Origin: Flavobacterium sp.
GTDB lineage: Bacteria > Bacteroidota > Bacteroidia > Flavobacteriales > Flavobacteriaceae
Length of the DNA stretch: 64,000 bases
Assembly (NCBI RefSeq): GCF_046155325.1
Contig: NZ_JBJXDQ010000003.1
Span: forward strand, 4,804 to 68,803
Direction of reading: 5' to 3'
A program made the position numbers and the translations under genes. Positions 1 to 64,000 of the stretch are shown here, piece after piece (the first letter of the stretch is position 1; each line of letters opens with the position of its first letter). Below the pieces are notes generated by a model, which was given only the letters and a program-made list of their open reading frames with translations, did not search any database and had not been told where the DNA came from.

Positions 1-150
1 AAAATAAAACTTAAAAAGTTTGAGATAAGGTTTCTTCCTTAGCTCAAACTTTTTTTTTAAGAAATTAATAAAGATACTAAGTCTTAAATTTAATTTGCTC
101 CAAATATTTAGAATACAAATAAATATCTTCGTACCACATAAAAAATTATA

Positions 151-717
151 ATGGACATCAACCCAGAAATCCAAAACGCATTTGAAATAATTCAACAAGG
201 CGGCATTATCCTCTACCCGACTGATACCGTTTGGGGAATAGGCTGCGATGCCACAAATCCTGAGGCTGTTGCCAAAATCTATACGCTCAAACAACGAGCC
301 GAAACCCAAAGTATGATAGTTCTGATGAATGGCGAAAAAATGATGTACAACGTTTTCAAAGAAATTCCAGAAGTGGCTTGGCAAATTATCGATTTATCCG
401 AGAAACCAACGACATTAATTCTTGATAAACCCCGAAATGTGGCTGCCAACTTAATTGCTTCCGATAATACTCTAGGAATTAGAATCGTCAAAGAACCCTT
501 TTGCTTTAAATTGATGGAGAAAATGAAAAAACCACTGGTTTCGACTTCTGCAAATATCTCTGGTCAGCCTACTCCTATTGCTTTTAAAGATATTAATCCC
601 GAAATTATAAAAGGTGTGGACTATGTTGTAAATTTGCACCGTGATAAAATTGGAGGAAAACCGTCTACGATTATAAAAATAACGAACGATTCTCAGGTAA
701 AAGTGATTCGGAAGTAA
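151..717 (+). CDS. tsaC: L-threonylcarbamoyladenylate synthase, short YrdC-domain-only form
   Basis: YPTDTVWGIGCDA, KxR and STSANISG motifs of the Sua5/YrdC family; 188 aa, no C-terminal SUA5 domain. Confidence 0.9.
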   Translation: MDINPEIQNAFEIIQQGGIILYPTDTVWGIGCDATNPEAVAKIYTLKQRAETQSMIVLMNGEKMMYNVFKEIPEVAWQIIDLSEKPTTLILDKPRNVAANLIASDNTLGIRIVKEPFCFKLMEKMKKPLVSTSANISGQPTPIAFKDINPEIIKGVDYVVNLHRDKIGGKPSTIIKITNDSQVKVIRK

Positions 718-725
718 AAAAGATA

Positions 726-789
726 GCCACGAATTCACAAATTTTATTCAAAACAAATTGAAATAAATTCGTGAATTCGTGGCAAAAAA
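726..789. repeat. Palindromic element upstream of GxxExxY gene
   Basis: gccacgaattcac (726-738) is the exact reverse complement of gtgaattcgtggc (771-783). Confidence 0.9.
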
Positions 790-800
790 GATACGAAAAA

Positions 801-1175
801 ATGGCAGAAATACTATACAAAGAAGAAAGCTATCAAATAATGGGAATTTTATTTGAAGTTCACAGCAATTTAGGTGGTGGCTTTTCAGAAATTGTATACA
901 AAGATGCTATAGAATATGAGTTTAAAAATTTGAATATTCCTTACGAAAGAGAAAAGGAATATTCTGTAAATTATAAAAACATTATTTTAAACCATAAGTT
1001 TTATGCCGATTTTGTTTTGTTTGATTCTATAATTTTAGAAATAAAATCAAGCGAAAACCTTCACCCAAAACATTATTCACAATGTTTAAACTATTTAAAA
1101 GTTTCAAACAACAGGTTGGCTATTTTAGCCAATTTTAATTCTATATCTTTAGAGCATAAACGCATAATTAGATAA
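801..1175 (+). CDS. GxxExxY family protein (PD-(D/E)XK nuclease-like)
   Basis: GFSEIVY motif; ADF..EIK nuclease-like motif; ATG at 801 preferred because the GTG at 771 lies inside the repeat. Confidence 0.9.
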   Translation: MAEILYKEESYQIMGILFEVHSNLGGGFSEIVYKDAIEYEFKNLNIPYEREKEYSVNYKNIILNHKFYADFVLFDSIILEIKSSENLHPKHYSQCLNYLKVSNNRLAILANFNSISLEHKRIIR

Positions 1176-1178
1176 ATA

Positions 1179-1203
1179 AAATTCGTGAATTCGTGGCAAA
1201 AAA
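1179..1203. repeat. 25-nt direct repeat of the GxxExxY upstream arm
   Basis: aaattcgtgaattcgtggcaaaaaa identical at 765-789 and 1179-1203. Confidence 0.9.
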
Positions 1204-1204
1204 A

Positions 1205-2626
1205 ATGAACTACAAAGAATCCTTAAATAATAAAATCTTCGAAGTAATATCTCAAGCTTCCCAAGAACTTAACATCGATAGTTATGTGATTGGTGGTTTT
1301 GTTCGGGATTATTTATTAGAACGAGATTTCAAAAAAGACATTGATATTGTTGCCGTGGGCAGCGGAATAGAACTCGCTTTGAAAGTTTCGGAATTGCTTC
1401 CCAAAAAACCAAATGTTCAGGTTTTTAAAACCTACGGAACCGCCATGTTGCGTTTTGAAGATACCGAAATCGAGTTTGTTGGTGCTAGAAAAGAGTCCTA
1501 TCAGTTTGATAGTAGAAATCCATTAGTTGAAAATGGAACCCTTGAAGATGATCAAAATCGTCGGGATTTTACCATTAATGCTTTGGCAATTTCTTTAAAA
1601 AAAGAAACTTATGGAGAATTATCGGATCCTTTTAACGGATTAGAAGATTTGAAAAATAAAATTATCAGAACGCCACTTGACCCAGATATTACTTTTTCTG
1701 ATGATCCTTTGCGAATGTTGAGAGGCATTCGATTTGCCAATCAATTGGGATTTCGAATTGAAGAAAGTTCTTTGCAATCCATCACAAAAAATGCTGAAAG
1801 AATCAAAATAATTTCAGGCGAAAGAATTGTGGATGAGTTAAATAAAATACTTTCGACCGACAAACCTTCAATTGGCTTTTTGCTATTGTATAAAACGGGA
1901 CTTTTAGATATTATTCTTCCTGAATTAACGGCATTGAATCAAGTGGAGGAAATCGAAGGTCAAACACATAAAAATAATTTTTATCACACTTTAGAAGTCG
2001 TTGATAACATTTGCCCTAATACAGATGATGTTTGGTTACGCTGGTCTGCATTATTACACGACATTGGCAAAGCACCTACAAAACGCTTCAACAAAAAACA
2101 AGGTTGGACATTTCACGGGCATGAATTTCTAGGTGGAAAAATGGCAAAGAAAATATTCGAAAGATTGCATATGCCTCTGAATCACAAAATGAAATTTGTA
2201 CAAAAAATGGTCATGATGAGTTCAAGACCCATAGTACTTTCGCAAGATTTAGTTACCGATTCTGCTGTGCGCCGTTTGGTTTTTGATGCAGGAGAGGATG
2301 TCGAAAGTTTGATGACTTTATGCGAAGCTGATATAACAACTAAAAACCCAACTAAATTCAAGAAATACCATCAAAATTTTGAGATAGTTCGAAAGAAAAT
2401 AGTCGAAGTGGAAGAACGAGATCATGTTCGTAATTTCCAACCTCCAATTACCGGAGAAGAAATTATGGCTATTTTTGATTTAAAGCCCTCTCGTGAAATA
2501 GGAATTCTTAAAGAAGCTATAAAAGAGGCTATTTTAGAGGGTGAAATACCCAACGAATATCAGGCAGCTTATGATTTTGTTTTGGTAAAGGCCGAAAAAA
2601 TAGGTTTGAAAAGAGTAACAAATTAG
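1205..2626 (+). CDS. cca: CCA tRNA nucleotidyltransferase with HD domain
   Basis: GGFVRD, DIDI, RRDFTINA, DDPLRMLRGIRF and LLHDIGK motifs; ATG at 1205 (the GTG at 1193 is inside the repeat). Confidence 0.9.
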   Translation: MNYKESLNNKIFEVISQASQELNIDSYVIGGFVRDYLLERDFKKDIDIVAVGSGIELALKVSELLPKKPNVQVFKTYGTAMLRFEDTEIEFVGARKESYQFDSRNPLVENGTLEDDQNRRDFTINALAISLKKETYGELSDPFNGLEDLKNKIIRTPLDPDITFSDDPLRMLRGIRFANQLGFRIEESSLQSITKNAERIKIISGERIVDELNKILSTDKPSIGFLLLYKTGLLDIILPELTALNQVEEIEGQTHKNNFYHTLEVVDNICPNTDDVWLRWSALLHDIGKAPTKRFNKKQGWTFHGHEFLGGKMAKKIFERLHMPLNHKMKFVQKMVMMSSRPIVLSQDLVTDSAVRRLVFDAGEDVESLMTLCEADITTKNPTKFKKYHQNFEIVRKKIVEVEERDHVRNFQPPITGEEIMAIFDLKPSREIGILKEAIKEAILEGEIPNEYQAAYDFVLVKAEKIGLKRVTN

Positions 2627-2691
2627 TATTTCATTATAATTTGTTTGATACTAAAATTTAAATTATGTACTAATTTTGCATTTCAATCTAA

Positions 2692-3714
2692 ATGATGAGA
2701 AAATATTTTTTAAAATCAGCAAAAATTTCGCTAGTTCTTGTTTATCTGGTAATTTTTGCTGGTGCATTTGTTAGACTCACTGGATCAGGAATGGGTTGTC
2801 CTGATTGGCCTAAATGCTTTGGCTATTATATCCCTCCTACACAAGAAAAAGAATTATTTTTCGCAGCCGAAAAAGAATATTCTGAGGGTCAAGTGATTAT
2901 AAAAGACCAAATGCTATTAGTATCCAAAAATGATTTTAAATCAACAGACAGCTTTGATAATAGCAATTGGGAAAAATATGCCAAACACGATTATGCTATT
3001 TTCAATGTCTGGCATACTTGGATTGAATATATCAATCGATTGTTTGGAGCCTTAGCCGGAATTGCCTGTTTTATTACATTCATACTCTCATTTGGCTATT
3101 TTAAAGAAAACAAAACTCTTGTAATTAATTCGTTTTTAATATGTGTATTAATGGGTTTTCAAGCATGGCTTGGTAAAACTGTAGTAGATTCGGTTTTAAA
3201 CCCATTTAAAATAACAACACATATGTTAGCTGCATTATTGATTGTTGCCCTTCAATTGTATTTGATTTTCTCAATTTCAAAAACAATAACAAAATTGTTT
3301 TTTAATACTAAATTTCATAACATTCTATTGGTTGCTTCGACACTAACGCTAGTCCAAATTGTTTTAGGAACTAATGTTCGAGAGCATGTAGATACTATTT
3401 ATGAAACTGGAGTCCCAAAAGTATTTTGGTTGCAAAACCCTAGTGTTTCGTTTTATATACACAGATCTTTTTCGATTGTCGTGCTATTAACTAATGTATA
3501 TTTATTTTTTTGTAATAAGAAACTTGGATTAGGATTCAAAAAACTAAATTGGATATTATTGTTGATATTTATTGAAATTTTATCGGGAATCTTAATGTAC
3601 TATTTTGATTTTCCATTTGGTTCACAAACCCTACATATCGTTATAGCAACGCTATTATTTGGTTTTCAATTCTATTTGATTTTAGAATCAAATAGAACAA
3701 AATCAGTAAAATAA
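2692..3714 (+). CDS. ctaA: Heme A synthase, COX15/CtaA family
   Basis: VRLTGSGMGCPDWPKC motif, multiple TM helices, conserved His residues (HML, HRSF, HIV). Confidence 0.85.
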   Translation: MMRKYFLKSAKISLVLVYLVIFAGAFVRLTGSGMGCPDWPKCFGYYIPPTQEKELFFAAEKEYSEGQVIIKDQMLLVSKNDFKSTDSFDNSNWEKYAKHDYAIFNVWHTWIEYINRLFGALAGIACFITFILSFGYFKENKTLVINSFLICVLMGFQAWLGKTVVDSVLNPFKITTHMLAALLIVALQLYLIFSISKTITKLFFNTKFHNILLVASTLTLVQIVLGTNVREHVDTIYETGVPKVFWLQNPSVSFYIHRSFSIVVLLTNVYLFFCNKKLGLGFKKLNWILLLIFIEILSGILMYYFDFPFGSQTLHIVIATLLFGFQFYLILESNRTKSVK

Positions 3715-3764
3715 ATTATCTTTACCACTGACTATATTGTCACATTTTTTTGTTAACGCCTTAA

Positions 3765-4538
3765 ATGTCTAAACTTGCAAAAGCAGATAAATTTTTAGAT
3801 TTATCAGATTATGGAAGACCTATTGGGAAATGGTTTGCCAATCAACTAAAAAACACCCTGTTTACACCCATACATGTAACGCTGCTCTTTGGAATTGCTG
3901 GCCTGATTGCCATTTATTGTATTTTGCAAAATCATTACTTTTTAGCTAGTTTTTTTCTCATTTTAAAGTCGATTATCGATGCGGCAGATGGTGAATTAGC
4001 ACGAATAAAAAATACTCCATCTTACACTGGAAGATATCTTGATAGTGTGTTCGATATCTTTCTTAATTTTATGTTTTTAATGACTATTTGTTATGTGTCA
4101 AAAACATCATTTTGGCTAACTCTAATTGCGTTTTTTTGTATCCAATTACAGGGCACTTTATACAATTATTATTATGTTATTTTAAGAAATAAGTCGGTAG
4201 GAGGAGATTCAACAAGTAAGATTTTTGAATACAAATCACCCAGAGCTTTACCTGGCGAAAGTCAAAAATCAGTCGATACGTTGTTCGAAATTTACACTGT
4301 TGTTTATGGTACATTTGACAAAATAATTCACACTTTTGACCATAACGCCTACAAGGTAAAAACTTTTCCAAACTGGTTTATGACATTCATTTCTATATAT
4401 GGTTTGGGTTTTCAATTGTTGATTATTGCCATAATGCTACCCATGAATTGGATTGAATATATTATACCATTTTTCATTCTTTATACTTTCTTTGTTTTTG
4501 TATTAATTGGAATTAGAAAGGTATTTTTTAAGGTTTAA
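3765..4538 (+). CDS. CDP-alcohol phosphatidyltransferase family protein
   Basis: DAADGELAR...GRYLDSVFD matches DxxDGxxAR...GxxLDxxxD. Confidence 0.85.
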   Translation: MSKLAKADKFLDLSDYGRPIGKWFANQLKNTLFTPIHVTLLFGIAGLIAIYCILQNHYFLASFFLILKSIIDAADGELARIKNTPSYTGRYLDSVFDIFLNFMFLMTICYVSKTSFWLTLIAFFCIQLQGTLYNYYYVILRNKSVGGDSTSKIFEYKSPRALPGESQKSVDTLFEIYTVVYGTFDKIIHTFDHNAYKVKTFPNWFMTFISIYGLGFQLLIIAIMLPMNWIEYIIPFFILYTFFVFVLIGIRKVFFKV

Positions 4539-4796
4539 ATCATCATAGATATAATCTATATATAAGTCATAAGATACTGAATTCCATATATTTTATATGT
4601 ATTTATATAAAATTATAGTTTAATTTAAAATCTCATGAAAAAAATATAAATCACAAACTACTTTTTGCATAATTTAGTTGTTATATCAATTCAATATTTT
4701 AAAAAAATCGTTATCTTTTTAACATATCTTTTAAAAAAAAAGAATAAGTACTAATTAATTTTCTTCTATATTTATCTTCAATTAGCTTGTAGTTTT

Positions 4797-5354
4797 ATGA
4801 AAACCGAAAAAGAAAAAATGATTGCTGGAGACTATTATTTAGGAGGTGATTCTACGTTAGTCAAAGACCGTCGAAAAGCAAAAAACTTACTCCACAGACT
4901 AAACGTCATTGAATATAGAATTACCAAAAAAGCAAAAGAAATTATCCGAGAATTAATTCCAAATGCTGGAAAAAATATTTACATAGAACCACCATTTTTT
5001 TGCGATTATGGCTATAACATTTTTTGTGGTGATAATGTATATTTTAATGTGAATTGTGTGGTTCTTGATAGTGCTAAAGTCACCATAGGCTCTAATGCTT
5101 TTTTTGCCCCTGGAGTTCAAATATATACCACATCTCACCCAATTGAAGCTGCCTTGAGACAAACACACGAAAATGCTTTACCCATTACCATTGGTAATGA
5201 CTGCTGGATTGGTGGCAATGCTATCATTCTTCCTGGCATTACCATAGGAAACGGCTGTGTTATTGGTGCAGGTTCTGTGGTTACAAAAAATATTCCTGAC
5301 AATTCGTTAGCAGTAGGAAATCCCGCTAAAATCATTCGAAAGTTAAATGATTGA
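4797..5354 (+). CDS. Maltose/galactoside O-acetyltransferase family
   Basis: TEKEKM start, PFFCDYGYNI, hexapeptide repeats, VGNPAK. Confidence 0.9.
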   Translation: MKTEKEKMIAGDYYLGGDSTLVKDRRKAKNLLHRLNVIEYRITKKAKEIIRELIPNAGKNIYIEPPFFCDYGYNIFCGDNVYFNVNCVVLDSAKVTIGSNAFFAPGVQIYTTSHPIEAALRQTHENALPITIGNDCWIGGNAIILPGITIGNGCVIGAGSVVTKNIPDNSLAVGNPAKIIRKLND

Positions 5355-5459
5355 TTTTTTAAGTATAAATCTTTTCAACAAATATGAAATCTGTCCCAAA
5401 ACTTCGGGATAAAATCTAAAATTATATTTTACCTTTGACTATTCAATAAAACACAAATT

Positions 5460-5999
5460 ATGGTTTATAAATTTAGAGTAATTCTCGATACCGAAGAAGA
5501 CATTTTTAGAGACATTGCAATACTTGCCAACGATACATTAGAAGATTTACACAATGCTATTTTCAATTCTTTTGGTTTTGATGGTATGGAAGTCGCTTCT
5601 TTCTTCACTTGTGATAATACTTGGAATCAAGAGGACGAGATTCCTATGTTTGATACCGGAGATATTCCTGGTGAGCAAAAAACGATGAGTGATTATTTAC
5701 TCTCTGATATTCTAGATAAAGAAAATACCAAAATAATATATGTGTATGATTTTATCAGCATGTGGACTTTTCTGGTAGAACTGGCAGCAATTGAAGAAAT
5801 AACTACAGGAAATACTTATCCAGAAATGCTGTTTTCTGTTGGTGAAATGCCAGCCGAAGCTATGGAAAAACATTTCATTGCCGATGACGAAGAGGAAGAT
5901 TATAACGAATTTGAAGATGATTTAGACGAAGATGATCTAGACATGTTCGAAAGTGATGATAGCTTTGAAGATTTTGGATTCGAAGAGAACTGGAATTAA
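5460..5999 (+). CDS. pRiA4b ORF-3-like protein with acidic tail
   Basis: RDIAI..TLEDLHNAI..FGF and YVYDF..W pattern; D/E-rich C-terminus. Confidence 0.75.
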   Translation: MVYKFRVILDTEEDIFRDIAILANDTLEDLHNAIFNSFGFDGMEVASFFTCDNTWNQEDEIPMFDTGDIPGEQKTMSDYLLSDILDKENTKIIYVYDFISMWTFLVELAAIEEITTGNTYPEMLFSVGEMPAEAMEKHFIADDEEEDYNEFEDDLDEDDLDMFESDDSFEDFGFEENWN

Positions 6000-6004
6000 A
6001 AAAA

Positions 6005-6038
6005 GGGTTTAAAGGTTTAAGGTGGTTTAAAAGTTTAA
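6005..6038. repeat. GTTTAA-type periodic repeat, left arm of four-helix-bundle cassette
   Basis: ggtttaaa ggtttaa ggt ggtttaaa agtttaa. Confidence 0.85.
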
Positions 6039-6048
6039 TATCGTTTAT

Positions 6049-6458
6049 ATGGCTACAATAACAAAATTCGAAGATTTAGAAATTTGGGAAGAGGTAAGAA
6101 GACTTTCAAAAGAAATAATTTTCATATCTAAAAACACTGAACTAAATAAATATTTTAAATTTAATGCTCAAATTAAAGACTCGTCAGGATCTGTAATGGA
6201 TAACATCGCTGAAGGGTTTGAAAGGAATGGAAACGCTGAAATCCGCCAATTTCTATCCATAGCTAAAGGCTCAGCTGGAGAAACCCGTTCTCAATTATAT
6301 AGAGTTTTCGACAATGAATATATTGATGAAGAAAAATTAAAATATTTAGTTACTGTGTATGAAAATTGAGTATTAAAATTCACAATTTCATCACTTACCT
6401 AAACAAAAAAGACTTCAGAGGTACAAAATTTATAGACCCACAAACCCCAAACTCTTAA
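6049..6458 (+). pseudogene. Four-helix-bundle (23S rRNA IVS/Avd-like) protein, frameshifted near 6365
   Basis: KFEDLEIW..R, QIKDSSGSVMDNIAEGFER, FLSIAKGSAGETRSQL; TGA at 6367, but the shifted frame continues LSIKIHNFITYLNKKDFRGTKF to TAA at 6456-6458. Confidence 0.8.
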
Positions 6459-6513
6459 ACAAACTTAAACTTTTAAACAATTTTAAACGAAATTAAATAA
6501 TCTTAAACCTTTA
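6455..6513. repeat. TTAAAC-type periodic repeat, right arm (inverted relative to 6005-6038)
   Basis: ttaaacttttaaac 6465-6478 is the reverse complement of 6025-6038; ttaaaccttta 6503-6513 is the reverse complement of 6010-6020. Confidence 0.85.
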
Positions 6514-7572
6514 ATGATAAACCTTTTCAACGCCCATATCGATACTTTATCCATTCATAGAGTAGGAAACAAAAGTCGCAACGAAGCACTTTTTTTATCG
6601 GAACAATCTTTTAATTTGAATGACGAAATCGTTCCGTTAATGAAAGAGTATTTCCTCAAACCTTTTAGAGAAAAGGAAGAAAACTATTTTCAATTTGCAC
6701 ATGAAGTTGATTTAGAATACAATGACATGTACACATTAGCTTCGCAACTATTTGAAAACCCAAGTTGTTTACACGAAGTTTCTAAAAAAATCACAACTCA
6801 TTTATTCGAACAATCCAATCATCCACACATCAAAAATGGCGAGGTTTATATTGCCTATTTGACTAACATGAATATCGACAATACCATAGTTGATGCTATT
6901 GGGATTTTTAAAAGTGAGATTCAAACCGACTTTCTGCAATTTGAAGAAAAAGAATCTAACCTTGAAATGATACTTCAACAAGGTATTAATCTTAGCAAAT
7001 TAGACAAAGGCTGCTTGATTTTTAATTACAAAAAAGAGGAAGGTTATAAAATATTAACTGTTGACAGTAATCGTTATGATGCAAGGTATTGGTTAGAACA
7101 TTTCTTATCGGTTGATGCTTTTGAAGACGAAAATTTTATCACTAAAAAATATCTTAAATTCTGTCAAGGCTTTGCCAAAGATGTTGTTTTTCCTGCCGAA
7201 GACAAGAAAGAAGAAGTAATGTTTATGAATCGTAGTGTAAATTATTTTGCAAAAAATGACCAGTTTGAAGAAAGTAATTTCTTGAATGAAGTTTTAGATA
7301 ATCCCGATTTAATTCCGGAATTTAAAAATTACAAAGTAGACAAAGGCGAGAAATACAGTATTGAAGATGTGACTACATTCCCAATTGCTAATGCAGCTGT
7401 TTCTGATGCCAGAAAGTCAATCAAAAACGTTATTAATTTAGATACCCATATTCAAATCAAGTTAGATTTTATTAACCCAGAAAGCGCCGAAAAATTTGTT
7501 GAAAAGGGTTGGGACGAAGAAAAACAAATGTATTACTACTTAGTCTATTTTAATAAAGAAGTAAAAAACTAG
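6514..7572 (+). CDS. Nucleoid-associated protein (YejK/NdpA-like, 37 kDa family)
   Basis: LSIHRVGNK start, DAIGIFKSE, LDKGCLIFN, YWLEHFL. Confidence 0.8.
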   Translation: MINLFNAHIDTLSIHRVGNKSRNEALFLSEQSFNLNDEIVPLMKEYFLKPFREKEENYFQFAHEVDLEYNDMYTLASQLFENPSCLHEVSKKITTHLFEQSNHPHIKNGEVYIAYLTNMNIDNTIVDAIGIFKSEIQTDFLQFEEKESNLEMILQQGINLSKLDKGCLIFNYKKEEGYKILTVDSNRYDARYWLEHFLSVDAFEDENFITKKYLKFCQGFAKDVVFPAEDKKEEVMFMNRSVNYFAKNDQFEESNFLNEVLDNPDLIPEFKNYKVDKGEKYSIEDVTTFPIANAAVSDARKSIKNVINLDTHIQIKLDFINPESAEKFVEKGWDEEKQMYYYLVYFNKEVKN

Positions 7573-7599
7573 ACTGTCAATAAAATAACTGATTTTATC

Positions 7600-7633
7600 A
7601 ATCCTCAATCACCTAGGTAGTTGAGGATTTTTT
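7600..7633 (+). terminator. Intrinsic terminator
   Basis: aatcctcaa/ttgaggatt 9-bp stem followed by a T run. Confidence 0.75.
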
Positions 7634-7682
7634 ATAAAAAACCATCTCGAGGGATAGCTCCAGGGGTATTAGCAAAATAAAA

Positions 7683-7734
7683 GCGACAGATTCACAGATT
7701 TTAAAAAATCTATTTTAATCTGTGAATCTGTGAC
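7683..7734. repeat. Gene-less palindromic element related to the GxxExxY flank
   Basis: acagattcacagatt (7686-7700) pairs with aatctgtgaatctgt (7717-7731). Confidence 0.85.
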
Positions 7735-7878
7735 AAAAAAACCGAAGTAGAGCTTTGAGGAACTAAACCTAAAAAAGATTAAAATATAAGTTTTATATTA
7801 CATTTTAATAAAAATATTGCGTTTAAACGATAAAATGATTCGCTTTGACTGATTTTTACATAAATTTGTCTTCACTAA

Positions 7879-8145
7879 ATGTCTATTATAAATAATCTGA
7901 TTATGAACACAATAGCGATATCAAGGTTAATTTTTAGTAAAAAAATTATTTGTCAGCTATTTGGTCATAGATTCGTAACAACTAAAAACATCACAAAAAA
8001 CATAAAAGAATTTAAATGTACAGTATGTAATCTTGAGTTAACAAACACAGAAAAAGGACAGAGAATATTTTTAACTCCTGAATTAAAAGATATCAATGAA
8101 ACTCTAGCCAAATTTAACAAAAGACGAATGATAAAAACTCATTAG
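7879..8145 (+). CDS. Small hypothetical protein, possible zinc finger (DUF1660-like)
   Basis: CQLFGH and CTVC motifs; TAAATTTG box at 7861-7868. Confidence 0.65.
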   Translation: MSIINNLIMNTIAISRLIFSKKIICQLFGHRFVTTKNITKNIKEFKCTVCNLELTNTEKGQRIFLTPELKDINETLAKFNKRRMIKTH

Positions 8146-8312
8146 TAATACCCCAAATAACCTAACTATTTACATTTTATCCATTTTAAAAATAAAATTA
8201 TGCTAATCCTACTAATCTCCTATTGTTGTTTACATTTAAAACAAAAATACAAAACATTAAAATCAAGTGCTAAATCAGAAACATTAGTATCTTAACTTAA
8301 GATTATAAAAGT

Positions 8313-9368
8313 TTATTTAAATATATTAATGTTTTTAAAATTTAATATAATATATTCAAAAGCAGCATTTAAAACCTCCCCCATTGTTTTAGCAGTTTTA
8401 AAGCTAACATCATTTGTATAATCAAATAATTCTAGCTTAAGTTTTTCTATATGCAATTCTGGAGCAATAGTATCATTACTCATGATTTTTAATAATTTCT
8501 GAATTCTATTACCTGCAGAATGGACTCTTTTGGCCAACGCGGCTCTTTCTTCATTTTTATATTGCTCTATAGAAGTGGCTTGTAATTTTTTTTTGACTAA
8601 CTGAACCATTGGAAAATTCTCTTTAAAAAATTGTGGCCTATAAAATTTAAATTTTCCTTCATAACACTGTTGGTCAAAATCAATAGGTCGAATTCTAAAA
8701 ACAACTTGGTCAAAATCATGAATTGGCAAAACAACATAATTATAAGCCCTCATATCTCCCAGAAGCCTAATCATGCAACGTTCATTAAACTTTACAAATT
8801 CTTTTGCAATTTGAGATTTTTCAGTTTCAGCACATTTTTCTAGCAATGTTTCCATAAATACGTCGCCAGGAATACCAATAATATGTTCTTCGATTAAGGT
8901 ATCATCATGAACTAAAAAATTTATTTTGTCTGGAGATAAAATATGCTCTAGCTCAAGTCCATAAATTCTAGAAGCATCAGCTTTTTTGATATAAAAATGC
9001 ACGTAATTATCATTGAGAATATTTCTAACTTTAATCCTAAAGGGTTTCGAGTTTCCAAAAGTACAATAATCAATGGCATCAATATTTAAGTATTTTATTA
9101 TTTCTAAATTCCCATCTGAATGTAATAAAGAATAGACTTTTTTTAAATTCAAATCAATTTCGCTCCTCTCATGTTCATTATAAAAAACACGAGCCCATAA
9201 AGTATCTTTCTCGTTTTTATCATATACATTTATTGAACCAGAAAAACGCAACAAATCATCATAACAAACCGATACTTTAGAAATTCGATCATAACGTTCT
9301 AAATATTCGAAAAGAGATTGATTTATTGGGTAGGTGATTTTTTTTAGCTGAACTGAAGATTCACTCAT
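8313..9368 (-). CDS. Conserved hypothetical protein, possible atypical (HipA/PI3K-like) kinase fold
   Basis: 351-aa ORF; LLGDMRAYNY and IRPIDFD resemble kinase catalytic-loop and DFG-like motifs. Confidence 0.6.
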   Translation of the reverse strand: MSESSVQLKKITYPINQSLFEYLERYDRISKVSVCYDDLLRFSGSINVYDKNEKDTLWARVFYNEHERSEIDLNLKKVYSLLHSDGNLEIIKYLNIDAIDYCTFGNSKPFRIKVRNILNDNYVHFYIKKADASRIYGLELEHILSPDKINFLVHDDTLIEEHIIGIPGDVFMETLLEKCAETEKSQIAKEFVKFNERCMIRLLGDMRAYNYVVLPIHDFDQVVFRIRPIDFDQQCYEGKFKFYRPQFFKENFPMVQLVKKKLQATSIEQYKNEERAALAKRVHSAGNRIQKLLKIMSNDTIAPELHIEKLKLELFDYTNDVSFKTAKTMGEVLNAAFEYIILNFKNINIFK

Positions 9369-9532
9369 TTTGAATATATTTAATGCAAATTTACGCTAAA
9401 TTATAATTCAACTGTAACAAAAACAATGCTTGAACGTTCTATTAATAATAAAACCAATAAATAGAAAAAACCATATATCTTCCTCATTTATTGATTATTT
9501 AAAAAAAGAGATTTATTGTATATTTGTGAGGT

Positions 9533-11374
9533 ATGAAATGTTTAAAAATATTTTCCCATTTTGCAATTATATGCTGCTCCTACTCAAACGCACTAGGGCA
9601 AATTACTGTAAAAGATGATAAATCAGCAGATGAGTTAGTTTCGATTTTAACTAACAATAGTCCCTGCATAATTGTTTCTCCCGCATCCGTTAAAGGAGAC
9701 ACATTTACACCTGGAAAAAATAGTTATGGTTATTTTAACAAATCAACTAGTGGCTTTCCTTTTTCGGAAGGTATTATACTTAATACCGATAGTGCAACAA
9801 ACGCAATTGGTCCCTATAATTCGGGAGATAGTGGAGGAGGAAAACCTTCTTGGTCAGGAGATACCGATTTAAATTCAATTTTAGGAATTAGCACTGTAAA
9901 CGCAACGGTATTAGAATTTGACTTTGTTCCATTAACGAATTACATTAGTTTCAACTATATATTTGCTTCAAATGAATACCAGCTCTATTTTCCTTGCTAT
10001 TATTCTGATGGATTTGCTTTTTTAATTAAGGAGAATATTTCTGGATCTACTTATAAAAATTTGGCGGTTATACCTAATTCTTTCACACCTGTATCGTCAA
10101 AAAATATTCATCCAATTATAAATGATTATAGCGATAGTACCGGTTTTTACAAAGGTTGCCCTTCAATAGCTGAAAATTATTTTAATGGGTATAATACTAA
10201 TATAAGTCCAATAAATTATAGTGGACAAACCAAAGTAATGAAAGCGACAACATCAGTTATTGCTAACCAAAGTTATCATATAAAATTAGTAATTGCAGAT
10301 GATAGAAACATTCGTTTTGACTCAGCTATTTTTATTGAAGCAGGAAGTTTTGAACCAAAAATAGACTTGGGACCAGATCAATTATTAATTACAAATAACC
10401 CTGTGTGTTTTGGAGATCCTTTTGTATTGGATACAAAATTATCCCCAACTTACACATACAAATGGTTCAAAAATGGTGATACCACCCCAATACCTGGTGA
10501 AATATATCCTACCTTAAATGTAACTGATTCAGGAACCTATTCTGCTTCAGTAGATATTGGTTCTGGGTGTATTGCTACTGGTGAAATTAAAATTGAATTC
10601 GCCCCTCTAATAGTTTTGAATCCTATTAATGAAGGTAAATGCGATGAAGATGGGTCTGGAACTGCAACTTTTGATCTAACTAAAGTGGAAACGAAAATCA
10701 AAAACCTTGATCCCAAAATAAGTACTGTAACGTTTTATGAAACTCAGGCTGGAGCTGTATTATATGACCCTATTGTAAACCCAGGCTCTTTTGTTAAAAC
10801 TTCAGTCACAGACCAAGAAATTTATTATGAAGTAAGAAGTATTTACGACTGTACTGCAGTATCGACCATAACGCTAACAACACAATCAAGTAATTTTATT
10901 CCTGGAATTGGTAAACCACCAATGGTAAACGATTTTTTGGGTAATGATAATTCAGTGGAATTAATTCCACCATCAACAGCTGGTCCTTATGAATTTTCAT
11001 TAGACGGAATTAATTATCAAGCATCTAATGTATTTACTGGTCTCTCTATTGGAAATTACACAGCTTATATAAGAGATACTATTACCTGTGAATATAGTAT
11101 TTATGAATTAACTATTCTCGATTATCCTAAATTTTTCACCCCAAATGAGGATGGATATAATGATAACTGGGAAATAAAAAACTTGGATTTATTTCCAAAA
11201 GCTATAGTTTCTATTTTTGACCGCTTTGGAAAATTAGTAGCACAAATAAATACTTTAAAAAATTCATGGGATGGTAAGCTAAATGGTATTAAATTACCCT
11301 CAGATGATTATTGGTTTTCCCTAAACTTTGGGGACGGAAAAATAGTAAAAGGTCACTTTACGTTGAAAAGATAA
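9533..11374 (+). CDS. T9SS type B sorting domain protein (choice-of-anchor L-like N-terminus)
   Basis: Signal peptide; FNYIFASNEY..YSDGFAF; C-terminal FFTPNEDGYNDNW..IFDRFGK..WDG..LPSDDYWF..KGHFTLKR. Confidence 0.85.
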   Translation: MKCLKIFSHFAIICCSYSNALGQITVKDDKSADELVSILTNNSPCIIVSPASVKGDTFTPGKNSYGYFNKSTSGFPFSEGIILNTDSATNAIGPYNSGDSGGGKPSWSGDTDLNSILGISTVNATVLEFDFVPLTNYISFNYIFASNEYQLYFPCYYSDGFAFLIKENISGSTYKNLAVIPNSFTPVSSKNIHPIINDYSDSTGFYKGCPSIAENYFNGYNTNISPINYSGQTKVMKATTSVIANQSYHIKLVIADDRNIRFDSAIFIEAGSFEPKIDLGPDQLLITNNPVCFGDPFVLDTKLSPTYTYKWFKNGDTTPIPGEIYPTLNVTDSGTYSASVDIGSGCIATGEIKIEFAPLIVLNPINEGKCDEDGSGTATFDLTKVETKIKNLDPKISTVTFYETQAGAVLYDPIVNPGSFVKTSVTDQEIYYEVRSIYDCTAVSTITLTTQSSNFIPGIGKPPMVNDFLGNDNSVELIPPSTAGPYEFSLDGINYQASNVFTGLSIGNYTAYIRDTITCEYSIYELTILDYPKFFTPNEDGYNDNWEIKNLDLFPKAIVSIFDRFGKLVAQINTLKNSWDGKLNGIKLPSDDYWFSLNFGDGKIVKGHFTLKR

Positions 11375-11394
11375 TTTTTCATTTTTTTTAAAAT

Positions 11395-12502
11395 GCTGTG
11401 TTCAACTCATAAGTGCAACAAACTTATTATTTAGAGTTTCAATTGGACTAAGGTAATTAAATTTTCTTATAGGTCTGTTATTAATTGATAATTCTACTTG
11501 TTTAATTCTTTCATTAGTTACATTTCGTAAATCAGTTTTCTTTGGAAAAAATCTTCTAATTACACCTATTCTATTTTCTACAGTTCCTTTTTCTTGCGAA
11601 GTATATGGTGTTGTAAAATAGGTTTTTAGATTAAATCTATTGGCGATTTCAGTATGTCCAGCAAACTCTTTTCCGTTGTCAAATGTGATTGATTTTAAAT
11701 AACTCGAATTGAATATGGAGAGTCTTTCTATTATTTTCTGTGTGACTTCTAATGATGTTTTTCCCTGCAACTTATCTATCATGGTAATTAACGTAGTTCG
11801 GTCTGTAAGGACTAGTAATTCTGATTTGTGGTCTTTTCCCATCATTAAATCTGCTTCTAAATCTCCAATTCTTTTTCTTTGTTCAATAACTGCTGGTCTT
11901 TCACTTATATGCTGACGGTTTAGAATTGCTCCTCGTGTGTCTTTTATATTTCCTCTTTTTTGTCTCCTTTTACCATGTTTCAATTCTTGATAAAACGTCT
12001 TAAAAAGTTTATTTTCTAGCCTATTAGTATGTTTTGATTCCCATATCCACTTATATATTGTTTCATGGCTAACGGTAATCTTTCCTTCTAATTTCCAGCG
12101 CTTTGATATTAATTCTGGACTCCATTTATCCAGAGTCATTTTATCAAATATAGCTTGCTTTAAATCAGGAGTTAATAAAACCCTTTTGTGTTTTTCCTTA
12201 TGACGATTACGAGTTTTTCGCTCTGCATTTGCAGCACAGTATTCGCCAGAACCTCTTCCTCTTTTGGGTATGGATCTTTTTAATTCCCTACCAATTGTAC
12301 TACGGTGAACACCTAGCTGATCGGCTATCTTTGTTTGATTAAAACCAGCTTGTAATAGAGCTTCGATTTGGTATCTTTGCTCAACGGTTAGTTGTTTATA
12401 TTTTTTCATGCAAGACAAATTTAGGCTTTTGACCTTAAACACTTGGGGGATAACTCCAAGTGTTTTTAATTTTATCTGTTGCACTTATAGCTTGAACTTA
12501 CA
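11395..12502 (-). mobile_element. IS30-family insertion sequence (IS4351-like ends)
   Basis: 26-bp imperfect terminal IRs at 11395-11420 and 12477-12502 (19/26 matching); AAT duplicated at 11392-11394 and 12503-12505; encloses the transposase. Confidence 0.9.
11402..12409 (-). CDS. IS30-family transposase
   Basis: HTH (IADQLGVHRSTIGRELKR), WSPELI, VSHETIY, DDE region (GDLEADL, SITFDNGKEF, KGTVENRIG); ATG at 12409. Confidence 0.95.
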   Translation of the reverse strand: MKKYKQLTVEQRYQIEALLQAGFNQTKIADQLGVHRSTIGRELKRSIPKRGRGSGEYCAANAERKTRNRHKEKHKRVLLTPDLKQAIFDKMTLDKWSPELISKRWKLEGKITVSHETIYKWIWESKHTNRLENKLFKTFYQELKHGKRRQKRGNIKDTRGAILNRQHISERPAVIEQRKRIGDLEADLMMGKDHKSELLVLTDRTTLITMIDKLQGKTSLEVTQKIIERLSIFNSSYLKSITFDNGKEFAGHTEIANRFNLKTYFTTPYTSQEKGTVENRIGVIRRFFPKKTDLRNVTNERIKQVELSINNRPIRKFNYLSPIETLNNKFVALMS

Positions 12503-12554
12503 AATAAAAAAAACCACTCAAAAGAATGGTTTTAGTTTATTATGAAAATACAGA

Positions 12555-14351
12555 TTAGAATTTGAATCTTTTTCTATCCGTTTCTGTCAAATATATTTTA
12601 CGCAAACGAATCGATTTTGGTGTAACCTCAACATATTCGTCTTTCTGAATGTATTCTAAAGCTTCTTCTAATGAGAAAATGATTGGAGGAATAATTCTAG
12701 CTTTTTCATCATTTCCAGACGAACGCACATTCGATTGTTTTTTCTCTTTAGTCACATTCACACACATATCATCTCCACGAGAGTTTTCTCCAATTACTTG
12801 ACCTTCGTAAATTTCGGCATTTGGCTCAACAAAAAACTTACCACGATCTTGTAATTTATCGATAGAATACGGAATCGCTTTTCCTTTTTCCATAGAAATC
12901 AATGACCCTTTGTTACGTCCAGAAATCTCTCCTTTGTAAGGCTCATATCCTATAAAACGGTGTGCCATAATGGCTTCACCGGCAGTAGCAGTCAATAATT
13001 GATTACGCAATCCAATAATTCCACGAGATGGAATATTAAATTTCACAACCATACGTTCGCCTTTAGTTTCCATAGAAAGCATTTCACCTTTACGCAAAGT
13101 AACAAACTCAACTGCTCTTCCCGAAAGCGTTTCTGGTAAATCGATGGTTAATTCCTCAATTGGTTCGCATTTTTTACCATCAATTTCTTTGATGATAACT
13201 TGTGGTTGACCAATTTGCATTTCGTATCCTTCTCTTCTCATCGTTTCGATAAGAACCGACAAGTGCAATACGCCACGACCAAAAACCATAAACTTATCTG
13301 CAGAATCGGTTTCACCCAATTTCATGGCTAAATTTTTCTCTAATTCTTTTGTTAATCGATCTCTAATATGACGAGAAGTTACAAATTTACCTTCTTTTCC
13401 AAAGAAAGGTGAATCATTAATGGTAAACAACATACTCATGGTAGGTTCGTCGATATCAATGGTTTTTAAGGCTTCTGGATTTTCAAAATCGGCAATAGTA
13501 TCTCCAATTTCAAACCCTTCAACTCCAATAATAGCACAAATATCACCTGCAATTACTTCTTGCACTTTTTTACGCCCAAGACCTTCAAAAGTGTGTAATT
13601 CTTTAATTCTAGATTTTGAAATAGCTCCATCTCTTTTTACCAAAGAAATTGGCATTCCTTCTTTCAAAACACCTCTTTCTAATCTTCCAATTGCGATACG
13701 GCCTGTAAATGCTGAGAAATCTAATGATGTAATCAACATTTGAGGCGTTCCTTCAGAAACTTTAGGGGCTGGAACATTTTCAATTACCATATCCAACAAG
13801 GCTTCCACATTATCAGTTATGTTATCCCAATGATCTGACATCCAGTTATTTTTAGCCGAACCGTAAACCGTTGGGAAATCCAATTGCCACTCTTCAGCAC
13901 CTAATTCAAACATTAGGTCGAAAACTTTTTCATGTACTTCTTCTGGAGTACAGTTTTCTTTATCTACCTTATTAATTACCACGCAAGGTTTTAAACCTAA
14001 GTCAATCGCTTTTTGCAATACAAAACGCGTTTGAGGCATAGGCCCTTCAAAAGCATCTACTAATAAACAAACTCCATCAGCCATATTTAGCACTCTTTCA
14101 ACTTCTCCACCAAAATCGGCGTGACCAGGAGTGTCAATAATGTTGATTTTGGTTCCTTTATAAACTACCGAAACATTTTTTGAAGTAATAGTAATACCTC
14201 TTTCGCGCTCAAGGTCATTATTATCAAGGATTAAGTCGCCTGTATTTTCGTTGTCACGAAATAATTGACAGTGATACATAATTTTATCAACCAAAGTGGT
14301 TTTACCGTGATCGACGTGAGCAATAATTGCAATGTTTCTAATAGCTTCCAT
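12555..14351 (-). CDS. typA: Translational GTPase TypA/BipA
   Basis: RNIAIIAHVDHGKTTLVD, ERERGITI, DTPGHADFGGEVER; ATG at 14351. Confidence 0.97.
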   Translation of the reverse strand: MEAIRNIAIIAHVDHGKTTLVDKIMYHCQLFRDNENTGDLILDNNDLERERGITITSKNVSVVYKGTKINIIDTPGHADFGGEVERVLNMADGVCLLVDAFEGPMPQTRFVLQKAIDLGLKPCVVINKVDKENCTPEEVHEKVFDLMFELGAEEWQLDFPTVYGSAKNNWMSDHWDNITDNVEALLDMVIENVPAPKVSEGTPQMLITSLDFSAFTGRIAIGRLERGVLKEGMPISLVKRDGAISKSRIKELHTFEGLGRKKVQEVIAGDICAIIGVEGFEIGDTIADFENPEALKTIDIDEPTMSMLFTINDSPFFGKEGKFVTSRHIRDRLTKELEKNLAMKLGETDSADKFMVFGRGVLHLSVLIETMRREGYEMQIGQPQVIIKEIDGKKCEPIEELTIDLPETLSGRAVEFVTLRKGEMLSMETKGERMVVKFNIPSRGIIGLRNQLLTATAGEAIMAHRFIGYEPYKGEISGRNKGSLISMEKGKAIPYSIDKLQDRGKFFVEPNAEIYEGQVIGENSRGDDMCVNVTKEKKQSNVRSSGNDEKARIIPPIIFSLEEALEYIQKDEYVEVTPKSIRLRKIYLTETDRKRFKF

Positions 14352-14513
14352 CTGTTTTTTTTTGAAGTTGCAAAGGTACACTTTATTTTAATATAAAATA
14401 TACATAGAATTTAATAGTTTACAGTATAATAACTTTAAAGAATTTTAACTTTAAAATGCTACAACATTAATTTTCTAACATATAATATTGAAATATTTAT
14501 TTATATTTGAATA

Positions 14514-16217
14514 ATGAAAAACAAGAATAATAAAGTACTATTTATATATATTTTCACATCACTGTTATTGGTGCTTATTTTTAATGCAATCCTTTTAAAA
14601 TATACTATTAACCCAATTTTAATTTTAGTTAAAGACATTCTATTTGTTTTGGTAATCGCTTTGATTACAAAAATAATTTTAACCAATAAAGAAATTAGGT
14701 ACAATAAAATTTTTAAAAGGCTTATTGACACCAATACTAAAATTAAAGAAATTAACGAACTAAATGATATTGTATCTAAAGCTACAAGTGATATAATTAG
14801 AGACTGGAGGATTCAAGAAGATAACATTATTTGGAGTAAGGGCGTTTTAGACGTTTTTGGATTCAATGAAAATCAAATTGGAAACAACTGTTCTTGGTGG
14901 TTTGAGAACATTCACCCTGAAGACAGTATTAAAATGTCAATAAGACTGTATTCCTTATTAGAACAAAAAACGGAACGATGGCAAGATCAATATCGATTTA
15001 AGTGTTCGGATGGAACCTATAAATTTGTTTTGGACAGAGGTTATATTATGAAAGATAAAAACGGAAAATCTATTAGGATGATAGCCGCCATTCAAGATAT
15101 AACGAAACAAAAAGAAGAGGAACAAAGGCTTAAATTGCTTGAAACAGTAATTACCAATACCAGAAACTCAATAATTATTACAGAACCAAAATCATTTGAG
15201 GGCAACATACCAAAGATTGTTTATGCAAACCCTGCTTTTTTTAATATGACTGGTTACTCTACAGATCAAATAATAGGTAAATCTCCAAGTCTTTTTAATG
15301 GTCCTAATTCAGATGACAAAGAATATAAAAAACTAATTACTGCAATTGAAAGTGAAAAAGAATGCGAAGTAGAAACTATAAGCTACAATAAAAACAAAGA
15401 ATCATATTGGGTTAACTTTTCTATGATTCCTGTAATTAATACAGATGAAGAATTAACACACTGGATTTCGATTCAAAGGGACATTACTGTTGAGAAAAAG
15501 CAAGAGGTTGAAAAAGAACAGCTAATTAGCGAACTAACAAGAAACAATAAAGATTTAAAACAATTTTCATACATTACTTCTCATAATCTTAGAGCCCCTT
15601 TGTCTAATTTAACTGGACTTCTAAATTTACTTGAAGATATTCAAATAGAAGACCCTGAATTGAAAGAAATATTAGATGGGTTTAATAAATCTACCCATCA
15701 TTTAAATGAAACTATTAGCGATTTGGTAAAAGTAGTTGTAATCAAAGACAATCTTTCAATTCAAAAAGAAGACGTTAATTTAAATGACATCTTTGAGAAT
15801 GTATTTAGCCAACTAGATTTTCTTATCGGAATTCATAAGCCAATTTTGAAAATTAATTTTGAAAAAGCAGCTATCATAAATACTAATAAAGCCTATCTTG
15901 AAAGTATTTTATTGAATTTATTAACGAATTCATTAAAATATAAATCAGACAAACACCCACTAAAAATAAATATTTCAACTAAAAAGGATGGGGAAGATAC
16001 AGTTTTGACATTTCAGGATAATGGAATTGGAATTGATTTAGTTAGAAATGGAGAAAAGATTTTTGGACTTTACCAGAGATTTCACACTCATGTTGAAGGT
16101 AAAGGATTAGGATTATACTTAGTGAGATCTCAAGTAGAAACTATGGGAGGTAAAATATTTGTTGATAGCGAAGTCGACAAAGGAACTACTTATACAATTA
16201 CATTTAATAACAAATAA
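14514..16217 (+). CDS. PAS-domain sensor histidine kinase
   Basis: Two N-terminal TM helices, PAS/PAC domains, SHNLRAPL H-box, NSLKY, DNGIG, GKGLGL. Confidence 0.92.
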   Translation: MKNKNNKVLFIYIFTSLLLVLIFNAILLKYTINPILILVKDILFVLVIALITKIILTNKEIRYNKIFKRLIDTNTKIKEINELNDIVSKATSDIIRDWRIQEDNIIWSKGVLDVFGFNENQIGNNCSWWFENIHPEDSIKMSIRLYSLLEQKTERWQDQYRFKCSDGTYKFVLDRGYIMKDKNGKSIRMIAAIQDITKQKEEEQRLKLLETVITNTRNSIIITEPKSFEGNIPKIVYANPAFFNMTGYSTDQIIGKSPSLFNGPNSDDKEYKKLITAIESEKECEVETISYNKNKESYWVNFSMIPVINTDEELTHWISIQRDITVEKKQEVEKEQLISELTRNNKDLKQFSYITSHNLRAPLSNLTGLLNLLEDIQIEDPELKEILDGFNKSTHHLNETISDLVKVVVIKDNLSIQKEDVNLNDIFENVFSQLDFLIGIHKPILKINFEKAAIINTNKAYLESILLNLLTNSLKYKSDKHPLKINISTKKDGEDTVLTFQDNGIGIDLVRNGEKIFGLYQRFHTHVEGKGLGLYLVRSQVETMGGKIFVDSEVDKGTTYTITFNNK

Positions 16218-16222
16218 AAAAA

Positions 16223-16630
16223 ATGTTAGATAAAATTTTATGTATAGATGATGACGCAATAACTTTAATGTTATGCAAAATGATTATTGTAAAGAATTCA
16301 TTTTCTAAAGAAATTGCGACCGCTTCTAACGGGGAAGATGCCTTAAATTACTTTAAAGCACTCCAAAAGAATCGTATTGAAGCACAGTCAACAATACTTC
16401 CGCAATTAATTTTTTTAGATTTAAACATGCCAATTATGGGAGGATGGGAATTTATAAATGTTTTTAGCACAGATGAATTTTCAGAATTCCATTCCATAAA
16501 AATTATAATTTTATCCTCAACCATTGACCCCTCTGATTTAGAAAAATCAAAAAAATACCCTATGGTTTTAGATTTTTTATCAAAGCCTATTTCAAAAGAA
16601 ATGTTAGGATATATTAAATCTAAAATTTAA
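16223..16630 (+). CDS. Single-domain response regulator
   Basis: IDDD, LDLNMP, KP motifs; 5 nt downstream of the kinase. Confidence 0.92.
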   Translation: MLDKILCIDDDAITLMLCKMIIVKNSFSKEIATASNGEDALNYFKALQKNRIEAQSTILPQLIFLDLNMPIMGGWEFINVFSTDEFSEFHSIKIIILSSTIDPSDLEKSKKYPMVLDFLSKPISKEMLGYIKSKI

Positions 16631-16670
16631 TCATAAAAAAAGCCTCAAATACTTGAGGCTATTTTATGAT
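16631..16670. terminator. Bidirectional terminator
   Basis: agcctcaa/ttgaggct stem with A and T flanks between convergent genes. Confidence 0.75.
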
Positions 16671-16684
16671 TAAACACAAAACAA

Positions 16685-16936
16685 TTACAATTTAGCAACG
16701 TGTTTTGTTAATTTAGATTTCAAATTAGAAGCTTTGTTATCATGAATGATATTCTTTTTTGCTAATTTATCAATCATCGAAATTACACTTGATAATTTAG
16801 ATGTTGCATCAACTTTATCCGTAGCTATTCTTAATGCTTTAATTGCATTACGAGTAGTTTTATGTTGGTATCTATTTAAAACTCTTTTTTTCTCGTTGCT
16901 TCTAATTCTCTTTAAAGCTGACTTGTGATTTGCCAT
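16685..16936 (-). CDS. rpsT: 30S ribosomal protein S20
   Basis: MANHKSALKRIR..IIHDNKASNLKSKL. Confidence 0.97.
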   Translation of the reverse strand: MANHKSALKRIRSNEKKRVLNRYQHKTTRNAIKALRIATDKVDATSKLSSVISMIDKLAKKNIIHDNKASNLKSKLTKHVAKL

Positions 16937-16972
16937 TTTCTTAAATGATTTTTTCTTAAATTATTTTTTTTG

Positions 16973-17044
16973 TAGTCCCTGGGGGAATCGAACCCCCCTT
17001 ACCAGGATGAAAACCTGGCGTCCTAACCGATAGACGAAGGGACC
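16973..17044 (-). tRNA. tRNA-Glu (TTC), CCA not encoded
   Basis: GGTCCCT/AGGGACT acceptor stem, CCAGG-TT TTC AT-CCTGG anticodon arm, GGGGG-TTCGATT-CCCCC T arm. Confidence 0.95.
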
Positions 17045-17122
17045 AAACTTCTGTAATGCGGATGCAAAAATACAACTATTTTTTAGACGTACAATAGTAG
17101 AGGCAAAAAAAAAAATATTTTT

Positions 17123-18601
17123 TTAATATGCCTTTGCAAACAACACTCTTCCAATTGAAGAATTTCCAGTAAATACACAGTTTCCAGCTTGATTAACCCT
17201 GTCTAAGGGTGTGCATCTTATAGTAGCTTTTGTTAAATTCTTAATTTTTTCTTCAGTCTCTGGTGTTCCATCCCAATGAGCTGACAAAAATCCACCTTTA
17301 CTTTCTAAAACTTCCTTAAACTCCTCAAAACTATTGACTTCCGTAATATGAGTGTCTCGATAAATCAATGCTCTATTGAATAAATCTTCTTGAATTTGAT
17401 TTAATAAATTTTTAATATATGTAGCAATTCCATCCTTAACAACAGTGTCTTTTGTCAAATTATCTCTTCTAGCCACTTCAAAAGTTCCATTTTCAAGATC
17501 TTTTGGTCCAATTGCAATTCGAACCGGAACACCTTTTAACTCCCATTCAGCAAATTTAAATCCTGGTTTTTGCGTAGTTCTGTTATCGTATTTAACCGAA
17601 ATATTTAATTTTTTAAACTCTTTTACCAGAAAATCTACCTCAGTTGTAATCTGCTCTAATTGCTCATCATTTTTGTAAATTGGCACAATTACAACTTGAA
17701 TTGGAGCTAAATTTGGTGGTAGAACCAATCCTTGATCATCGGAATGTGTCATTACTAACGCACCCATTAATCGAGTAGAAACCCCCCATGAAGTTCCCCA
17801 AACATAATCTTGTTTTCCTTCAGAATTAGCAAATTTAACATCAAAGGCTTTCGCAAAATTCTGACCTAAAAAATGTGATGTTCCAGCCTGTAGCGCTTTA
17901 CCATCTTGCATCAAAGCTTCAATACAAAACGTTTCTTCAGCTCCAGCAAAACGCTCTGATTCTGTTTTCAATCCCTTAATAACTGGAATTGCCATAAAAT
18001 TCTCTGCAAAATCAGCGTATACATGCATCATTTTTTCAGATTCTTCGATAGCTTCTGATTTTGTTGCATGCGCCGTATGCCCTTCTTGCCATAAAAACTC
18101 TGCCGTTCTAAGAAACAAACGAGTACGCATTTCCCAACGAACCACATTAGCCCATTGGTTGATTAGCAAAGGTAAATCTCTGTAAGATTGCACCCAACCT
18201 TTATAAGTAGACCAAATTATAGCTTCACTTGTAGGACGAACTATCAACTCCTCTTCTAATTTAGCATTTGGGTCTACCATTAACTTTCCTGGATTATCAG
18301 GATCGTTTTTTAATCTATAATGAGTAACAATAGCACATTCTTTAGCAAAACCTTCTGCGTTTTTTTCCTCGGCTTCAAACATACTTTTGGGAACAAACAA
18401 AGGGAAATAAGCATTTTGATGTCCTGTTTCTTTAAACATTCGGTCTAATTCAGCTTGCATCTTTTCCCAAATTGCATATCCATAAGGCTTGATAACCATG
18501 CAGCCTCTAACTCCTGAATTTTCGGCTAAATCGGCTTTAACCACCAGCTCGTTATACCATTTTGAATAATCTTCTGCTCGTGTAGTAAGGTTCTTGCTCA
18601 T
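17123..18601 (-). CDS. proS: Proline--tRNA ligase (archaeal/eukaryote-like type)
   Basis: [37 protein letters not shown]-terminal AKAY. Confidence 0.96.
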
Positions 18602-18700
18602 ATTGAATAGTTTGGCACAAATTTTGTTTTATCTTTTTTAACTAAATAGTTCCGCAAAACTAACTATTTTTGTAATGTGCAACAATAAAAAAACGCAGAT

Positions 18701-19657
18701 ATGAAAACTACTATTACTTTTTCCGCAAAAACAGCACTTTATTCCTATATTGGTGTATTAAGTATTTTAATTTCATCTTGTAGCTCATACCAAAACAGTT
18801 CCTATTATGATACTGACGGTATTTATGGAAATACCGAGGTTAGAAACATCGAAAAAAGAACTACTGAAAATGTAACCCAAAATACTTCGAATAATAAATA
18901 CAAAGAATATTTCAATTCTTTGCAAAACGAAAATTTATCTAGTGGATTATTTAACGATGTACAAAATGATAATATTATTAATTCAAACAATGCTGATGCA
19001 AATCGTGAATACAACAACCCTAATACCACTATTATTTACGTAAATGATAACGGATGGAACAACTGGAATTCTGGTTGGGGAATGAACAACTGGTATGGCG
19101 GTTGGGGATGGAACAACGGATGGGGAATGAATAACTGGTACGGCGGTTGGGGATGGAATAATTGGAACAATGGATGGGGAGGAAATTTTGGTTGGGGATG
19201 GAACAACGGTTGGGGATGTAATAATTGGGGAAACCAATATTACTCCAACAATCAATATTCTTATGCAGTTGGCAGACGTGGATCTGCAAATACTAATGTT
19301 AGAAATGTAAACAGAAGCAATTCCCAAAACAACACTGTAAATAACAGATCAAATTATACCATTTCGAGTAGAAACGCTTCTAATAATGATTTAAACAGAA
19401 CCGTTATAAGAAGAACCGAATCACAAATTCAAAATAATTCCACTTCGACGAATCGTACTAGAACCAATTCAGACACCAATACTACTCGTTCCGAAAGCAC
19501 TACTCCTACTAGATCCTACACGCCTAGTTCCAATAATTCATCAAACAATTCGAGAAGTTCGAGTTCGTTTGACAGCGGTAGCCGATCATCTAACAGTGGT
19601 GGTGGATCTTTTGGCGGCGGAGGAGGAAGATCATCTGGTAGCGGAGGAAGAAGATAA
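18701..19657 (+). CDS. Putative lipoprotein with W/G/N and S/G/R low-complexity regions
   Basis: Lipobox-like ISSC; GWGWNN repeats; GGGRSSGSGGRR tail. Confidence 0.75.
   Translation: MKTTITFSAKTALYSYIGVLSILISSCSSYQNSSYYDTDGIYGNTEVRNIEKRTTENVTQNTSNNKYKEYFNSLQNENLSSGLFNDVQNDNIINSNNADANREYNNPNTTIIYVNDNGWNNWNSGWGMNNWYGGWGWNNGWGMNNWYGGWGWNNWNNGWGGNFGWGWNNGWGCNNWGNQYYSNNQYSYAVGRRGSANTNVRNVNRSNSQNNTVNNRSNYTISSRNASNNDLNRTVIRRTESQIQNNSTSTNRTRTNSDTNTTRSESTTPTRSYTPSSNNSSNNSRSSSSFDSGSRSSNSGGGSFGGGGGRSSGSGGRR
19076..19165 (+). repeat. 45-nt tandem coding repeat (WGMNNWYGGWGWNN x2)
   Basis: Units start at 19076 and 19121; the four differences in the first 14 codons are all synonymous. Confidence 0.9.
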
Positions 19658-19701
19658 TATTGACTTAATTAAAATAAAGAAACAACCTTATTTAAATTGA
19701 A

Positions 19702-21252
19702 ATGAAAAAACAACTTTTCTTATTGTTTGCAGGCTTTACATTTGGGTTTACACAAGCGCAAGATATTCCTGATGCCCTACGATATGCTCAAGACAACCTC
19801 AACGGAACGGCGCGTTTTAGAGCTATGGGAGGCGCTTTTGGAGCATTGGGAGGAGATCTGTCGGCTATAAATGTAAATCCTGCTGGTTCAGCAATATTCT
19901 CCAACAATCAAGTAAGTGCAACTCTTAGCAACTACAACATTCAAAATAACTCTAGTTATTTTGTAAATAAGACTACCAAAAAAAACAATTCTTTTGATTT
20001 GAATCAAGCCGGTGGTGTTTTCGTTTTTAAAAACAATGACCCAAAAAGTGATTGGAAAAAGATTTCATTGGCAGTAAACTACGAGAATACCAACAACCTA
20101 AACAATAGCTTGTTTTCGGCTGGAACTAATCCTAATAATTCTATAGACCAGTATTTCCTTTATTATGCCAATAGAGACGGCGGTGTATCTTCCTCTAATT
20201 TAGAATTACAAAACGGAGAAACCGACACAGAACTTTATGATTATTTGGGTTTGAATGAAGGTTTTGGTTCTCAACAAGCATTTTTAGGGTATTTTGGACA
20301 AGGATATATAATTAATAAAGCTTCCGATTATAATGAAGCTACAAATCGAAATTATGTTTCTCTGGTGCCTGAAGGTGGAAATTACTTTCAAGAAAACGAA
20401 ATCACATCTACAGGATATAATGGCAAACTTTCCTTTAATACTGCAACGTCCTACCAAGACAAGTTGTATTTAGGGATAAACCTAAACGCTCATTTTACCG
20501 ATTACAGACAAACATCTAGTTTTTATGAAGACAACGGTGCTCCTTTGACTTCAGAATATACCGTATCTAGATTGCGTTTTGAAAATGAATTATACACTTA
20601 CGGAAATGGATTTTCGTTTCAATTGGGTGCTATTGTAAAAGCGACTAAAGAAATCCGTTTGGGTCTTGCTTATGAATCACCAACCTATTATAATTTGAAT
20701 GATGAATTATCGCAAAAACTCCTTGTTGTAAGTGAGAATACTTCTGGAGAGCTTCCAACGGATGTTGTTGAGCCTCAATTCCCAAATGTTTATGCACCTT
20801 ATAAACTACAAACACCCGGAAAAATCACAGGGAGCTTTGCCTATATTTTTGGAAAAACAGGTTTGCTTAGTATAGATTATGCTATAAAAGATTATTCGAA
20901 CACCCAATTTAAACCCCAAAACGAATTCACTTCTGTCAATACTACAATGGCGAATAGCTTGGGGCAAACAGGCGAATTGCGTCTGGGTGGCGAATACAAA
21001 ATAGAAAAATGGAGCCTAAGAGGTGGCTATCGTTTTGAACAAAGTCCATATAAAAACGGGACAACCGTTGGTGATTTAAAGGTATATTCTGGAGGATTGG
21101 GCTATAATTTTGGTTCGACAAAATTAGATGTATCGTATTCGACATCAAAAAGAAATTCCAATCAAGGTTTTTTCTCTCAAGGATTTACAGATGGGGCAAC
21201 CATAAATACTACAAATAATAATCTATCACTAACTTTGTTGTTTGAATTATAA
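19702..21252 (+). CDS. OmpP1/FadL family outer-membrane transporter
   Basis: GTARFRAMGGAFGALGGDLSAINVNPAG N-terminal hatch; beta-strand pattern. Confidence 0.85.
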   Translation: MKKQLFLLFAGFTFGFTQAQDIPDALRYAQDNLNGTARFRAMGGAFGALGGDLSAINVNPAGSAIFSNNQVSATLSNYNIQNNSSYFVNKTTKKNNSFDLNQAGGVFVFKNNDPKSDWKKISLAVNYENTNNLNNSLFSAGTNPNNSIDQYFLYYANRDGGVSSSNLELQNGETDTELYDYLGLNEGFGSQQAFLGYFGQGYIINKASDYNEATNRNYVSLVPEGGNYFQENEITSTGYNGKLSFNTATSYQDKLYLGINLNAHFTDYRQTSSFYEDNGAPLTSEYTVSRLRFENELYTYGNGFSFQLGAIVKATKEIRLGLAYESPTYYNLNDELSQKLLVVSENTSGELPTDVVEPQFPNVYAPYKLQTPGKITGSFAYIFGKTGLLSIDYAIKDYSNTQFKPQNEFTSVNTTMANSLGQTGELRLGGEYKIEKWSLRGGYRFEQSPYKNGTTVGDLKVYSGGLGYNFGSTKLDVSYSTSKRNSNQGFFSQGFTDGATINTTNNNLSLTLLFEL

Positions 21253-21253
21253 T

Positions 21254-21290
21254 CCTCTCCCCCAGCCCTCTCCAAAGGAGAGGGAGCAGA
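21254..21290. repeat. CCCTCTCC/GGAGAGGG REP-like hairpin
   Basis: ccctctcc-aaa-ggagaggg at 21266-21284 preceded by cctctcccccag; GC-rich island in an AT-rich spacer. Confidence 0.7.
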
Positions 21291-21384
21291 AACTGGATAT
21301 AAATATTGTAAATAGAAAGCCATTTCATTTATTGAAGTGGTTTTCCTTTTAGTGGATATTTTGAAATACTAAAAGTACTAAAAT

Positions 21385-21447
21385 AGACCCGAGTGCAGTG
21401 GAAATCCTCCCGATTTTTCTTCGGGAGATTAAAACGAAAAGCGGGAC
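21385..21447 (+). ncRNA. Probable Flavo-1-like RNA motif/repeat
   Basis: cccg..gcagtggaaatc-[ctcccga/tcgggag hairpin]-gatt..cgaaaagcggga layout matches my recollection of the Flavo-1 motif; not verified by a covariance search. Confidence 0.55.
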
Positions 21448-21537
21448 TCAACACTCTAAAAAAATACAAAGGTTTATGCTTCTAAAAATAAAAATCGTAA
21501 TTTTGCAAAATTCCCAATTTATAGGGATTATAAATCT

Positions 21538-22839
21538 ATGAGAACCAAATCTTTAAAAAAGAATAAAATCAACGTCATCACCCTTGGATGTTCGAAAAAT
21601 GTATACGATAGCGAAGTGTTAATGGGTCAACTTCGTGCCAGCGGAAAAGATGTTGTACATGAGCAAGAAGGAAATATTGTAGTAATTAACACCTGTGGTT
21701 TTATTGATAACGCTAAGGCCGAATCGGTAAATATGATTCTAGAATATGCTGATAAAAAAGAGAAAGGATTAGTAGATAAGGTTTTTGTTACGGGCTGTTT
21801 ATCTGAAAGATACCGTCCTGATTTAGAAAAAGAAATTCCAAATGTGGATCAATATTTTGGCACCACAGAATTACCAGCTTTATTAAAAGCATTGGGAGCC
21901 GATTATAAGCACGAATTATTAGGCGAACGCATAACTACCACTCCAAAAAATTATGCTTATTTAAAAATTGCCGAAGGTTGTGACAGACCTTGTAGTTTTT
22001 GCGCCATTCCATTGATGCGTGGAAAACATGTTTCACAAACCATCGAAAAATTGGTAAAAGAAGCTGAAGGTTTGGCTAAAAATGGTGTAAAAGAATTGAT
22101 TTTGATTGCACAAGATTTGACTTATTATGGCTTAGATATTTACAAAAAGAGAAATCTAGGCGAATTACTCGAAGCTTTGGTAAAAGTGGAAGGAATCGAA
22201 TGGATTCGTTTGCACTACGCCTTCCCTACTGGTTTTCCTATGGATGTTTTAGAAATCATGAAACGGGAACCTAAGATTTGTAATTATATTGATATTCCGT
22301 TGCAACACATTTCAGATTCTATTTTGAAATCGATGAAACGGGGTACTACAAAAGCAAAAACAACAAAATTGCTGAAAGAATTTCGTGAAGCAGTTCCAGG
22401 TATGACTATAAGAACTACTTTAATCGTGGGTTATCCTGGCGAAACGCAGGAAGATTTTGAGATTATGAGAGATTGGGTTCAAGAAATGAAATTTGAACGG
22501 TTGGGTTGCTTTACCTACTCCCACGAAGAAAACACAACAGCATTTGACTTAATCGATGATGTTCCTGAAGATGTAAAACAAGCAAGAGCCAACGAAATCA
22601 TGGAAATTCAATCACAGATTTCATGGGATTTGAACCAAGAGAAAATTGGCAAAACTTTCCGTTGCATCATTGACAGAAAAGAAGGAGCCCATTTTGTAGG
22701 CAGAACAGAATTTGACAGTCCCGATGTAGATAATGAAGTTTTGATTGACGCATCGAAACACTATGTAAAAACAGGCGAATTTGTAATGATAAAAGTTACT
22801 GACGCTACTGAATTTGATTTATTTGCAGAACCAGTTTAA
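21538..22839 (+). CDS. rimO: Ribosomal protein S12 methylthiotransferase RimO
   Basis: LGCSKNVYDSE, NTCGFI, CDRPCSFC radical SAM motif, TRAM domain. Confidence 0.95.
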   Translation: MRTKSLKKNKINVITLGCSKNVYDSEVLMGQLRASGKDVVHEQEGNIVVINTCGFIDNAKAESVNMILEYADKKEKGLVDKVFVTGCLSERYRPDLEKEIPNVDQYFGTTELPALLKALGADYKHELLGERITTTPKNYAYLKIAEGCDRPCSFCAIPLMRGKHVSQTIEKLVKEAEGLAKNGVKELILIAQDLTYYGLDIYKKRNLGELLEALVKVEGIEWIRLHYAFPTGFPMDVLEIMKREPKICNYIDIPLQHISDSILKSMKRGTTKAKTTKLLKEFREAVPGMTIRTTLIVGYPGETQEDFEIMRDWVQEMKFERLGCFTYSHEENTTAFDLIDDVPEDVKQARANEIMEIQSQISWDLNQEKIGKTFRCIIDRKEGAHFVGRTEFDSPDVDNEVLIDASKHYVKTGEFVMIKVTDATEFDLFAEPV

Positions 22840-22847
22840 TAAATAAT

Positions 22848-23309
22848 ATGAAAACATCAAACTTAATAGTCGCTTTTTCTTTTGTTTTATTTTCAATCAA
22901 TTCTCTTCATGCTCAGTTTGGCAATAACGGATTCGGAAACGGAATGAACAGACAAAATAATGGCATGAACCAAATGAGTCAGCCCACTCCAGATGATAAA
23001 CCTGAAGAAGTTCCTGTTGAAAAAACTGTTGGCATAATAATGGAGAGAATGAAAACAGAAGTGAATTTAGACGAACTTCAAGTTATTGCGATTTCAATTG
23101 TGCTTAAAGAAAGTATAATTGAACAAGGAAAATTATTGAAACAGAAATTTAGCCAAGAAGACCAAATAAAAAATTTTGAAGCCTTAAGCGAAACTACCGA
23201 TAGAAAAATAGGTGAATTTTTAAACAAAGATCAAAAAGAAAAATACATTCTTTTTAAAGAAGAGATTAAAAATCCTAAAAAATCAAATTCTAAAAGAAAA
23301 AAGAAATAA
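22848..23309 (+). CDS. Secreted hypothetical protein
   Basis: Signal peptide ending HAQ; N/G/M-rich segment then helical region. Confidence 0.7.
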   Translation: MKTSNLIVAFSFVLFSINSLHAQFGNNGFGNGMNRQNNGMNQMSQPTPDDKPEEVPVEKTVGIIMERMKTEVNLDELQVIAISIVLKESIIEQGKLLKQKFSQEDQIKNFEALSETTDRKIGEFLNKDQKEKYILFKEEIKNPKKSNSKRKKK

Positions 23310-23342
23310 TTTTTTAATTTAATATTTTAAAAATCTTTGGTT

Positions 23343-24254
23343 ATGATGTTATCTAAAAAAATTAATTACATTTTAATACTGAATTTAATTCTAATTTCTT
23401 GCTCAACAAATCCGTATAAAAAAAGTGAGAAAGTATATGACGAAAAATTAAGTACAATTAAGGAAACCATATCTGTCAAAGAAGCAACTTCATTACAAAA
23501 AGTAGAAATACCAGAAACAAATCGCGATTCTTTATATTTAAAACAATTATTGATTTATAAAGATTCAATATCAAAAACTGGCGGTATTCCTTTGCAAGAA
23601 GGAATCAGTACGGAATGGATTGGCACTGTAAATTTCAATCTTAGAAAACCCAATTTTATCATCATTCACCACACCGCTCAAGATTCGTTACAACAAACTA
23701 TAAAAACATTTACTAAAAACGAAAGCAAGGTAAGTGCTCATTATGTTATTTCTAAAGATGGTAAAATAGTTCACATGCTAAACGATTATCTCCGTGCTTG
23801 GCATGCAGGAATTTCATCCTGGGGAAAAAACACTGATATCAATTCATGTTCTATTGGGATTGAAATAGATAATAATGGTAATGAAGCCTTTTCAGAATTA
23901 CAAATTAATACTTTATTGGCATTATTAACTAAATTAAAGAAAGACTACAATATTCCGGTAGAAAATATAATAGGACATTCAGATATTGCACCGACACGAA
24001 AACAAGATCCTAGCGCCTTTTTTCCATGGAAAACATTAGCTTCAATGGGATTTGGGATATGGCCAGACGAAGTTTTAGAAAATGCACCTCCAACTTTCAG
24101 TATAGAACAAGGATTGCGTATTATTGGCTATAACACCACAAACCTGACGGCAGCCATTAAAGCTTTTAAATTACACTTTATACAAACTGAAGTTGATGCT
24201 TATTTAGACCCAAAAACTATAAATACGATTTATAACTTGTCTAAAAGACAATAA
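23343..24254 (+). CDS. N-acetylmuramoyl-L-alanine amidase (Amidase_2/AmiD-like lipoprotein)
   Basis: IIIHHTA, SAHYVI, RAWHAG, SIGIEIDN, GHSDIAPTRKQDP; lipobox LISC. Confidence 0.92.
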   Translation: MMLSKKINYILILNLILISCSTNPYKKSEKVYDEKLSTIKETISVKEATSLQKVEIPETNRDSLYLKQLLIYKDSISKTGGIPLQEGISTEWIGTVNFNLRKPNFIIIHHTAQDSLQQTIKTFTKNESKVSAHYVISKDGKIVHMLNDYLRAWHAGISSWGKNTDINSCSIGIEIDNNGNEAFSELQINTLLALLTKLKKDYNIPVENIIGHSDIAPTRKQDPSAFFPWKTLASMGFGIWPDEVLENAPPTFSIEQGLRIIGYNTTNLTAAIKAFKLHFIQTEVDAYLDPKTINTIYNLSKRQ

Positions 24255-24298
24255 TGTATCATTTTAATTTTGAATTTACCGACAACAATAAGTGGCTA

Positions 24299-24375
24299 TT
24301 TGTCATTCTGAGCGCAGTAAGAATCACATAACGATAGCAACAGATGTGATTCTTCACTGCGCTCAGAATGACAAA
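24299..24375. repeat. Long REP-like inverted repeat (TGTCA-type)
   Basis: 31-bp stem (24299-24329 with 24344-24375, one bulged C at 24355), 14-nt loop. Confidence 0.9.
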
Positions 24376-24425
24376 ACAACATAAATTTACTAGATAGAAT
24401 TCTTTTTGTCAGGACAATTAGTTCC

Positions 24426-24457
24426 AAAAAAAAATCCCGCAAATTGCGGGACTTTTT
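24426..24457. terminator. Bidirectional terminator
   Basis: tcccgcaa/ttgcggga stem with A and T flanks. Confidence 0.75.
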
Positions 24458-24478
24458 GTATAAAAGTGTTTTGGATTC

Positions 24479-25477
24479 TTAGAAACCGTAAACTACAGCT
24501 AATGAAATTTGCGAAGCAGATTTTGCCGGAGCTCCGTCTGAATCTTCAAATAATATTTCATCAGAATTATTATCCATTCTAAACTCAGGAATAAAAGTTA
24601 ATCCACCTGATTTTAGGTTAGCTGATAAAGTAAGAGCTGTTACTGAAGTATCAAAAGAATTCTTTTTAGATTTAAATGACTCAGCACGCAAACCTAAACC
24701 AAAATTACTAGATACAGCATAAGATGGATACAAAGCAAAACCAGTATATCCTGTATCTTCACCAACTCCAGCAAAATCAGCAGCATTTAACCCTAATTTG
24801 AATTTTTCTGAAATTTGGTAAGCAGCTGTTAAATCAATAATAGTTCCTTTAGATGAACCATCTAAGTAATTAATATAAGCAGTAAAACCCTCAAACGGAG
24901 TTAATGACAACTGAGCTCCAATGTTATTTAATCCTAAATCAGCATCTGCTTGATAAAGATTCCAGTCATTATTAAACAAACCTACCATCAAACCTACTTT
25001 GCTAGAGATAGCATAATTAGCTTTAATACCAGCATTTTGGAATGGTCCGTTGGTAAATAAATACGAAGTAGAGTAGTGTAAATTCCCTAATGGAGAAATC
25101 ACTTCATATCCTACAAATGTAGCCATATATCCAGCCGTTAAAGTTAACTTGTCAGATGCAGCATAAGCAGCATACAAGTTTTGGATGTGGAAAGATTGAC
25201 CTCCTACTTCTGGAATAGATTGCCCTGCTCCTCTAGGACCAAAAGAAACTTCACCTACAAAAGAGGTTTTACCTGTTTTTTTCTTCAACGCAATATCAAT
25301 CATACCTAAAGAAACGGAGTTTTGATCTGTTGCGAAACTAGTAGGAATTTGAGCCAATTTAGAAAAATCATACTTGTAGTACAAATCAGCAGAACCAGAA
25401 ATTTCTAGTGGTGTGTCTTGTGCAAACGTCACCGTTGTTGTAAGCGCTAAGGCTAAAATAGTAATTACTTTTTTCAT
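24479..25477 (-). CDS. Outer-membrane beta-barrel porin (DUF1597-like)
   Basis: Signal peptide; ISGSADLYY, YLFTNGPFQNAG, PEFRMD; C-terminal Phe. Confidence 0.75.
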   Translation of the reverse strand: MKKVITILALALTTTVTFAQDTPLEISGSADLYYKYDFSKLAQIPTSFATDQNSVSLGMIDIALKKKTGKTSFVGEVSFGPRGAGQSIPEVGGQSFHIQNLYAAYAASDKLTLTAGYMATFVGYEVISPLGNLHYSTSYLFTNGPFQNAGIKANYAISSKVGLMVGLFNNDWNLYQADADLGLNNIGAQLSLTPFEGFTAYINYLDGSSKGTIIDLTAAYQISEKFKLGLNAADFAGVGEDTGYTGFALYPSYAVSSNFGLGLRAESFKSKKNSFDTSVTALTLSANLKSGGLTFIPEFRMDNNSDEILFEDSDGAPAKSASQISLAVVYGF

Positions 25478-25765
25478 GTTTAATTTAATTTAATTATTAA
25501 TTGGGTTATTGATTTCTAAATTATATTACTATTATTTAGAAGTATCGAAATCAAAATTAACTTTTAGTTAGTATGAAATCTTTGTCTTTAATAATAGTTT
25601 TTAACAAATTTATTAACTTTTATTTAACCTAACCAGTTAAGAATTGTATTTTACGATAGAATTATCAATTTTCAAAAAACAGTAATAAAAAAAAATGCAA
25701 TCCGTAATTTTAGATTGAAATATTCTTAAATTGATTTTCAAGAATTCATTAAAATTTCAAAAAAA

Positions 25766-25809
25766 GCAAAAAGGGATTCATTTTAATTTAAAAATGAATC
25801 CCTTTTTGC
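25766..25809 (-). terminator. Strong terminator directly downstream of sbtA
   Basis: 19-bp perfect stem gcaaaaagggattcatttt/aaaatgaatccctttttgc. Confidence 0.8.
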
Positions 25810-25845
25810 TAGAATAAACTAATTTCAATAATTAAAAAACTTAAT

Positions 25846-26802
25846 TTAAGTCATTAAAACCACAGCATAATATAAAGGAAAACCAATGGTGATATTAAAA
25901 GGGAAAGTAACCGCTAGGGCCATTGGTAAATATAATCCCGGATTAGCTTTTGGTACTGCAATTTTCATCGCAGCTGGTACTGCAATATAAGAAGCACTCG
26001 CTGCAAGAATTGCGAAAATAAATCGATCCCCAATCTCCTGAGTAACAAATCCACTTAAGATTGCTACTAAACAACCATTTACTAAGGGAACTGCAATGGC
26101 GAATACTGATGTAAACCATCCGTTTTTTATAAAATCTGATAATTTTTTGCCACTTGTCATACCCATATCAAGTAAGAAAATCACAAGAAAACCTTTAAAC
26201 AAATCAGTTGTAAAAGGTTTAATCCCTTCTGCTTGGCTGTCACTTGCAAGCATACCAATGATTAAACTCCCTATTATAAGCAGAACACTCCCATTTGTAA
26301 AAGAGTGCTTGATGATTTCAGAAATTTTTATATCATTATTCTTTTTGAAAAAAGATATCATAACCACACCAACGATTATCGCTGGAGCTTCCATTAATGC
26401 CATTATTGCAACCATGTGCCCATTAAATTCAACTTTTTGAAGCTCTAAAAAAGAAATAGCTGTAACAAAAGTAACTGCACTAACAGAACCGTAAGCTGCC
26501 GCAATAGCGCCTGCATTATCGATGCCCAGTTTCTTTTTTATTATAAAAAAAGTATAAAAAGGAATAACAATTGCAGTCGCTACCCCAAAAAATACTGACC
26601 AAAAAACCTCCATATTAAAAGAACTGTGCGCTAACTCTTGACCTCCTTTAAATCCAATAGAAAACAAGAGATAAAGGGAGATAAATTTTGAGGAGTTTTC
26701 TGGAATTTTTAAATCACTTTTTACTTTTACAGCTATAATTCCTAAAAGAAAAAACAGTAATGCTGGGCTCGTCAAATTATCCATTAATAATGATGTATTC
26801 AT
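25846..26802 (-). CDS. sbtA: Sodium-dependent bicarbonate transport family permease SbtA
   Basis: KSDLKIP, YLLFSIGFKGG, AAAYGSVSAVTF, SASYIAVPAA, ALAVTFPFNI. Confidence 0.9.
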   Translation of the reverse strand: MNTSLLMDNLTSPALLFFLLGIIAVKVKSDLKIPENSSKFISLYLLFSIGFKGGQELAHSSFNMEVFWSVFFGVATAIVIPFYTFFIIKKKLGIDNAGAIAAAYGSVSAVTFVTAISFLELQKVEFNGHMVAIMALMEAPAIIVGVVMISFFKKNNDIKISEIIKHSFTNGSVLLIIGSLIIGMLASDSQAEGIKPFTTDLFKGFLVIFLLDMGMTSGKKLSDFIKNGWFTSVFAIAVPLVNGCLVAILSGFVTQEIGDRFIFAILAASASYIAVPAAMKIAVPKANPGLYLPMALAVTFPFNITIGFPLYYAVVLMT

Positions 26803-26814
26803 AATTCTTCTTTA

Positions 26815-27795
26815 TTAGTTACTATTAATTTTCTTATATTCAAAATGTTCTTCTTGAGCTCTGTATAATCGATCATTTATGGTTATGCCGAGTTGCTTTT
26901 CGGGAAATTTTTCAGCAAAAATTATATCAAAATGCATAGCATCTAGTTTATGCATAGCTGCATATAAATTTTTTGCGGCTTCTTCTAGATTTTCAACTGC
27001 TGATAATTCAATGTATTTATTAGTAGAAAGATATTCGTCATTATTTTTAAACAAGAGAAATCCAACATTTAAATTAATGTTATCTTTTATAGTATTGGAT
27101 ATATTATTTGAAACTATAAATTTTGTCTTAGGAGAATAATGTTTATTAATCATCCCAGGAGCATCTGGTGAGGCAGATGCAGTGTTTTTAATTTCTAAAT
27201 TTCCAATGCATTTTTCAATTTCCTCTTTAGAAATTGCACCAACTCTATACAAAACCGGTTTGTCATTTACAAAGCCAATAATTGTTGATTCAATTCCTTT
27301 ATCACAAGATCCTCCTTCTAAAATATAAGGAATTTTATCCCCTAGTTGTTTTTTGACATGATCAGAAGTTGTCGGACTGATATACCCAAAAGGATTAGCA
27401 CTAGGAGCCGCAAGAGGAAAATCTAATGATTCTAACAAAGCTAAAGCTATTGGATGCGAAGGAACTCTCACACCAACGGTAGGTTTTCCGCTAGTTACTT
27501 TATCCGAAATATTTGATTTTTTTTCCAAAACCAAAGTTAATGCTCCAGGCCAAAATCGATTGGCTAATTCATAGGCGATTGGTGGAATATTAAACGCAAT
27601 TGTATCTAAATAATCTATCGATTTTATATGCACTATCAGCGGATTAAATAAAGGACGTTGCTTGATTTCAAATACTTGCATAACAGCATTTTCATTAAAT
27701 GCATTGGCAGCCAACCCATATACCGTTTCTGTTGGAATAGCTACTACACTTCCTTTTCTTAGTAAGTCAGCAGCTATATTAATTTCGTTAGTCAT
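26815..27795 (-). CDS. sua5: Second threonylcarbamoyl-AMP synthase, full-length Sua5 type
   Basis: PTETVYGLAA, KQRPLFNPLIVH, FWPGALT, AAPSANPFG, PGMINKHYSP linker, C-terminal SUA5 domain (AINDRL-like TINDRL). Confidence 0.92.
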   Translation of the reverse strand: MTNEINIAADLLRKGSVVAIPTETVYGLAANAFNENAVMQVFEIKQRPLFNPLIVHIKSIDYLDTIAFNIPPIAYELANRFWPGALTLVLEKKSNISDKVTSGKPTVGVRVPSHPIALALLESLDFPLAAPSANPFGYISPTTSDHVKKQLGDKIPYILEGGSCDKGIESTIIGFVNDKPVLYRVGAISKEEIEKCIGNLEIKNTASASPDAPGMINKHYSPKTKFIVSNNISNTIKDNINLNVGFLLFKNNDEYLSTNKYIELSAVENLEEAAKNLYAAMHKLDAMHFDIIFAEKFPEKQLGITINDRLYRAQEEHFEYKKINSN

Positions 27796-27800
27796 AAATT

Positions 27801-28640
27801 TTATGGATTACAATAATCACAATACATTGGATCCTCTGTTTTTTTACCTTTGGGAAACATAATTTCAGAAACATAATCACATTTCATACAAGAATATAGA
27901 TTTGATTTTATCGACTTTGTTTCACTTCCACATAAGCTACAGTTCAAACCTAATACTACTGATGTTGCACTAAATCCTGGTGTAGAACATTTTGGACAAA
28001 GTGAATTGAGTTTATCTAATAATTTAAAAGCTGTATCTTTAATAACTTTCATTCGGGTAGGATTGTACATTGCCCGCATATCTGTTTCAACATAAATTGA
28101 AGTTGCTTTTAAAGTTAATTCAATATAATATTGTTTAAGGGCATCCCAACTCTGAATTCCTTTTCTAATTTCAGAAAAATTATTTTCAGTATCTTTTAAA
28201 ATTAAGGCGTGTGATGGAAAATTAATTTTATTAGCAAAATCTACAAGCTTATCAAAAGTGTAAATTATTGACCCATTAAAATTTGTTTCTAAACTAATCT
28301 CTCTGGCTGTAATCTCTAAATCATTTTTTTTATCAATAAATAGTAAAATCTCTTCATCTGCATTGGCAAAAAAGATACTCGGATGTGATCCGAAAGAACC
28401 TTCGCTAGCAATTCCTATATCACAATTAGTACAATTCATTGCCGTAAGACATTTGGCTCTAACCGTTTCTATTGAAGATGAAGTACGTTCTATTTCACCT
28501 GAAAAAGTCCCAAAATAATCAGTGTCAAAATTTTCTGGAACAAAACAATGAACACCAATACCATCTTGTAAAACTGGTGCTATTACACTTTCTTTTCCAT
28601 GCATAGTAGCAATTACTATTTTTCTACCTTCAAACATCAA
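27801..28640 (-). CDS. DUF6671-like protein with C-terminal Cys-rich zinc-binding region
   Basis: ATMHGKE, DTDYFGTFSGEIER, ASEGSFG; four CxxC pairs (CPKC, CSLC, CMKC, CDYC). Confidence 0.75.
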   Translation of the reverse strand: MMFEGRKIVIATMHGKESVIAPVLQDGIGVHCFVPENFDTDYFGTFSGEIERTSSSIETVRAKCLTAMNCTNCDIGIASEGSFGSHPSIFFANADEEILLFIDKKNDLEITAREISLETNFNGSIIYTFDKLVDFANKINFPSHALILKDTENNFSEIRKGIQSWDALKQYYIELTLKATSIYVETDMRAMYNPTRMKVIKDTAFKLLDKLNSLCPKCSTPGFSATSVVLGLNCSLCGSETKSIKSNLYSCMKCDYVSEIMFPKGKKTEDPMYCDYCNP

Positions 28641-28650
28641 ATTATGATAT

Positions 28651-28932
28651 TTAAACTAAAGTGATTTGGATAATACTATCTATTTTTATTTTCTTGACGT
28701 TTTTATCAGCATCTTTTAAAATCAGTTTAACATCTTCGATAGATTGTTTTAGATAGTCAACTCTTTTTTTTGAATGGGAAAAGTCATTCCCATTTCGAAT
28801 TTGATTACTAAAAGACTCTAATTGATGATAATTTATTTTATTATTCAATAAAGACATCAGTAATTTCAGGGCTTCTTCAGGCAAAAATTCCCCTTCTATT
28901 AATTGAAATTTGTGTTTAGTAGTATCTATCAT
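28651..28932 (-). CDS. Small hypothetical protein, first gene of the sbtA operon
   Basis: 93-aa ORF; LIEGEFLPEEA..KINYH; 10 nt from the next gene. Confidence 0.7.
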   Translation of the reverse strand: MIDTTKHKFQLIEGEFLPEEALKLLMSLLNNKINYHQLESFSNQIRNGNDFSHSKKRVDYLKQSIEDVKLILKDADKNVKKIKIDSIIQITLV

Positions 28933-28952
28933 AGTTTCTAAATTTATTTTTG

Positions 28953-29021
28953 CAAATATAGAATGAGTTATTTATAAATTATTATTTATATTTGTTATAC
29001 TAATCATAAAAAATATTTATG
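28953..29021. promoter_or_regulatory. Divergent promoters with a LysR-type box
   Basis: TATATTTG on the minus strand at 28953-28960 and on the plus strand at 28987-28994; CATAA-N7-TTATG (T-N11-A) at 29005-29021. Confidence 0.6.
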
Positions 29022-29942
29022 AACTATACGTTACATCAATTACAAATATTTTTAAAAGTTGCAGAAGTAAAAAGCATTACAAAAGCATCTGAGGAGCTAA
29101 ATTTAACCCAACCTGCGGTTTCAATTCAAATAAAAAATCTTCAAAATCAATTTGATATACCGCTAACAGAAGTTATAGGAAAACAACTTTATGTCACTGA
29201 TTTTGGCTTGGAAATTGTTGAAATTGCTAAGAATATTCTAAACGAAGTTCAAAAAATCAACTATTTAACAATGTCATTTAAAGGGATTCTATCCGGAAAA
29301 TTAAACCTTTCTGTCGTTTCAACAGGAAAATATGTAATACCCTATTTTTTATCCGACTTTTTGAAAATAAACCCAGGAATAGATTTAAATATGGACGTGA
29401 CCAATAAATTGAAAGTGATTAAAAGTCTAGAAAAGAATGAAGTTGATTTTGCTTTAGTTTCAGTACTACCAAAAAAAATAACGCTGAATTCAGAAATTTT
29501 ATTAGACAACAAATTATATTTAATAGGCAACAAAGAAGTAATTATCCCTAATAAACCTTATGGGAAATCTATCTTTAATACCATCCCTTTAATTTATAGA
29601 GAAGAAGGTTCTGCGACACGATTAATAATGGAGCAATTTTTCGAAAGAAATGAAATTAAAGCACCAATGAAAATGCAACTTACTTCTAATGAAGCAGTAA
29701 AGCAAGCTGTCATAGCAGGTTTGGGATACTCAATCATGCCCTTGATTGGGTCAAATAATGAATTAAAAAACAAGGAACTGCAAATAATTCCAGTTTTTGG
29801 TTTTCCTATTACTTCAGATTGGAGATTAGTATGGCTTAAGAACAAATCCCTAAGTCCCGTTGCGCAAGCTTATTTAGATTACATAAAAAAAGAAAAAGAA
29901 GTAATTGTCCAAAACCATTTTTCGTGGATTTACACTTTATAA
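29019..29942 (+). CDS. LysR family regulator, CbbR/CmpR-like
   Basis: YTLHQLQIF..LTQPAVSIQ HTH; REEGSATR and SNEAVKQAVIAGLG in the effector domain. Confidence 0.9.
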   Translation: MNYTLHQLQIFLKVAEVKSITKASEELNLTQPAVSIQIKNLQNQFDIPLTEVIGKQLYVTDFGLEIVEIAKNILNEVQKINYLTMSFKGILSGKLNLSVVSTGKYVIPYFLSDFLKINPGIDLNMDVTNKLKVIKSLEKNEVDFALVSVLPKKITLNSEILLDNKLYLIGNKEVIIPNKPYGKSIFNTIPLIYREEGSATRLIMEQFFERNEIKAPMKMQLTSNEAVKQAVIAGLGYSIMPLIGSNNELKNKELQIIPVFGFPITSDWRLVWLKNKSLSPVAQAYLDYIKKEKEVIVQNHFSWIYTL

Positions 29943-30265
29943 TATTCTAAAAAACAATAAATAATCAATAAAAATGCATGCCTTAAATTTCATAATAAAA
30001 CTGAAATAAATATTAAGTAGCTCATGAATCATTAAAATAATTTGTGATAATACAAAAAATAAAATTATCAATGCAAAGAAACAAGTTTCACGCTCAATCG
30101 ATAGCTATAATTATACGATAAAATCAGAATCTTCTTTTTTTACGATTCTTACGATTTAACAAATGTCGTTTTTCTAACTATTTTCCTAAAAAAGTAGATG
30201 TTAATATTATTTTAAATTTAATCCAATCGCTTTGATTTCATTTCATAAATCCTAATTTTGTTTTA

Positions 30266-30547
30266 ATGAAATTAACTGCTCAATTAGTATTATTATTTTT
30301 TATAGCCTTTCTTGTTACTCCAACTATTGTTAGTGTAATTGAGAAAAATGCAGATCTGTCATTATTTTATAGTTTTTCAGAAGAAGAAAAAACAAATAAA
30401 GATATTAAAGCCATATTTAATATTGAAGTAGCCACTACTCCAGACAATATATATCCATTGAATCATAGTTTAATACTCTCCGAGAATTTATCCAAACACG
30501 ATATAATTTCCTCCAAAATATTTATTCCCCCACCCGAACAAGTTTAA
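30266..30547 (+). CDS. Small hypothetical protein with N-terminal hydrophobic helix, upstream of SulP
   Basis: 93-aa ORF; hydrophobic N-terminus; ends IFIPPPE. Confidence 0.65.
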   Translation: MKLTAQLVLLFFIAFLVTPTIVSVIEKNADLSLFYSFSEEEKTNKDIKAIFNIEVATTPDNIYPLNHSLILSENLSKHDIISSKIFIPPPEQV

Positions 30548-30639
30548 TACATCGTCGATTTTAATTTTTAAAAATCAAATTTTTACGTTTTTTCAAAATG
30601 TGACAAAAAATCTTTGTATTCAATTTTTAGTACGGTATT

Positions 30640-32295
30640 ATGACAAAAAAACTCAATATTTTCGCCAGCCTTAAATCTGATTTTGCGTCAGGTTTAGTGG
30701 TTTTTTTGGTAGCTTTGCCACTCTGTTTAGGCATTGCAATGGCCTCAGGAGCCCCTTTATTTTCAGGTATTATTTCCGGCGTTATTGGCGGAATAGTGGT
30801 GGGTTATTTAAGTAAATCACACCTAAGTGTCTCAGGCCCGGCGGCAGGTTTGACAGCGATTGTATTAACTGCCATTACCGATTTGGGAGCTTTTGACCTC
30901 TTTTTGACAGCGGTATTTATTGCCGGACTAATTCAGTTGGCTTTGGGATTTATTAAAGCCGGAAGTATTTCGAACTATTTCCCAACCAATGTAATTGAGG
31001 GAATGTTGGCCGGTATTGGAATCATTATTATTCTAAAACAGATGCCACACGCTTTTGGTTACGACAGCGATTTTGAAGGAGATCAAGCCTTTTTCCAACC
31101 TGACGGGGGAAACACAATAACTTCTTTATTAGGCATTGTTAATTATGTTCAATTGGGAGCAATAATTATTACCGCATTATCCTTGATTATTTTAATTGCT
31201 TGGGACAGGGTTCCTTTTCTAAAGAAATTGAAACTGATTCCAGGAGCGCTTATAGTGGTGATTTTGGGAGTACTCTTGAACGAAATCTTCACCACAGCAG
31301 AAAGTTCTTTAGCCATTTCAAAAGAGCATTTGGTTTCTTTACCAATTCCATCCACTCTAGAAGAGTTCAAACAAATCATTGTAACGCCCAAATTTTCGGG
31401 TATTATGAATCCACAGGTTTGGGTTATAGGGCTGACCATTGCCATAGTAGCCTCAATTGAAACGTTGTTGTGCATTGAAGCGGCAGACAGAATGGATATA
31501 CACAAACGCTACACAGACACCAATGTAGAATTGAAAGCGCAAGGAATAGGAAACATTATCAGTTCTCTTTTTGGCGGTTTGCCAATGACGTCGGTGGTGG
31601 TTCGTACTTCGGCAAATAATAACGCAGGGGCAAAATCTAAAATGTCTGCTATAATCCATGGAATATTATTGTTGTTAAGCGTATTGATTATTCCTGCAAT
31701 ATTAAATAAAATCCCCTTGGCAACATTGGCAGCAATCTTGTTATTAGTGGGGTACAAATTAGCCAAACCCGCAACACTAAAACACTTTTGGGAAAAAGGC
31801 AAATACCAATTTATTCCGTTTATTGCCACACTATCTGCCGTTGTTTTCTCAGATTTGCTAAAAGGGGTTGCATTAGGAATGATTATTAGCGTTATTTTTG
31901 TCTTAAAAGGAAACATGCAAAGAGCCTATAAATTTAGAAAAGAAGAGTATCATGATGGAGATGTCATACACATAGATTTAGCTCAAGAAGTATCTTTTTT
32001 AAATAAAGCGGCAATTAAATCAACACTAAACGATATTCCGGAAAACTCAAAAGTAATTATAGATGCAAAAGACACTGTCTATATAGCCCATGATATTTTG
32101 GATTTAATTCATGAATTTAAAACTACCCGAGCCAAAGATGATAATATAAAAGTGAAGCTTAGAGGATTTAAAGAAGCCTATCAATTAGAAAATAGTAAGG
32201 AAACCCCAAACAAAGTTACTTTTGAACATTATTATGATGTTGCAAAAAGAAAAACCATACAAAGAGAAACCCTTTCTGAGGATTTTCTAAAATGA
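30640..32295 (+). CDS. SulP family inorganic anion (bicarbonate) transporter
   Basis: SGLVVFLVALPLCLGIAMASG, SVSGPAAG, GGLPMTSVVVRT; STAS-like C-terminus. Confidence 0.92.
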   Translation: MTKKLNIFASLKSDFASGLVVFLVALPLCLGIAMASGAPLFSGIISGVIGGIVVGYLSKSHLSVSGPAAGLTAIVLTAITDLGAFDLFLTAVFIAGLIQLALGFIKAGSISNYFPTNVIEGMLAGIGIIIILKQMPHAFGYDSDFEGDQAFFQPDGGNTITSLLGIVNYVQLGAIIITALSLIILIAWDRVPFLKKLKLIPGALIVVILGVLLNEIFTTAESSLAISKEHLVSLPIPSTLEEFKQIIVTPKFSGIMNPQVWVIGLTIAIVASIETLLCIEAADRMDIHKRYTDTNVELKAQGIGNIISSLFGGLPMTSVVVRTSANNNAGAKSKMSAIIHGILLLLSVLIIPAILNKIPLATLAAILLLVGYKLAKPATLKHFWEKGKYQFIPFIATLSAVVFSDLLKGVALGMIISVIFVLKGNMQRAYKFRKEEYHDGDVIHIDLAQEVSFLNKAAIKSTLNDIPENSKVIIDAKDTVYIAHDILDLIHEFKTTRAKDDNIKVKLRGFKEAYQLENSKETPNKVTFEHYYDVAKRKTIQRETLSEDFLK

Positions 32296-32349
32296 TTAAA
32301 TATTGAAGAAATTAGTTTAACAAATTCTTAAAATTTAACAAAACAAAAA

Positions 32350-32985
32350 ATGAGCGATTTTTATAAAAAAATATTAGATAATAACAAAAAATGGGTAGAA
32401 GCCTCTTTGGCTAATGATCCAAATTATTTTGCAGATTTAGCTAAAGGACAAACACCCCCATTATTATGGATTGGATGTTCAGACAGTAGAGTTCCAGCTA
32501 ATGAAATTATTGGAGCCAAGCCAGGTGAAGTTTTCGTTCATAGAAATATTGCCAACATGGTAGTCCATACCGATATGAATATGTTGAGCGTATTAGACTA
32601 TGCTGTAAATGTTTTGAAAGTAAAACATGTGCTTGTTTGTGGTCATTATGGCTGTGGCGGAATAAAGGCTGCAATGGGAAACGATTCCGTTGGTATCATT
32701 GACAACTGGATTAGACACATAAAAAATGTTTATCGATTACACGATGAGTACTTAAATTCAATTACTGATGAGACACAACGCTTCAATGCTTTTGTTGAAA
32801 TTAACGTCAAAGAACAAGTTTTTGATTTAGCTAAAACATCCATTGTTCAAGCTGCTTGGAAAAGAGGACAAGATTTAACACTACATGGCTGGGTTTATGG
32901 CTTAAATTCAGGTTTTGTGACCGATTTAAATGTGAATATAAGTTCAGAAAAGGATTTAGACGAAGTTTATCGATTGAGATTCTAA
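32350..32985 (+). CDS. can: Beta-class carbonic anhydrase
   Basis: GCSDSRV, HRNIAN, CGHYGCGG zinc ligands. Confidence 0.95.
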   Translation: MSDFYKKILDNNKKWVEASLANDPNYFADLAKGQTPPLLWIGCSDSRVPANEIIGAKPGEVFVHRNIANMVVHTDMNMLSVLDYAVNVLKVKHVLVCGHYGCGGIKAAMGNDSVGIIDNWIRHIKNVYRLHDEYLNSITDETQRFNAFVEINVKEQVFDLAKTSIVQAAWKRGQDLTLHGWVYGLNSGFVTDLNVNISSEKDLDEVYRLRF

Positions 32986-32988
32986 AAT

Positions 32989-33016
32989 AAAAATCGCCGT
33001 AAGGCGATTTTTTTAT
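32989..33016 (+). terminator. Intrinsic terminator
   Basis: aaaaatcgcc/ggcgattttt stem plus T run. Confidence 0.8.
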
Positions 33017-33251
33017 TTTTAAAATAATTCAAACAGAAAGTCGCCAAAAGTTAAAGAATCATTTTTACAGCAATAGATAATTATTTACTTAAAGAAAATG
33101 TAACCCCTACTACAAGAAATTGATGCCCTAGTAGTGAAATAAATTAATATAATTTTATAATGTTAAATGAAGTGTTAAAAATTTCTGAAAAATTTTAAAT
33201 TCCTAATTAATCAAAATAAGGTAGCTGAAATTTTATTAACGTATTTTAATC

Positions 33252-33290
33252 AAAAAGTCCCAATTCTTAAATTTTGAATTGGGACTTTTT
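33252..33290 (-). terminator. Terminator after yajC
   Basis: 15-bp stem aaaaagtcccaattc/gaattgggacttttt. Confidence 0.8.
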
Positions 33291-33319
33291 AACTAATAAA
33301 TACTTCTGAATAATAATAT

Positions 33320-33601
33320 TTATACTTGTTCTTTTTTATTTAGAACTGCACTCATTTCCATAGAAATTGCTGAACGTTCCATTTTTAACTTACCTGCCAT
33401 AGTTTCAACAACAACAGTAGTTTCGGCAAGCTCGGCAACTTTTCCGTGAAGCCCACTTTTTGTGATGATTTTGTCACCTACTTTCAGGGTGCTTTCAAAT
33501 TCTTTTTCTTGTTTAGCTTTCTTTTGTTGCGGTCTGATCATAAAGAAATAGATTACCACAAACATTAATAAAAAAGGTGCAAATTGATTTAATTGTTCCA
33601 T
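33320..33601 (-). CDS. yajC: Preprotein translocase subunit YajC
   Basis: YFFMIRPQQKK, LKVGDKIITKSGLHGKV. Confidence 0.95.
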   Translation of the reverse strand: MEQLNQFAPFLLMFVVIYFFMIRPQQKKAKQEKEFESTLKVGDKIITKSGLHGKVAELAETTVVVETMAGKLKMERSAISMEMSAVLNKKEQV

Positions 33602-33632
33602 TACTTGAGTTGTTTATTAAGTTATAATTGTT

Positions 33633-34577
33633 TTACATTAGTCCTCTACCCGCCTTAATAATTCTATTATCGGCTTGAAATTCTTTAACTATATTATCTA
33701 ATATTCCATTGATAAAAATACTGCTTTTTGGCGTTGAGTATTCTTTGGCTAATTCTAAATATTCATTTAAGGTAACTTTAACAGGAATTGAGGGGAATTT
33801 TAAAAATTCACAAACTGCCATTTTAAGAACAATAGTGTCAATTTCCGCTATTCGGTCAATATCCCAATTGGTTGTTTTATTAGCATACTCTTTTGAAAAT
33901 TCTTTTTCGTTTAAGATTGTTTTTCTAAACAAGTCTTGAACGAAATCTTTATCTTCGTTATCTTTGAATAATTTAGGCACTTTAAAACCTCTGTCATCAA
34001 TTGATTTAATTGCTCTTAATTGTTTGATTATGTGAGTATTTACAATTGGTATGTCGTCAACCCAAGTAAGTTTGTAATCTTCAAGATAATCATACAATTT
34101 TTCGTTAGTTACAATTACTTCTGAAAATAATTCAATCAAAAACTCCTTATCTTCTTCAAATGAATTGGTAGTAGTACTCATATATTTTTCATACAACTTA
34201 CTCTTTTTTATATCTGACAGCAGTAATAAAATATAATCATCGTTTAATGTCCAATTATTGATTTTACGATTTTCTAAAGCAATACTTAGCGAATTATTAT
34301 CAGAAAGGATTCTAAAAATAGAATTCTTTATAAACTTCTCGTTAGGCCTAAGTTCCTGTGCTGTAGCAAGATGTTTTTGACTTGATTTTTGTAAAAAAAT
34401 AGTTTCTTTTTTACATATTTCTATCAAAGAGGAAAGCATTATTAGGTATAAATCTAGAATAGAATCAATACTGTAAAAAAGGAATTTTTCTTCTTTTTCC
34501 AAATCAACCGAACCTTTTTGATGCATTGCATAAATAGATTGCATTACCTTAACACGAATATGTCTTCTGTTTATCAC
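33633..34577 (-). CDS. nusB: Transcription antitermination factor NusB
   Basis: NRRHIRVKVMQ, WDIDRIAEID, VTLNEYLELAKEYS..FINGILD; GTG start at 34577 inferred. Confidence 0.92.
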   Translation of the reverse strand: MINRRHIRVKVMQSIYAMHQKGSVDLEKEEKFLFYSIDSILDLYLIMLSSLIEICKKETIFLQKSSQKHLATAQELRPNEKFIKNSIFRILSDNNSLSIALENRKINNWTLNDDYILLLLSDIKKSKLYEKYMSTTTNSFEEDKEFLIELFSEVIVTNEKLYDYLEDYKLTWVDDIPIVNTHIIKQLRAIKSIDDRGFKVPKLFKDNEDKDFVQDLFRKTILNEKEFSKEYANKTTNWDIDRIAEIDTIVLKMAVCEFLKFPSIPVKVTLNEYLELAKEYSTPKSSIFINGILDNIVKEFQADNRIIKAGRGLM

Positions 34578-34728
34578 TTTGTAAGAACTTTTAATATTTG
34601 AGTTTGCAAAAATAGGGATTTCATTTTTTAAATTATAATAAAACTCCAAAAATGCTATTTATTTTTTTTGTAATAAGCTTATCTTTGGAACCATATTCGC
34701 ACAACTATTTTAAGCGCAAATTTTTAAA

Positions 34729-36489
34729 ATGAAAGAATTAGGATATCTAAATAAATACTTCATTAAATACAAATACAGTTTCTTACTTGGAATTGTAATT
34801 ACTATTATCGCACAGATTTTTTCGCTCTTTACTCCGAAAATTATAAGTAAATCTTTCAAAATAATAGAAGATTATATAGCAAACAAATCGATGCCAATAA
34901 GCTATATTAAACAGGAATTAATTTCGAATATTGTATTGATTATCGTTACCACAATTATTGCAGGATTTCTTTCGTTTTTAATGCGTCAAACATTAATTGT
35001 AATGTCTCGCAATATTGAATTTGATTTAAAAAATGAAGTTTTTAAACAATACGAAAACCTTTCACAGAATTTTTATAAACAAAATCGAACTGGAGATTTA
35101 ATGAGCCGAATCAGTGAAGATGTTTCTAAAGTAAGAATGTATGTTGGCCCAGCAGTAATGTACACCATAAACACCATTATACGATTTGCTATTGTTATAC
35201 TATACATGTTTAACGTTTCTCCTGAATTAACCCTATACACATTACTACCATTACCTATTTTATCTTACGTTATATTTAAATTAAGCACTAAGATTAACAA
35301 AAGAAGTACAATATTCCAACAATATTTATCCAAAATTTCTAGTTTTACCCAAGAAATTTTTTCAGGGATTAGAGTTATTAAAGCCTATTCCTTAGAAGAC
35401 CAACACCAAAAAAACTTAATTAATTTAGCACACGAGAGTAAAGAAAAGAGCATGAATTTGGCTAAATTACAAGCACTATTCGGACCTTTAATGATTGCTT
35501 TAATTGGGATTAGCAATTTAGTGGTTATCTACTTTGGGGGTCAAATGTATATTAATGGAACTATAAAAAGTATTGGAATCATTGCTGAATTTATTTTATA
35601 TGTGAATATGCTAACTTGGCCTGTAGCTTCACTGGGATGGATTTCTTCGATGGTTCAAGAGGCCGAAGCTTCTCAAAAACGTATCAATGAATTTCTTAAA
35701 ATTGAACCTGAAATACAAAATAATAATTTTGAAAAATCAATTATAGAAGGCAGTATTTCTTTTGAAAATGTTAATTTCACTTATGAAGACACCAAAATTC
35801 AAGCTTTGAAAAATGTTAGTTTTGATGTTAAAAAAGGAGAGACTTTAGCCATTTTAGGAAAAACAGGCTCTGGAAAATCAACTATAATTTCCTTAATATC
35901 TCGGATGTATGATGTTACTTCTGGCAAAATCACTATTGATGGTGTAGCAATTAGTACTCAAAACTTATATGATTTAAGAAACAATATTGGTATTGTACCG
36001 CAAGATGCTTTTTTGTTTTCGGATACGATACAAAATAATATTAAGTTTGGTAAAGAGAATGCTACACAAAATGAAGTAGAATTAGCTGCAAAAAGTGCAA
36101 TGGTACATGATAACATTATCAACTTTAATAAGCAATACGAAACCATCCTCGGCGAAAGAGGTATTACACTTTCTGGAGGACAAAAACAAAGAGTTTCTAT
36201 TGCAAGAGCAATTATAAAAAACCCTCCTATTTTACTTTTTGACGATTGCCTTTCAGCAGTTGATACTGAAACCGAAGAAGCAATTTTGAATAATTTATTT
36301 GAAATTTGCAAAGACAAAACAACTATTATTGTAAGTCATCGCGTTTCATCAGCAAAAAACGCAGACAAAATTATCATTTTAGAAGATGGTGAAATAATTC
36401 AACAAGGCACTCATAATCAATTAATAAATAAAGATGGATATTATGCATCTTTATATTTGAAACAACTTTCTGAAAAAGAATTGCAATAA
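34729..36489 (+). CDS. ABC transporter, fused permease/ATP-binding protein
   Basis: TM domain; GKTGSGKS, LSGGQKQR, LFDD motifs. Confidence 0.95.
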   Translation: MKELGYLNKYFIKYKYSFLLGIVITIIAQIFSLFTPKIISKSFKIIEDYIANKSMPISYIKQELISNIVLIIVTTIIAGFLSFLMRQTLIVMSRNIEFDLKNEVFKQYENLSQNFYKQNRTGDLMSRISEDVSKVRMYVGPAVMYTINTIIRFAIVILYMFNVSPELTLYTLLPLPILSYVIFKLSTKINKRSTIFQQYLSKISSFTQEIFSGIRVIKAYSLEDQHQKNLINLAHESKEKSMNLAKLQALFGPLMIALIGISNLVVIYFGGQMYINGTIKSIGIIAEFILYVNMLTWPVASLGWISSMVQEAEASQKRINEFLKIEPEIQNNNFEKSIIEGSISFENVNFTYEDTKIQALKNVSFDVKKGETLAILGKTGSGKSTIISLISRMYDVTSGKITIDGVAISTQNLYDLRNNIGIVPQDAFLFSDTIQNNIKFGKENATQNEVELAAKSAMVHDNIINFNKQYETILGERGITLSGGQKQRVSIARAIIKNPPILLFDDCLSAVDTETEEAILNNLFEICKDKTTIIVSHRVSSAKNADKIIILEDGEIIQQGTHNQLINKDGYYASLYLKQLSEKELQ

Positions 36490-36559
36490 TTCTTGCGTAA
36501 TAAATATATTTTTTAGATTTTTGATTACCAGTTATAAAAACTAAATCGATATAGATACC

Positions 36560-36940
36560 ATGAGAGAAAATGACATGTTAGAAAAAGAAGAGATATTTTC
36601 TAAAGTATTACGAGCAGGAAGAAGGACTTATTTTTTTGATGTAAGAGCAACCAAAGCAGACGATTACTATATTACCATTACCGAAAGCAAAAAATTCACT
36701 GAGGCTGATGGTTCATTTCACTTTAAAAAACATAAAATATTTTTATATAAAGAAGATTTTACCGCTTTCGGGGAAATTTTAGAAGAAATGACATCTTATG
36801 TGCTCAATCACAAAGGTGAAGAAGTAATATCAGAAAGACATCAAAAAGATTTCAAAAAAGAATATCCTGAAGAAAATCACGACGAGACTGAAACTCCCTC
36901 GACATCAAGTTTTACTGATATTGAATTTGATGATATTTAA
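36560..36940 (+). CDS. PUR-family DNA/RNA-binding protein (DUF3276)
   Basis: RAGRRTYFFDV, YITITESKK, KHKIFLYKEDF. Confidence 0.85.
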   Translation: MRENDMLEKEEIFSKVLRAGRRTYFFDVRATKADDYYITITESKKFTEADGSFHFKKHKIFLYKEDFTAFGEILEEMTSYVLNHKGEEVISERHQKDFKKEYPEENHDETETPSTSSFTDIEFDDI

Positions 36941-36975
36941 TTTAAATACTATAAACCAAAATAACTAACCAACCT

Positions 36976-37012
36976 AAAAGTCTGAAAATCGAAAGATTAT
37001 CAGACTTTTTTT
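36976..37012 (+). terminator. Intrinsic terminator
   Basis: aaaagtctga/tcagactttt stem plus T run. Confidence 0.75.
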
Positions 37013-37073
37013 ATTATAAAGAATTTACCTCTTATCTAAATAATCAATGTTTAAATTTTAATCTATTTTTATT

Positions 37074-37895
37074 ATGACAACTACAATTGTTTCTTCAAAA
37101 TGGCTTTTCGAACATATAAATGACCCAGATCTCATTATTCTTGAAGCTAGATTAGACAAAAACCAATCGAATTTAGAAAACCAATTTCAAGATATTCAAA
37201 TTTGTGGTGCTCGAATATTTGATATAAAAAATACATTTAGCGATACCTCAAATCCATTACCTAATACTTTCCCTTCGGTAGTTCAATTCAATTTTGAATG
37301 TCAAAAATTAGGGATAAATAAAACTAGCAAAATTATTGTTTATGACACAATAGGAATCTACTCCAGTCCAAGAGTATGGTGGATGTTTAAAGCAATGGGG
37401 CATTACAATATCGCTGTTCTAGATGGCGGATTACCACAATGGATAAAAGAGGGGTTTCCTATTGAACCATGTAAAGAAGTTAGCTATAGTATAGGCAATT
37501 TTGATGGTAAACTTAATCCTGAAATGATAAGGAATAAAGAGCAAATTTTTGAAAACATAAATACCAAAGAAGCCATATTGATTGATGCAAGATCACCAGA
37601 ACGTTTTCATGCAACGATTCGAGAAACAAGAGTTGGAATTAGAAACGGACATATTCCAGGTTCTATAAACATCCCTTTCGAAACTCTTATAAACAATGGA
37701 AAATACAAATCTAAAGAAGAATTAATCAAACTAATACACCTGAAAAATCAACCATTATATTTCACTTGTGGCTCAGGAATTACTGCCTGTATTGTACTAC
37801 TGGCATGCGAATTAATTTCAGAAAATTCAAAAGCTATCTACGATGGTTCCTGGACTGAATGGGGACATGCAACGGATTTACCTATAGACCAATAA
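37074..37895 (+). CDS. Two-domain rhodanese sulfurtransferase (SseA-like)
   Basis: SPRVWW, LDGGLPQW, GHIPGS, CGSGITAC, YDGSWTEW. Confidence 0.92.
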   Translation: MTTTIVSSKWLFEHINDPDLIILEARLDKNQSNLENQFQDIQICGARIFDIKNTFSDTSNPLPNTFPSVVQFNFECQKLGINKTSKIIVYDTIGIYSSPRVWWMFKAMGHYNIAVLDGGLPQWIKEGFPIEPCKEVSYSIGNFDGKLNPEMIRNKEQIFENINTKEAILIDARSPERFHATIRETRVGIRNGHIPGSINIPFETLINNGKYKSKEELIKLIHLKNQPLYFTCGSGITACIVLLACELISENSKAIYDGSWTEWGHATDLPIDQ

Positions 37896-37896
37896 A

Positions 37897-37922
37897 AATC
37901 CCAAACTTTGAGGTTTGGGATT
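37897..37922. terminator. Terminator between convergent genes
   Basis: aatcccaaac/gtttgggatt stem. Confidence 0.7.
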
Positions 37923-37949
37923 ATGAAATTTCTTAAATCTAATTAGGCT

Positions 37950-38882
37950 CTATTTTACATCCATTAGTTCAACATCAAAAATTAAGGTAGCATTTGGTGG
38001 TATTGCTCCGCCAGCACCACGAGATCCATACCCTAAATCAGACGGAATAACAAAACGAGCCTTGTCGCCTACTTTTAATAAAGCAATCCCTTCGTCCCAA
38101 CCTTCAATCACTTGTCCAATTCCTAATTTAAATTCGATTGGTTTTTTTCTTGGATACGAAGAATCAAACACTTTTCCGTTTTCTAATGAACCTTCGTAAT
38201 GTACCGAAACTGTTTTGCCTGCTTCCGCTTGTTTACCCTCTCCTTTTTGTATGAATTGGAAACGCAATCCACTATCCGTTTTTTCAAAACCAGCAGCTAA
38301 TTTTTCCATTTTTGCTTCAGATTCAGCTCTTAGAATTGCATCTCGTTTAAGACGAGCCCCTTTTAAACCAATAAAAGATTCAATGGCATTAAAGTTTTTG
38401 GCTTCCTCACCTACTCTAATTATTTCTAGCGTTTCTAATTTATCGCCTTGTTCTACTGCATCTACAATATCTTGACCATCAATTACATGACCAAAAACGG
38501 TGTGTTTATTGTCTAACCAATCTGTCGGAATATGAGTGATGAAAAACTGAGAACCATTAGAACCCGGTCCTGAATTTGCCATTGATAAAATTCCTGGTCG
38601 GTCATGCTTCAAAGAAGGATGAAATTCATCATCAAATTTGTACCCAGGATCACCTGTTCCAGTTCCTTGAGGACAACCCCCTTGAATCATAAAATCAGGT
38701 ATTACTCTGTGAAAATCTAATCCATCATAAAATTTAGTTCCCTGAGGTTTTACTTTATTTTCCATGTTTCCCTCTGCCAATGCGACAAAATTGCCAACAG
38801 TTCCAGGAGTTAAATCATGTGTTAACTTTACTAAAATAGCCCCTTTTGAGGTATTAAACTTAGCGTATATTCCGTTTTCCAT
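37950..38882 (-). CDS. Peptidyl-prolyl isomerase, cyclophilin-FKBP fusion
   Basis: FHRVIPDFMIQGG..SMANSG..GSQFFIT followed by VHYEG..FDSS..VIEGWDEG..YGSRG..LIFDVEL. Confidence 0.93.
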   Translation of the reverse strand: MENGIYAKFNTSKGAILVKLTHDLTPGTVGNFVALAEGNMENKVKPQGTKFYDGLDFHRVIPDFMIQGGCPQGTGTGDPGYKFDDEFHPSLKHDRPGILSMANSGPGSNGSQFFITHIPTDWLDNKHTVFGHVIDGQDIVDAVEQGDKLETLEIIRVGEEAKNFNAIESFIGLKGARLKRDAILRAESEAKMEKLAAGFEKTDSGLRFQFIQKGEGKQAEAGKTVSVHYEGSLENGKVFDSSYPRKKPIEFKLGIGQVIEGWDEGIALLKVGDKARFVIPSDLGYGSRGAGGAIPPNATLIFDVELMDVK

Positions 38883-38977
38883 TATTATTATTTTTTATTG
38901 AGATGCAAATTTAATATATAATTTACAGAATGAAGAACCTAAAATTGGATTTTTGAATTAAATCAAAATTAAATGGT

Positions 38978-39064
38978 ATGAATTCTATTTATAACAAAGT
39001 TGACAATGCAAAAATGATTGAAAGAATCAATGCTTTAAATCCAGAAAACAAAGCGGTTTGGGGC
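38978..39064 (+). pseudogene. 5' remnant of a DUF1569/DinB-like gene
   Basis: Reads MNSIYNKVDNAKMIERINALNPENKAVWG, then runs directly into the antisense strand of the yceI-like gene end. Confidence 0.6.
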
Positions 39065-39069
39065 ATAAA

Positions 39070-39615
39070 TTACTTGCCTTCAAGAATTAGTTTTATATCA
39101 ATACCAATATCTTCTGCAATTTTACTTTTAACCAAACTTGGTATAGCTATTCCATAATCTTTAGCCTTAACAGTCAGATTGCTCGTTGCTATTATTTTTC
39201 CAGCATTAGAAACAAGGGATATTTTGGTTTTTACTTTTTTTGTCACTCCATGTATGGTCAATTCACCTTCTAAATCATAATCTGTTTTTTTAGACGACAA
39301 TTTTGATGCAACAAAATTTGCTATTTTGCCTTTAAAGGTAGCTTTAGGAAATTTAGAAGATTCCATATAATTTTCATTAAAATGTTCTTCCATTAACGGC
39401 GCTTTGAATTTGAATGCTTTGATTAAAGCCAATACAGCAAAATCTCCTGTTGACTGATCTAATATAGCCGAAACTGTTGTGTTTTTTGCAGCTACCTCTT
39501 CGAAGGCAGGCATCGAAGCTTCAAACTTAATTTCTCCTGAACGGGTCATCATTTTTTGCGAAAAGCCCAGTTGTGCAACAAAAAACATGATTACTAATGT
39601 GATGATCTTTTTCAT
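39070..39615 (-). CDS. YceI family protein
   Basis: Signal peptide; IKAFKFKAPLMEEHFNENYMES; GELTIHGVTK. Confidence 0.88.
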   Translation of the reverse strand: MKKIITLVIMFFVAQLGFSQKMMTRSGEIKFEASMPAFEEVAAKNTTVSAILDQSTGDFAVLALIKAFKFKAPLMEEHFNENYMESSKFPKATFKGKIANFVASKLSSKKTDYDLEGELTIHGVTKKVKTKISLVSNAGKIIATSNLTVKAKDYGIAIPSLVKSKIAEDIGIDIKLILEGK

Positions 39616-39627
39616 TATATTACTTTT

Positions 39628-39972
39628 TTAATTAATATATCCTTGAAAAGCCCAAAGTTTAATCAAATCTATTGTTGTTTGAGGCATTCTTCCTGATTTA
39701 GGCATAACCTCGCAGGATTTACCTTCAATTCTACAAATTAAATCCCCATTTTCTATAGCATCTTTTACCTCTGCATAGCTTTCTAAACTAGGAAATTGTG
39801 AGCCATGACAACCGGTACAAGTAGATCGAATTATTGGTTCCACATCTTTTGTATAGGTTGGATTCGCTACTACTTGCGAAATTTCCTGATAGGTGCTTGA
39901 TTCACAAGAATTAAAAACAGAACCCAAGACAATTATAAGGGCTAACAAAACTACCAAAATTATTTTTTTCAT
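39628..39972 (-). CDS. Small lipoprotein with a CxxCH heme-c motif
   Basis: Lipobox FNSC; CTGCH at 39805-39819; downstream MP. Confidence 0.75.
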   Translation of the reverse strand: MKKIILVVLLALIIVLGSVFNSCESSTYQEISQVVANPTYTKDVEPIIRSTCTGCHGSQFPSLESYAEVKDAIENGDLICRIEGKSCEVMPKSGRMPQTTIDLIKLWAFQGYIN

Positions 39973-39989
39973 AACTAATTACTTTTAAT

Positions 39990-40853
39990 TTAAAATACTC
40001 TATACAAATTAAAACCAAAATAAATAGGACCTCCTGACCAATCGCCTGCGGGTTTTGACAAAAAGCCTACATCATTTAAGGCTTGACTGTTGGAGAAAAC
40101 CAATTGAAAAACGTGACCGCCAGTTTCAATATCTAAACCAAGAGTAAGTGGATTTTGAAATGCAGAACTATTGCCCTCCACTTTATTCAATCGAGCAGCA
40201 TATTCTAGGTTGATGCTCATTCTTTTGGCGATTTTATAACGCGCTCCTGAACCTATAAAAAACTCGTTTTTTTCTTCCACACCAAATTCGTATAAATTTT
40301 TGTGAATATAAATGGGATTCAATTGAACAGAAAAAGATTCGGAAAATTTTCTAGAAACCAATAATTGTGTTGAAAAGGATAATCGATTATTGAATTCTAA
40401 ACCTGGCAATAAATCTTTATCTAATTTACTATTGATATCCATAGTATTATAGCCCACAATTGTTACCGGAAATCCATTTTTTAATTGATTGGCTAATTTG
40501 TATTTGGCCGTTAATTCATAAATTTTATCTAAAGTGTGTCTTGAAGCACCCAATGACAACCAATCGGTTACACCATAAATACCACCAAGTTCTGTGTTGG
40601 CATCATCCAATCCAAAAAAATTATCAAAACCATTGGTTAAATCCCCAAATCGGTGTGAAACAATCATGTACCACTCCCCTTTTGAGGTTAATTTTGTCGA
40701 TTGCATATTACATATTTGCAATCCTTTGAATGCCGAAGTCTCAATTTCCTTGGTGTCTGATTTCTCACTAGTCAATTGATTTAATAAATCATCTTGTGCG
40801 GAAGCAAATCCAACGGTAAAAAACAAAATTGTAAAACATAAAAAATTTTTCAT
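39990..40853 (-). CDS. DUF5777-like beta-barrel protein
   Basis: Signal peptide; SHRFG, ETGGHVFQLVFSN, GFNLYRVF ending. Confidence 0.8.
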   Translation of the reverse strand: MKNFLCFTILFFTVGFASAQDDLLNQLTSEKSDTKEIETSAFKGLQICNMQSTKLTSKGEWYMIVSHRFGDLTNGFDNFFGLDDANTELGGIYGVTDWLSLGASRHTLDKIYELTAKYKLANQLKNGFPVTIVGYNTMDINSKLDKDLLPGLEFNNRLSFSTQLLVSRKFSESFSVQLNPIYIHKNLYEFGVEEKNEFFIGSGARYKIAKRMSINLEYAARLNKVEGNSSAFQNPLTLGLDIETGGHVFQLVFSNSQALNDVGFLSKPAGDWSGGPIYFGFNLYRVF

Positions 40854-40894
40854 TCTCTTTTAATTTTAATTTAAATTACTTTTAATTATCAGTA

Positions 40895-41287
40895 TTATTG
40901 AGCTTTAAAGCATTGATCCAATTTTATTTCGCCCATTAAATCATCATAACCTACAAGCCTCCCTTTTAATGTTATACTTTGATTTTCTTTTATTGTGGCA
41001 TCAGCATCCTTCAAATTACATATTATTGAATTATCCAAAATCACTTCTTTTCCATTAATTGAAGTAACTGTTCCAGCTATAGCAATAGCTTTGTCGAGAT
41101 ATTTTTTGTTACAGCCTTCAACATTTGCAGCATACTCATCAATTAAATTTTTTGAATTCATACAAAATGCTGAATCTTCACTGGACAAATCTCGAGCTCC
41201 ACCATGCAAAACATAATTAAATCCAATTACAGCAACAATAACAATTACTACAACTGATAGGCTAATGATTATTTTTTTTTTTGTCAT
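40895..41287 (-). CDS. Membrane-anchored OB-fold protein (tRNA_anti-like)
   Basis: N-terminal TM; KYLDKAIAIAGTVTSI..GRLVGYDDL..LDQC. Confidence 0.75.
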   Translation of the reverse strand: MTKKKIIISLSVVVIVIVAVIGFNYVLHGGARDLSSEDSAFCMNSKNLIDEYAANVEGCNKKYLDKAIAIAGTVTSINGKEVILDNSIICNLKDADATIKENQSITLKGRLVGYDDLMGEIKLDQCFKAQ

Positions 41288-41393
41288 TTAATACAATTTT
41301 AAGTAAGAGTTGTAATTCTAGATTCAAACGTTTGTAAATATAACTTATTATAATTATCGAAAATAAACTGAAGTAAATTTTAACTTTAATTAA

Positions 41394-43631
41394 CTACAAA
41401 ACCAATAAACCAAAATCTCTCAAAGTATTGACCGGTTTTGAATACCAAAACAATTCGAAATCATTAAAATGAATTTCAAAATCAGATTTTACTTCCTGAA
41501 ATGAATAGATTTTTGAATTTGAAACCGATATTTTCTGGAGTATTTGAACCAACCATTCTCCCTCATTTTTCGCTGTTTGAATGGTAAAGCTTTCCTTTTT
41601 GTCGTGAAAAGTCAAAGTCATCATTTCCCAACTGTTTCCTTTTTTGGACTTTGTAAAATATTCTAAAGTTGGCATTCCTCCTAGCCAAACTATTTTGGCT
41701 GTCGGTTTAATATTAAAATCTAAATCTTTAAGCAAGGCTTCAGAGATAAAATCAGGATGAATTTTGGTTTTTGGAATCTTAAAATCGAACCATTCTTGCA
41801 ATTCGTAGTCAAAACAAATTCCGTGCATAAAATTGAATAAGGATTTTTTTAAACCATAACTAAATTGATTATGATCTATTCCTGTTTCATCAACGAAGTT
41901 TATATCGTTATTAGCAAAAGTCCCAACAACTTCGGTTTCTTTCACCACGCCAAATTTCTCTGGATACATTCCCACAGGACTGTGTGCTGTCATCGCAAAT
42001 TGATGCCAGAAACCCGATTGCAAAACCCCAACTTCAAACAATTGTCGCACCATTTCGAGGCTATCTACAGTTTCCTGAACCGTTTGCGTGGGATAACCAT
42101 ACATCAAATAAGCATGAACCATGATGTTGGCTTCGGTAAAATTGCGAGTCACTTTAGCCACTTGTTCGACCGTTACGCCTTTGTCTATCAATTGTAATAA
42201 TCGGTCTGAGGCTACTTCGAGTCCTCCCGAAACGGCAATACATCCGGAAGCTTTGAGCAATAAACATAAATCTCTAGTAAAACTTTTTTCGAAACGAATG
42301 TTCGTCCACCACGTAACTGATAATTTCCTGCGCAGAATTTCTAGTGCCAACGCTTTCATTAAGGCTGGAGGTGCTGCTTCATCTACAAAATGAAAACCAT
42401 TTTCACCCGTTTGCGCTATCATCTCTTCCATTCGATCACACAAAATATTGGCGGCGATGGGCTCGTAAACCTTAATATAATCTAACGAAATATCGCAAAA
42501 AGTACATTTTCCCCAATAGCAACCGTGTGCCATCGTGAGTTTGTTCCATCGACCATCGCTCCACATTCGGTGCATGGGATTGACTATCTCAATAACCGAA
42601 ATGTATTTGTCTAATAGCAAATCTGAATAATCGGGTGTGCCAACTTGAGATTGTTTGTAATCGGATTTTAATGAATTGTTTTTATAAACTACTTTGCCGT
42701 TTTCAAGAAGGAAAGTTCTTTTAAATTGCCCTTCGACAAGCTCAGGGTGACAAACTGCATTTACGAGTAACTCCACTGGTAATTCGCCGTCATCTAAAGT
42801 AATGAAATCGAAAAACTCAAATACACGAGTGTCTGAAAGCGAACGCAATTCGGTATTAGGAAAACCACCACCCATGGCAATTTTGATATTTGGGTGGTGT
42901 TTCTTTACCCATTGAGCCGAACGAAAAGCCGCATATAAATTCCCCGGGAAAGGTACTGAAATCAGGAATAATTTGGGTTGAATGGTTTCGATTTTTTCTT
43001 TTAGAATCGATATTAAAATTACATCAATATAAGTTGGTTCTTGTTGCAGAGCTTCATACAATTCGTCGAATGAATTAGCAGAGCGACCCAATCGTTCTGC
43101 GTAGCGACTGAAACCAAAATTAGCATCGACACATTCTACAATAAAATCGGAAATGTCTTCGAGGTATAAAGTCGCTAGATGTTTGGCTTTGTCTTGCGTT
43201 CCCATCGTTCCGAAAGCCCAATCCAATTCCTCCAATTGTGCAAAACGAGAAGCTTCAGGCAAATAATCTTCCTGACAAATTTGTAATGCCAATGTTGGGT
43301 TTTTCCCCTGAAGAAATGCAATAACACTATCTATGGTTTTAATGTATTCGTCTTGGAGAGCGAGAATTCTTTGGGTGTTTATTGTTAAAATGGAACGCAT
43401 CTCGACTGCGCTCGAGGTGACACCTTCATTGTTACAAAACAAATTTTCAAGTCCTTCTTTAGAAAATAATTTCAAAATCACTTCAATGCCTAAATCAGCT
43501 TGAGTTGTCTGAATGTTTTTGGTATTCAGAAACCCTTTGATATAAGCGGTTGCTGGATACGGTGTATTCAGTTGAGTAAAGGGTGGTGTGATGAGGAATA
43601 CTTTGCTTTTCAAAGGAATTGTTTTGTGCAA
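41394..43631 (-). CDS. B12-binding domain radical SAM protein
   Basis: ITPPFTQLNTPYPA; HGCYWGKCTFC; alternative TTG start at 43613. Confidence 0.9.
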   Translation of the reverse strand: MHKTIPLKSKVFLITPPFTQLNTPYPATAYIKGFLNTKNIQTTQADLGIEVILKLFSKEGLENLFCNNEGVTSSAVEMRSILTINTQRILALQDEYIKTIDSVIAFLQGKNPTLALQICQEDYLPEASRFAQLEELDWAFGTMGTQDKAKHLATLYLEDISDFIVECVDANFGFSRYAERLGRSANSFDELYEALQQEPTYIDVILISILKEKIETIQPKLFLISVPFPGNLYAAFRSAQWVKKHHPNIKIAMGGGFPNTELRSLSDTRVFEFFDFITLDDGELPVELLVNAVCHPELVEGQFKRTFLLENGKVVYKNNSLKSDYKQSQVGTPDYSDLLLDKYISVIEIVNPMHRMWSDGRWNKLTMAHGCYWGKCTFCDISLDYIKVYEPIAANILCDRMEEMIAQTGENGFHFVDEAAPPALMKALALEILRRKLSVTWWTNIRFEKSFTRDLCLLLKASGCIAVSGGLEVASDRLLQLIDKGVTVEQVAKVTRNFTEANIMVHAYLMYGYPTQTVQETVDSLEMVRQLFEVGVLQSGFWHQFAMTAHSPVGMYPEKFGVVKETEVVGTFANNDINFVDETGIDHNQFSYGLKKSLFNFMHGICFDYELQEWFDFKIPKTKIHPDFISEALLKDLDFNIKPTAKIVWLGGMPTLEYFTKSKKGNSWEMMTLTFHDKKESFTIQTAKNEGEWLVQILQKISVSNSKIYSFQEVKSDFEIHFNDFELFWYSKPVNTLRDFGLLVL
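42729..42752 (-). repeat. TGTCA-type REP-like unit in frame inside the radical SAM gene
   Basis: tgtcaccctgagcttgtcgaaggg encodes CHPELVEG. Confidence 0.75.
43398..43422 (-). repeat. Second TGTCA-type REP-like unit in frame inside the radical SAM gene
   Basis: tgtcacctcgagcgcagtcgagatg encodes VTSSAVEM; internal ctcga/tcgag stem. Confidence 0.75.
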
Positions 43632-43798
43632 AAGTAGGTTATTTTCGAAAATAATTTGAAACCCTCACCAACAACTTAACACATATATAATTCCATTGCA
43701 ATCAAACTTCTAGAAACTTTATAAATTTTTTCTATAAATAAAATAGGTACTACTTGATTAGTTCTAAAAAGTTATATTTGCCACCAAGAAAAAAAATA

Positions 43799-44926
43799 AT
43801 GAAAATAATTCTTACCGGAGCAACAGGCGTTTTAGGTTCTCATATTATGTATGAGATTTTGGAACTTTTCATAAAAAAACCCAATGTTGATAATAAGTTG
43901 TATCTTCTAGTCAGAAAAAACAAAACCACATCGGCTAATGAACGAATTAACACTTTACTATCAAGTGATTACACTCCAAATAATATTAATAAAATTGGAT
44001 TAAACCGACTTAATGAATTCATTACTATTATTGATTTTGATTTAAAAACTGCTCAAGAATCTTTTTTAAAAGAACTAAAAGGAGCCTACCTCATACACTC
44101 GGCAGGTTATGTAAATCTCTCTACTGACATCGAATTAAAAGAAAAGATTTTTAATGAAAATGTACAACTTACAAAGTCTCTTTTTTCCATATTACATACC
44201 TATCTAAAAAAATTTATTTATATAGGAACCGCTTTTTCCTCGGGAGCACGAAAAGGATTGATTGACAATAATTTTCATAATTTAGATTTTACACCAGAGC
44301 ACCGCAACGAATATGAATATGCTAAGTTTCACTCTGAAAACTTTATTGCTACTGAATGTAAAGCAATAGGCCTACCATTTCAAATATTACGACCAAGTGT
44401 AATCGGTGGCAAAATGCTTGGAAATGAAAACAATTTTTTTATACCAAAATACATGGTTTTTTATCTTTTGGCTAAATTCTTCTATTTTACAGCCAAACGA
44501 AAAGGAAAACAAGAATATGTACGTTTTATAATTAATTACCAATCAAGTTTAAATATAATCCCTGTAGATTATGTTGCCAAAGTTGTTGCACAAACTTTTG
44601 AAAGAAATGATATAGAACAACTAAATATTGTAAACTTCAAGAGTTTTAATATGAAAGAAGGTTTGGAGTTGATTATGAAAGAAGTAGAATACCCGAATTT
44701 TTCTTTTTTAGAAAGTAAATTAAATTTTGAATATGAGAATTCAATCGAAAAAATATATTATGAAAGCATTGGAAAGCATTTAAAGCCCTATTTTATTTCA
44801 GATGCAAACGAATATGACACCACTTTATTGAATTCAATTCTCGAAATTCCAAAGCTCGACAATACCTCTTTTACAAATATGATTCGATATGCTATTGCTA
44901 ATAATTTTCAAGATAGTAAAGTGTGA
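43799..44926 (+). CDS. Extended SDR / male-sterility-like NAD-binding oxidoreductase
   Basis: TGATGVLG, LIHSAG, YEYAK (YxxxK), LRPSVIGG. Confidence 0.85.
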   Translation: MKIILTGATGVLGSHIMYEILELFIKKPNVDNKLYLLVRKNKTTSANERINTLLSSDYTPNNINKIGLNRLNEFITIIDFDLKTAQESFLKELKGAYLIHSAGYVNLSTDIELKEKIFNENVQLTKSLFSILHTYLKKFIYIGTAFSSGARKGLIDNNFHNLDFTPEHRNEYEYAKFHSENFIATECKAIGLPFQILRPSVIGGKMLGNENNFFIPKYMVFYLLAKFFYFTAKRKGKQEYVRFIINYQSSLNIIPVDYVAKVVAQTFERNDIEQLNIVNFKSFNMKEGLELIMKEVEYPNFSFLESKLNFEYENSIEKIYYESIGKHLKPYFISDANEYDTTLLNSILEIPKLDNTSFTNMIRYAIANNFQDSKV

Positions 44927-44940
44927 TATTCGAGGCTATA

Positions 44941-46224
44941 TCAAAACTCCTCCTCTTTCTTCCGAATCATTAAAAGTGCCGCAAAAGAAATCAAAGCAGC
45001 TGCCGATAAATAAAAACCAACATAGGCAAGTCCGTGATTTTTGGCTAGCCAAATAGCAATTAACGGAGCGAAAGCAGCCCCAATGATTCCTGCAAAATTA
45101 AACGTAAGCGAAGCACCAGAATAACGCACTTCTGTTGGGAATAATTCAGAAAGAAAGGTTCCCAAAGGCCCGTAAGTTAATCCCATCAGGGTCATTCCTA
45201 AACACAAAAATAGTGTGATTAATGTTGCGTTTCCAGAACCCAAAAGTAAAGAAAAGGTAAATCCAAACAAGGCAATAGCAACCGAAAAAACAATTAGCAC
45301 TAATCTTCGACCAAATCTATCGGCTAAAAGTGCTGAAATAGGGATGGATATTCCAAAGAAAAAAACGGAAAAAAGTTGCATAATAAGAAGGTCACGTCGT
45401 GCATAACCTAAGTCGGTTCCGGCCCAACTCAAAGAAAAAACAGTCAATAAATAGAAAGTCAAAAAGGTAGTTACAGCGGCTAGAGTTCCAAAAACGAGTT
45501 CTCGGCGGTAAGACTTCAACAAGGTTAGCAAAGGAATTTGCACTTTTTGATTCGTTTCCAAAGAAGATAGAAAAGCAGGAGTTTCTGTAATTTTCAATCG
45601 AATGTAAAATCCAACCATAACTAATACAGCACTGGCTATAAAAGGAATTCTCCAACCATAATCAAAAAATTGCTCGTTTGTCATGTTGTCACTCAACAAA
45701 AGGAATGTTCCTCCAGAAAGCAACAAACCAATGGGCGCTCCCAGTTGTGGAAACATACCGTACCAGGCTCTTTTTCCTGGAGGTGCGTTTTCAATGGCCA
45801 ATAAAACGGCTCCTCCCCATTCGCCACCAAGTCCTAATCCTTGACCAAACCTACAAACCATTAACAATATAGGGGCAACAATCCCTATGCTGGCATAAGT
45901 GGGAAGAAATCCAATAGCAACGGTTGAAACCCCCATCGTCAATAAGGCAGCCACTAATGTTGCTTTTCTTCCTATTTTATCCCCATAATGGCCAAAAACT
46001 GCAGAGCCTATAGGGCGAGCAAAAAATGCAATCGAGAAAGTCGCCAATGACTCAATTGTTGAAATAGTAGAATCAGATCCTGGGAAAAACAGTTGTGGAA
46101 AAACCAATACAGCGGCATTGGCAAAAATATAAAAATCGAAAAACTCAATGGTGGTGCCAATTAAACTACCAAAAAGAACATGTTTTAAAGAATTTACTTT
46201 ATTCGGACTTGAATTTTCTTTCAT
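44941..46224 (-). CDS. MFS transporter, metabolite:H+ symporter family
   Basis: GTTIEFFDFYIF, GDKIGRK, QGLGLGGEWGGA. Confidence 0.93.
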   Translation of the reverse strand: MKENSSPNKVNSLKHVLFGSLIGTTIEFFDFYIFANAAVLVFPQLFFPGSDSTISTIESLATFSIAFFARPIGSAVFGHYGDKIGRKATLVAALLTMGVSTVAIGFLPTYASIGIVAPILLMVCRFGQGLGLGGEWGGAVLLAIENAPPGKRAWYGMFPQLGAPIGLLLSGGTFLLLSDNMTNEQFFDYGWRIPFIASAVLVMVGFYIRLKITETPAFLSSLETNQKVQIPLLTLLKSYRRELVFGTLAAVTTFLTFYLLTVFSLSWAGTDLGYARRDLLIMQLFSVFFFGISIPISALLADRFGRRLVLIVFSVAIALFGFTFSLLLGSGNATLITLFLCLGMTLMGLTYGPLGTFLSELFPTEVRYSGASLTFNFAGIIGAAFAPLIAIWLAKNHGLAYVGFYLSAAALISFAALLMIRKKEEEF

Positions 46225-46327
46225 TTGAATGTTATAATATTTTCGATAAAAATGAGGTTATTATTTGAAAGTAGCAAATATTTAGTTCCAATAATTTTTG
46301 GTATTTTTACTCCAAATTAATCTCACT

Positions 46328-47935
46328 ATGCCAACAGACGCTATCAGCTATCAAAAATCCGGTTATTTCTCGCCTTTGATGAATGATTATTTAGACCAAA
46401 AATCTAATACAAAGTCTCTCTACAATCGGTTTCCAATTCTTGAAAATTTTGAAGCGCAAGTTCAGGAAAAAAAAGCAAATTATACCCATGAAAATAGAGC
46501 AATATTAGTATCGGTAATAGAATCACAATATGCCAAAATAAATCCTTCTACTGCTACTTTAAACAATATTAAACTTTTAAACAACTCCAATACATTCACC
46601 GTTACCACTGGTCATCAATTGAATTTATTCACAGGACCATTATATTTTTTGTATAAAATTATTTCGACTATAAATTTAACGAAGGAATTAAAATCGAAAT
46701 ACCCCAGCTTTAATTTCGTTCCCATTTATTGGATGGCGACCGAAGATCATGATTTTGAGGAAATCAATTATTTCAATTTAAAAGGTCGAAAATTTCGATG
46801 GAACACCAACAGCTCTGGAGCAGTAGGTCGCTTATCTACTAATGGATTAGACGCTTTTTTTGAAGTCTATTCTAAAGAAATTGGTTCAGGCAAAAATGCC
46901 GAGACAATCAAAACGCTTTTTAAGGAATCATATTTAAAACATTCCAATTTAGCCGATGCCACTCGTTTTCTTGCCAATGCACTTTTTGGTGAATATGGAT
47001 TGGTGATTCTTGATGCTGATAATGCCGATTTGAAACGAACTTTTATACCTTACATCAAAGAAGAATTACTACAGCAAACAGCCTATAAAAAGGTAATAGA
47101 AACCACCCGAAAATTATCAAATTACAATATTCAAGTGAATCCTCGAGAGATTAATTTATTCTATTTAGAAAACAATTTAAGGGAACGTATCTTATTTGAT
47201 CCCTATAGCAATAGGGACGGAAAATATAAAGTAAACAATACGACTATCGAATTTTCAGAAAGTGAAATTTTATCGGTACTAGAAAATCATCCCGAAAAAT
47301 TTAGCCCCAACGTAATTATGCGATCGTTGTATCAAGAAGTTATCTTACCCAATTTGTGCTACATAGGAGGTGGTGGCGAAATTGGTTATTGGTTAGAATT
47401 GAAATCTTTTTTTGATGCTGTAAAAGTATCATTTCCTATTCTTTTAGTTCGGAACTCGGCTCTATTGGTCACTGAAAAGCAAACCAAAAAAGCAGATAAA
47501 TTAGAACTGACTTGGAAAGATTTGTTCTCCAAACAAAAGGATTTGGTTAATACCAAAACAGAGCAATTATCAGAGTTCCCAATCGATTTTACATCTCAAA
47601 AAGAACTTTTGCAAAAACAATTCGAAAGACTTCATGAAATAGCCAATCAGACCGATAAATCTTTTATTGGAGCCGTAGAAGCGCAAGAAGCCAAACAAAT
47701 AAAAGGATTGGTAAATCTCGAAAAACGACTATTAAAAGCCCAAAAACGCAAGCATTCCGAAGAACTGGAAAGAATTACCGATTTGCAAAACGAATTGTTT
47801 CCAAATCAAAGTTTACAGGAACGCCAAGCCAATTTTTCGGAATTTTATAGGGAAAATGGTGAAAAGTTGATCACTACATTGATAGATCAACTGAAACCAT
47901 TAGGAAATAATTTTAATATTATTACACTTTCTTAA
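46328..47935 (+). CDS. bshC: Bacillithiol biosynthesis cysteine-adding enzyme
   Basis: TTGHQLNLFTGPLY, YWMATEDHDFEEI, FSPNV, GGGGEIGYW, LQERQANF. Confidence 0.93.
   Translation: MPTDAISYQKSGYFSPLMNDYLDQKSNTKSLYNRFPILENFEAQVQEKKANYTHENRAILVSVIESQYAKINPSTATLNNIKLLNNSNTFTVTTGHQLNLFTGPLYFLYKIISTINLTKELKSKYPSFNFVPIYWMATEDHDFEEINYFNLKGRKFRWNTNSSGAVGRLSTNGLDAFFEVYSKEIGSGKNAETIKTLFKESYLKHSNLADATRFLANALFGEYGLVILDADNADLKRTFIPYIKEELLQQTAYKKVIETTRKLSNYNIQVNPREINLFYLENNLRERILFDPYSNRDGKYKVNNTTIEFSESEILSVLENHPEKFSPNVIMRSLYQEVILPNLCYIGGGGEIGYWLELKSFFDAVKVSFPILLVRNSALLVTEKQTKKADKLELTWKDLFSKQKDLVNTKTEQLSEFPIDFTSQKELLQKQFERLHEIANQTDKSFIGAVEAQEAKQIKGLVNLEKRLLKAQKRKHSEELERITDLQNELFPNQSLQERQANFSEFYRENGEKLITTLIDQLKPLGNNFNIITLS
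47200..47217. repeat. Short hairpin in frame inside bshC
   Basis: tccctat-agca-ataggga encodes (D)PYSNRD. Confidence 0.6.
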
Positions 47936-48030
47936 ACTAAAACATCAAATAATCACCAATAAATTGACGATTCGATAAAATGAATCCATAAAAAAGTCTA
48001 TTTTTGCACCCAATTTAAAAAAAATAAAAA

Positions 48031-48450
48031 ATGGCAACAAATAGAACTTTTACAATGATTAAACCGGATGCGGTTGCAAACGGACACATCGGAAATATAT
48101 TGGCAATGATTACTAATAGTGGTTTCAAAATCATTTCATTGAAATTAACTCAATTAACAGTGGCTGATGCTCAAGCATTTTATGCTGTTCACGCCGCAAG
48201 ACCATTTTATGGTGAGCTAGTTGAATTTATGTCAAGAGGGCCAATAGTTGCTGCTATTTTAGAAAAAGAAAACGCTGTTGAAGATTTTAGAACTTTGATA
48301 GGTGCTACAAATCCTGCCGAAGCTGCTGAAGGAACAATTCGTAAAGCTTACGCAACTTCTATTGGAGAAAACGCAGTTCACGGTTCTGATAGTGATGAGA
48401 ATGCAGCTATCGAAGGTGCTTTTCATTTTGCAGGAAGAGAGCAATTCTAG
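48031..48450 (+). CDS. ndk: Nucleoside diphosphate kinase
   Basis: [27 protein letters not shown]. Confidence 0.97.
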
Positions 48451-48498
48451 TTTTCAGAAGGCAGATTTCAGATTTAAGATTAAAAATCTACATAACAC

Positions 48499-48542
48499 AA
48501 ATCCCGTTTAAACCCGACGCTTCGGGAGAAACGGGATTTTTT
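48499..48542. terminator. Bidirectional terminator with a cccgacgcttcggga hairpin in its loop
   Basis: aaatcccgttt/aaacgggattt outer stem; inner element at 48513-48527. Confidence 0.8.
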
Positions 48543-48582
48543 ATTTCTGAAATGCATCTGTAATCTGCTACCTGAAATCTAA

Positions 48583-48882
48583 TCATCTCAAAACAACATC
48601 TTTCACTACATCACGCCTTAATTCTTCATTAATCATGGCGATAATTTTTGATTTTCCGTGACTTAATTCCTCTCTAAGTACAGCTGATGAAAGTTGAACA
48701 TAAAGTGTATTCCCTTTCAAAACCACATTTTTAGTATAATGATTTACTCCATTACCCATTAGGTTTTTCCAAGCTTCTTTCACATCAATTTGATCCATCC
48801 CAGGCTGTAACTTATTTACCTGAATGATTTCTTTCAAAACATCTCCTATAGTACTTTGATTATTTAATCTTTTTGCCATCAT
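48583..48882 (-). CDS. DUF721 domain protein
   Basis: AWKNLMG..LYVQLSSAVLREEL pattern. Confidence 0.82.
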   Translation of the reverse strand: MMAKRLNNQSTIGDVLKEIIQVNKLQPGMDQIDVKEAWKNLMGNGVNHYTKNVVLKGNTLYVQLSSAVLREELSHGKSKIIAMINEELRRDVVKDVVLR

Positions 48883-49303
48883 TCAAAATATTAATTGGTC
48901 CTGTTTTTTTATAATGGTATTCGTTTTTTTCATCGTTCCTAAGCACTAATTTTTCCTTTGTTAGCAATATTATTTCCTCTTTCCATTTTGCATAGCTTGT
49001 AGCATACGCTATAAACACTGCCTTATTAATATAAACCAAACTTATATTTTCGAATGTATCATTAACCAAAAAAGTGCCATTTAATTGAGGCGAAACTTTC
49101 TTTCGAATACCTTTATTATTAGCTTTTAATTCAAAAAAATCAAAACTATCGTTTACTTTATAAAGCTTTTCTTTACCTGTATTTAAAACTACTTTTTCAA
49201 TTTCCCAATATCCATTTATAAAAGCAATTTCTTCGGGTTTAATTTCTTTTTGGCAACCAACAAAAAACAAGCAAATAAAAACTATTTTTAAACTATTTTT
49301 CAT
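48860..49303 (-). CDS. Lipocalin-like lipoprotein
   Basis: Lipobox FVGC; GYWEIEKV. Confidence 0.7.
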   Translation of the reverse strand: MKNSLKIVFICLFFVGCQKEIKPEEIAFINGYWEIEKVVLNTGKEKLYKVNDSFDFFELKANNKGIRKKVSPQLNGTFLVNDTFENISLVYINKAVFIAYATSYAKWKEEIILLTKEKLVLRNDEKNEYHYKKTGPINILNDGKKIK

Positions 49304-49453
49304 GAATTTATTATTTAGAAAAAGAATGCAAATCTTTATTGAATTAGAATTATATAATACTGAAGTGATACAAAAGTAATCATATTCAAAATAAGAAAAC
49401 TACAAATCACAAAACCCTTTAAACTATTTATACTATTTTTGGTCTTATTCGAC

Positions 49454-50530
49454 ATGAAATCTAAGAAAACGAAAAACATCCTTTTATATCTAAGCGTACT
49501 GCTTCTATTTATTTGTTGTAGCTCAGAAAAACAAAATACCATCCCAGAAGAAACCATTTATTTTCCACCTGTTTCAAGTACAAATTGGGAAACAAAAACA
49601 ATAGCAAGTTTAAATTGGAATGCAACTGCCGTTCAACCGCTATTAGATTATTTAGAGCTCAAAAACACAAAAGGATTCATCATTTTAGTCAATGGTCGAA
49701 TAGTTATGGAAAATTATTTCAATGGACATTCGGCAACGGACACTTGGGAATGGAATAGTGCTGGTAAAACTTTATGTGCTACAACTATTGGTATTGCAGA
49801 ACAAGAAGGCTTATTAGATAAGAACAAGCCAGCATCTGATTATTTAGGAAAAGGATGGGCAAATATGCCTTTAGAAAAAGAAAATTTAATTACCGTTAGA
49901 AATTTATTAACCATGACTTCGGGCATTGACGATACAAAACAATTTGTCATAAAATCAAATCTTACTTATATAGCAGATGCAGGGTCAAGGTGGGCTTATG
50001 GAAATGTATTTCAAAAATTGATGGATGTTGTTACAACAGTAAGTAAAACTTCTTTTGAAACCTATTTTAACGAAAAAATTAAAATGAAAATTGGTATGGA
50101 TGGGTTTTGGAATTTTGGAACCATTTATAGTATTTACCATAGCAACACAAGAAGTATGGCAAGATTTGGACTATTTGCTTTAAACAACGGCAAATGGAAC
50201 AAAGAACAAATTATTAACGAAACTTATTTTAAAGAAAGTACATCAACCTCACAAATTATAAATCCAAGTTATGGATATTTGTGGTGGCTAAATGGAAAAT
50301 CACATTATATGATACCAAGCGATCAAACAGTTTTTAATGGAGCATTGGTAAAAAATGCACCATCAGATATGTATGCTGCCATGGGGGCAAAAGACCAACG
50401 GATTTATATAATTCCAAGCAATAAAATGGTAGTTATTCGAATGGGAGAAGTTGCTGATCCAAATAATCCCACTTTTGGATTGTCGGATTTTGATGAAGAA
50501 TTATGGACGAAAATTAGTGCTTTGTATTAA
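49454..50530 (+). CDS. Serine hydrolase, beta-lactamase class C-like lipoprotein
   Basis: SAGK (SxxK), LLTMTSG, YGN, YGYLWW. Confidence 0.88.
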   Translation: MKSKKTKNILLYLSVLLLFICCSSEKQNTIPEETIYFPPVSSTNWETKTIASLNWNATAVQPLLDYLELKNTKGFIILVNGRIVMENYFNGHSATDTWEWNSAGKTLCATTIGIAEQEGLLDKNKPASDYLGKGWANMPLEKENLITVRNLLTMTSGIDDTKQFVIKSNLTYIADAGSRWAYGNVFQKLMDVVTTVSKTSFETYFNEKIKMKIGMDGFWNFGTIYSIYHSNTRSMARFGLFALNNGKWNKEQIINETYFKESTSTSQIINPSYGYLWWLNGKSHYMIPSDQTVFNGALVKNAPSDMYAAMGAKDQRIYIIPSNKMVVIRMGEVADPNNPTFGLSDFDEELWTKISALY

Positions 50531-50551
50531 TACTGTTTTTTTGACTTTCAC

Positions 50552-51532
50552 TTATTTAAAAAAACTATCTACAAATTCGTGTTTATTAAACACCTGCAAA
50601 TCCTCTATTCCTTCTCCAACGCCAATATATCGCACAGGTATTTGAAATTGATCAGAAATTCCAATAACTACACCACCTTTTGCAGTTCCATCCAATTTCG
50701 TAATAGCTAACGAGGTCACTTCAGTAGCTGCTGTAAATTGTTTGGCTTGTTCAAAAGCGTTTTGACCTGTAGATCCGTCAAGAACTAATAACACATCATG
50801 TGGAGCATCGACCACAACTTTTTGCATTACTCGTTTTACTTTTGTTAATTCATTCATCAAATTAACTTTATTATGCAAACGGCCAGCGGTATCAATAATA
50901 ACAATATCAGCATCTTGTGCCAATGCAGATTGTAAAGTATCAAAGGCAACAGAAGCTGGGTCGCTCCCCATATTTTGTCTAACGATAGGGACTCCTACTC
51001 TATCGGCCCAAATTTGTAATTGGTCTATTGCAGCTGCACGAAATGTATCCGCAGCCCCAAGAACAACTTTATGTCCTGATTTTTTGAATTGATAAGCTAG
51101 TTTACCTATTGTAGTTGTTTTACCAACTCCATTAACACCAACCACCATTATAACATAAGGTTTATTTGCAATGTTTTGAACAAATTCTGTTGCTTCACCA
51201 GAATTGGATTCCGATAATAAACCCGCAATTTCTTCACGCAGAATTCGATTAAGTTCATCAGTTCCTAAATATTTGTCTTCCGAAACACGTTTTTCTATTC
51301 GAGTAATAATTTTCAAAGTTGTATTTACTCCAACATCCGAAGAAACAAGAATTTCTTCTAAATTATCTAAAACATCATCATCAACTTTTGATTTCCCTGC
51401 AACAGCTTTGGTTAACTTAGAAAAAAATGAAGTTTTTGATTTCTCCAGTCCCTTGTCTAAGGTTTGCTTTTCTTGTTCGCTTATTTTTTCTTCTTTTTTA
51501 TCTGAAGAAAATAATTTTTTAAAAAAACTCAT
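50552..51532 (-). CDS. ftsY: SRP receptor FtsY
   Basis: GVNGVGKTTTIGK, DTFRAAA, DTAGRL, TKLDGTAKGG. Confidence 0.97.
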   Translation of the reverse strand: MSFFKKLFSSDKKEEKISEQEKQTLDKGLEKSKTSFFSKLTKAVAGKSKVDDDVLDNLEEILVSSDVGVNTTLKIITRIEKRVSEDKYLGTDELNRILREEIAGLLSESNSGEATEFVQNIANKPYVIMVVGVNGVGKTTTIGKLAYQFKKSGHKVVLGAADTFRAAAIDQLQIWADRVGVPIVRQNMGSDPASVAFDTLQSALAQDADIVIIDTAGRLHNKVNLMNELTKVKRVMQKVVVDAPHDVLLVLDGSTGQNAFEQAKQFTAATEVTSLAITKLDGTAKGGVVIGISDQFQIPVRYIGVGEGIEDLQVFNKHEFVDSFFK

Positions 51533-51543
51533 AACTATTAAGA

Positions 51544-51571
51544 AATTAGAAGTTAGAGATTAGAGGTTAGA
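51544..51571. repeat. Heptamer tandem (xxTTAGA x4) upstream of ftsY
   Basis: aattaga agttaga gattaga ggttaga. Confidence 0.8.
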
Positions 51572-51634
51572 AACCGCAAACTCTACTATCATTCACACAA
51601 AATTAAAATTACAATCGGTAAATATAGAAAATAA

Positions 51635-51664
51635 AAAAGCTACTTCCGAATGAAAGTAGCTTTT
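51635..51664 (-). terminator. Terminator after the ribosomal protein operon
   Basis: aaaagctactt/aagtagctttt. Confidence 0.75.
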
Positions 51665-51683
51665 GTATATAATACAAATATGA

Positions 51684-51836
51684 TTATTTCTTTTTCAAGA
51701 ACTCATCTACGGCTTCAGGAGTCATAATAGATTCTACGAATGTATATGCACCCGATTTTGGAGATTTCACCATTTTGATGGCTTTTGATAATCTCTTAGA
51801 AGATGTTTGTAACGATGCTACGGTTTTCTTTGCCAT
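51684..51836 (-). CDS. DUF4295 small protein (below the ORF track cutoff)
   Basis: MAKKTVASLQTSSKRLSKAIKMVKSPKSGAYTFVESIMTPEAVDEFLKKK, directly after rpmG. Confidence 0.88.
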   Translation of the reverse strand: MAKKTVASLQTSSKRLSKAIKMVKSPKSGAYTFVESIMTPEAVDEFLKKK

Positions 51837-51846
51837 GATTCAAATG

Positions 51847-52035
51847 TTATTTAATTTCTTTATGAACAGTTACACGCTTCAAAACAGGATTGAATTTTTT
51901 AATCTCTAATCTATCAGGAGTGTTCTTTTTGTTTTTTGTTGTAATGTATCTTGAAGTTCCTGCAACACCGGTTGTTTTGTGTTCAGTACATTCTAAAATT
52001 ACTTGTATTCTGTTTCCTTTTGCTCTCTTTGCCAT
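51847..52035 (-). CDS. rpmG: 50S ribosomal protein L33
   Basis: [37 protein letters not shown]. Confidence 0.96.
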
Positions 52036-52057
52036 ATTGATATATATTTTGAAAGGA

Positions 52058-52294
52058 TTATTTAATAAATCCTAATGACTGTGCTTTTTTCAAAACTGCA
52101 GCAATTCCATTTTTGTTAATTGTTTTTACCGTAGAAGCTGCTACTCTCAGAGTAATCCATCTATCTTCTTCAGGAAGATAAAAACGCTTTTTAACTAAGT
52201 TTACAGAAAACTTTCTCTTAGTTTTATTCATTGCGTGAGAAACGTTATTTCCTACCATCGCTCTTTTACCTGTAAGGTCACAAACTCTAGACAT
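52058..52294 (-). CDS. rpmB: 50S ribosomal protein L28
   Basis: [25 protein letters not shown]. Confidence 0.97.
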
Positions 52295-52367
52295 TATTGT
52301 TGTTTTTATCGTTATTCAAAATCAGGGTGCAAAGAAAAGAAAAATAAACGGATGAAGCAAAAAATAT

Positions 52368-53618
52368 TTACAGATTTTTTAAAATTTCTTTTCGTAACAT
52401 TTGTAAGCTCTGAATTACAGTTCTATCTATCACTTTTTCACGAGGTTGACCAAAATTAAATTCTTCAACAATCACTTCATTGGGCGTTGCCAATGCTATA
52501 AAAACTGTTCCAACTTCAGCCTGGGCTTCCCCTTTTGTTGGACCTGCATTCCCGGTTGTTGCAATTGCGTAATCGGTTTTCATCATACTCTTTACATTGA
52601 TTGCCATTTGTTTAGCAACTTCAGCACTTACCACAGAATAGGTCTGAATTAACGACTCTGAAAGTCCCAAAACTTTAATTTTAGTCTCTGTTGAATAAGA
52701 CACTACACCGCCCTTAAAATAGTGAGAAGCCCCATTAACAGACGATAGCAACTGTGCAACTTTGCCTCCAGTACAACTTTCTGCGGTTGAAATGGTCTTG
52801 TTTTGCTGTTTAAGTAATTTCCCTACAACAATTTCTATTGTTTCACCATCTTCATAACCTACAATAATATCTCCAATGATAGCTGTTAATGCAATTACAT
52901 TTTCTGCAATAGATTTTTCTAACAATTCTTTATCAGTTCCTCTGGCAGAAAGCCTTAATCTTACTCTTCCAGGACTTGGTAAATAGGCTAACTTAATAAA
53001 ATTGGGTAGATTATTTTCCCAGTTCTCTATTCGTTCTGCAACAAGACTCTCACCTTGCCCATAAGTTAGTATTGTTTTATGAATTATATAAGGACGTCTA
53101 TATTCCTTAACAATTTTAGGAATAATTTCATTTTCAATCAAATATTTCATTTCATAAGGCACTCCAGGTAGAGAAATAAACACTGTATTTTCTTTTGACA
53201 TCCACATCCCAGGTGCTGTACCAACTTGGTTGTGAAGTACCGTACATTTTGAAGGAACCAACGCTTGGTCTTTGTTAATTTGAGAAGCGGGTCTATTCAT
53301 CACTCGTTCAATGAGTTCGATAACATGCTTTTCTACCGTTTTATCAACTATTAAGAAGTCATCAAAATAATCACAAAATGTTTTTTTTGTAATGTCGTCT
53401 TTTGTAGGCCCTAAACCACCTGTAATTACAACTATATCTACTTTGTTTTGATACTTAGCAAATGTGTCTAAAATATGTTTTTTATCATCACTAATAGAAA
53501 CCATTTCATGTGTTTGCACACCAATTAAATCTAGAGACTTGGCTATATAAACAGAGTTAGTATCAACAATTTGACCAATAAGAATTTCATCACCGATAGT
53601 AATTATGGCAGCCTTCAT
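52368..53618 (-). CDS. cinA: CinA family protein (molybdopterin-binding-like domain plus NMN deamidase)
   Basis: [31 protein letters not shown]. Confidence 0.92.
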
Positions 53619-53666
53619 CTTGTTGTAAAATTAATTTGTAAAAAAGAGAAAATAATTTTTAAAAAA

Positions 53667-54011
53667 CTACAAATCAAAGTCTTTTCTTAATTCCTTAATA
53701 GCATCTTCGACTTGATTTTTCATACTCTTAAAGGTTTCTTTAATTTCTTTTTTCTCGCCTTCACTTTTAGTCCAAGCTTCAATTTGAAGAATCTCCTCAA
53801 AAGCCATTTTTAAACCCAGTAAATCAAGACTAGGTTTTACTTTATGTGCATAAGCATAAGCATGTTTATGATCCATTTTTTTTATACCTTCTTTTATTTC
53901 GGCTAAATCTTCTGGAATTTCGTTAACAAATAAGGTTAAAATTTGATTTACAAATTCCGGATCGTTGTCAGAAAGTGCGTATACTTTTGCGAGGTTGTAA
54001 TATAATGCCAT
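53667..54011 (-). CDS. Stand-alone Hpt domain protein
   Basis: AHKVKPS phosphotransfer His motif. Confidence 0.8.
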   Translation of the reverse strand: MALYYNLAKVYALSDNDPEFVNQILTLFVNEIPEDLAEIKEGIKKMDHKHAYAYAHKVKPSLDLLGLKMAFEEILQIEAWTKSEGEKKEIKETFKSMKNQVEDAIKELRKDFDL

Positions 54012-54622
54012 TATTTTATTTTTATACTAAATAGTTTGTTTGATTCTAAATATCCTTCTAAAACATCTTCTGATTTAACAACAGCAACACCTTGTGGCGT
54101 TCCTGTAAATATTATATCTCCGATTTTTAAAGTGAAATATTGTGAAATGACTGAAATTAATTCATCAATTTTCCACAACATATTGCTTGTATTACCCTTT
54201 TGTACTAATATATTATTGTTTGTTAATTCAAAGCTAATATTTTCTAATGAATTAAATTGTTTTTTTTGAATAAATTCACCTAGTACTGCTGATCCATCAA
54301 ACGATTTTGCTTTTTCCCAAGGCAAACCTTTGGCTTTTAATTCATTTTGAACATCTCGTGCAGTAAAATCTATACCTACACTAATCTCATCATAATATTT
54401 ATGAGCGAATTTAGCGTCTATATGTTTGCCTACTTTATTTATTTTAACAATAAGTTCTATTTCATGATGAATTTCATTTGAAAATTCAGGAATCACAAAG
54501 GGATGCTGATACAACAAAATAGCAGAATCTGGTTTTATAAAAATAACAGGTTCTGTTGGTCTCTCATTTTGCAACTCTTCAATATGATCGACATAATTTC
54601 TACCGATGCAGATGATTTTCAT
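54011..54622 (-). CDS. Fumarylacetoacetate hydrolase family protein
   Basis: ICIGRNY, FIKPDSA, HHEIEL, DFTARD, FTGTPQGV. Confidence 0.93.
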   Translation of the reverse strand: MKIICIGRNYVDHIEELQNERPTEPVIFIKPDSAILLYQHPFVIPEFSNEIHHEIELIVKINKVGKHIDAKFAHKYYDEISVGIDFTARDVQNELKAKGLPWEKAKSFDGSAVLGEFIQKKQFNSLENISFELTNNNILVQKGNTSNMLWKIDELISVISQYFTLKIGDIIFTGTPQGVAVVKSEDVLEGYLESNKLFSIKIK

Positions 54623-54687
54623 TCAGTTCAGATTTCAGATTTTGGATTTCAGATTTCAGACTGCTATCTAAAACCGTTATCTGCAAC
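54623..54687. repeat. Heptamer array filling the intergenic spacer
   Basis: agatttc agatttt ggatttc agatttc agactgc, then opposite-sense tatctaa and tatctgc units. Confidence 0.85.
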
Positions 54688-55458
54688 CTATTTCGTATTT
54701 AATTTTCTTAATTTTATTGCCGTTAAAACTTTCTTAGTATATAAAGGGAAATCAGCATTTTGAATCCAACTAAAATAACCTGGTTCTGATTCTAAAATAG
54801 CTTCAACTTTTAATCCTTTGTGTTTTCCAAAAGTAAAAATCTCATTATTATCTTTATCAAAAGCAATCATTCCAGCAAAATCTGCTATTTTTTTGCGAGT
54901 TGTAAACTCAGACAACCATTTTACATCATTTTCTAATTCTGGATAACGGTCTAATTGAGCCTTCATGATTTCGAAAGTAGCCATAGTATCTGCTTCGGCA
55001 GAATGTGCGTTTTCAAGATTTTGACCGCAATAAAATTTTAATGCTGCACTCAAAGTTCTCTCTTCTTTTTTATGAAAAATAGTTTGCACATCGACAGATA
55101 CTCGGTTTTTCATATCAAAATCAACTCCGGCACGAAGCAATTCTTCAGCTAAAAGCGGAATATCAAAGCGATCGGAATTATATCCAGCTAAATCAGAATC
55201 TTTAATCATAGCATACACCTGAGACGCTAATGCTGCAAATGTAGGCTCATTAGCAACTTTTTCATTACTTATACCATGAATTGCTGTTGATTGTGGTGGA
55301 ATTGGAATCGTTGGATTAACTAACCAAGTTTTGCTTTCTCTATTACCATTTGGAAAAAGTTTAAAAATAGCAATTTCAACTATTCTATCTTTGGCAACAT
55401 CAATACCTGTAGTTTCTAGATCGAAAAAACAAATTGGTTTTTTTAGTATAAGCTCCAT
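54688..55458 (-). CDS. DEDDh 3'-5' exonuclease (DNA polymerase III epsilon-like)
   Basis: FDLETTG, GYNSDRFD, HSAEAD. Confidence 0.9.
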   Translation of the reverse strand: MELILKKPICFFDLETTGIDVAKDRIVEIAIFKLFPNGNRESKTWLVNPTIPIPPQSTAIHGISNEKVANEPTFAALASQVYAMIKDSDLAGYNSDRFDIPLLAEELLRAGVDFDMKNRVSVDVQTIFHKKEERTLSAALKFYCGQNLENAHSAEADTMATFEIMKAQLDRYPELENDVKWLSEFTTRKKIADFAGMIAFDKDNNEIFTFGKHKGLKVEAILESEPGYFSWIQNADFPLYTKKVLTAIKLRKLNTK

Positions 55459-55599
55459 TACTATTTTTTAGAAAGACAAATATATTCTTTTGAAGTTGTC
55501 GTTTATCGAATATTTTAAAAAGTTTTATCCAATAATAAAAAAACCAACCAGTTTCTATAAACTTGTTGGTTGTTATAATAAATATAAAGCTATGAAATC

Positions 55600-56943
55600 T
55601 TAATAATCACTATCAACGTCAAATGCCTCAAGATATTCAGCAACCCTTTTTACAAAACTTCCTCCAAGTGCGCCATCAATAATGCGATGGTCATAAGTAT
55701 GTGTCAAGAACATTTTTTGGCGAATCCCTATAAAATCACCTTCGGGTGTTTCGATAACTGCGGGAACTTTTCTAATAGCACCTAAAGCCAAAATACCTAC
55801 TTGCGGTTGGTTAATAATTGGCGTTCCGAAAATACTGCCAAAACTACCCACATTAGTCACGGTATAAGTTCCGCCCTGTGTGTCATCTGGTTTTAATTTT
55901 CCTGTTTTAGCTCGGTTACCCAAATCATTAACTGCTTTTGCCATTCCAACTAAATTCAATTGATCTGCATTTTTTATTATAGGAACAATAAGATTACCAT
56001 TTGGTAAAGCGGCTGCCATCCCTAAATTGATGTTCTTCTTTTTGATGATGTAATCGCCATCAATAGAAATATTCATCATCGGATAATCTTTCAATGCTTT
56101 GGCAACAGCCTCCATAAAAATGGGTGTAAAAGTCAGTTTTTCACCTTCTCTCTTTTCAAAAGCATTTTTCACTTTATCTCTCCATTTTACAATATTGGTT
56201 ACATCAACTTCTATAAATGAACTTACATGTGCCGAGGTTTGTAAGGAAGTAGTCATGTATCCAGAAATGAGCTTTCGCATACGATCCATCTCCATGATTT
56301 CGTCGCTGCCGTTTAAAGAGGAAGTTGTCGGTTGTGAGTTATAAGTTATGGGTTGAGGTTGAGAAACTGATTTAGGCAGTTGAACTGAATTATTACTTGC
56401 TACTTCCAACTTTGCTTCGCCAGTTCGCTTTTCAAGCTCGTGTCTACTTCCAACAAATTTCAAAATATCTTCTTTAGTTACCCTACCATCTTTTCCAGTA
56501 CCAGGAATTTCTTCTAATTCCGAAAGTGTAATTCCTTCTTCTTTGGCTATGTTTTTTACCAAAGGAGAAAAGAATTTTTCTGAATCTGAAAAATTAGAAA
56601 TTGAAGCTACAATTTCTTTAGCCACAGCAATACTACTTTCGATAATTGGAATTTCTACAGGTTCAGCAACTTCATGCTTATTACTTTTAACAACATCAAC
56701 TTCGGCAGTTTCGATAATGGCGAAAGTTTGACCCACTTTAATTATAGCGTCTTTTGCAAATAATTGTTCAACTAAAACACCCGAAATCTCGCTAGGAACT
56801 TCACTATCAACTTTATCAGTAGCAATTTCAACAACAGCATCATCAACTTCAATAGTTTCACCAACCTGTTTCAACCAATTTGTAATGGTTGCTTCAGCAA
56901 TACTTTCTCCCATTGTAGGAAGTTTTAATTCATATCTCGCCAT
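55600..56943 (-). CDS. 2-oxoacid dehydrogenase E2 (dihydrolipoamide acyltransferase)
   Basis: Lipoyl TDKV, E3-binding GTGKDGRVTKED, catalytic DHRIIDG. Confidence 0.93.
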   Translation of the reverse strand: MARYELKLPTMGESIAEATITNWLKQVGETIEVDDAVVEIATDKVDSEVPSEISGVLVEQLFAKDAIIKVGQTFAIIETAEVDVVKSNKHEVAEPVEIPIIESSIAVAKEIVASISNFSDSEKFFSPLVKNIAKEEGITLSELEEIPGTGKDGRVTKEDILKFVGSRHELEKRTGEAKLEVASNNSVQLPKSVSQPQPITYNSQPTTSSLNGSDEIMEMDRMRKLISGYMTTSLQTSAHVSSFIEVDVTNIVKWRDKVKNAFEKREGEKLTFTPIFMEAVAKALKDYPMMNISIDGDYIIKKKNINLGMAAALPNGNLIVPIIKNADQLNLVGMAKAVNDLGNRAKTGKLKPDDTQGGTYTVTNVGSFGSIFGTPIINQPQVGILALGAIRKVPAVIETPEGDFIGIRQKMFLTHTYDHRIIDGALGGSFVKRVAEYLEAFDVDSDY

Positions 56944-57040
56944 AGTATTTCCTATAGAATAATGGTTTTATTGGGACAAAATTAGTGATTAATTTTAGTT
57001 TTAAACACGAATTATTCAAATTTACCTAAATTCAAAATTC

Positions 57041-58192
57041 TTAAATTTTGAGAATTTCGCCACGATCAAAAGAACTATTACTTCCAATGATAAAATCTGA
57101 AGTTTTTGAAGCTATTTTAAAGGTAAATTTTTTATTTTTATTCGATTCAAAATTAGCAATAATAGCCTTATAATCAATATATTTAGCGTCGAATATTACT
57201 TCTGTAGCCACTGACATTTTAATTTCATCAATAGATTTTTTGAGTGCTACTTCCTGATATAATTTTGCTTCAATTCTACTTTTAAGAACTTTATTATTTG
57301 AAATCAACAAATACTTTAGCGGTTTTGTTTGCAACTTAGTTTTTCCTTGAAACATTTTAAAAAACGAAAAAAATAGTATTCCAATTTTCATAAAGACTGA
57401 AAACAAAAAGGATCCCGAAGCGTCGGGAGTAAAATGCTTTTTATAGAAAAAATTCATCGCTTCACTAAAACGTTTCATATAAGCGCCATCTTTAATTGTG
57501 CTTTCACCTTTGTAGTGAATTATAGTTGTTTCAGGATAATAATAATTTGATTTTTCTTTTTTTAAAGCCATGTATGACAAATCAATATCGTCTGAATACA
57601 TAAAACAGTTTTCATCAAAACCTCCAATTTCAATATAAAAATCGCGTCTCATAACCATAAAAGCACCTACTAAAATAGCCGCTTTTCCAGTTGTGTTTTC
57701 AGAAAGATCTTGAGCATAATACTGATTAAATAAACTTGCTTTAGGAAATATTTTATAAAGACCGAAAATTTTCGTAAAAGCTACCCAGGGTGTTGGAATA
57801 CCGCGTTTACTTTCTGGAAGAAAATTTCCCGTTCCGTCAATAAGTTTTACCCCAACTATACCTAAATCTGATTGTTTTTTGGCGAAAGCCAATACCTTAA
57901 TAAAGGTATCTTCAGCAACAACTGTATCAGGATTTAATATACAAATAAATTCACCTTTTGCTTTTGAAACCCCAATGTTATTCCCTTTTGGAAAACCTAG
58001 ATTTTCTTTGTTTTCAATCAGAAAAACTTTAGGAAAAAGATGCTTAATCATGGCACAACTGCCATCTTGTGAATTATTATCGACTACAATAATTTCACCA
58101 TCTATGTTTTCCAATGCTTTTTGAACACTACAAACACATTGCTCTAGAAAATAGCGAACGTTATAATTAAGAATGATGACTGATAGTTGCAT
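57041..58192 (-). CDS. Glycosyltransferase family 2
   Basis: SVIILNYN, VVDNNSQDGS, LNPD, GGFDE..YSDDIDL. Confidence 0.92.
   Translation of the reverse strand: MQLSVIILNYNVRYFLEQCVCSVQKALENIDGEIIVVDNNSQDGSCAMIKHLFPKVFLIENKENLGFPKGNNIGVSKAKGEFICILNPDTVVAEDTFIKVLAFAKKQSDLGIVGVKLIDGTGNFLPESKRGIPTPWVAFTKIFGLYKIFPKASLFNQYYAQDLSENTTGKAAILVGAFMVMRRDFYIEIGGFDENCFMYSDDIDLSYMALKKEKSNYYYPETTIIHYKGESTIKDGAYMKRFSEAMNFFYKKHFTPDASGSFLFSVFMKIGILFFSFFKMFQGKTKLQTKPLKYLLISNNKVLKSRIEAKLYQEVALKKSIDEIKMSVATEVIFDAKYIDYKAIIANFESNKNKKFTFKIASKTSDFIIGSNSSFDRGEILKI
57413..57428 (-). repeat. tcccgacgcttcggga hairpin in frame inside the GT2 gene
   Basis: Encodes (T)PDASG; 15 nt identical to 48513-48527. Confidence 0.8.
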
Positions 58193-58307
58193 TTTTCAAA
58201 GATATATTTTATGTATCAAAGATGCAAAGGTCGACAGTTCTAAAGTAGAAAAATTAAAAGATTGCTTCTTGCCTTGTAATGAATTACTTTTGCAAAAAAA
58301 TACACTT

Positions 58308-60170
58308 GTGAATTACTTATCAGTCGAAAACATATCAAAATCTTTTGGAGAGCGTATTCTTTTCGAAAACATTTCATTTGGGATTAACAAAGACCAAAAA
58401 ATTGCTTTCATTGCCAAAAATGGTTCCGGAAAAACCACTATAATGAACATTATCAATGGTTTTGATGAGCCCGATACGGGACAAGTAATTCTTAGAAAAA
58501 GTATTCGAATGTCGTTTTTGTCACAAGACAATAAGTTGCAAGACGAATTAACAATTGAAGAAAGTATTTTTGCCTCGGATAACGAGAGTTTAAAAGTAAT
58601 TGAAGCCTACGAAAAAGCACTAGAAAATCCCGAAGATGAAGAAGCGTATCAAAAAGCTTTCGACGGAATGGATCAACACAATGCTTGGGATTTTGAAACC
58701 CAATACAAGCAAATTTTGTTCAAATTGAAGTTGGAAGACTTTAAATTGAAAGTAAAAAATCTCTCAGGTGGACAAAAAAAAAGATTGTCATTAGCTATTA
58801 TTTTAATCAATCGTCCTGATTTACTAATTCTAGATGAACCTACGAATCACCTCGATTTAGAAATGATTGAATGGCTCGAAAGTTATTTTGCCAAAGAAAA
58901 TATTACTTTATTTATGGTTACTCACGACCGTTTTTTCTTAGAACGTGTTTGTAACGAAATTATCGAACTCGACAACGGAAAAATCTACCAATACAAAGGC
59001 AATTATTCTTATTATTTAGAGAAAAAAGAAGAACGAATTGCTTCTGAAAATTCGAGTGTCGACAAAGCCCAAAACTTGTTTGTCAAAGAACTCGAATGGA
59101 TGCGTCGCCAGCCCAAAGCCAGAACTTGCAAGAGCAAATCACGTCAGGATGATTTTTATGTAATCAAAGAAAAAGCCCAAAGTCGCCGTCGAGAAAACGT
59201 AGTCGAACTTGAAATTAATATGGAACGCATGGGGAGCAAGATTATTGAGCTTCACAAAGTGTCTAAAAAGTTTAAAGATCATGTTATTTTAGATAATTTC
59301 AGTTTCGATTTTCAACGAGGAGAACGCGTTGGGATTATTGGAAAAAACGGTACAGGTAAATCGACTTTTCTAAACCTAATTACAGGTACATTGCCACTCG
59401 ATAGCGGAAAAGTAATTAAAGGAGACACCATAAAAGTGGGCTATTATACCCAAAGCGGTATCAACCCAAAACCGGGTCAAAAAGTAATAGATATTATCAA
59501 AGAATATGGCGAATACATTCCGCTAACGAAAGGGAAAATCATTTCGGCTGGGCAATTATTGGAACGATTTTTATTCGACAGAAAAAAACAACACGATTTC
59601 GTAGAAAAACTCAGTGGTGGCGAACTAAAACGCCTTTATTTATGTACTGTTTTAATTCAGAATCCTAATTTTTTGATTTTGGATGAACCTACTAATGATT
59701 TAGATATTGTAACCTTAAATGTACTCGAAAGTTTTTTATTAGATTATCCAGGTTGTTTACTGGTAGTTTCGCATGACCGTTATTTTATGGATAAAATTGT
59801 CGATAACTTATTTGTTTTTAGAGGGCAAGGCGAAGTTGAAAATTTTCCGGGCAATTACTCCGATTTTAGAGCGTATGAAGATTCGGTTGAACCCAAAAAA
59901 CTAGATTCGGTAAATACCGAAAAAGTCGATTGGAAACAAAACAACCCAACTGGGAATTTGACTTTCAACGAGCAAAAAGAATTTCAAAAAATCGAACGAG
60001 AAATCAAAGATTTGGAGTTTGAAAAAGCCAAAATAGAGCAATTATTTTCGGATGGAAAAGTTGCCGAAAATGAGGTTTTGGCTAAAGCCAAAGAGCTAGA
60101 AATTATCATTTCTAAAATTGAAGCCAAAGAGGAACGCTGGTTTGAGCTGAGTGCGAAGATTGAGGGGTAA
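58308..60170 (+). CDS. ABC-F family ATP-binding protein (Uup-like)
   Basis: Two NBDs (AKNGSGKT, GKNGTGKS; LSGGQKKR, LSGGELKR), no TM, coiled-coil tail; GTG start at 58308 inferred. Confidence 0.92.
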   Translation: MNYLSVENISKSFGERILFENISFGINKDQKIAFIAKNGSGKTTIMNIINGFDEPDTGQVILRKSIRMSFLSQDNKLQDELTIEESIFASDNESLKVIEAYEKALENPEDEEAYQKAFDGMDQHNAWDFETQYKQILFKLKLEDFKLKVKNLSGGQKKRLSLAIILINRPDLLILDEPTNHLDLEMIEWLESYFAKENITLFMVTHDRFFLERVCNEIIELDNGKIYQYKGNYSYYLEKKEERIASENSSVDKAQNLFVKELEWMRRQPKARTCKSKSRQDDFYVIKEKAQSRRRENVVELEINMERMGSKIIELHKVSKKFKDHVILDNFSFDFQRGERVGIIGKNGTGKSTFLNLITGTLPLDSGKVIKGDTIKVGYYTQSGINPKPGQKVIDIIKEYGEYIPLTKGKIISAGQLLERFLFDRKKQHDFVEKLSGGELKRLYLCTVLIQNPNFLILDEPTNDLDIVTLNVLESFLLDYPGCLLVVSHDRYFMDKIVDNLFVFRGQGEVENFPGNYSDFRAYEDSVEPKKLDSVNTEKVDWKQNNPTGNLTFNEQKEFQKIEREIKDLEFEKAKIEQLFSDGKVAENEVLAKAKELEIIISKIEAKEERWFELSAKIEG

Positions 60171-60336
60171 AATTTTCTATTTGTCTTTGCACTGAAATAC
60201 TTTCACGAAGTTGTATCTTTAAACAAAAAAAAACTTTTGATACTATCAAATGATACTATCAGTGAAGTAACCCAACTCTTAGAAGTATAAAAAAGTGCTA
60301 ACCGCAAAACAGAGTCGTGAACTACTCCGCAAAACT

Positions 60337-60690
60337 TTAATTAAAATCAACAAACTCAAAATCATTCATAGAAAAATCTAACACTTCCGATTTTGTGGCG
60401 TATTGCATAATTTCATTTATTCCTTTTTCGAGTAATAATGGTGTGGTATATTTTCGGCTGGTGGAAGTTAGTTCATCATTCAACATCATTTTGAAAAAAT
60501 ATTTTCCGTTTGCGGCTCTAGACTTAACATAAGTATATTTTTCGATGTTTGTCTTTATTTTTTCGATACTCTCCTCAGCCTCCATTTTGAGTTCGAAAGA
60601 AGGGCTAGTAAAAATAGTCTTTCCTTTTCGGGACGTGAATACAAATTTGTAGCGATCATCAAATCGTTTACTGATAACGAATGTTCCCAT
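60337..60690 (-). CDS. YegP/DUF1508 family protein
   Basis: YKFVFTSRKGKTIFTS..NGKYFF..SRKY..GI. Confidence 0.75.
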   Translation of the reverse strand: MGTFVISKRFDDRYKFVFTSRKGKTIFTSPSFELKMEAEESIEKIKTNIEKYTYVKSRAANGKYFFKMMLNDELTSTSRKYTTPLLLEKGINEIMQYATKSEVLDFSMNDFEFVDFN

Positions 60691-60708
60691 AGTTTAAATA
60701 TAAAAATT

Positions 60709-61065
60709 CTATTCGTTCATTTCGTCATAACGCACCGGAACTTGTGGGTCGTAGAGCGGACATTTGAATTCTTCTAAAGTATCAGCGAGAAGATTCATCG
60801 TTTTACCTTCGGTGCCGTAGCAATCAATTTGTATGCTTTGAGGGGTTGTTTTAATATGAAACCCCCCTTTACCACTGGTGTTTTTCCAACTACTTTCATC
60901 TACTTTTTCCCAATTGGCGAACACCGAATTTATTCGGTTTAGTATCACTTGAACAGGAAGCGTTTCCAGACCTTCGACTTCTTGTTGTTCGACCAAAGCT
61001 TCGTAAACCAAATGATGGTTGAGATAAATTCCGTCTTGATATTGCCAAAAAAGGAGTTCGTACAT
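60709..61065 (-). CDS. Hypothetical protein
   Basis: 118-aa ORF in operon context; LYDPQ motif near the C-terminus. Confidence 0.7.
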   Translation of the reverse strand: MYELLFWQYQDGIYLNHHLVYEALVEQQEVEGLETLPVQVILNRINSVFANWEKVDESSWKNTSGKGGFHIKTTPQSIQIDCYGTEGKTMNLLADTLEEFKCPLYDPQVPVRYDEMNE

Positions 61066-61072
61066 TTAATAA

Positions 61073-61152
61073 AATTAAAAGATTGAAAAATTGAAAGATT
61101 AAATAATTCTATGATTCACCGATTAAACAATTCACCGATTAAACAAATGAAC
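61073..61152. repeat. Octamer-periodic array (10 units)
   Basis: aattaaaa gattgaaa aattgaaa gattaaat aattctat gattcacc gattaaac aattcacc gattaaac aaatgaac. Confidence 0.8.
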
Positions 61153-61157
61153 AATAT

Positions 61158-62336
61158 TTAATACTCGAAAGTTCCGTATTCGCTGCTAATAGTCAATTTC
61201 TTAACATCGGCTGCTTCTACTCGACCCACAATTTGAGCATCAACATTAAATGATTTTGAAATAGCAATAATATCCTGAGCAACAGCTTCGGGAACATAAA
61301 TTTCCATTCGATGCCCACAGTTGAATACTTGGTACATTTCTTTCCAATCCGTTTGTGACTGCTCTTGAATTAATTGGAACAATGGTGGAACTGGAAATAA
61401 ATTGTCTTTTATGATGTGTAAATTATTTATAAAATGCAGAATTTTTGTTTGTGCTCCTCCACTGCAATGCACCATTCCATGAATTTCATTAGACGAATAT
61501 TTATCTAATATTTTCTTAATGATTGGAGCATAGGTTCTGGTTGGAGAAAGCACTAATTGCCCCGCATCGATTGGGGAATTTTCGACAGCATCGGTCAATT
61601 TTACTTGACCAGAATAAATTAATTCTTCAGGAACGGCAGCATCATAACTTTCAGGATATTTGGTTGCTAAATACTTCCCGAAAACATCATGACGCGCTGA
61701 GGTTAGACCGTTGCTTCCCATACCGCCGTTATAACTTTTTTCGTAAGTGGCTTGACCAAAAGATTCTAAACCTACAATAACATCACCTGCTTTGATATTG
61801 GCATTATTAATTACTTTGGAGCGCTTCATTCGAGCTGTAACTGTCGAATCTACAATGATTGTTCTAACAATATCGCCTACATCGGCAGTTTCTCCACCAG
61901 TAGAATGAATGGTCACTCCAAAAGAATCGAGTTCCTTAATTAATTCCTCGGTTCCGTTGATGATTGCCGAAATCACTTCGGCAGTGATGAGGTTTTTATT
62001 TCTTCCAATGGTAGAAGAAAGTAAAATATTATCCGTTGCGCCCACGCACAATAAATCATCAATATTCATGATTAATGCATCTTGAGCAATCCCTTTCCAT
62101 ACTGAAATATCACCTGTTTCTTTCCAATACATATAAGCAAGAGATGATTTTGTTCCCGCTCCATCGGCATGCATAATGAGGCAATACTCGGCATCATTGG
62201 TTAAATAATCCGGAACAATTTTGCAAAAAGCTTGAGGAAATAATCCTTTGTCAATGTTTTTTATAGCGTTATGCACATCTTCTTTTGAAGCTGAAACACC
62301 TCGCTGCGCATATCTTTTACTTGAATCTGAACTCAT
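61158..62336 (-). CDS. purM: AIR synthase (Bacteroidota PurM type)
   Basis: YAQRGVS, HADGAGTKS, GGETADVGD, VHCSGG, FNCGHRME; ATG at 62336. Confidence 0.92.
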   Translation of the reverse strand: MSSDSSKRYAQRGVSASKEDVHNAIKNIDKGLFPQAFCKIVPDYLTNDAEYCLIMHADGAGTKSSLAYMYWKETGDISVWKGIAQDALIMNIDDLLCVGATDNILLSSTIGRNKNLITAEVISAIINGTEELIKELDSFGVTIHSTGGETADVGDIVRTIIVDSTVTARMKRSKVINNANIKAGDVIVGLESFGQATYEKSYNGGMGSNGLTSARHDVFGKYLATKYPESYDAAVPEELIYSGQVKLTDAVENSPIDAGQLVLSPTRTYAPIIKKILDKYSSNEIHGMVHCSGGAQTKILHFINNLHIIKDNLFPVPPLFQLIQEQSQTDWKEMYQVFNCGHRMEIYVPEAVAQDIIAISKSFNVDAQIVGRVEAADVKKLTISSEYGTFEY

Positions 62337-62680
62337 TAATTGAACTATTGTTTTACTGCATTTAAGCAGATAGATTTTTGGCAAAGATACTAATTGGAAT
62401 TTAGTTTTGGTTTTGTACGATATGAATTATTTTTAGAATTAAACAATACAGCTAATTATGTTAAAATTATTAAATTAACATATTCTTTTTATTGTCTTAA
62501 ATAGAAATTATTGTTTTTTATGTACAAAAAATATTGTATTGGAAATTTAGCGCCCTTGAAAATAAGTTATTCATAAAAATGACATCATAAAACAGATTTT
62601 AGTTATCAATATTTTACCTAAATAAACTTTTAAATTATATTTGCATACATTTAAAAATCATTAAATTAATTTATATTGTT

Positions 62681-63694
62681 ATGGCGAAAATTAAACTAGA
62701 GTACATTTGGTTAGATGGATACGAACCAACACAAAATCTAAGAAGTAAAACTAAAGTTGAAGAGCACGAAAATTTCAAAGGTACATTAGAAGAATTAGGA
62801 AACTGGTCTTTTGATGGTTCGTCTACAAGACAAGCCGAAGGAGGTTCTTCTGACTGTATGTTAGTACCTGTAGCTATCTACCCAGATCCAACACGTATCA
62901 ATGGATATTTAGTAATGACTGAGGTTATGAATGCTGATGGAACGCCACATCCTTCAAATGGCAGAGCAACTATTGATGATGATGGTGATTTCTGGTTTGG
63001 TTTTGAACAAGAATATTTCATTATGGATACTCAAACTTTATTACCTTTAGGATTCCCTATTGGAGGATATCCTGCACCTCAAGGAATGTATTATTGCTCA
63101 GTAGGTGGTAAAAACACACACGGAAGAGATTTAGTCGAAGAGCATGCAGATTTATGTATCGAAGCGGGACTTAACTTTGAAGGAATCAACCAAGAAGTGG
63201 CTTGCGGACAATGGGAATTCCAATTATTTGCCAAAGGTGCTAAAAAAGCAGGTGACGAAATCTGGATTGCGAGATACTTATTAGATCGTTTGACTGAAAA
63301 ATATGGTTATTACATCGAATACCATCCTAAACCACTAGGCGATACGGACTGGAATGGTTCAGGAATGCATGCTAACTTCTCGAACGAAATTTTAAGAACT
63401 TGTGGAGACAAAGAAGTTTACGCTAAAATTTGTGAAGCTTTCCGTCCGGTAACTGCAGAACACATTGCTGTTTATGGCGCTTACAATGACCAACGTTTGA
63501 CAGGTAAACACGAAACAGCTTCTATCAATGATTTCTCTTGGGGAGTATCAGATAGAGGATGTTCAATCCGTATACCATTAATCGCTGTTCAAAAAGGATA
63601 CAAAGGTTGGTTAGAAGATAGAAGACCAGCTTCAAACGGCGATCCATACAAAATTGCTGCAAGAATTATCAAAACTGTTAAATCAGCTGTATAA
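62681..63694 (+). CDS. Glutamine synthetase, type II-like
   Basis: EYIWLDG, WSFDGSST, GINQEVACGQWEFQ, HPKP..DWNGSGMH, RLTGKHETA, LEDRRPASN. Confidence 0.92.
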   Translation: MAKIKLEYIWLDGYEPTQNLRSKTKVEEHENFKGTLEELGNWSFDGSSTRQAEGGSSDCMLVPVAIYPDPTRINGYLVMTEVMNADGTPHPSNGRATIDDDGDFWFGFEQEYFIMDTQTLLPLGFPIGGYPAPQGMYYCSVGGKNTHGRDLVEEHADLCIEAGLNFEGINQEVACGQWEFQLFAKGAKKAGDEIWIARYLLDRLTEKYGYYIEYHPKPLGDTDWNGSGMHANFSNEILRTCGDKEVYAKICEAFRPVTAEHIAVYGAYNDQRLTGKHETASINDFSWGVSDRGCSIRIPLIAVQKGYKGWLEDRRPASNGDPYKIAARIIKTVKSAV

Positions 63695-63716
63695 TTCTAA
63701 TTCCAATAAATTATTT

Positions 63717-63750
63717 AAAAGTGCTTTCAGAAATGAAAGCACTTTTTTTA
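63717..63750 (+). terminator. Intrinsic terminator
   Basis: 13-bp stem aaaagtgctttca/tgaaagcactttt plus T run. Confidence 0.85.
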
Positions 63751-63821
63751 TATAAGTCATTTTTCTTGACTAAATTAAAATTTCAAAAAGTATCTTTGTA
63801 TCAATATAAATTTTTCCATTT

Positions 63822-64000
63822 ATGATTGTCTGGTACATATTCGTTTTCGCAATTTTAGGTTTTCTAATTCTTGATTTAGGTGTTTTTAACAAAACACCAC
63901 ATATCATTAGTACCAAAGAAGCTAGTAAATGGACAGTCTTTTTTGTCACTATTTCTTTTCTTTTTTCTGGAGTAATTTATTGGATATACAGCAATAATTA
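63822..64000 (+). CDS. TerC/Alx family membrane protein, 5' part (runs off the window)
   Basis: MIVWYIFVFAILGFLILDLGVFNKTPH..EASKWT; TATCTTTG box at 63791-63798. Confidence 0.75.
   Translation, partial: MIVWYIFVFAILGFLILDLGVFNKTPHIISTKEASKWTVFFVTISFLFSGVIYWIYSNN

Follow-up and report, generated by a model that had tools for sequence, protein, structure and literature searches.

Small genes enclosed by inverted arrays of short tandem units sit in the operon spacers of a Flavobacterium genome. The best explanation of our data as a whole is that such cassettes, bounded by hairpin arms, form a widespread class in which the gene and its arms are replaced as one block by way of the hairpin; to this reading, class and replacement taken together, we assign a probability of about 50%. 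Two cassettes lie in the window, by which we mean the whole stretch of 64,000 nucleotides analyzed (Table 1). An earlier note on this DNA had placed two small genes there, each between inverted repeat arms, and this was confirmed by the arms themselves, by profile matches of the products, and by an excess of inverted arrays over controls. The product of the first gene, located between tsaC and cca, is by its sequence a GxxExxY/PD-(D/E)XK family protein and a putative nuclease: the reading frame (771/801-1175) matched GxxExxY TIGR04256 with 125.3 bits (cut-off, 35) and Pfam PF13366 (PDDEXK_3) with 115.2 bits (cut-off, 22), and the translation contains GFSEIVY, YADF, and LEIK, the GxxExxY and D...(D/E)xK motifs, which are kept in seven orthologues. 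Each arm of the hairpin at 728-789 consists of two octamer units, and the distal right arm pairs with the left one in the predicted minimum-energy fold. The second gene, whose cassette has a PRiA4_ORF3-like gene and NA37 as neighbors, encodes a four-helix-bundle protein matching TIGR02436 (82 bits; cut-off, 24) and PF05635 (96.1 bits; cut-off, 33.8). The cassette proteins gave profile matches to PF13366 and PF05635 only, and no GIY-YIG Ssn nuclease was found among them.

TABLE 1. Coordinates of cassettes, arrays, and palindromes in the window
Feature	Positions	Strand	Remarks
Left-right hairpin, GxxExxY cassette	728..789	+	CCACGAATTCACAAATTT, loop N22, AAATTCGTGAATTCGTGG
GxxExxY / PD-(D/E)XK gene (putative nuclease)	801..1175	+	124 aa from ATG at 801; reading frame 771/801-1175
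Distal second right-arm copy	1170..1196	+	AAATTCGTGAATTCGTGGCAAAAAA; end 8 nt upstream of cca start codon at 1205
Left array, four-helix-bundle cassette	6003..6047	+	GGTTTAAAG-like units
Four-helix-bundle gene, 23S rRNA intervening-sequence protein family	6049..6369	+	106 aa
Right array, four-helix-bundle cassette	6456..6512	+	CTTAAAC-like units; inverted complement of 6003-6047
Dispersed ~147-nt element, three hairpins	7629..7784	+	one copy
GC-rich palindromic unit	42729..42751	-	GTCACCCTGAGCTTGTCGAAGGG (gene strand); in frame, B12-binding radical SAM protein
GC-rich palindromic unit	43397..43421	-	GTCACCTCGAGCGCAGTCGAGATGC (gene strand); in frame, radical SAM
Palindrome	47200..47217	+	TCCCTATAGCAATAGGGA; in frame, bshC
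Left CAGATTT-type heptamer array	48451..48481	+	downstream of ndk
ndk terminator hairpin	48501..48538	+	mini-palindrome CCCGACGCTTCGGG (48513-48526) nested in loop
Right array	48544..48584	+	inverted partner of 48451-48481, around ndk terminator
Tandem TTAGAGA-type array	51543..51573	+	single direction, without inverted partner; -8.3 kcal/mol
CAGATTT-type array and weak inverted partner	54624..54692	+	weak hairpin, -16 kcal/mol
Palindrome	57413..57428	-	TCCCGAAGCGTCGGGA; in frame, family-2 glycosyltransferase
Directly repeated array	61078..61146	+	GATTGAAA... then 2x ATTCACCGATTAAACA; -6.1 kcal/mol

We then determined the distribution of this architecture over the genome. All the cassette genes, GxxExxY and four-helix-bundle genes taken together, turned out to have inverted arms (17/17), with an arm sequence particular to each locus and 22 to 55 Watson-Crick positions in the aligned arms. 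They lack an obvious promoter of their own and are housed in operons such as groES-groEL, sufB-sufC-sufD, and scoA-scoB. Inverted pairs of tandem-unit arrays numbered 68 genome-wide, versus 19 in the reversed and 6 in the complemented control, and their loop lengths were bimodal, with about 37 at ≤35 nt and 11 at 364 to 495 nt. The arm grammar is distinct for each gene family: GxxExxY arms have a period of 8, roughly (G/A)CC-CRCNNATT-CRCNNATT with GCC...GGC ends, and four-helix-bundle arms are locus-specific multi-unit arrays with a period of 7. A gene and its arms are inherited as a unit.

The link between repeat family and gene family that the earlier note had anticipated is thus present, period 8 going with GxxExxY and period 7 with the four-helix bundle, while a single system, which it allowed for beside a few, is not borne out; there are at least three separate systems, the third being GC-rich mini-palindromes of 12 to 25 nt. 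Hairpins that follow the same arm grammar but lack a gene are dispersed through the genome, some of them between convergent genes, and for the most abundant family (CACAGATT) the assembly, which is fragmented, contains no gene to match. Among 31 genomes, the hairpin count correlated with the GxxExxY gene count (rho, 0.56, phylogeny being ignored), a relationship that is partly trivial because the cassette arms themselves are counted among the hairpins; Fisher's test of the genome-level link gave an odds ratio of 20 (P = 0.0075). The correlation with the four-helix-bundle count in the same 31 genomes (rho, 0.22) was not significant.

The history of one cassette could be followed across Flavobacteriaceae. 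Both tsaC and cca flank 74 of the 80 closest homologues of the GxxExxY gene, which come from Flavobacterium, Wocania, Hyunsoonleella, Algibacter, Polaribacter, Mariniflexile, and Formosa, and 71 of these tsaC-cca loci gave usable alignments and constitute our orthologous series. With a dN/dS ratio ranging between 0.02 and 0.23, the cassette is an ancient resident of this family under purifying selection. Three arm classes were distinguished among the GxxExxY proteins, CACGAATT, CGCAAATT, and CGCAGATT; their distribution requires 5 changes on the cassette tree versus 23 on the host (flank) tree, and AU tests rejected congruence (P = 0.0075, 0.0003, and 0.0105). Third-codon divergence in some pairs was far lower in the cassette (5/122) than in the flanks (117/406; P = 3e-10), and in very close hosts it was far higher (62/123 against 48/295; P = 4e-12). 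The switch in similarity is restricted to the cassette and absent inside tsaC or cca, and in close hosts the identity drops at the left arm and returns at the right one. Other alleles have repeatedly taken the place of the gene-plus-arm block, the breakpoints lying at the arms, and the outcome is seen in chimeric genes, in nesting of outer arms, and in loci whose left and right arms are hybrid.

Individual loci illustrate this turnover. In L174 and L135, a CGCAGATT cassette is nested inside outer CACGAATT arms, and L135 is in addition a chimera of two cassette types. Hybrids were found in L115, L118, and L131, L115 carrying a CGC-type right arm on a CACGA-type gene, and two alleles, L115 and L181, occur in contigs of one metagenome bin. 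Within a cassette, the four octamer units vary in step: all four belonged to one class in 58 of 64 cassettes, compared with 2.6% expected.

As the earlier note had predicted, orthologous spacers are polymorphic for presence and absence with breakpoints at the arms, comprising gene-present, gene-truncated, hairpin-only, and repeat-free alleles; in one relative (G003) the cassette has decayed in place, its gene being truncated and its arms intact. Both points on which that note had staked its reading, the link of repeat to gene and the spacer polymorphism, were thus found. We observed no clean empty allele, i.e., an occupied site minus its cassette, since the cassette-free spacers hold unrelated arrays or GC-rich palindromes. 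The same note had genes moving between repeat-defined sites; no movement between different genomic sites was seen, only alleles turning over at a single ancient site of fixed position. The evidence for recent exchange is drawn only from the wider 71-locus sample. The incongruence of one species (G024), considered as a recent transfer, was withdrawn from it, the synonymous sites being saturated in G000, G024, and G005, the three species nearest to the window, for which an ancestral pile-up of cassettes followed by differential loss is possible.

We infer a replacement driven by the nuclease at the hairpin. The arms would extrude as a DNA hairpin or cruciform, and the cassette's own nuclease, probably a multimer with one octamer read per subunit, would recognize and cut it. 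Repair of the break would be templated by an incoming or paralogous copy, so that the cassette would be copied into the resident hairpin or replace its content, a process that would resemble homing; gene-less hairpins would then be targets or relics. The "non-autonomous cut/copy" nature that the earlier note gave such systems is conjectural. One mechanism cannot serve both families, since the four-helix-bundle protein is no nuclease, and the cassettes encoding it would rely on host enzymes or on RNA-level processing. Moreover, all the exchanges were observed at one fixed site, so that ordinary homologous recombination after gene transfer could suffice and could yield them without any cassette-encoded activity, and an association of gene clade with arm class is expected from their tight physical linkage alone and has exceptions in the hybrids.

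The arms could alternatively act as RNA, pairing in the operon transcript as a long double-stranded stem, with turnover being due to ordinary recombination. RNase III, which acts likewise in 23S rRNA intervening sequences, would cut the stem, and the cassette RNA would thereby be freed from the polycistronic message, a scheme compatible with spread at the DNA level. In its favor, the four-helix-bundle gene is of the family that occurs within those intervening sequences, 16 of the 17 cassettes are oriented as the downstream gene, the outer arms pair in the minimum-energy folds of both window cassettes, and in 59 of 70 loci of the orthologous series the right arm stops 5 to 10 nt ahead of the start codon of cca. 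What makes us regard this account as rather doubtful is that there is no excess of G-U mismatches on the sense strand, with 17 G-U versus 16 A-C in 16 independent cassettes and 9 versus 35 in the orthologous series, whose loci are not phylogenetically independent. A stem alone, furthermore, needs no identity between the two units of an arm, yet the arms are uniform in the great majority of cassettes, and gene-less hairpins also lie between convergent genes and inside a 147-nt element.

In the ORF-bearing intervening sequences, RNase III cuts a terminal stem of 28 bp, and those of Coxiella burnetii (helix 45) and Leptospira, with an S23p ORF, are likewise about 0.45 to 0.5 kb long with terminal inverted repeats and a small ORF (PMC4990558). 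The likeness extends to the terminal inverted repeats forming a long stem around the ORF in the predicted folds of the window cassettes, to the position of the element within a host transcript in the same direction, and to the shared Pfam family of the window four-helix-bundle gene, PF05635. In contrast, the cassettes described here occupy mRNA operon spacers rather than rRNA helices; neither window cassette is at helix 25 or 45 of 23S rRNA, both lying between protein-coding genes, and the window contains no rRNA. Their arms also differ in being tandem 7- to 8-nt units devoid of a G-U signature, and a second, unrelated family, PD-(D/E)XK, uses the same layout.

In a more passive scenario, the genes would be ordinary accessory genes, perhaps of defense, under diversifying selection; the arms would be host regulatory or REP-like hairpins, and alleles would swap by homologous recombination in the conserved flanks, as in other hypervariable islands. 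The constancy of the genomic position across genera and the strong purifying selection agree with this, as do the many alleles among close hosts, including the pair in one metagenome bin, and the chimeric gene demonstrates homologous recombination. Such a scenario leaves unaccounted for, however, a similarity switch placed at the arms rather than inside tsaC or cca, a single layout common to two unrelated gene families at 17 loci of the genome, the nesting of arms, the concerted evolution of the four units, and the arm grammar specific to the gene family, and we consider it decidedly unlikely. Finally, the AT richness of the genome (33% G+C) could have produced the pattern by chance or through low complexity; a good many long-range "repeats" are indeed AT-rich chance matches, and no inverted repeat lies at two of the five empty sites listed. 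For the cassettes this account can be dismissed, holding for some individual arrays only, in view of the excess of inverted pairs with bimodal loops, the architecture conserved in 71 orthologous loci, and the far worse folding of shuffled sequences (z = -4.7).

The proposed hairpin-mediated replacement of a gene-plus-arm block can be compared with the spread of homing endonuclease genes, in which a selfish-looking nuclease is nested in a defined site, with patchy presence and with alleles replaced at sharp borders coinciding with the element ends. The cassettes show arm borders, nested arms, and allele swaps, but belong to no known family of this kind, are associated with no intron or intein, and would have a hairpin as the target, not a long asymmetric site. 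One could go further and suppose that GxxExxY proteins are homing-like, hairpin-specific nucleases whose specificity co-evolves with the four octamers, one per subunit, and that landing in the loops of resident hairpins is a logic they share with relatives, namely the four-helix-bundle cassettes, the 147-nt element, and the hairpins without a gene. We think this unlikely; if true, the cassette lineages would be a natural library of matched pairs of a small nuclease and its recognition word. The 71-locus series predicts that the protein clade matches the octamer word, and if this match holds, GxxExxY proteins would be compact nucleases of readable and evolvable specificity.

Another parallel is offered by the Ssn GIY-YIG nucleases with NTS/SRM repeats, whose small gene is often bracketed by the recognized hairpin-forming repeat, the latter being dispersed genome-wide and co-occurring with the gene across genomes (PMC11893778). 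Here, however, the fold, as read from the sequence, is PD-(D/E)XK and not GIY-YIG, the arms vary by locus instead of being one genome-wide word, and the gene lies in the loop of an inverted pair. We found in the literature no description of hairpin-armed small-gene cassettes in operon spacers and only passing mentions of GxxExxY. Residing in essential operons (groES-groEL, suf, and tsaC-cca), family-wide and selected, yet swapped between lineages at their own repeats, the cassettes would constitute a genetic element of a type of their own. They would tie together three subjects hitherto considered apart: the intervening sequences of rRNA, repeats like REP/RAYT, and systems that combine a nuclease with repeats, such as Ssn.

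Of the five gene-less sites listed in the earlier note, those at 7683 and 48461 proved to be inverted repeats and that at 54623 a weak hairpin, while those at 51544 and 61073 are not inverted repeats. The first is the central hairpin (7683-7735) of the 147-nt element, a perfect one with GxxExxY-type arms GACAGATTCACAGATT...AATCTGTGAATCTGTGAC. This element has multiplied in the genome, at least 14 full copies being present here and no more than one in any of 30 relatives. Its 13 aligned full copies have common sharp ends, as dispersed copies of a MITE do; on an unsystematic look at the alignment, internal hairpins were seen, and terminal inverted repeats and a target-site duplication were not evident. 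No Rfam family was matched by the 7683 element at either the gathering score or permissive thresholds. The spacer orthologous to the 54623 site holds a four-helix-bundle cassette in one relative (G009). Among about 40 species, the 48461, 51544, and 61073 sites had no occupied orthologues; where the spacers are larger, they contain unrelated accessory genes, which by their translations encode a membrane protein, a DUF3291-like protein, and a DUF4160/DUF2442-like pair. The array at 61078-61146, which has no inverted partner, is a member of a dispersed, genus-wide repeat about 80 nt long.

The four palindromes that the earlier note had seen translated inside proteins are all present and in frame, but they are GC-rich and have no sequence kinship with the AT-rich cassette arms. 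Its view of them as peptide insertions holds for those at 47200, 57413, and 43397, which are real insertions unique to this genome among the 7 to 9 species compared, except that they are not stray units of the arms but a separate class of very small insertions. The net gain was 15 nt at 43397 (versus seven relatives), 15 nt at 47200 (residues PYSNR; versus six relatives), and 12 nt at 57413 (versus eight relatives). The unit at 42729 sits in a variable linker that contains palindromic units in four species.

Nostoc and Anabaena have small dispersed repeats (SDR), which Elhai et al. are said to have described in 2008 and which PMC3116915 mentions; these are tiny units that reportedly insert in other repeats and, with the frame kept, in genes. 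The mini-palindromes do the same, differing in phylum and sequence and in net insertions of merely 12 to 15 nt, and one of the four, at 47200, is the sole copy in the genome. REP/REPIN sequences with RAYT (PMC3116915) are likewise short intergenic palindromes and inverted doublets, with an enzyme gene flanked by units and gene-less copies greatly outnumbering gene copies. The genes between arms are, by contrast, PF13366 or PF05635 members here, the units are AT-rich tandem words, and an intact Y1 (IS200/IS605-like) transposase is absent; the sole PF01797 match of a RAYT search was a 32.8-bit fragment with a stop codon at a contig end, so that no tie of the GC-rich palindromes to a REP/RAYT system was found. 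These palindromes land in arrays, in terminators, and, in frame, in protein loops, and in this lineage such DNA-level elements add peptides to conserved enzymes. The unit TCCCGA-N4-TCGGGA, the family to which the 57413 palindrome belongs, has 41 copies, of which 13 lie within long ORFs and several within CAGATTT arrays, and two copies of the 147-nt element carry GC-rich inserts of about 30 nt inside their right arm.

The two small genes that the earlier note placed between inverted repeat arms turned out to be arranged as claimed, both in their hairpin and array layout and in their profile matches (see the table). The GxxExxY nuclease gene is preceded by the hairpin CCACGAATTCACAAATTT-N22-AAATTCGTGAATTCGTGG, and the right arm occurs once more behind the gene, ending 8 nt before the start codon of cca, while the four-helix-bundle gene is flanked by GGTTTAAAG-type units on one side and by their inverted complement on the other. 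The minimum-energy fold predicted for each cassette (small gene plus arms) pairs its outer arms. The window lies on contig C3 (4804-68803) of a 2.75-Mb assembly of 202 contigs and 33% G+C; its genes have their nearest public relatives in Flavobacterium genomes, and the only Rfam matches within it were one tRNA gene and one Flavo-1 RNA.

Features of the window and of related loci (window positions unless a contig, C, is given; G000, the window's own genome; G024, a relative)
Feature	Location	Remark
tsaC	151-717	neighbor of GxxExxY gene
GxxExxY protein ORF	771/801-1175	TIGR04256, 125 bits; PF13366 PD-(D/E)XK, 115 bits
cca (CCA-adding enzyme)	1205-2626	neighbor of GxxExxY gene
Four-helix-bundle/23S-rRNA-IVS protein ORF	6049-6369	TIGR02436, 82 bits; PF05635, 96 bits
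147-nt element	7629-7784	three hairpins
tRNA gene	16973-17044	
Flavo-1 RNA	21381-21452	56 bits
Other copies of 147-nt element	G000 C36, C11, C109, C75, C25, C193, C167, C124, C123, C153, C27, C156	
Copies of 147-nt element with insert	G000 C167:6071-6247; C124:17453-17626	
Four-helix-bundle cassette, groES-groEL spacer	G000 C113:11384-11695	
Four-helix-bundle cassettes, both sufB-sufC-sufD spacers	G000 C200:10885-11202 and 12114-12419	
Four-helix-bundle cassette, scoA-scoB spacer	G000 C32:5935-6246	
Recurring right-arm-like units	G024 C222:2246-2642; C14:12196-12551	

The genome carries 6 to 7 GxxExxY and 11 four-helix-bundle genes, every one of them flanked by inverted arms of imperfect tandem units whose sequence is unique to the locus. 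The grammar of the arms is dependent on the gene family: GxxExxY arms consist of two to three CRCNNATT-based units with a period of 8 to 10, usually with a closing GCC...GGC, and four-helix-bundle arms of three or more period-7 units (e.g., GTCGAAA, AATTGAT, GTTGTAG, or GTGTTCA). When tandem-unit arrays were counted genome-wide, 68 loci had an inverted partner no more than 800 nt away, compared with 19 and 6 in the reversed and complemented control sequences, respectively. Loop lengths were bimodal, with about 37 hairpins having loops of ≤35 nt and 11 loci, the cassettes, having loops of 364 to 495 nt. Sixteen of 17 cassette genes were oriented like the downstream gene, and, with neighbors named from the flanking translations, cassettes were located in the groES-groEL, scoA-scoB, and both sufB-sufC-sufD spacers and directly upstream of bioD, trpS, and rpoN. 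At two places in G024, right-arm-like units recur three to four times at a regular spacing of ~88 to 107 nt, which gives them the look of an array.

We asked whether the stem is selected in RNA by counting sense-strand mismatches that are G-U compatible against those of the A-C kind. The counts were 17 versus 16 over independent cassettes and 9 versus 35 in the orthologous series, neither of which gave a sign of a stem selected in the sense RNA. Since, in addition, the stem by itself gives no reason for the identity kept between the units of an arm, we favor a role of the arms at the DNA level, which might be recognition by a protein or homogenization via alternative hairpin registers. Processing by RNase III at the arms, demonstrated for 23S rRNA intervening sequences (PMC4990558), is an alternative with which the mismatch results are compatible.

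Alignment of orthologous spacers revealed gene-present, truncated or decayed, hairpin-only, and repeat-free alleles. Among ~20 species, the tsaC-cca spacer contained a cassette with one of three arm types (CACGAATT, CGCAAATT, or CACAGATT) or a gene truncated at its 5' end between intact arms (G003); in the other species, the spacer was almost bare or contained a long GC-rich palindrome or unrelated arrays. The site of the four-helix-bundle gene was occupied in nine other species by a four-helix-bundle cassette whose lineage differed and whose arms were of the CTAAG/CTGAG/CAAAG type; one species had a decayed gene there, and others had plain hairpins or GC-rich palindromes. The groups in the cassette tree followed arm type and conflicted with the flank tree; AU tests, for groups chosen after the trees had been viewed, rejected cassette/flank congruence in both directions (p = 0.0075, 0.0003, and 0.0105), and in a 2.6-kb alignment the switch of nearest relative was confined to the cassette. 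The dN/dS values of 0.02 to 0.23 show purifying selection on the cassette gene. Synonymous sites were saturated in this small sample, whose cassette lineages predate its species, so that an ancestral pile-up of lineages followed by differential loss could still apply to it.

A wider series came from a scan of one genome per species, which gave the 80 homologues closest to the window's nuclease. Both tsaC and cca were detected in the flanks of 74 of them (71 gave usable alignments), which makes the GxxExxY cassette an old resident of a fixed site and not a recent arrival; its hosts there belong to Flavobacterium and six other Flavobacteriaceae genera. In 59 of 70 loci, 5 to 10 nt separated the end of the right arm from the start codon of cca, and all four octamer units were of one class in 58 of 64 cassettes, versus 2.6% expected by random assortment (phylogeny ignored). 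Unit positions 2 and 5 define the arm class, which required 23 changes on the flank-protein tree and only 5 on the cassette-protein tree. At third-codon positions, cassettes differed at 5/122 where the host flanks differed at 117/406 (p = 3e-10), and at 62/123 where the flanks differed at only 48/295 (p = 4e-12). By the same measure, highly diverged cassettes were present in 10 of the 35 closest host pairs, and the window cassette was closer to those of loci L113 and L114 than the flanks were (p = 0.005 and 0.0005). These differences show exchange on a short time scale in both directions.

Between very close hosts, identity extended through the tsaC stop codon and the outer CACGAATT left arm, was then lost, and was regained at the right arm or just within cca. 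In L174 and L135, a CGCAGATT cassette was nested inside outer CACGAATT-type arms, the one in L135 being a chimera of a CGCAAATT-type 5' third and a CGCAGATT-type remainder, and in L115 the hairpin and gene were of the CACGA type and the right arm was of the CGC type. L115 and L181 are two contigs of MAG RH-14apr17-409 with close flanks (third-position difference, 0.18) and different cassette types, which suggests that strains with different alleles live together. A Flavobacterium-type tsaC-cassette-cca locus was also present on contigs titled Limnohabitans sp. MAG (L158) and Chitinophaga pinensis MAG (L151), which are probably mis-binned or mislabeled.

The earlier note was largely right in its observation. 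Its interpretation was right in that gene and repeats form units specific to each gene family, whose turnover has its borders at the repeats; the mechanism is inferred. The movement between different sites that it proposed was not seen; what was seen was allele turnover at the fixed tsaC-cca site. The systems in print that come nearest are ORF-bearing 23S rRNA intervening sequences (PMC4990558), Ssn nucleases with flanking NTS/SRM repeats (PMC11893778), and REP/REPIN-RAYT elements (PMC3116915); for GxxExxY itself, a full-text search turned up passing mentions only. New here are the orthologous series, the contrast of host and cassette trees, the exchange seen at synonymous sites, the breakpoints at the arms, and the 147-nt element.

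Gene-less arrays resembling the cassette arms had been noted at five sites; those at 7683, 48461, and, more weakly, 54623 are inverted, and the arrays at 51544 and 61073 run in a single direction only. Site 7683 is the central hairpin of the dispersed ~147-nt element, whose ends are sharp. This genome has at least 14 full copies of the element, G004 and G011 have one each, and 28 other members of the genus have none; on its own, the central hairpin occurs widely, with up to 37 matches per genome. The element matched no Rfam family, folded far better than shuffled sequence (z = -4.7), and formed subfamilies in which the central hairpin varies by paired changes; it could be a MITE or a small-RNA family. 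In two copies, a GC-rich insert of ~30 nt splits the right arm precisely at the junction of its two octamers, which is a nested mini-palindrome insertion. In G009, the 54623 spacer contains a four-helix-bundle gene (123 aa) with long CAGTCT/CAGTTCT arrays on either side, and in G044 it contains a CAAAG hairpin without a gene. The array pair at 48461 surrounds the ndk terminator, the 61073 array belongs to a ~80-nt dispersed repeat present in the genus, and no cassette was found in the 48461, 51544, and 61073 spacers of ~40 species. Synteny with most relatives is lost after the gene ending at 60170, and at the break (60180-61065) lie a small gene with a weak DUF1508 match, 60337-60690, and another that belongs to no family, 60709-61065; homologues of both are scattered among other genomes.

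Across 31 genomes, CACAGATT-type hairpin counts tracked those of GxxExxY genes (rho = 0.56, p = 0.001; presence-absence odds ratio of 20, p = 0.0075), in a test weakened by the counting of cassette arms as hairpins and by phylogeny being ignored, and showed no correlation with four-helix-bundle genes (rho = 0.22).

The palindromes reported inside proteins do lie in frame, with net in-frame insertions in orthologue alignments of +15 nt in bshC (TCCCTATAGCAATAGGGA, adding PYSNR), +12 nt in the glycosyltransferase (TCCCGACGCTTCGGGA), and +15 nt in the radical SAM protein; the 42729 unit lies in a linker that is variable and has palindromic units in G006, G013, and G011 as well. All of these units are rich in G+C and have no relation to the cassette arms, and the view of the whole window as one system fails on this point. 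Among described elements, the small dispersed repeats of Nostocaceae resemble them most closely. GC-rich hairpins with 6-bp stems numbered 342, versus 93 in shuffled sequence, and the TCCCGA-N4-TCGGGA family had 41 copies, 13 of them well inside long ORFs, few terminator-like, and several embedded in CAGATTT arrays; of a RAYT-type transposase, the genome has just one fragment. In G011, G013, and G015, the radical SAM linker (aligned to window 43340-43420) contains heptamer-array-like DNA, GTTTAAAGTTTCAGGTTGAAGAGATTTCAGA, in frame, so that AT-rich array sequence may also be translated in some species. At 19037-19225, within the ORF at 18701-19657, a tandem repeat (periods, 27 and 45 nt) encodes a Trp/Asn/Gly-rich, WNNGWG-like stretch.

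Follow-up and report, generated by a model that had tools for sequence, protein, structure and literature searches.

Free-standing homing endonuclease genes are known to pass through a cycle of gain, decay and loss at their sites. A small nuclease-type gene that is located between inverted palindromic repeats, with the same repeats being present genome-wide also in gene-less form, is represented by the REP/REPIN sequences and their RAYT genes, together termed REPtrons (PMC3116915, PMC3733652, PMC3333891). Additionally, cleavage of single-stranded DNA next to the NTS repeat was demonstrated for the GIY-YIG nuclease Ssn, and the idea of a domesticated element was raised in the respective study (PMC11893778). 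The function of the proteins designated GxxExxY or PDDEXK_3 was given as unknown in a survey of the superfamily published in 2012 (PMC3424549). In the literature that we searched on GxxExxY, PDDEXK_3 and Flavobacterium palindromes, no paper tying this protein family to repeats was found, and neither was a description of a repeat-plus-nuclease partnership for it.

The locus described here is part of a 64-kb stretch of Flavobacterium DNA, which is referred to as the window. It comprises a GxxExxY gene, named gxx hereafter, that is situated between tsaC and cca in such a way that the three genes are encoded on one strand (+) and separated by short spacers. The coordinates of the genes and of the associated repeats are compiled in Table 1.

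Table 1. Genes and repeats of the tsaC-gxx-cca locus (positions refer to the window)
Feature	Position	Strand	Description
tsaC, TsaC/YrdC-type L-threonylcarbamoyladenylate synthase gene	151-717	+	TIGR00057 (2e-43), PF01300 (3e-46)
AAAAAAGATA	716-725; exact second copy 784-793		On both sides of the 58-nt hairpin; family D2
Left arm L	726-748	+	GCC + CACGAATT + CACAAATT + TTATT
Extra right arm R1	758-783	+	Closes a complete 58-nt hairpin with L (726-783)
Direct repeat, copy 1 (R1 + A-rich tail)	765-792	+	Family D1
gxx, GxxExxY/PDDEXK_3 gene (124 aa)	801-1175	+	TIGR04256, PF13366
Right arm R2	1175-1197	+	22 of 23 positions complementary to L
Direct repeat, copy 2 (R2 + A-rich tail, into the cca ATG)	1179-1206	+	Family D1
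In-frame GTG inside R2	1193-1195	+	ORF 1193-2626
cca, CCA-adding tRNA nucleotidyltransferase gene	1205-2626	+	TIGR02692 (1.4e-99); PolyA_pol and HD domains

A previous sequence-only reading of the window had proposed that a 13-nt arm at 726-738 can pair either with 771-783 or with 1185-1197. Both pairings were confirmed, with arms that extend to 23-26 nt: the inverted pair 726-751/758-783 covers 26 nt (88%) and the inverted pair 726-748/1175-1197 covers 23 nt (96%). The identity of 765-789 and 1179-1203 noted in the same reading is likewise exact, and this 25-mer lies within a direct repeat of 28 nt, of which 27 positions are identical. The 13-mer core GCCACGAATTCAC occurs three times in the window, compared with an expectation of 0.03, and this number was reached in none of 100 shuffles. 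Each arm of the locus consists of two tandem octamers (CACGAATT) with GCC...GGC caps, and the arm type of L was detected at eight other loci of the genome. As single-stranded DNA, the hairpin formed by L and R1 is predicted to fold with -19.8 kcal/mol (z = -8.6). Moreover, the last 23 nt at the tsaC end (703-725) are 74% like the right arm and its tail (repeat family D2), and the sequence AAAAAAAATG directly follows R2. The run of A residues after each right arm is explained more simply by the A-rich leader that genes of Bacteroidota carry in front of the start codon. The gene calls of related strains let cca start at GTG 1193, which must be the start codon in L039, L040, L073 and L075, where the ATG at 1205 is replaced by ACA or ACT.

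With respect to conventional mobile elements, reading of seven orthologous loci and seven solo hairpins by eye revealed no consistent target-site duplication of fixed length. The AAAAAAGATA pair was rejected as such a duplication, being unique to the hairpin of this window. A MITE or an insertion sequence was discarded as well: inverted ends are present, but a consistent duplication and a transposase domain are not. A canonical terminator was also rejected, as runs of T precede and runs of A follow the stems on either strand, where they merely lengthen the palindrome.

The deduced gxx protein was matched over its full length by the GxxExxY profile TIGR04256 (1.2e-36; 125.6 bits with a cut-off of 35; positions 2-116 of 116) and by the PDDEXK_3 profile PF13366 (2.8e-33; 115.2 bits with a cut-off of 22), and these were the only matches in a search of the Pfam and NCBIfam profiles. 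The family is large, since more than 8,000 GxxExxY/PDDEXK_3 clusters were matched in one search; F. johnsoniae is among the bacteria with genes of this kind. Both the GxxExxY motif and the D...ExK core are present in the protein. In alignments of 19 and 92 relatives, the residues G25, G27, E30, Y33, D70, E80 and K82 are invariant; little or no variation is seen at Q94 and Y98. The 'AD..EIK' motif to which attention had been drawn before is thereby placed at D70, E80 and K82. As judged from these alignments, the residue set is that of the E/D/ExK core together with the QxxxY motif of RecB-type nucleases, and the catalytic site of this putative PD-(D/E)XK nuclease of 124 aa is shown to be intact, which bears out the nuclease-like identity assigned by the first reading. 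Comparison of gxx with two strains yielded 16 synonymous and no non-synonymous differences, and the pN/pS values range from 0 to 0.16 overall and from 0.04 to 0.16 towards more distant alleles. By this measure, gxx is under strong purifying selection. We regard its product as a functional nuclease of the Cas4/RecB-like type.

An AlphaFold2 model that was computed from the alignment of 92 sequences reached a pLDDT of 94.4, compared with only 37.7 for a model of the single sequence. The best neighbour of this predicted model in the PDB, according to Foldseek, is Cas4 SSO0001 (4ic1; E 2.6e-5, TM 0.61), followed by the alkaline exonuclease LHK-Exo, lambda exonuclease, MGME1 and RecE. The gxx product is therefore predicted to be a minimal RecB/Cas4-like PD-(D/E)XK nuclease with a lambda-exonuclease-like core. 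Sequence searches of the PDB with the protein and with a 19-sequence profile gave nothing meaningful, and exact-protein look-ups of TsaC and P0024 returned no match. The gxx protein shares with Cas4, a nuclease of CRISPR adaptation, the predicted core fold and the E / D / ExK / QxxxY set, but it is shorter (about 124 versus about 200 aa) and lacks the four-cysteine iron-sulfur module, since it contains a single cysteine; a CRISPR-cas neighbourhood is also absent. Accordingly, an assignment to Cas4 proper was rejected on the basis of the one cysteine in 124 aa and the tsaC and cca neighbours.

The genome carries six GxxExxY copies, two of which are damaged and represent pseudogenes, and inverted repeats of differing sequence are located near all six paralogues. 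A set of 43 loci was evaluated for such framing: seven are orthologous loci at tsaC-cca, six are the copies of this genome, and 30 originate from a further 60 Flavobacterium species. Flanking inverted repeats scoring at least 14 were detected at 37 of the 43 loci (86%), and the same score was reached in 0.8% of 1,500 random windows of this genome and in 0.2% of shuffles. Random genome windows and shuffles were taken as the null, as mismatched flanks of other loci gave an inflated null because the loci share arm units. Arms are thus also possessed by other GxxExxY genes. They are built from two to four tandem units of 7-9 nt that are variants of C-R-C-R-R-A plus a short tail, and the arm octamers have the form C-R-C-R-R-A-T-T. 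The unit types include CACGAATT, CGCAAATT, CACAGATT, CGCAAAG, CACAAAG and CACAGAG. A comparison of unit class and protein tree assigned the ...ATT units to clade A (...EIVYKDA...) and the ...AAG/GAG units to clade B (...LGPGLLESAY...), with one exception.

The main rival to a functional partnership of protein and arms holds that the hairpins are independent repeats which build up and turn over in particular intergenic slots, and that gxx is a small host or defence gene with an unrelated substrate that does not act on the arms; the gene would come to lie between them, and be shuffled, since hairpins are hot spots of recombination and insertion. Replication slippage, another enzyme or a benefit to the host, for instance insulation or mRNA stability, would maintain the hairpins. 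We consider this explanation somewhat unlikely, for it leaves the framing of 86% of the loci, as opposed to 0.8% of random windows, and the agreement of unit class with protein clade unexplained. It is favoured by a gene in the window at 6049-6369 that encodes a four-helix-bundle protein and is likewise framed, by other units of the GTTTAA type. The cassette resembles the four-helix-bundle '23S rRNA intervening sequence' proteins in that a small gene is placed in the loop of a long inverted repeat; it differs from them in that the four-helix-bundle fold is unrelated and devoid of nuclease motifs, and the classical case is located inside rRNA and removed by RNase III.

The arms are also present in the genome without a gene. 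The doubled octamer pattern CRCRRATTCRCRRATT was found in 39 arms at about 25 loci, and a reversed-pattern control gave none. Most copies of CRCRRATTCRCRRATT are hairpins with loops of 10-23 nt that belong to the types CACAGATT, CACGAATT and CGCAAATT, and one gene-less hairpin lies inside the window at 7683-7734. Across 61 Flavobacterium species, the arm counts range from 0 to 75, and the number of arms is correlated with the number of GxxExxY genes (Spearman 0.50, p 5e-5, a statistic that ignores phylogeny and genome size). The 11 gene-free genomes have a median of 0 arms, versus 6 for the rest, and two of them still carry 7-8 arms. Repeats that are independent of the nuclease would not account for the arm counts close to zero in genomes devoid of the family. 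The CGCAAATT and CACAGATT hairpins of this genome occur without any cassette bearing exactly those arms, and such hairpin types without a cognate cassette are what independent repeats would lead one to expect.

The locus shares with the REP/RAYT systems a gene that is flanked by inverted copies of a repeat, the dispersal of this repeat without the gene and, for the most part, a long-term residence at a single site. In contrast to RAYT, which is an HUH Y1 tyrosine transposase, the gxx product belongs to the PD-(D/E)XK type (Cas4/RecB-like), and the arms are tandem octamers starting with GCCAC, unlike REPs, which carry GTAG or CGTC tags. Moreover, the present case differs from REP/RAYT in that a genome contains several paralogous cassettes with individual units and in that lateral replacement in the same slot is seen. 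The likeness to Ssn with its NTS/SRM repeats consists in a small single-domain nuclease gene framed by inverted, hairpin-forming, dispersed repeats of 20-50 nt and in many protein/repeat pairs of varied sequence. Unlike Ssn, which has a different fold, the predicted gxx nuclease is devoid of a GIY-YIG domain according to profiles and Foldseek; the NTS repeats, for their part, are not arrays of tandem units such as the arms described here.

The tsaC-cca junction was compared among relatives. In other families of the order, the two genes are directly adjacent or overlapping (gaps of -2 to 32 nt), and a hairpin is absent. An orthologous gxx gene is located in the spacer of eight of the 18 Flavobacterium species with adjacent tsaC and cca; the eight orthologues show 63-72% protein identity to that of the window, one of them (L026) being N-terminally truncated, and their arms are of the CACGAATT, CACAGATT or CGCAAATT type. 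The remaining species have spacers of 17-146 nt, mostly with gene-less repeats of other kinds. The occupation of cassette slots by unrelated gene-less repeat families in other species, among them TCAGTTT arrays, a GTCATTTCGACGAAGGAGAAATC hairpin and units of the types GATTTGAA and GTCAATT, is in line with the view that the slots are passive hot spots. On the cca tree, species with an occupied slot are intermingled with those in which it is empty. Apart from the tight junction and the gene-less hairpin, the states of the slot comprise cassettes with three arm types, one chimera, one truncated gene and tandem duplications. The gene is accordingly not fixed at this locus across the genus. The tight junction elsewhere in the order, the patchy distribution within the genus and the family-wide arms uphold the earlier proposal of a self-contained cassette inserted between tsaC and cca, and they establish that the gene and its arms form one evolutionary unit that was inserted into the tsaC-cca spacer.

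The copies in the tsaC-cca slot represent one clade among the GxxExxY paralogues. Within this clade, the cassette tree groups L012, L015 and L025, all of which have CGCAAATT arms, with support values of 99/98, whereas in the tree of tsaC and cca L012 clusters with L010 and L008 (our genome), and L025 clusters with L023. In AU tests, the cassette grouping of the three loci was rejected by the flank data of nine taxa (p 1e-39), and the flank grouping was rejected by the cassette data (p 0.002). Among these three loci, the gxx DNA is 82-85% identical and both arms are 100% identical, and the identity of the flanks amounts to 74-80% overall and 60-90% per 50-nt window, returning to this level outside the arms. 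In other pairs, gxx is usually less conserved than the flanks (69-75% versus 74-87%). Arms that are completely identical around a gene with 15-18% divergence are another observation left unexplained if the hairpins are independent of the nuclease. Additionally, the metagenome contig L075 is a chimera that combines a left arm and an N-terminus of the CGCAAATT type with a right arm and a remaining gene portion of the type of the window.

The same slot is occupied in two further genera. Hyunsoonleella ulvae and H. pacifica, two sister species and the only ones out of 18 in their genus, possess a cassette with arms as in the window, and the identities to the proteins of the window are 72-73% for gxx, 42-45% for TsaC and 72-73% for the full-length CCA enzyme. 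The slot is also occupied in Mesoflavibacter (gxx 73%, TsaC 58%, cca 73% identity). The Hyunsoonleella copies nest among those of Flavobacterium, and the rejection of Flavobacterium monophyly by the AU test is weak (p 0.028). The cassette has moved laterally, as indicated by the tree conflict and by the presence of the same slot in Hyunsoonleella and Mesoflavibacter. These sequence comparisons show an exchange of the cassette between species, always into the tsaC-cca slot, and very probably an exchange between genera, again into this slot. Ancient presence followed by many losses is a less simple explanation than transfer into the same slot. Within the genus, ordinary homologous replacement could account for the exchange, and part of the gxx identity of about 73% towards other genera could stem from saturation under constraint. 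The movement is shown between species, not within a strain.

Exchange of this kind would also be expected from a classical free-standing homing endonuclease that targets the empty tsaC-cca junction and is copied by double-strand-break repair, with the arms being incidental. Like homing endonuclease genes, the cassette has a fixed slot with one protein lineage per site, a sporadic distribution, decayed copies, a gene tree in conflict with that of the flanks and the same slot across three genera. It is distinguished from them by the inverted arms and the population of gene-less repeats, both of which homing endonuclease genes lack. Moreover, a conserved target is not evident across the empty junctions, and co-converted flanks are not visible at L012, L015 and L025, where the identity falls right outside the arms. 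Since this explanation provides no role for the arms, the most conserved part of the cassette, and does not account for the gene-less hairpins elsewhere, it is regarded as quite improbable.

The extra arm R1 deserves separate consideration. Most cassettes in the tsaC-cca slot have a plain layout of left arm, gene and right arm, and R1 is confined to a lineage with at least 86% protein identity (L038-L040, L071, L076 and L079; degenerate in L073). This lineage spans a synonymous divergence (dS) of up to 0.7, and the L-R1-gene-R2 layout is kept throughout. The allele of the window itself is represented in the samples SRR28962023, ERZ27280268 and ERZ27247900. On account of this confinement and this divergence, the sequence data identify R1 as an old duplication of the right arm and its A-rich tail, not as a fresh insertion scar. 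The close match between R1 and R2 is due to the general conservation of the arms and not to recency, and the duplication turned the left arm into a complete hairpin.

The sequence-only reading had inferred that recombination between the 25-nt direct repeats could excise the gene and would restore a simple hairpin in front of cca. A regular loss of the gene as a circle or as a deletion could make use of R1 and R2, which do exist as near-identical repeats, and a decayed gene-less hairpin in Hyunsoonleella (L095), in which the right arm CTGTGAATTCGTGGC and an A-run abut cca, could be a relic of such a loss; this hairpin may be either a relic or a precursor. A search of two collections with the pattern leading from the right arm into cca yielded no recombined allele with a solo hairpin, as all eight of eight loci, among them those of H. 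ulvae and H. pacifica, still carry the gene, and no recombined state was seen among the members of the R1 lineage. The empty slots of the closest species contain TCAGTTT/CTTTAAG arrays or other hairpins and not an L-R hairpin of the type of the window. Along with the absence of R1 from most cassettes of the slot, by which excision could not be a general mechanism, and the retention of the layout up to a dS of 0.7, these observations speak against the earlier suggestion, and programmed excision is hardly to be expected.

The looping-out of the whole gene as RNA by pairing of L with R2 had been offered as a further alternative in the first reading. RNase III is known to process the intervening sequences of 23S rRNA, and in a comparable manner the arms could pair in a tsaC-gxx-cca transcript, with the stem being processed or with a switch between L:R1 and L:R2 controlling the translation of gxx and cca. 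The arrangement of three genes on one strand with short spacers, the very stable L:R1 stem and the overlap of R2 with the start region of cca, to which it supplies the start codon in some strains, are compatible with such a device. The 174 mismatched arm positions at 37 loci were sorted by type, which gave 31 G.T versus 39 A.C on the gene strand (p 0.40). As wobble pairs are not favoured on either strand, the arm complementarity is not like that of a selected RNA helix; it looks like a property of the DNA level or like one arising by copying. In the predicted RNA fold of the full transcript, L is paired with R1 and R2 is free, contrary to the proposed loop. An Rfam scan of positions 500-1500 with E-values up to 10 returned only sub-threshold microRNA look-alikes on the hairpin and no family match, U-runs do not follow the stems, and R1 is missing at most loci of the genus. 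A device acting at the RNA level is accordingly judged very improbable.

The hairpin region is prone to rearrangement. In L071, a unit of 198 nt that extends from the final 65 nt of tsaC across the hairpin into approximately the first 52 nt of gxx is present three times in tandem, and in Flavobacterium sp. NG2 (L076) a different segment of 380 nt centred on the hairpin was duplicated independently of L071. Moreover, L071 contains an arm of another unit type on the loop sequence of the usual arm (D3), and this combination of arm and loop suggests that arms are converted in place. On a larger scale, clustering of the 43 loci by their flanking genes nearly reproduced the protein clades, with groups of 8, 7, 4, 4, 4, 2 and 2 loci. 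None of the 43 loci provided an instance of one lineage in two different slots, and transposition to new sites was not seen among them. Since the protein clades map almost one-to-one onto sites, the cassettes are long-term residents of their slots, and this match weighs against frequent transposition. Slots are reused nonetheless, as one of them is taken by clade A with arms of the CACGAAT type in this genome but by clade B cassettes in four other species, an observation that is in favour of slots acting as passive hot spots. Slots that are occupied elsewhere hold gene-less arrays in this genome (C97:799-1156 and C113:15242-15349), and decay is represented by the truncated gene of L026 and the two pseudogenes of this genome.

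As the likeliest mechanism, with a probability of roughly 0.4, we tentatively propose that the nuclease has its own arms as the substrate, and that repair by cutting and copying preserves arms and hairpins and brings about the slot-specific replacement. In this model, the nuclease would recognise the DNA of the octamer arms, be it folded back, single-stranded or in the form of a long palindrome. Cutting at the arms, with another copy serving as the template thereafter, would preserve both the uniformity of the arms and the gene-less hairpins, and upon entry of foreign DNA a cassette may overwrite the hairpin or the cassette in the homologous slot. The movement itself would be carried out by host recombination because, to our knowledge, a PD-(D/E)XK nuclease alone cannot perform strand transfer. 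The proposed mechanism would thus combine a nuclease-repeat partnership similar to REP/RAYT or NTS/Ssn with a homing-like cycle of gain, decay, loss and regain. Long vertical residence accounts for much of the observed pattern, which counts against this proposal, as do the hairpin types without a matching cassette and the two gene-free genomes with 7-8 arms. A more far-reaching version is unlikely in our view: GxxExxY cassettes might be an undescribed minimal form of selfish DNA, in which the nuclease would read a paralogue-specific octamer code and cut palindromic slots, and host repair would copy the cassette into homologous slots of strains, species and genera, leaving behind the gene-less hairpins of phased units that fill the intergenic DNA of Bacteroidota.

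The tsaC-cca locus is a good test bed in this respect, as it offers all states of the slot and replacement between species at one and the same site. If the protein reads its own arms, the GxxExxY family would join RAYT/REP and Ssn/NTS as a third nuclease-repeat partnership of independent evolutionary origin. The family would then also provide an explanation for many intergenic hairpins of Flavobacteria and a source of small nucleases with varied and apparently modular sequence specificity.

The GxxExxY genes are not the only genes framed by inverted arms. A small open reading frame of the four-helix-bundle type in the window is enclosed by nested inverted arms with GTTTAA-type units and is preceded by the stop codon of one gene and followed by the ATG of the next, and it represents a second gene family that is framed like the GxxExxY genes. 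The window also contains a hairpin without a gene that has the same design as the cassette arms but is built from another unit. The coordinates are compiled in the table.

Features of the arms, hairpins and framed genes
Feature	Location	Details
tsaC conserved final codons and spacer	window 703-725	GTGATTCGGAAGTAAAAAAGATA
Right arm and tail	window 771-793	GTGAATTCGTGGCAAAAAAGATA
cca start region, from GTG inside right arm to ATG	window 1193-1207	in-frame GTG
Four-helix-bundle-type ORF, with enclosing arms	window 6009-6514	
Four-helix-bundle-type ORF	6049-6369	106 aa
Nested inverted arms, GTTTAA-type	6015-6047/6456-6488	82%
Nested inverted arms, GTTTAA-type	6009-6030/6493-6514	86%
Gene-less hairpin	window 7683-7734	GCGACAGATTCACAGATT + 16-nt loop + AATCTGTGAATCTGTGAC, then A-run
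(TCAGTTT)n/(CTTTAAG)n element	spacers of loci L009, L011, L013, L024; own genome C97:799-1156	

A distinct gene-less element consists, in this order, of a (TCAGTTT)n array, the sequence AGCAAC or TGCAAAC and a (CTTTAAG)n array, the two arrays being devoid of mutual complementarity, and the slots it fills are GxxExxY cassette sites in other species. The tsaC-cca slot of one species (L020) is taken by a long hairpin TTTGTCATTTCGACGAAGGAGAAATCGCAT...ATGTGATTTCTCCTTCGTCGAAATGACAAA, a motif that is common across Bacteroidota genomes.

A single slot can also house both major clades of the GxxExxY family tree. The intergenic slot occupied in the own genome (C98:2383-3006, L003) by a clade A cassette with arms of the CACGAATTT type is taken in four further species (L042, L053, L057, L064) by cassettes of clade B, whose arms are of the CACAAAG/CACAGAG kind, and the proteins encoded in this slot are split between the two clades. 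Moreover, the cassette at L075:1150-1620 is a chimera of two types, in which the left arm is of the CGCAAATT type and the initial ~45 codons of the gene correspond to an allele of the L012 type (L012 being one of three loci with a shared arm type), the right arm and the remainder of the gene being of the CACGAATT type. Tandem duplications with the hairpin at their centre arose independently at two loci of the lineage with 86% or higher protein identity: at L071:629-1185, where a 198-nt unit comprising the tsaC 3' end, the hairpin and the gxx 5' end is present in three copies, and in Flavobacterium sp. NG2 (CP139420.1; L076:560-1239), which contains two copies of a 380-nt unit.

With respect to the flanking genes, the tsaC end together with the spacer resembles the right arm plus tail with 74% identity, which may be due to chance or may hint at the choice of the slot. 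At the other side, the ATG of cca (1205) is replaced by ACA or ACT in the related strains L039, L040, L073 and L075, in which translation of cca must start from the in-frame GTG within the right arm. The arm therefore now belongs to the start region of an essential gene.

Follow-up and report, generated by a model that had tools for sequence, protein, structure and literature searches.

[quoted passage not shown] 2016, PMC4990558). Intergenic arrays of heptamers have also been described, with the units GGGAATC in Xanthomonas and GGGGA(C/T)T in Nostoc, and were read as G-quadruplex formers (Rehm et al. 2015, PMC4692102). The biology of both rRNA intervening sequences and intergenic heptamer arrays lacks an explanation. 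A member of the four-helix-bundle family in F. psychrophilum is transcribed and is differentially expressed in biofilm (PMC5787105), and in annotations of F. columnare a "four helix bundle protein" is listed, uncommented, 34-36 nt away from its neighbours gmk and nadD. In the library that we searched, there was no description of PF05635 genes outside rRNA that are flanked by inverted repeat arrays.

We found a PF05635 gene enclosed by inverted repeat arrays between two protein-coding genes of Flavobacterium sp. (NZ_JBJXDQ010000003.1:4804-68803; this whole 64,000-nt stretch is called the window, and positions are counted from its first letter). The 514-bp spacer that separates a PRiA4_ORF3-like gene from an NA37 gene is entirely one hairpin-armed copy of a PF05635 cassette (Table 1). 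The initial annotation had reported two nested pairs of perfect arms, and we could read both from the sequence: the inner arm at 6025-6038, GTTTAAAAGTTTAA, is the exact reverse complement of TTAAACTTTTAAAC at 6465-6478 (14/14 positions), and the outer arm at 6010-6020, TAAAGGTTTAA, is the exact reverse complement of TTAAACCTTTA at 6503-6513 (11/11 positions). The 14-bp and 11-bp pairs are correctly nested around the PF05635/TIGR02436 gene, and the arms span the distance from just past the upstream stop codon to the base that precedes the downstream NA37 ATG. A repeat search also returned longer, imperfect arms at 6001-6036/6449-6484 (36 nt, 83%) and a second imperfect pair at 6009-6030/6493-6514 (22 nt, 86%). 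Both arms are periodic; TRF reports a period of 8 in the 5' arm (GGTTTAAA, 3.9 copies) and a period of 10 in the 3' arm (5.8 copies), and the pattern GTTTAA-N0-4-GTTTAA-N0-4-GTTTAA has 4 matches in the arms as compared to 0.01 expected in the whole window. The MFE fold places a small local hairpin within the 3' arm at 6479-6502. The ORF list holds no further ORF inside the cassette, Rfam has no match in 5400-7000, no terminator-like site (a GC-rich stem and then a T-run) is present in 5300-7700, and a sigma-70 promoter scan found nothing above chance at the locus.

Table 1. Coordinates of the cassette and its neighbouring genes in the window
Feature	Coordinates	Strand	Details
Upstream neighbour, PRiA4_ORF3-family gene	5460..5999	+	PF07929, E 1.8e-17; stop TAA 5997-5999, 1 nt ahead of the arm region
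5' arm, G/T-rich periodic array of GTTTAA-type units, period about 8	6001..6047	+	holds perfect arms 6010-6020 and 6025-6038
Four-helix-bundle gene PF05635/TIGR02436, truncated	6049..6369	+	106 aa; HMM positions 1-94 of 106
Out-of-frame rest of the four-helix-bundle gene	6366..6458	+	reads LSIKIHNFITYLNKKDFRGTKFIDPQTPNS and then stop; stop 6456-6458 within the 3' arm
3' arm, C/A-rich periodic TTAAAC array, reverse complement of the 5' arm	6449..6513	+	holds 6465-6478 and 6503-6513
Downstream neighbour, NA37 nucleoid-associated protein gene	6514..7572	+	PF04245, E 1.9e-56; ATG abuts the outer 3' arm

To quantify the pairing of the arms, we compared them with several controls. When joined by GAAA, the arms fold at -30.7 kcal/mol, as compared to -11.8±3.0 kcal/mol when the 3' arm is shuffled (z -6.3) and -12.5±3.9 kcal/mol for GC-matched genomic pairs (z -4.6), of which 0.2% fold as low. 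The DNA complementarity score of the locus is 42, which lies in the top 0.02% of 5000 random genomic pairs, and in a fold of all 526 nt the two ends pair with each other (z -2.46). The terminal inverted repeats are predicted to pair into a stem around the ORF, as they do in an IVS; the initial annotation had noted that this protein family was first found in the loop of excised 23S rRNA IVSs, and the layout of the cassette matches that of the Coxiella S23p IVS (PMC4990558). RNAduplex energy calculated on 110/130-nt flanks did not separate the locus from random pairs (z -0.4); in this statistic, the signal of the AT-rich stem is drowned out by coding sequence and by large interior loops, and we replaced it with DNA complementarity scoring and the arm-only fold. 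The view that the arms arose by chance in intergenic sequence of low complexity and high AT content can point to this long-flank value and to the 32.8% GC content of the genome. Because both the arm-only fold and the complementarity score exceed their controls, the outcome that would have undone the initial annotation, arms that pair no better than shuffled or AT-rich sequence, did not arise.

The gene between the arms clearly belongs to the four-helix-bundle family, with scores of 96.1 bits for PF05635 (cut-off 33.8) and 82 bits for TIGR02436 (cut-off 24); however, its frame is not intact over its full length. The ORF ends early, at HMM position 94 of 106, as compared to 128-131 aa for intact orthologues (131 aa for the orthologue in L025). 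In the frame that starts at 6366, 23 of the first 25 residues are the same as in the C-terminal 25 residues of the intact L025 orthologue, and so a single base is missing from the A-run at 6362-6365, the frame has shifted, and the true stop lies inside the 3' arm. Judged from the sequence, this 1-nt deletion may be a mutation that recently cost the gene its function, or it may be an error of the assembly; when metagenomes were scanned for the frameshift site with either A4 or A5, no match was obtained. Ending as it does at residue 106, the window protein lacks the latter half of helix 4, and a protein-dependent function, if there is any, is probably gone in this frameshifted copy. The gene family is under purifying selection (median dN/dS 0.14, with a median dS of 1.24 that is near saturation).

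To view the fold, we used the orthologue from F. franklandianum (L103), to which the window protein is 88% identical. The model of this orthologue, built on an alignment of 35 sequences, has a pLDDT of 91.5 and four helices at residues 11-34, 36-58, 62-88 and 94-120. Foldseek found the same fold in XCC0516 (2GSC; TM 0.79-0.91, rmsd 1.5-1.7) and BT_0352 (2RLD; TM 0.70-0.86), followed by Avd (4DWL; TM 0.72/0.86) and then by DGR ribonucleoprotein structures. The relation of the family to DGR Avd, which the initial annotation had drawn, is supported by this fold match and agrees with PMC10053308. The likeness in fold could be taken to mean that the window gene is a stray DGR Avd; however, no reverse transcriptase (PF00078) is encoded anywhere in the genome and the neighbouring genes are unrelated, which rules out a DGR reading. 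In a genome that lacks a reverse transcriptase, none of the PF05635 copies can be a DGR Avd.

We then looked at the flanks of the other members of the family, first within the same genome. This genome (2.75 Mb) has 11 PF05635 matches, and all 11 have a periodic array upstream and the reverse complement of that array downstream, with flank complementarity in the top 0.4% of controls for 11/11. The repeat units differ from copy to copy (GTTTAA, GTCGAAA, CAGRTnn, AGTGTTC, TTGTAGG, TAGATAA, AATTGAT and others), and 4/11 genes are damaged. Three of the 11 copies sit in textbook operons, at groES|groEL, sufB|sufC and sufC|sufD. Across the genus set, 55/61 cassettes have flanks at or above the 99th percentile of controls and 43/61 are at or above the 99.9th percentile. 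In the wider protein clade, which we sampled as 78 relatives of 55-81% identity from Flavobacterium, Maribacter, Chryseobacterium, Lutibacter, Leeuwenhoekiella, Chitinophagaceae and others, 67/78 are at or above the 99th percentile. Taken together, the fold of the arms, their complementarity, the layout common to 11/11 paralogues and more than 120 relatives, and the absence of PF00078 contradict both chance arms and a stray Avd, an explanation that we regard as barely credible.

The cassettes also share an orientation and a fit to their spacers. Of 128 cassettes whose flanks could be read, 95 lie in the sense direction between co-directional genes; in 25 more the sense frame upstream is open throughout, and an opposing neighbour was seen in only 3. 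In 108 cassettes, the median distance is 4 nt from the upstream stop to the 5' arm and 9.5 nt from the end of the 3' arm to the next ATG, and the spacer as a whole measures about 500 nt.

To identify how the repeat unit relates to the protein, we placed 61 cassettes on a protein tree. The junction labels need 20 changes on this tree, where the minimum is 18 and the mean for shuffled labels is 36.5; the labels cluster so strongly that each junction has been colonised once or twice. The clade that holds the window gene (type A; support 97) occurs at PRiA4|NA37, sufB|sufC, sufC|sufD and miaB|regulator and always has arms of GTTT[A/C]A[A/G] (GTTTMAR) units, and a second clade (support 96) is found at sufC|sufD and nuo, where its arms consist of GTCnnAA units. 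Different protein clades can also occupy one and the same junction, and the arms then differ accordingly. In the type-A clade, whose 78 members occupy 16 junction classes in several families, at least two GTTTMAR units are present upstream in 62/78 and at least two complement units are present downstream in 62/78. The same flanks are found in 0/39 cassettes of other clades and in 0.27% of random windows. The polarity of GTTTMAR relative to the gene is fixed, as 0/78 are reversed downstream. Because this non-coding unit can be recognised where dS is near saturation, the repeat unit itself must be constrained. The two arms of a cassette also match each other better than they match the cross-matched arms of orthologues (permutation p 2e-4, 6e-4 and 7e-3 in three clades), which indicates that the two arms co-evolve, and their unit counts correlate weakly (rho 0.21). 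We conclude that the gene and its arms are very probably one module. Protein and repeat unit are linked by a correlation across the sequences compared, which may also come about by co-inheritance together with another reader of the unit.

We followed the PRiA4_ORF3|NA37 spacer through 57 Flavobacterium species. Looking for empty alleles, as the initial annotation had advised, we found short spacers in 35 of the 57 species. Type A cassettes with GTTTAA arms are present in the window genome, in L025, and as a decayed copy in L076. In F. franklandianum LB3P56, this junction holds an intact cassette. Cassettes of types B and C, with TTCAAAGG and CTAAG-type arms, are present in 19 species and encode proteins that are 30-38% identical to the window protein. 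L017 has a decayed remnant, and L033 a GC-rich insert that is unrelated. Many short spacers consist of a gene-less hairpin of about 90 nt with periodic AAGnnnn arms and a short loop; in L089, arms that resemble type A (GGTTAAAAG/CTTTTAAAC) are present without a gene, and distant relatives have terminator-like hairpins in this spacer. When the hairpin of L089 was globally aligned to the window cassette, it scored 97.7 as compared to 62-83 for controls, and a free-gap alignment is too permissive to speak for descent. On the NA37 gene tree, 15 changes are required to explain which spacers are filled and which are empty. Well-supported branches make at least 11 of these unavoidable, and the total is no fewer than under shuffled labels (17.8). 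The sister of the window genome (L013) is empty at this junction. The sister species L088 and L089 differ by an exchange of the whole spacer; their sequences are homologous up to 2 nt past the stop and again from 13 nt before the ATG onwards. None of the filled/empty comparisons at this junction shows a target duplication. These comparisons of sequences fit either gain or loss, and the change could be brought about by transposition or by homologous replacement of the spacer through the conserved flanking genes.

This variation between species, the occurrence of the gene-plus-arms unit at many junctions, and the existence of gene-less copies are what would be expected of a non-autonomous transposable element (MITE-like or IS200/REP-like), in which the arms are terminal inverted repeats, the transposase is encoded elsewhere, and the gene is cargo without a role in movement or RNA processing. 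The genome also contains a Y1_Tnp (HUH) fragment. We consider such an element improbable: there is neither a target-site duplication nor a transposase in the cassette, the whole spacer is replaced rather than interrupted, and the copies in one genome do not have common arms, unlike a MITE family. In addition, cargo is not expected to keep a dN/dS of 0.14 together with a clade-specific arm unit. The Y1_Tnp fragment, which is the sole match in the genome, carries a stop, lies elsewhere and is not flanked by these arrays, and we rejected it as their partner. Spread at one junction could instead be homologous exchange of the spacer; we saw no enzyme, target duplication or recent move.

Based on these data and on the analogy to IVSs, we lean on balance towards a model in which the cassette is a module that is read through, its stem is cut by RNase III, and its repeat unit is read by a cognate pentamer. 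No promoter or terminator of its own can be recognised in the cassette, and its transcription would be read-through from the host gene. As in the 23S rRNA IVSs that bear an ORF, the arms would then pair and leave the ORF in the loop between them, and RNase III, whose gene is present in the genome, would cut the stem, separate the flanking cistrons and release the four-helix-bundle message. We hold this cleavage step, which is modelled on the IVS, to fall somewhat short of an even chance. Since the unit keeps its sequence even where synonymous sites are saturated, some factor probably reads it; the likeliest reader would be the cognate four-helix-bundle pentamer, given that its relative Avd sits in the DGR ribonucleoprotein, and such reading would serve the control or the spread of the cassette itself. 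Recognition of the unit by its cognate protein is a tentative proposal to which we would give slightly less than even weight.

To look for a trace of RNA pairing, we counted 424 mismatches in 122 stems and found that sense-strand G:U pairs (70) are rarer than A:C (106; p about 0.008), so there is no G:U excess. This result counts against the RNA step, because an RNA-selected sense helix normally shows a G:U excess. It may reflect either near-neutral individual pairs in long stems together with array turnover that keeps the arms alike, or pairing elsewhere than in the sense RNA. The initial reading of the locus as an IVS-like stem-loop cassette inside an mRNA is borne out in its layout, a stem of inverted periodic repeats with an S23p-family ORF in the loop that recurs in our surveys (11/11, 55/61 and 67/78) in the sense direction between co-directional genes, while its RNA side is weakened by the wobble count and takes the co-transcription of PRiA4_ORF3 and NA37, a pair that is no known operon and whose spacer carries terminator-like hairpins in distant relatives, as an assumption.

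Repeat arrays are also found without the gene. The window genome contains gene-less hairpins with 3-36-nt loops whose units match those of resident cassettes: a GTTTAA hairpin at C200:4960-5032 fills the gap between two co-directional genes with its G-rich arm first on the sense strand, a hairpin at C48:827-906 has CAGATTT/TAGATTT units, and hairpins at C64:3749-3845 and C113:15241-15310 have AATTGAT units. When we searched 61 genomes of the genus for triple GTTTMAR arrays, we found 0-346 per genome, as compared to 0-21, and zero in most, for a reversed-pattern control. These arrays outnumber the cassettes by far, and some of them stand alone or sit in composite repeats; in the array-richest genome, they belong to composite GC-rich repeats. 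The median number of arrays is 32 in genomes with a type-A gene and 4.5 in genomes without (p 0.005, uncorrected), where counts are inflated by overlapping matches on long arrays. In phylogenetically independent pairs, 4-5 point in the same direction and 0 in the opposite direction (p about 0.06). These data are at most suggestive of a REPIN-like relation between the gene and the dispersed arrays.

The gene-less hairpins, the abundance of the arrays and the missing G:U excess can all be accommodated if the arrays act as DNA or as plain REP-like hairpins, that is, as protein-binding arrays or as 3'-end stabilisers or attenuators of the upstream message, rather than as an RNase III stem. The gene would then be a passenger or the DNA-binding partner of the arrays, and RNA pairing across about 450 nt would not be functional; inverted heptamer pairs lie between aligned ORFs in Xanthomonas as well, and no gene was invoked for them (Rehm et al. 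2015, PMC4692102). However, the co-evolution of the two arms and their fixed polarity relative to the gene speak against this explanation, as does the way in which the arms enclose the ORF, which is exactly that of IVSs known to be RNase III substrates. A DNA-only model also leaves the strict sense orientation between co-directional genes unexplained. We consider this explanation unlikely, although it deserves to be taken seriously, and continue to favour the module that is read through and processed. A broader proposal is that PF05635 proteins are sequence-specific partners of their own arrays, and that gene and arrays make up a transposase-free, self-propagating hairpin system that colonises transcribed junctions by a logic like that of REPIN/RAYT. 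The ORF-bearing 23S rRNA IVSs, the gene-less operon hairpins and the intergenic heptamer arrays of several phyla would then all be its footprints. This proposal is a speculative one, and we rate it as rather doubtful.

If the gene and its clade-specific array are a module in essential operons (groESL, suf, nuo), the protein clade can be set against the repeat unit as a binding hypothesis, and an RNase III stem in an mRNA becomes an RNA-processing hypothesis. The cassettes would also be a natural set of interchangeable spacers between cistrons, through which the relative expression of adjacent genes may be set. Genome annotation should count such spacers as cassettes and not as ordinary intergenic DNA. 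The cassette class also offers a testable handle on an orphan protein family.

The window copy is a real, damaged member of an apparently undescribed class of IVS-like cassettes, whose mechanism we infer by analogy. Like the 23S rRNA IVSs of Leptospira and Coxiella, it has a protein of the same family in the loop and terminal inverted repeats that form a long stem. In both, tandem heptamers lie beside the ORF in numbers that differ from strain to strain, decay of the ORF is frequent, and transcription is, or for the cassette would be, supplied by the host. In contrast to those elements, the window element lies between the protein-coding genes PRiA4_ORF3 and NA37 and not in a 23S helix, and because it is outside rRNA it is IVS-like and not an IVS. 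Its arms are whole arrays of a clade-specific unit, which IVS arms are not. Excision by RNase III has been demonstrated for the IVS, whereas for the cassette it is proposed by analogy. Purifying selection acts on the cassette family (dN/dS 0.14), whereas the S23p of Coxiella is believed not to be expressed.

The cassettes resemble the heptamer arrays of Xanthomonas and Nostoc in that tandem repeats of about 7 nt lie between aligned ORFs, with the G-rich strand after the upstream stop, often as convergent (inverted) pairs, and with a unit number that varies between relatives. In contrast, Rehm et al. 2015 name no gene between the arms, and the cassette units contain little G (GTTTAA) and go with a particular protein clade. 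As in REP/REPIN and RAYT systems, hairpins are dispersed between genes, gene-less hairpins occur, and in a few copies a conserved gene lies between the repeats. However, the gene flanked here encodes a PF05635 four-helix bundle with no known nuclease or transposase motif and is not an HUH Y1 gene, whereas RAYT genes are; the arms are tandem arrays and not single palindromes, and each paralogous cassette has its own unit. Finally, the protein shares the four-helix-bundle fold of DGR Avd from Bordetella phage BPP-1 (4DWL, 8UB7), a pentamer that works within a ribonucleoprotein. In contrast to a DGR, the cassette has no reverse transcriptase, template repeat or variable repeat, and the sequence identity to Avd is about 12%.

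Within the window's own genome (G000), the groES|groEL, sufB|sufC and sufC|sufD junctions each carry a four-helix-bundle cassette (L001, L002 and L007), with the neighboring genes confirmed by NCBIfam. The same genome also holds hairpins without a gene. One of these, built from the GTTTAA units seen in the window cassette, fills the whole gap between two co-directional minus-strand genes, and on the sense strand its G-rich arm comes first. In a second gene-less hairpin, every unit's pairing includes a U:G wobble on the sense strand, which becomes a C:A mismatch on the opposite strand; locally, this hairpin departs from the general absence of G:U excess in stems.

Coordinates of cassettes, hairpins, arrays and related features in the window and its genome (G000; C, contig)
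Feature	Position	Remarks
PF13366 (PDDEXK_3, 'GxxExxY') gene	window 801-1175	
Hairpin arms	window 726-751/758-783	one side of PF13366 gene
Direct copy of right hairpin arm	window 1175-1197	other side of PF13366 gene
TTAAAC x3 array (GTTTAA on minus strand)	window 46559-46582	within coding ORF 46298-47935
Four-helix-bundle cassette L001	G000:C113:11393-11707	
Four-helix-bundle cassette L002	G000:C200:10900-11217	
Four-helix-bundle cassette L007	G000:C200:12132-12437	
Gene-less hairpin, GTTTAA units	G000:C200:4960-5032	4-nt loop
Gene-less hairpin, TAGATTT x4 opposite AATCTGA x5	G000:C48:827-906	sense strand minus
Y1 (IS200/RAYT-like) transposase fragment	G000:C152:9-230	broken, in-frame stop; contig end

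Arrays of the type A arm unit, GTTTMAR, are also found away from cassettes. In one Flavobacterium species (G032), three consecutive units gave 346 matches (loci L181-L210, for example C10:146693-146810 and C15:400-553), and one array there has about 22 units. Many of the arrays adjoin palindromic modules rich in GC (GACCCGAGGCC..., GGCGAGCTAAAGCTCGCC), and the combination looks like a composite MITE-like repeat family. The TTAAAC array in the window has no inverted partner nearby and may be a chance or in-gene array. Heptamer arrays are absent from the flanks of the Y1 transposase fragment, where the flanking repeat is a different one, ATTGCAAATCCGCGCTATC.

The PRiA4_ORF3|NA37 junction has other contents in other genomes. 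In one (L033, genome G013), the spacer contains a 211-nt insert that ends in GC-rich inverted repeats (TCCTCTCCCC.../...GGGGGGAGGA) and is unrelated to the four-helix-bundle cassettes. Type B cassettes (L015, L023, L036, L039) have an AT-rich leader of 70-90 nt from the 5' arm to the ATG, whereas this distance is only 12 nt in the type A cassette at this locus. Within the type B leader are TTTG...TAATATTT-like motifs, which might represent a Bacteroidetes-type promoter.

A second small-gene cassette in the window (726-1197) takes up all the space separating a Sua5/YrdC gene from a CCA-adding-enzyme gene; its PF13366 gene has a hairpin on one side and, on the other, a direct repeat of the right arm of this hairpin. 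Members of the GxxExxY family are known to occur in rRNA intervening sequences as well.

Follow-up and report, generated by a model that had tools for sequence, protein, structure and literature searches.

A conserved LysR-SbtA operon with an accessory Sua5 and a DUF6671 protein in a heterotrophic Flavobacterium, beside a SulP-carbonic anhydrase unit: a possible role under scarce inorganic carbon

The window analysed in this study is a stretch of 64,000 nt from Flavobacterium sp. (assembly GCF_046155325.1, contig NZ_JBJXDQ010000003.1, forward-strand positions 4,804 to 68,803). It contains a set of four minus-strand genes, encoding sm93, a DUF6671 protein, Sua5 and an SbtA-like permease, with gaps of 10, 5 and 12 nt, respectively, and on the opposite strand a lysR gene followed by a small ORF, a SulP gene and a beta-carbonic anhydrase (CA) gene. 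This layout had been proposed by a sequence-only reading of the DNA, and its ORFs, coordinates and families were all verified; the absence of RuBisCO from the window, likewise noted there, extends to the host genome (95.6% complete), in which none was found either. The following features were assigned:

25765..25810, minus strand: intrinsic terminator ending the sbtA operon (20-bp stem with 6 GC pairs, then a T tract)
25846-26802, minus strand: SbtA-family (Sbt_1) permease, 318 aa (PF05982, 386 bits, E=1.7e-115)
26815-27795, minus strand: long Sua5/TsaC2-type L-threonylcarbamoyladenylate synthase, 326 aa (PF01300 and PF03481)
27801-28640, minus strand: DUF6671 protein (PF20376, 328 bits)
28651-28932, minus strand: sm93, 93 aa, first gene of the operon (no Pfam match)
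28953..28960, minus strand: putative -7 promoter box TATATTTG for the operon, read from the sequence
28973..29010, no strand assigned: operator-like block adjoining the lysR start (24-locus consensus, PWM)
29019-29942, plus strand: LysR-type regulator, divergent from the operon (HTH_1 and LysR_substrate)
30266-30547, plus strand: small protein of 93 aa with a hydrophobic N-terminus, 5' of SulP (ORF)
30640-32295, plus strand: SulP-family anion transporter (PF00916, 216.5 bits)
32350-32985, plus strand: Can-type beta-CA (PF00484, 184 bits; NF007756, 265.6 bits)
32989..33012, plus strand: intrinsic terminator ending the SulP-CA unit (10-bp stem with 4 GC pairs, then a T tract)

The operon terminator sits 36 nt past the sbtA stop codon, where Rfam gave only spurious hairpin matches below the gathering score, and the second terminator begins 4 nt past the CA stop codon. 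The two would delimit two predicted transcription units, the sbtA operon and SulP-CA. For the DUF6671 gene, gene callers set the start at ATG 28637 (P0001).

The comparison with 80 related loci revealed the divergent lysR gene together with sm93-DUF6671-Sua5-SbtA in about 30 of them, in several families of Bacteroidota, with order, orientation and median gaps of 2-19 nt kept. Metagenome contigs with a DUF6671 protein of only 72% identity have the complete eight-gene layout too. This gene arrangement is far beyond chance, and the operon with its divergent lysR is conserved. SbtA occurs in 10 of 13 genomes with DUF6671 and in 72 of 288 without it (p=2e-4). A beta-CA was detected within six genes at 10 of the 31 loci containing SbtA, compared with none of the 50 SbtA-free loci (p=2.4e-5), and in five loci an exported, leader-bearing beta-CA lies directly upstream of sbtA; both observations support the proposed link to CA.

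In NCBIfam the LysR regulator matches CbbR best, at 173.7 bits, and its best matches in the PDB are NdhR (5Y2V, 190.7 bits) and CmpR (5Z49, 107 bits), the next LysR structure following at 88.6 bits. Its earlier description as CbbR-like holds with regard to these closest solved structures, although the CbbR cut-off of 450 was missed; judged from the matches, the regulator is a member of the NdhR/CcmR-CmpR-CbbR group. Orthologues with about 60% identity adjoin the operon in 26 of the 31 loci containing SbtA. Cyanobacterial NdhR represses sbtA and bicA, and the family is associated with carbon status, not pH (PMC8042125).

Next to the lysR start, 24 loci from different families share an operator-like block of 48 nt (consensus AAAttttTTTtATGnatancATtACAAAtATAAATAAAAAtttATgaA), which occurs only once in the host genome. 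It comprises the inverted repeats TTATG-N5-(C/T)ATAA and ATAAAT-N4-ATTTAT. A PWM scan of the genome gave 42 bits at the locus and 16 bits for the runner-up elsewhere, and the motif was not found upstream of SulP-CA. The promoter consensus of the Bacteroidota-type -7 box is TAnnTTTG, and we take the minus-strand sequence at 28953..28960 to be such a box; its position is kept in the 24 aligned intergenic regions.

On the basis of its sequence, the SbtA-like protein is predicted to be a Na+/HCO3- symporter. Synechocystis SbtA (7CYE) is a homologue, aligned in two repeats with E=1.8e-27; compared with the cyanobacterial protein, the Flavobacterium one is a short form without the cytoplasmic loop (318 vs 374 aa). 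The earlier identification as SbtA is strengthened by the retained ligand positions: V107/S108 and S269/A270/S271/I273 align with SbtA V113/S114 and S322-S326, for which roles in Na+ and HCO3- binding are described (PMC12093963). Within Bacteroidota, 27% of genomes encode a protein of this family. No gene accompanies SbtA more faithfully than sm93, which is conserved across 24 loci and is also present in LysR-sm93-SbtA loci without DUF6671. Its AF2 model (pLDDT 90.2) consists of a strand, a long helical hairpin and a second strand, and a fold search with this model gave no match. It probably assists the transporter or regulates it, as a partner protein.

The operon Sua5 scores 199.5 bits against TIGR00057 (cut-off 123.2) and retains all canonical motifs of threonylcarbamoyl-AMP (TC-AMP) synthases, with KQR, SAN and PGMINKHY visible; by these motifs it is of the canonical bicarbonate-using type, as had been claimed. 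However, it is an accessory second copy and not the housekeeping one: the host genome additionally encodes a TsaC of 188 aa, and this short form is near-universal in the family (72 of 81 genera). Among the Flavobacteriaceae sampled, the long Sua5 is restricted to genomes bearing DUF6671, and all DUF6671-linked Sua5 proteins, the operon copy included, form a single clade (SH-aLRT 98).

The alignment of DUF6671 proteins has 73 invariant columns, eight of them Cys. The protein models (AF2, pLDDT 92.9) as an N-terminal ITPase/YjjX/Maf-like fold followed by a C-terminal double zinc ribbon of eight Cys, and is probably an enzyme. The best Foldseek matches are YjjX, RdgB, ITPA and the guanylyltransferase HcgB, with a probability of 1.0 but a TM of only 0.28-0.52, and sequence-profile searches gave no support for the ITPase-like assignment. 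The zinc ribbon and the genomic partners, Sua5 and a dihydroorotase paralogue, further set DUF6671 apart from the ITPase/HAM1, YjjX, Maf and HcgB proteins.

The operons of many relatives carry this paralogue and an NADP-isocitrate dehydrogenase (IDH). The paralogue is always an extra copy, accompanied by a normal Kcx-type enzyme. Overall it is of type III, the type with an invariant carboxylated lysine, like 2GWN of P. gingivalis (424.7 bits), and has a Q-V-H motif. The otherwise invariant carboxylated-lysine motif G[LI]K[LI]F is replaced by [ST]DDG, resembling at the bridging position the Asp-bridged metal centre of type I (PMC9771888). Such a hybrid of types III and I, as predicted from the sequences, is absent from the classification of metal centres and carboxylated lysine given there. 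The Kcx-free dihydroorotase, IDH and exported CA are the strongest carriers of the CO2 theme, and none of the three is present in the host window. Searches near the DUF6671-Sua5 module found no fusions or further pathway genes. A DUF6671-Sua5/DHO' module is found in about 50 loci without SbtA, LysR or CA, so its function does not need the transporter, and a LysR + [IDH]-sm93-SbtA module exists without DUF6671. From this separate occurrence it follows that two modules merged at the host locus.

The SulP protein scores far under the BicA and DauA model cut-offs of NCBIfam, and its PDB homologues include BicA (6KI1). It is of the CA-associated kind and a candidate second HCO3- transporter. The adjacent CA exceeds the NF007756 cut-off of 251 and, with no signal peptide visible in its sequence, appears to be a cytoplasmic enzyme of the Can type. 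The small ORF before SulP was called as a gene and is conserved in L209/L210, L036 and L135/L144; its product has no match in Pfam. The order SulP then CA is kept in 22 of 30 genera of Flavobacteriaceae; only a few Flavobacterium lineages have the pair beside a LysR-SbtA operon. As a unit, SulP-CA stands apart from that operon, is conserved widely and was known before. A single regulon over all eight genes, as first envisaged, is thus unsupported, because the pair is independent and free of the operator. In the literature, HCO3- transport by SulP is predicted on the ground of its pairing with CA; in A. ferrooxidans can2 transcripts drop as CO2 rises, and a role of SulP-Can pairs in pH regulation has been proposed (PMC6458275).

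We consider it about an even chance that a LysR/SbtA carbon-uptake module and a DUF6671-Sua5 module were joined, with SulP-Can alongside, and serve conditions of scarce inorganic carbon. The NdhR/CmpR/CbbR-type LysR would bind the conserved operator, which overlaps the divergent promoter, and control the operon whose last gene encodes the Na+/HCO3- symporter. DUF6671 and its own subfamily of long Sua5 are inserted between sm93 and sbtA, and for that reason they would be expressed whenever the transporter is. Sua5 would make TC-AMP from HCO3-/CO2, threonine and ATP, as a conditionally expressed second copy beside the housekeeping TsaC. We infer that the permease carries HCO3- and that the signal is low inorganic carbon; DUF6671, as an ITPase-fold zinc-ribbon enzyme, would most likely bind or hydrolyse some nucleotide connected with the chemistry of Sua5. 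SulP-Can with its small ORF would form a pair for HCO3- transport and equilibration under its own terminator, juxtaposed and not demonstrably co-regulated. The whole locus may keep bicarbonate-dependent steps running, and relatives would add a dihydroorotase freed from the CO2-derived carboxy-lysine, IDH and the exported CA. Of the low-CO2 regulon first proposed, the conserved operon, the kinship of the regulator, the SbtA ligands and the CA link stand, whereas SulP-CA is separate, DUF6671-Sua5 also occurs on its own, and a coupling of uptake to t6A is a hypothesis that would now involve an accessory Sua5.

It is rather unlikely, but to be taken seriously, that DUF6671, its Sua5 and, in relatives, the altered dihydroorotase form a separate nucleotide or carbamoyl pathway. 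Such a pathway might clean up, salvage or repair threonylcarbamoyl-adenylate or nucleotides derived from t6A, or make a ureido compound, and the permease would then carry its substrate, its product or some different small anion, for instance formate, instead of supplying bicarbonate. In line with such a pathway are the standalone loci, the single Sua5 clade passing from family to family along with DUF6671, the fold predicted for DUF6671, which is that of NTP pyrophosphatases with a house-cleaning role, the changed metal-bridging residue, which makes a new substrate possible, and the Shewanella SbtA homologue linked to formate tolerance (PMC12093963). However, it leaves unexplained the CA enrichment, the exported CA 5' of sbtA, the SulP-CA neighbour, the NdhR/CmpR-like regulator and the module-free LysR-sm93-SbtA loci; the intact Sua5 motifs and the lack of fusions or other pathway genes nearby also speak against it.

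Quite improbable is a role in Na+ and pH homeostasis in alkaline, saline or cold-brine habitats, where Na+/HCO3- symport and CA would buffer the cytoplasm and Sua5 and DUF6671, as passengers, would be of use under this stress too. Cyanobacterial SbtA is Na+-coupled (10.1101/2024.05.07.593039), the pH role proposed for SulP-Can pairs (PMC6458275) would fit, SbtA and HCO3--type SulP are commoner in high-pH growers (PMC10880623), and many carriers belong to sea-ice, brine or glacier genera, judged from record titles, a pattern that may reflect sampling from the nearest-relative search. Why Sua5, DUF6671 and the Kcx-free dihydroorotase should be linked so tightly, and in a transferable way, is left unexplained by this role, and the regulator family follows carbon status (PMC8042125). 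That unrelated housekeeping genes came together by chance, without shared regulation or function, is hardly credible: Sua5, CA, SulP and LysR are each common among bacteria and apparent motifs arise easily in AT-rich intergenic DNA, but the arrangement kept in several families, the operator unique in the host genome, the significant association statistics and the non-housekeeping Sua5 contradict it.

The favoured carbon-uptake reading can be compared with known systems. The cyanobacterial low-CO2 regulon under NdhR (CcmR) and CmpR (sbtA-sbtB, bicA, cmp) is alike in its regulator, in the SbtA-family transporter with conserved ligand positions, in a SulP-family transporter and CA nearby, and in a regulator that adjoins its predicted target and an operator-like block. 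In contrast, the Flavobacterium host is a heterotroph without RuBisCO and therefore without a carboxysome CCM, its SbtA lacks the long loop and is partnered by the unrelated helical sm93 instead of PII-like SbtB, and Sua5 and DUF6671 are without counterpart in cyanobacterial regulons. Growth of E. coli in air depends on CA (Can). The locus would share its purpose with Can and with DAB/MpsAB-type CO2 hydration pumps, whose homologues occur in heterotrophs (10.1101/476713): at ambient CO2 it would supply a non-autotroph with HCO3- for its anaplerotic and biosynthetic carboxylation reactions; here, however, the families are SbtA and SulP symporters, not DabAB, and the transporter lies in a predicted operon with CO2-related enzymes and not alone. 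The SulP gene directly followed by beta-CA is known from pairs and fusions (Felce and Saier 2004; Rv3273; can2-sulP of Acidithiobacillus ferrooxidans); unlike in the fusions, the two are separate genes here, with a conserved small membrane ORF ahead. SO_3758 of Shewanella oneidensis is likewise a short heterotroph SbtA homologue with the same S-A-S at SbtA S322-S324, but it is known only through formate-tolerance mutations (PMC12093963), and reports of it mention no Sua5/DUF6671 operon.

SulP-CA pairing is already known, and the regulator with SbtA resembles cyanobacterial low-CO2 control. The operon links a bicarbonate-transporter homologue, a spare bicarbonate-using tRNA-modification enzyme and two uncharacterised proteins in a non-photosynthetic host, which suggests a candidate way for ordinary bacteria to handle CO2 shortage.

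The layout read from the sequence alone, four close-set minus-strand genes divergent from a LysR gene and followed by SulP and a beta-carbonic anhydrase (beta-CA), was confirmed by open reading frames (ORFs) and profile matches.

Genes and terminators of the window considered here
151-717, plus strand: short TsaC, 188 aa, with KQR and SAN motifs
25810..25765, minus strand: strong terminator 3' of sbtA
25846-26802, minus strand: SbtA-family permease (PF05982, 386 bits)
26815-27795, minus strand: long Sua5 (PF01300 and PF03481)
27801-28640, minus strand: DUF6671 protein (PF20376, 328 bits)
28651-28932, minus strand: sm93, 93 aa, without Pfam match
29019-29942, divergent from the minus-strand operon: LysR (HTH_1 and LysR substrate domain)
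30266-30547, plus strand: hydrophobic ORF, 93 aa, with a hydrophobic N-terminus and without Pfam match
30640-32295, plus strand: SulP (PF00916, 216.5 bits)
32350-32985, plus strand: Can-type beta-CA (NF007756, 265.6 bits against a cut-off of 251; PF00484, 184 bits)
32989..33012, plus strand: terminator 3' of beta-CA

The operon spacers measure 12 nt (SbtA/Sua5), 5 nt (Sua5/DUF6671) and 10 nt (DUF6671/sm93). Since terminators close both the sbtA and the CA end, the region comprises two transcription units. The intergenic search for riboswitches and other RNAs gave no Rfam family in the region, only sub-threshold hairpin matches on both terminators, and a sigma-70 promoter scan (53 found, 42 expected) was uninformative, as expected for Bacteroidota. 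The surrounding genome has 2.75 Mb and is 95.6% complete with 2.8% contamination. The absence of RuBisCO, already stated for the window, extends to this genome, in which PF00016 had no match while control searches were positive; the locus thereby differs from an autotrophic CO2-concentrating mechanism, whose RuBisCO sink is missing here. Downstream of the operon terminator, at 24479-25477 on the minus strand, lies a gene for a BBP2/OmpL-like beta-barrel porin, through which anions could perhaps cross the outer membrane. It occupies the same place in the related locus L209; more distant loci lack it.

The LysR protein carries both of its Pfam domains. Among solved structures it is closest to Synechocystis NdhR/CcmR (5Y2V, 190.7 bits over the full length) and then to CmpR (5Z49, 107 bits), with the next LysR structure at 88.6 bits. 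The best NCBIfam match was the CbbR model with 173.7 bits, and a selenium-associated LysR model scored nearly equal (170.5 bits). The earlier label "CbbR-like" denotes a resemblance that falls short of proving membership, because the score stays far under the CbbR cut-off of 450. [quoted passage not shown] In the spacer by the lysR start, 48 nt with the consensus AAAttttTTTtATGnatancATtACAAAtATAAATAAAAAtttATgaA are nearly invariant over 24 loci from Flavobacteriaceae, Chitinophagaceae and unclassified Bacteroidota. This block holds two inverted repeats resembling LysR boxes, and after it comes a TAnnTTTG box that lies about 20 nt ahead of the first start codon. Its position weight matrix scored 42 bits at 28973-29010 of the window and never more than 16 bits elsewhere in the genome. 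The conservation of the block in 24 loci and its uniqueness in the genome make it very probable that LysR regulates the minus-strand operon and its own gene. The sequence-only reading had proposed a low-CO2 regulon; we dropped a single regulon of all eight genes, SulP and CA included, because the motif is restricted to the lysR-operon spacer and absent upstream of the SulP-CA unit.

SulP-CA is a separate, already known unit. Most of the Flavobacteriaceae genera sampled have a SulP orthologue with about 50% identity, and in 22 of 30 genera a beta-CA gene lies just downstream, without LysR or DUF6671 nearby. The association has been described before (Felce and Saier 2004, as cited in PMC6458275), and in a can2-sulP cluster the can2 transcripts drop with rising CO2 (PMC6458275). 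Against the BicA model NF050096 the window's SulP reached 136.9 bits, below the cut-off of 880; its roughly 150 residues after the permease domain gave no Pfam STAS match at E<=0.01. SulP-CA adjoins the operon in the window and in the related loci L209/L210, and in the other orientation in L036, L041, L056, L211 and L176, a repeated juxtaposition that hints at a functional affinity. The 93-aa ORF at 30266-30547 is kept directly upstream of SulP in L209/L210, L036, L135 and L144, and probably encodes a genuine small membrane protein of this unit. Another contig of the genome (C131, 29566-30201, plus strand) carries a second gene for a Can-type beta-CA, whose product shares 85% identity with that of the window. 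It is divergent from another LysR-family gene (28392-29333, minus strand) that looks OxyR-like by eye; this CA could be a recent paralogue or stem from the contaminating fraction of 2.8%.

DUF6671 is sporadic: of the 301 Bacteroidota genomes sampled, 13 encode it. We fetched 80 related DUF6671 loci with 10-kb flanks and clustered all ORFs; two arrangements cover most of these loci, and no further gene family recurs around DUF6671. In class I (about 40 loci) DHO', a dihydroorotase paralogue, is followed by DUF6671, with or without Sua5 in between, and neither a regulator nor a transporter is present. Class II (about 30 loci) consists of a LysR gene divergent from an operon that reads, with optional members in parentheses, (IDH), (sm93 paralogue), sm93, DUF6671, Sua5, (DHO'), (beta-CA) and SbtA. 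The window locus is a minimal class II operon. Gaps between operon genes have medians of 2-19 nt, or as much as 39 nt if sbtA directly follows DHO' or beta-CA. Metagenome contigs with a DUF6671 of 72% identity repeat the entire layout of the window, according to gene calls and Pfam labels made independently: they have the two 93-aa ORFs, SulP-CA and even the BBP2 porin downstream of the operon. The operon order in question is thus a conserved one.

Genomes lacking DUF6671, one of them from the window's own genus, keep orthologues of LysR (58-63% identity) and SbtA (63-70%), with LysR next to SbtA, to sm93-SbtA or to IDH-sm93-SbtA. We therefore distinguish two modules, LysR-sm93-SbtA and DUF6671-Sua5-(DHO'), and class II operons are the latter inserted into the former. 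SbtA-family genes occur in 82 of the 301 Bacteroidota genomes and are enriched where DUF6671 is present (10/13 genomes versus 72/288 without it; Fisher p=2e-4).

Some further observations were made on these loci. In some class II operons a Band_7/SPFH protein is encoded as the first gene after LysR and before IDH (L211, 5190-6023; L023, 10893-11660). The nearest DUF6671 carriers (L035-L114) are mostly cold-habitat taxa, among them Psychroflexus, Psychroserpens, Polaribacter glomeratus, Maribacter antarcticus, Subsaximicrobium and Flavobacterium from glaciers and an Antarctic lake, which may reflect real ecology or the sampling bias of nearest neighbours. In L084 (7656-9404), from a Pyrinomonadaceae MAG whose bin is labelled Acidobacteriota, the gene for a DUF6671 protein 57% identical to that of the window is divergent from an SbtA-like gene, which is split in two (ORFs of 123 and 113 aa). 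This could be a transfer, a pseudogene or mis-binning; with a fragmented SbtA and a Bacteroidota-like DUF6671, the locus is weak evidence for a distribution across phyla. The divergent DUF6671 representative P0270 sits on contigs too short for gene context.

The permease matches PF05982, the profile of the Sbt_1 family of Na+-dependent bicarbonate transporters (TCDB 2.A.83), with 386 bits (cut-off 27) over profile positions 1-307 of 308 and is a distant but clear homologue of the solved SbtA (E=1.8e-27). In a HMMER alignment to 7CYE its residues S269/S271 and V107/S108 correspond to S322/S324 and V113/S114 of SbtA; in the Synechocystis protein S322 is a Na+ ligand, S324 a HCO3- ligand, and V113/S114 belong to the pocket region (PMC12093963). 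The middle Ser of S322-S324 is Ala in the window permease, like in Shewanella SO_3758. Compared with cyanobacterial SbtA the permease is shorter (318 versus 374 aa) and misses the long cytoplasmic loop, and its two repeats abut near residues 154-169. No gene for a PII-like SbtB was found among the ORFs and Pfam matches of the operon.

A beta-CA gene lies at most six genes away in 10 of the 31 DUF6671 loci that contain SbtA, versus 0 of the 50 without it (p=2.4e-5). In five loci the CA gene stands inside the operon, immediately upstream of sbtA, and encodes a signal or lipoprotein leader.

Leader-bearing beta-CA genes immediately upstream of sbtA
L037, 11821-12558
L055, 13241-14068
L068, 6184-6939
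L070, 12281-13027
L109, 9273-9929

All five have a hydrophobic N-terminal leader, and a lipobox-like Cys is present in those of L037, L055, L068 and L070. These proteins look like exported CAs that are paired with the transporter, a gene order to be expected if the predicted symporter receives its HCO3- from an exported CA. Our best reading, to which we give about an even chance, is a regulated operon for inorganic-carbon supply with an inserted Sua5-DUF6671 module. The main rival explanation, which we hold to be unlikely, assigns the Sua5-DUF6671 module to a nucleotide or carbamoyl pathway of its own, with a permease that would not carry bicarbonate.

The small protein sm93 represents a real conserved family, with a tandem paralogue in some loci. 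The structural model (pLDDT 90.2) consists of a strand, a helical hairpin and a strand, and the fold search gave no match at E<0.05, so that a PII/SbtB-like protein was rejected. Because sm93 stays with SbtA where DUF6671 is absent, we infer that it is an accessory protein or regulator of the transporter. The paralogue family (about 80 aa; 107 aa in L183) has the same xLxxGxFSxxE...KIxFHE motif and either adjoins sm93 in tandem or replaces it beside SbtA.

Genes for sm93 paralogues
L036, 9468-9707
L041, 9465-9704
L056, 9468-9707
L098, 6131-6373
L106, 1476-1718
L177, 7090-7335
L183, 7630-7953

The genome encodes three proteins of the YrdC family: the long Sua5 of the operon, the 188-aa TsaC and a 206-aa YciO-like protein. 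The operon Sua5 matches PF01300 (200 bits), PF03481 (96.3 bits) and TIGR00057 (199.5 bits versus a cut-off of 123.2), the last of which is not discriminating because the YciO-like paralogue passes as well. Its translation contains the motifs KQR, SAN and PGMINKHY, where KxR...SxN forms the catalytic tetrad and PGMxxxHY the linker motif of Sua5/TsaC2. With these canonical motifs kept, PGMINKHY included, the protein is best read as a genuine TC-AMP synthase and, in the window genome, as an accessory regulated copy. That it is the single housekeeping enzyme for t6A was ruled out by the presence of the 188-aa TsaC, by its clade and by the distribution in the family. Orthologues of the short TsaC occur in 72 of 81 genera of Flavobacteriaceae. 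The long Sua5, always one copy per genome, is near-universal outside this family in the phylum sample, and within the sampled Flavobacteriaceae it is confined to the five genomes with DUF6671. In the tree all 42 of 42 DUF6671-linked Sua5 proteins fall into one clade (SH-aLRT 98), with 20 unlinked ones apart; Chitinophagaceae and Flavobacteriaceae are interleaved in the linked clade, which points to transfer of the module between families.

About 0.7 kb upstream of the short TsaC gene and just upstream of the window (contig C3, 4226-4333; L005, 1468-1626), a 52-aa fragment nearly duplicates the TsaC N-terminus (MDLNQEIQNAFEIIQQGGIILYPTETVWGIGCDATNPEAVAKIYTLK...) and represents either a partial tandem duplication or the scar of a rearrangement. 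The YciO-like gene is split over two contig ends (C160, 2-280, minus strand; C76, 1-468, plus strand; L004 and L003) with overlapping sequences. Its KxR is changed to K-G-V and its SxN to S-I-R, and TIGR00057 is still passed.

The amidohydrolase DHO', which is linked to DUF6671 in relatives and not in the window, passes the NCBIfam dihydroorotase equivalog. In every case the genome also has a housekeeping enzyme with a higher score, beside which DHO' is the second copy, and this rules out these pyrC-like neighbour genes as housekeeping copies. The protein is of type III overall (424.7 bits to P. gingivalis 2GWN, Q-V-H motif), and the [ST]DDG site in place of the carboxylated lysine resembles that of the Asp-bridged type I dihydroorotases (PMC9771888). 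The window's genome has a normal dihydroorotase only, on contig C145. Lysine carboxylation needs CO2, and for this reason a DHO' free of carboxylated lysine fits a low-CO2 role; the loss could equally mean a changed substrate.

For DUF6671, a family of about 2,100 representative clusters, no papers were found in our literature search. An alignment of 35 sequences has 73 invariant columns, among them eight C-terminal Cys arranged as four CxxC pairs. With the AlphaFold model (pLDDT 92.9), Foldseek matched the N-terminal domain to YjjX, RdgB, human ITPA, HcgB and Maf with probabilities of 0.97-1.0 and TM scores of only 0.28-0.52. Pfam at E<=10 returned only DUF6671 itself and zinc-ribbon noise, the PDB profile search gave weak zinc-finger matches and no ITPase, and hhalign against the genome's own Maf gave a probability of 0.08. 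A regex search found no RdgB/HAM1 gene in the genome. The motifs IATxHxKE and ASEGSFG are, in our estimation, similar to ITPase motifs. No domain fusions were seen among the 150 best of the approximately 2,100 representatives, all of which are stand-alone proteins of about 280 aa. On the basis of the model we read DUF6671 as a putative nucleotide-binding or -hydrolysing enzyme with a zinc ribbon, and infer a link to the adenylate chemistry of Sua5.

A more far-reaching proposal, which we regard as tentative, is a CO2-scarcity stimulon of heterotrophic Bacteroidota under an NdhR-like LysR. Here HCO3- would enter through SbtA, which would have a new protein of helical structure as its partner and in some cases be supplied by an exported CA, and NADP-IDH would supply CO2 internally together with 2-oxoglutarate. 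Replacement enzymes still working at low CO2 would be the dihydroorotase free of carboxylated lysine, a Sua5 dedicated to t6A and DUF6671, the last as a new zinc-ribbon enzyme of the ITPase fold that might process a nucleotide arising in threonylcarbamoyl-adenylate chemistry as a by-product or intermediate. With its regulator and SbtA the locus has the cyanobacterial pair in a heterotrophic version, and the SulP-CA part is ordinary; what is new is that Sua5, DUF6671 and sm93 are included and, in relatives, also IDH and the dihydroorotase without carboxylated lysine.

To our knowledge, the supply of bicarbonate for essential carboxylations in non-autotrophs at ambient CO2 or below is known in few models, such as the carbonic anhydrase of E. 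coli and the DAB/MpsAB pumps. Our analysis provides a first functional context and a fold-based hypothesis for the two uncharacterised families DUF6671 and sm93. If the stimulon proposal is true, heterotrophic Bacteroidota would have adopted a regulator-transporter pair of the cyanobacterial style and wired it to CO2-dependent enzymes, and t6A synthesis and carboxy-lysine enzymes would be indicated as the steps failing first under CO2 shortage.
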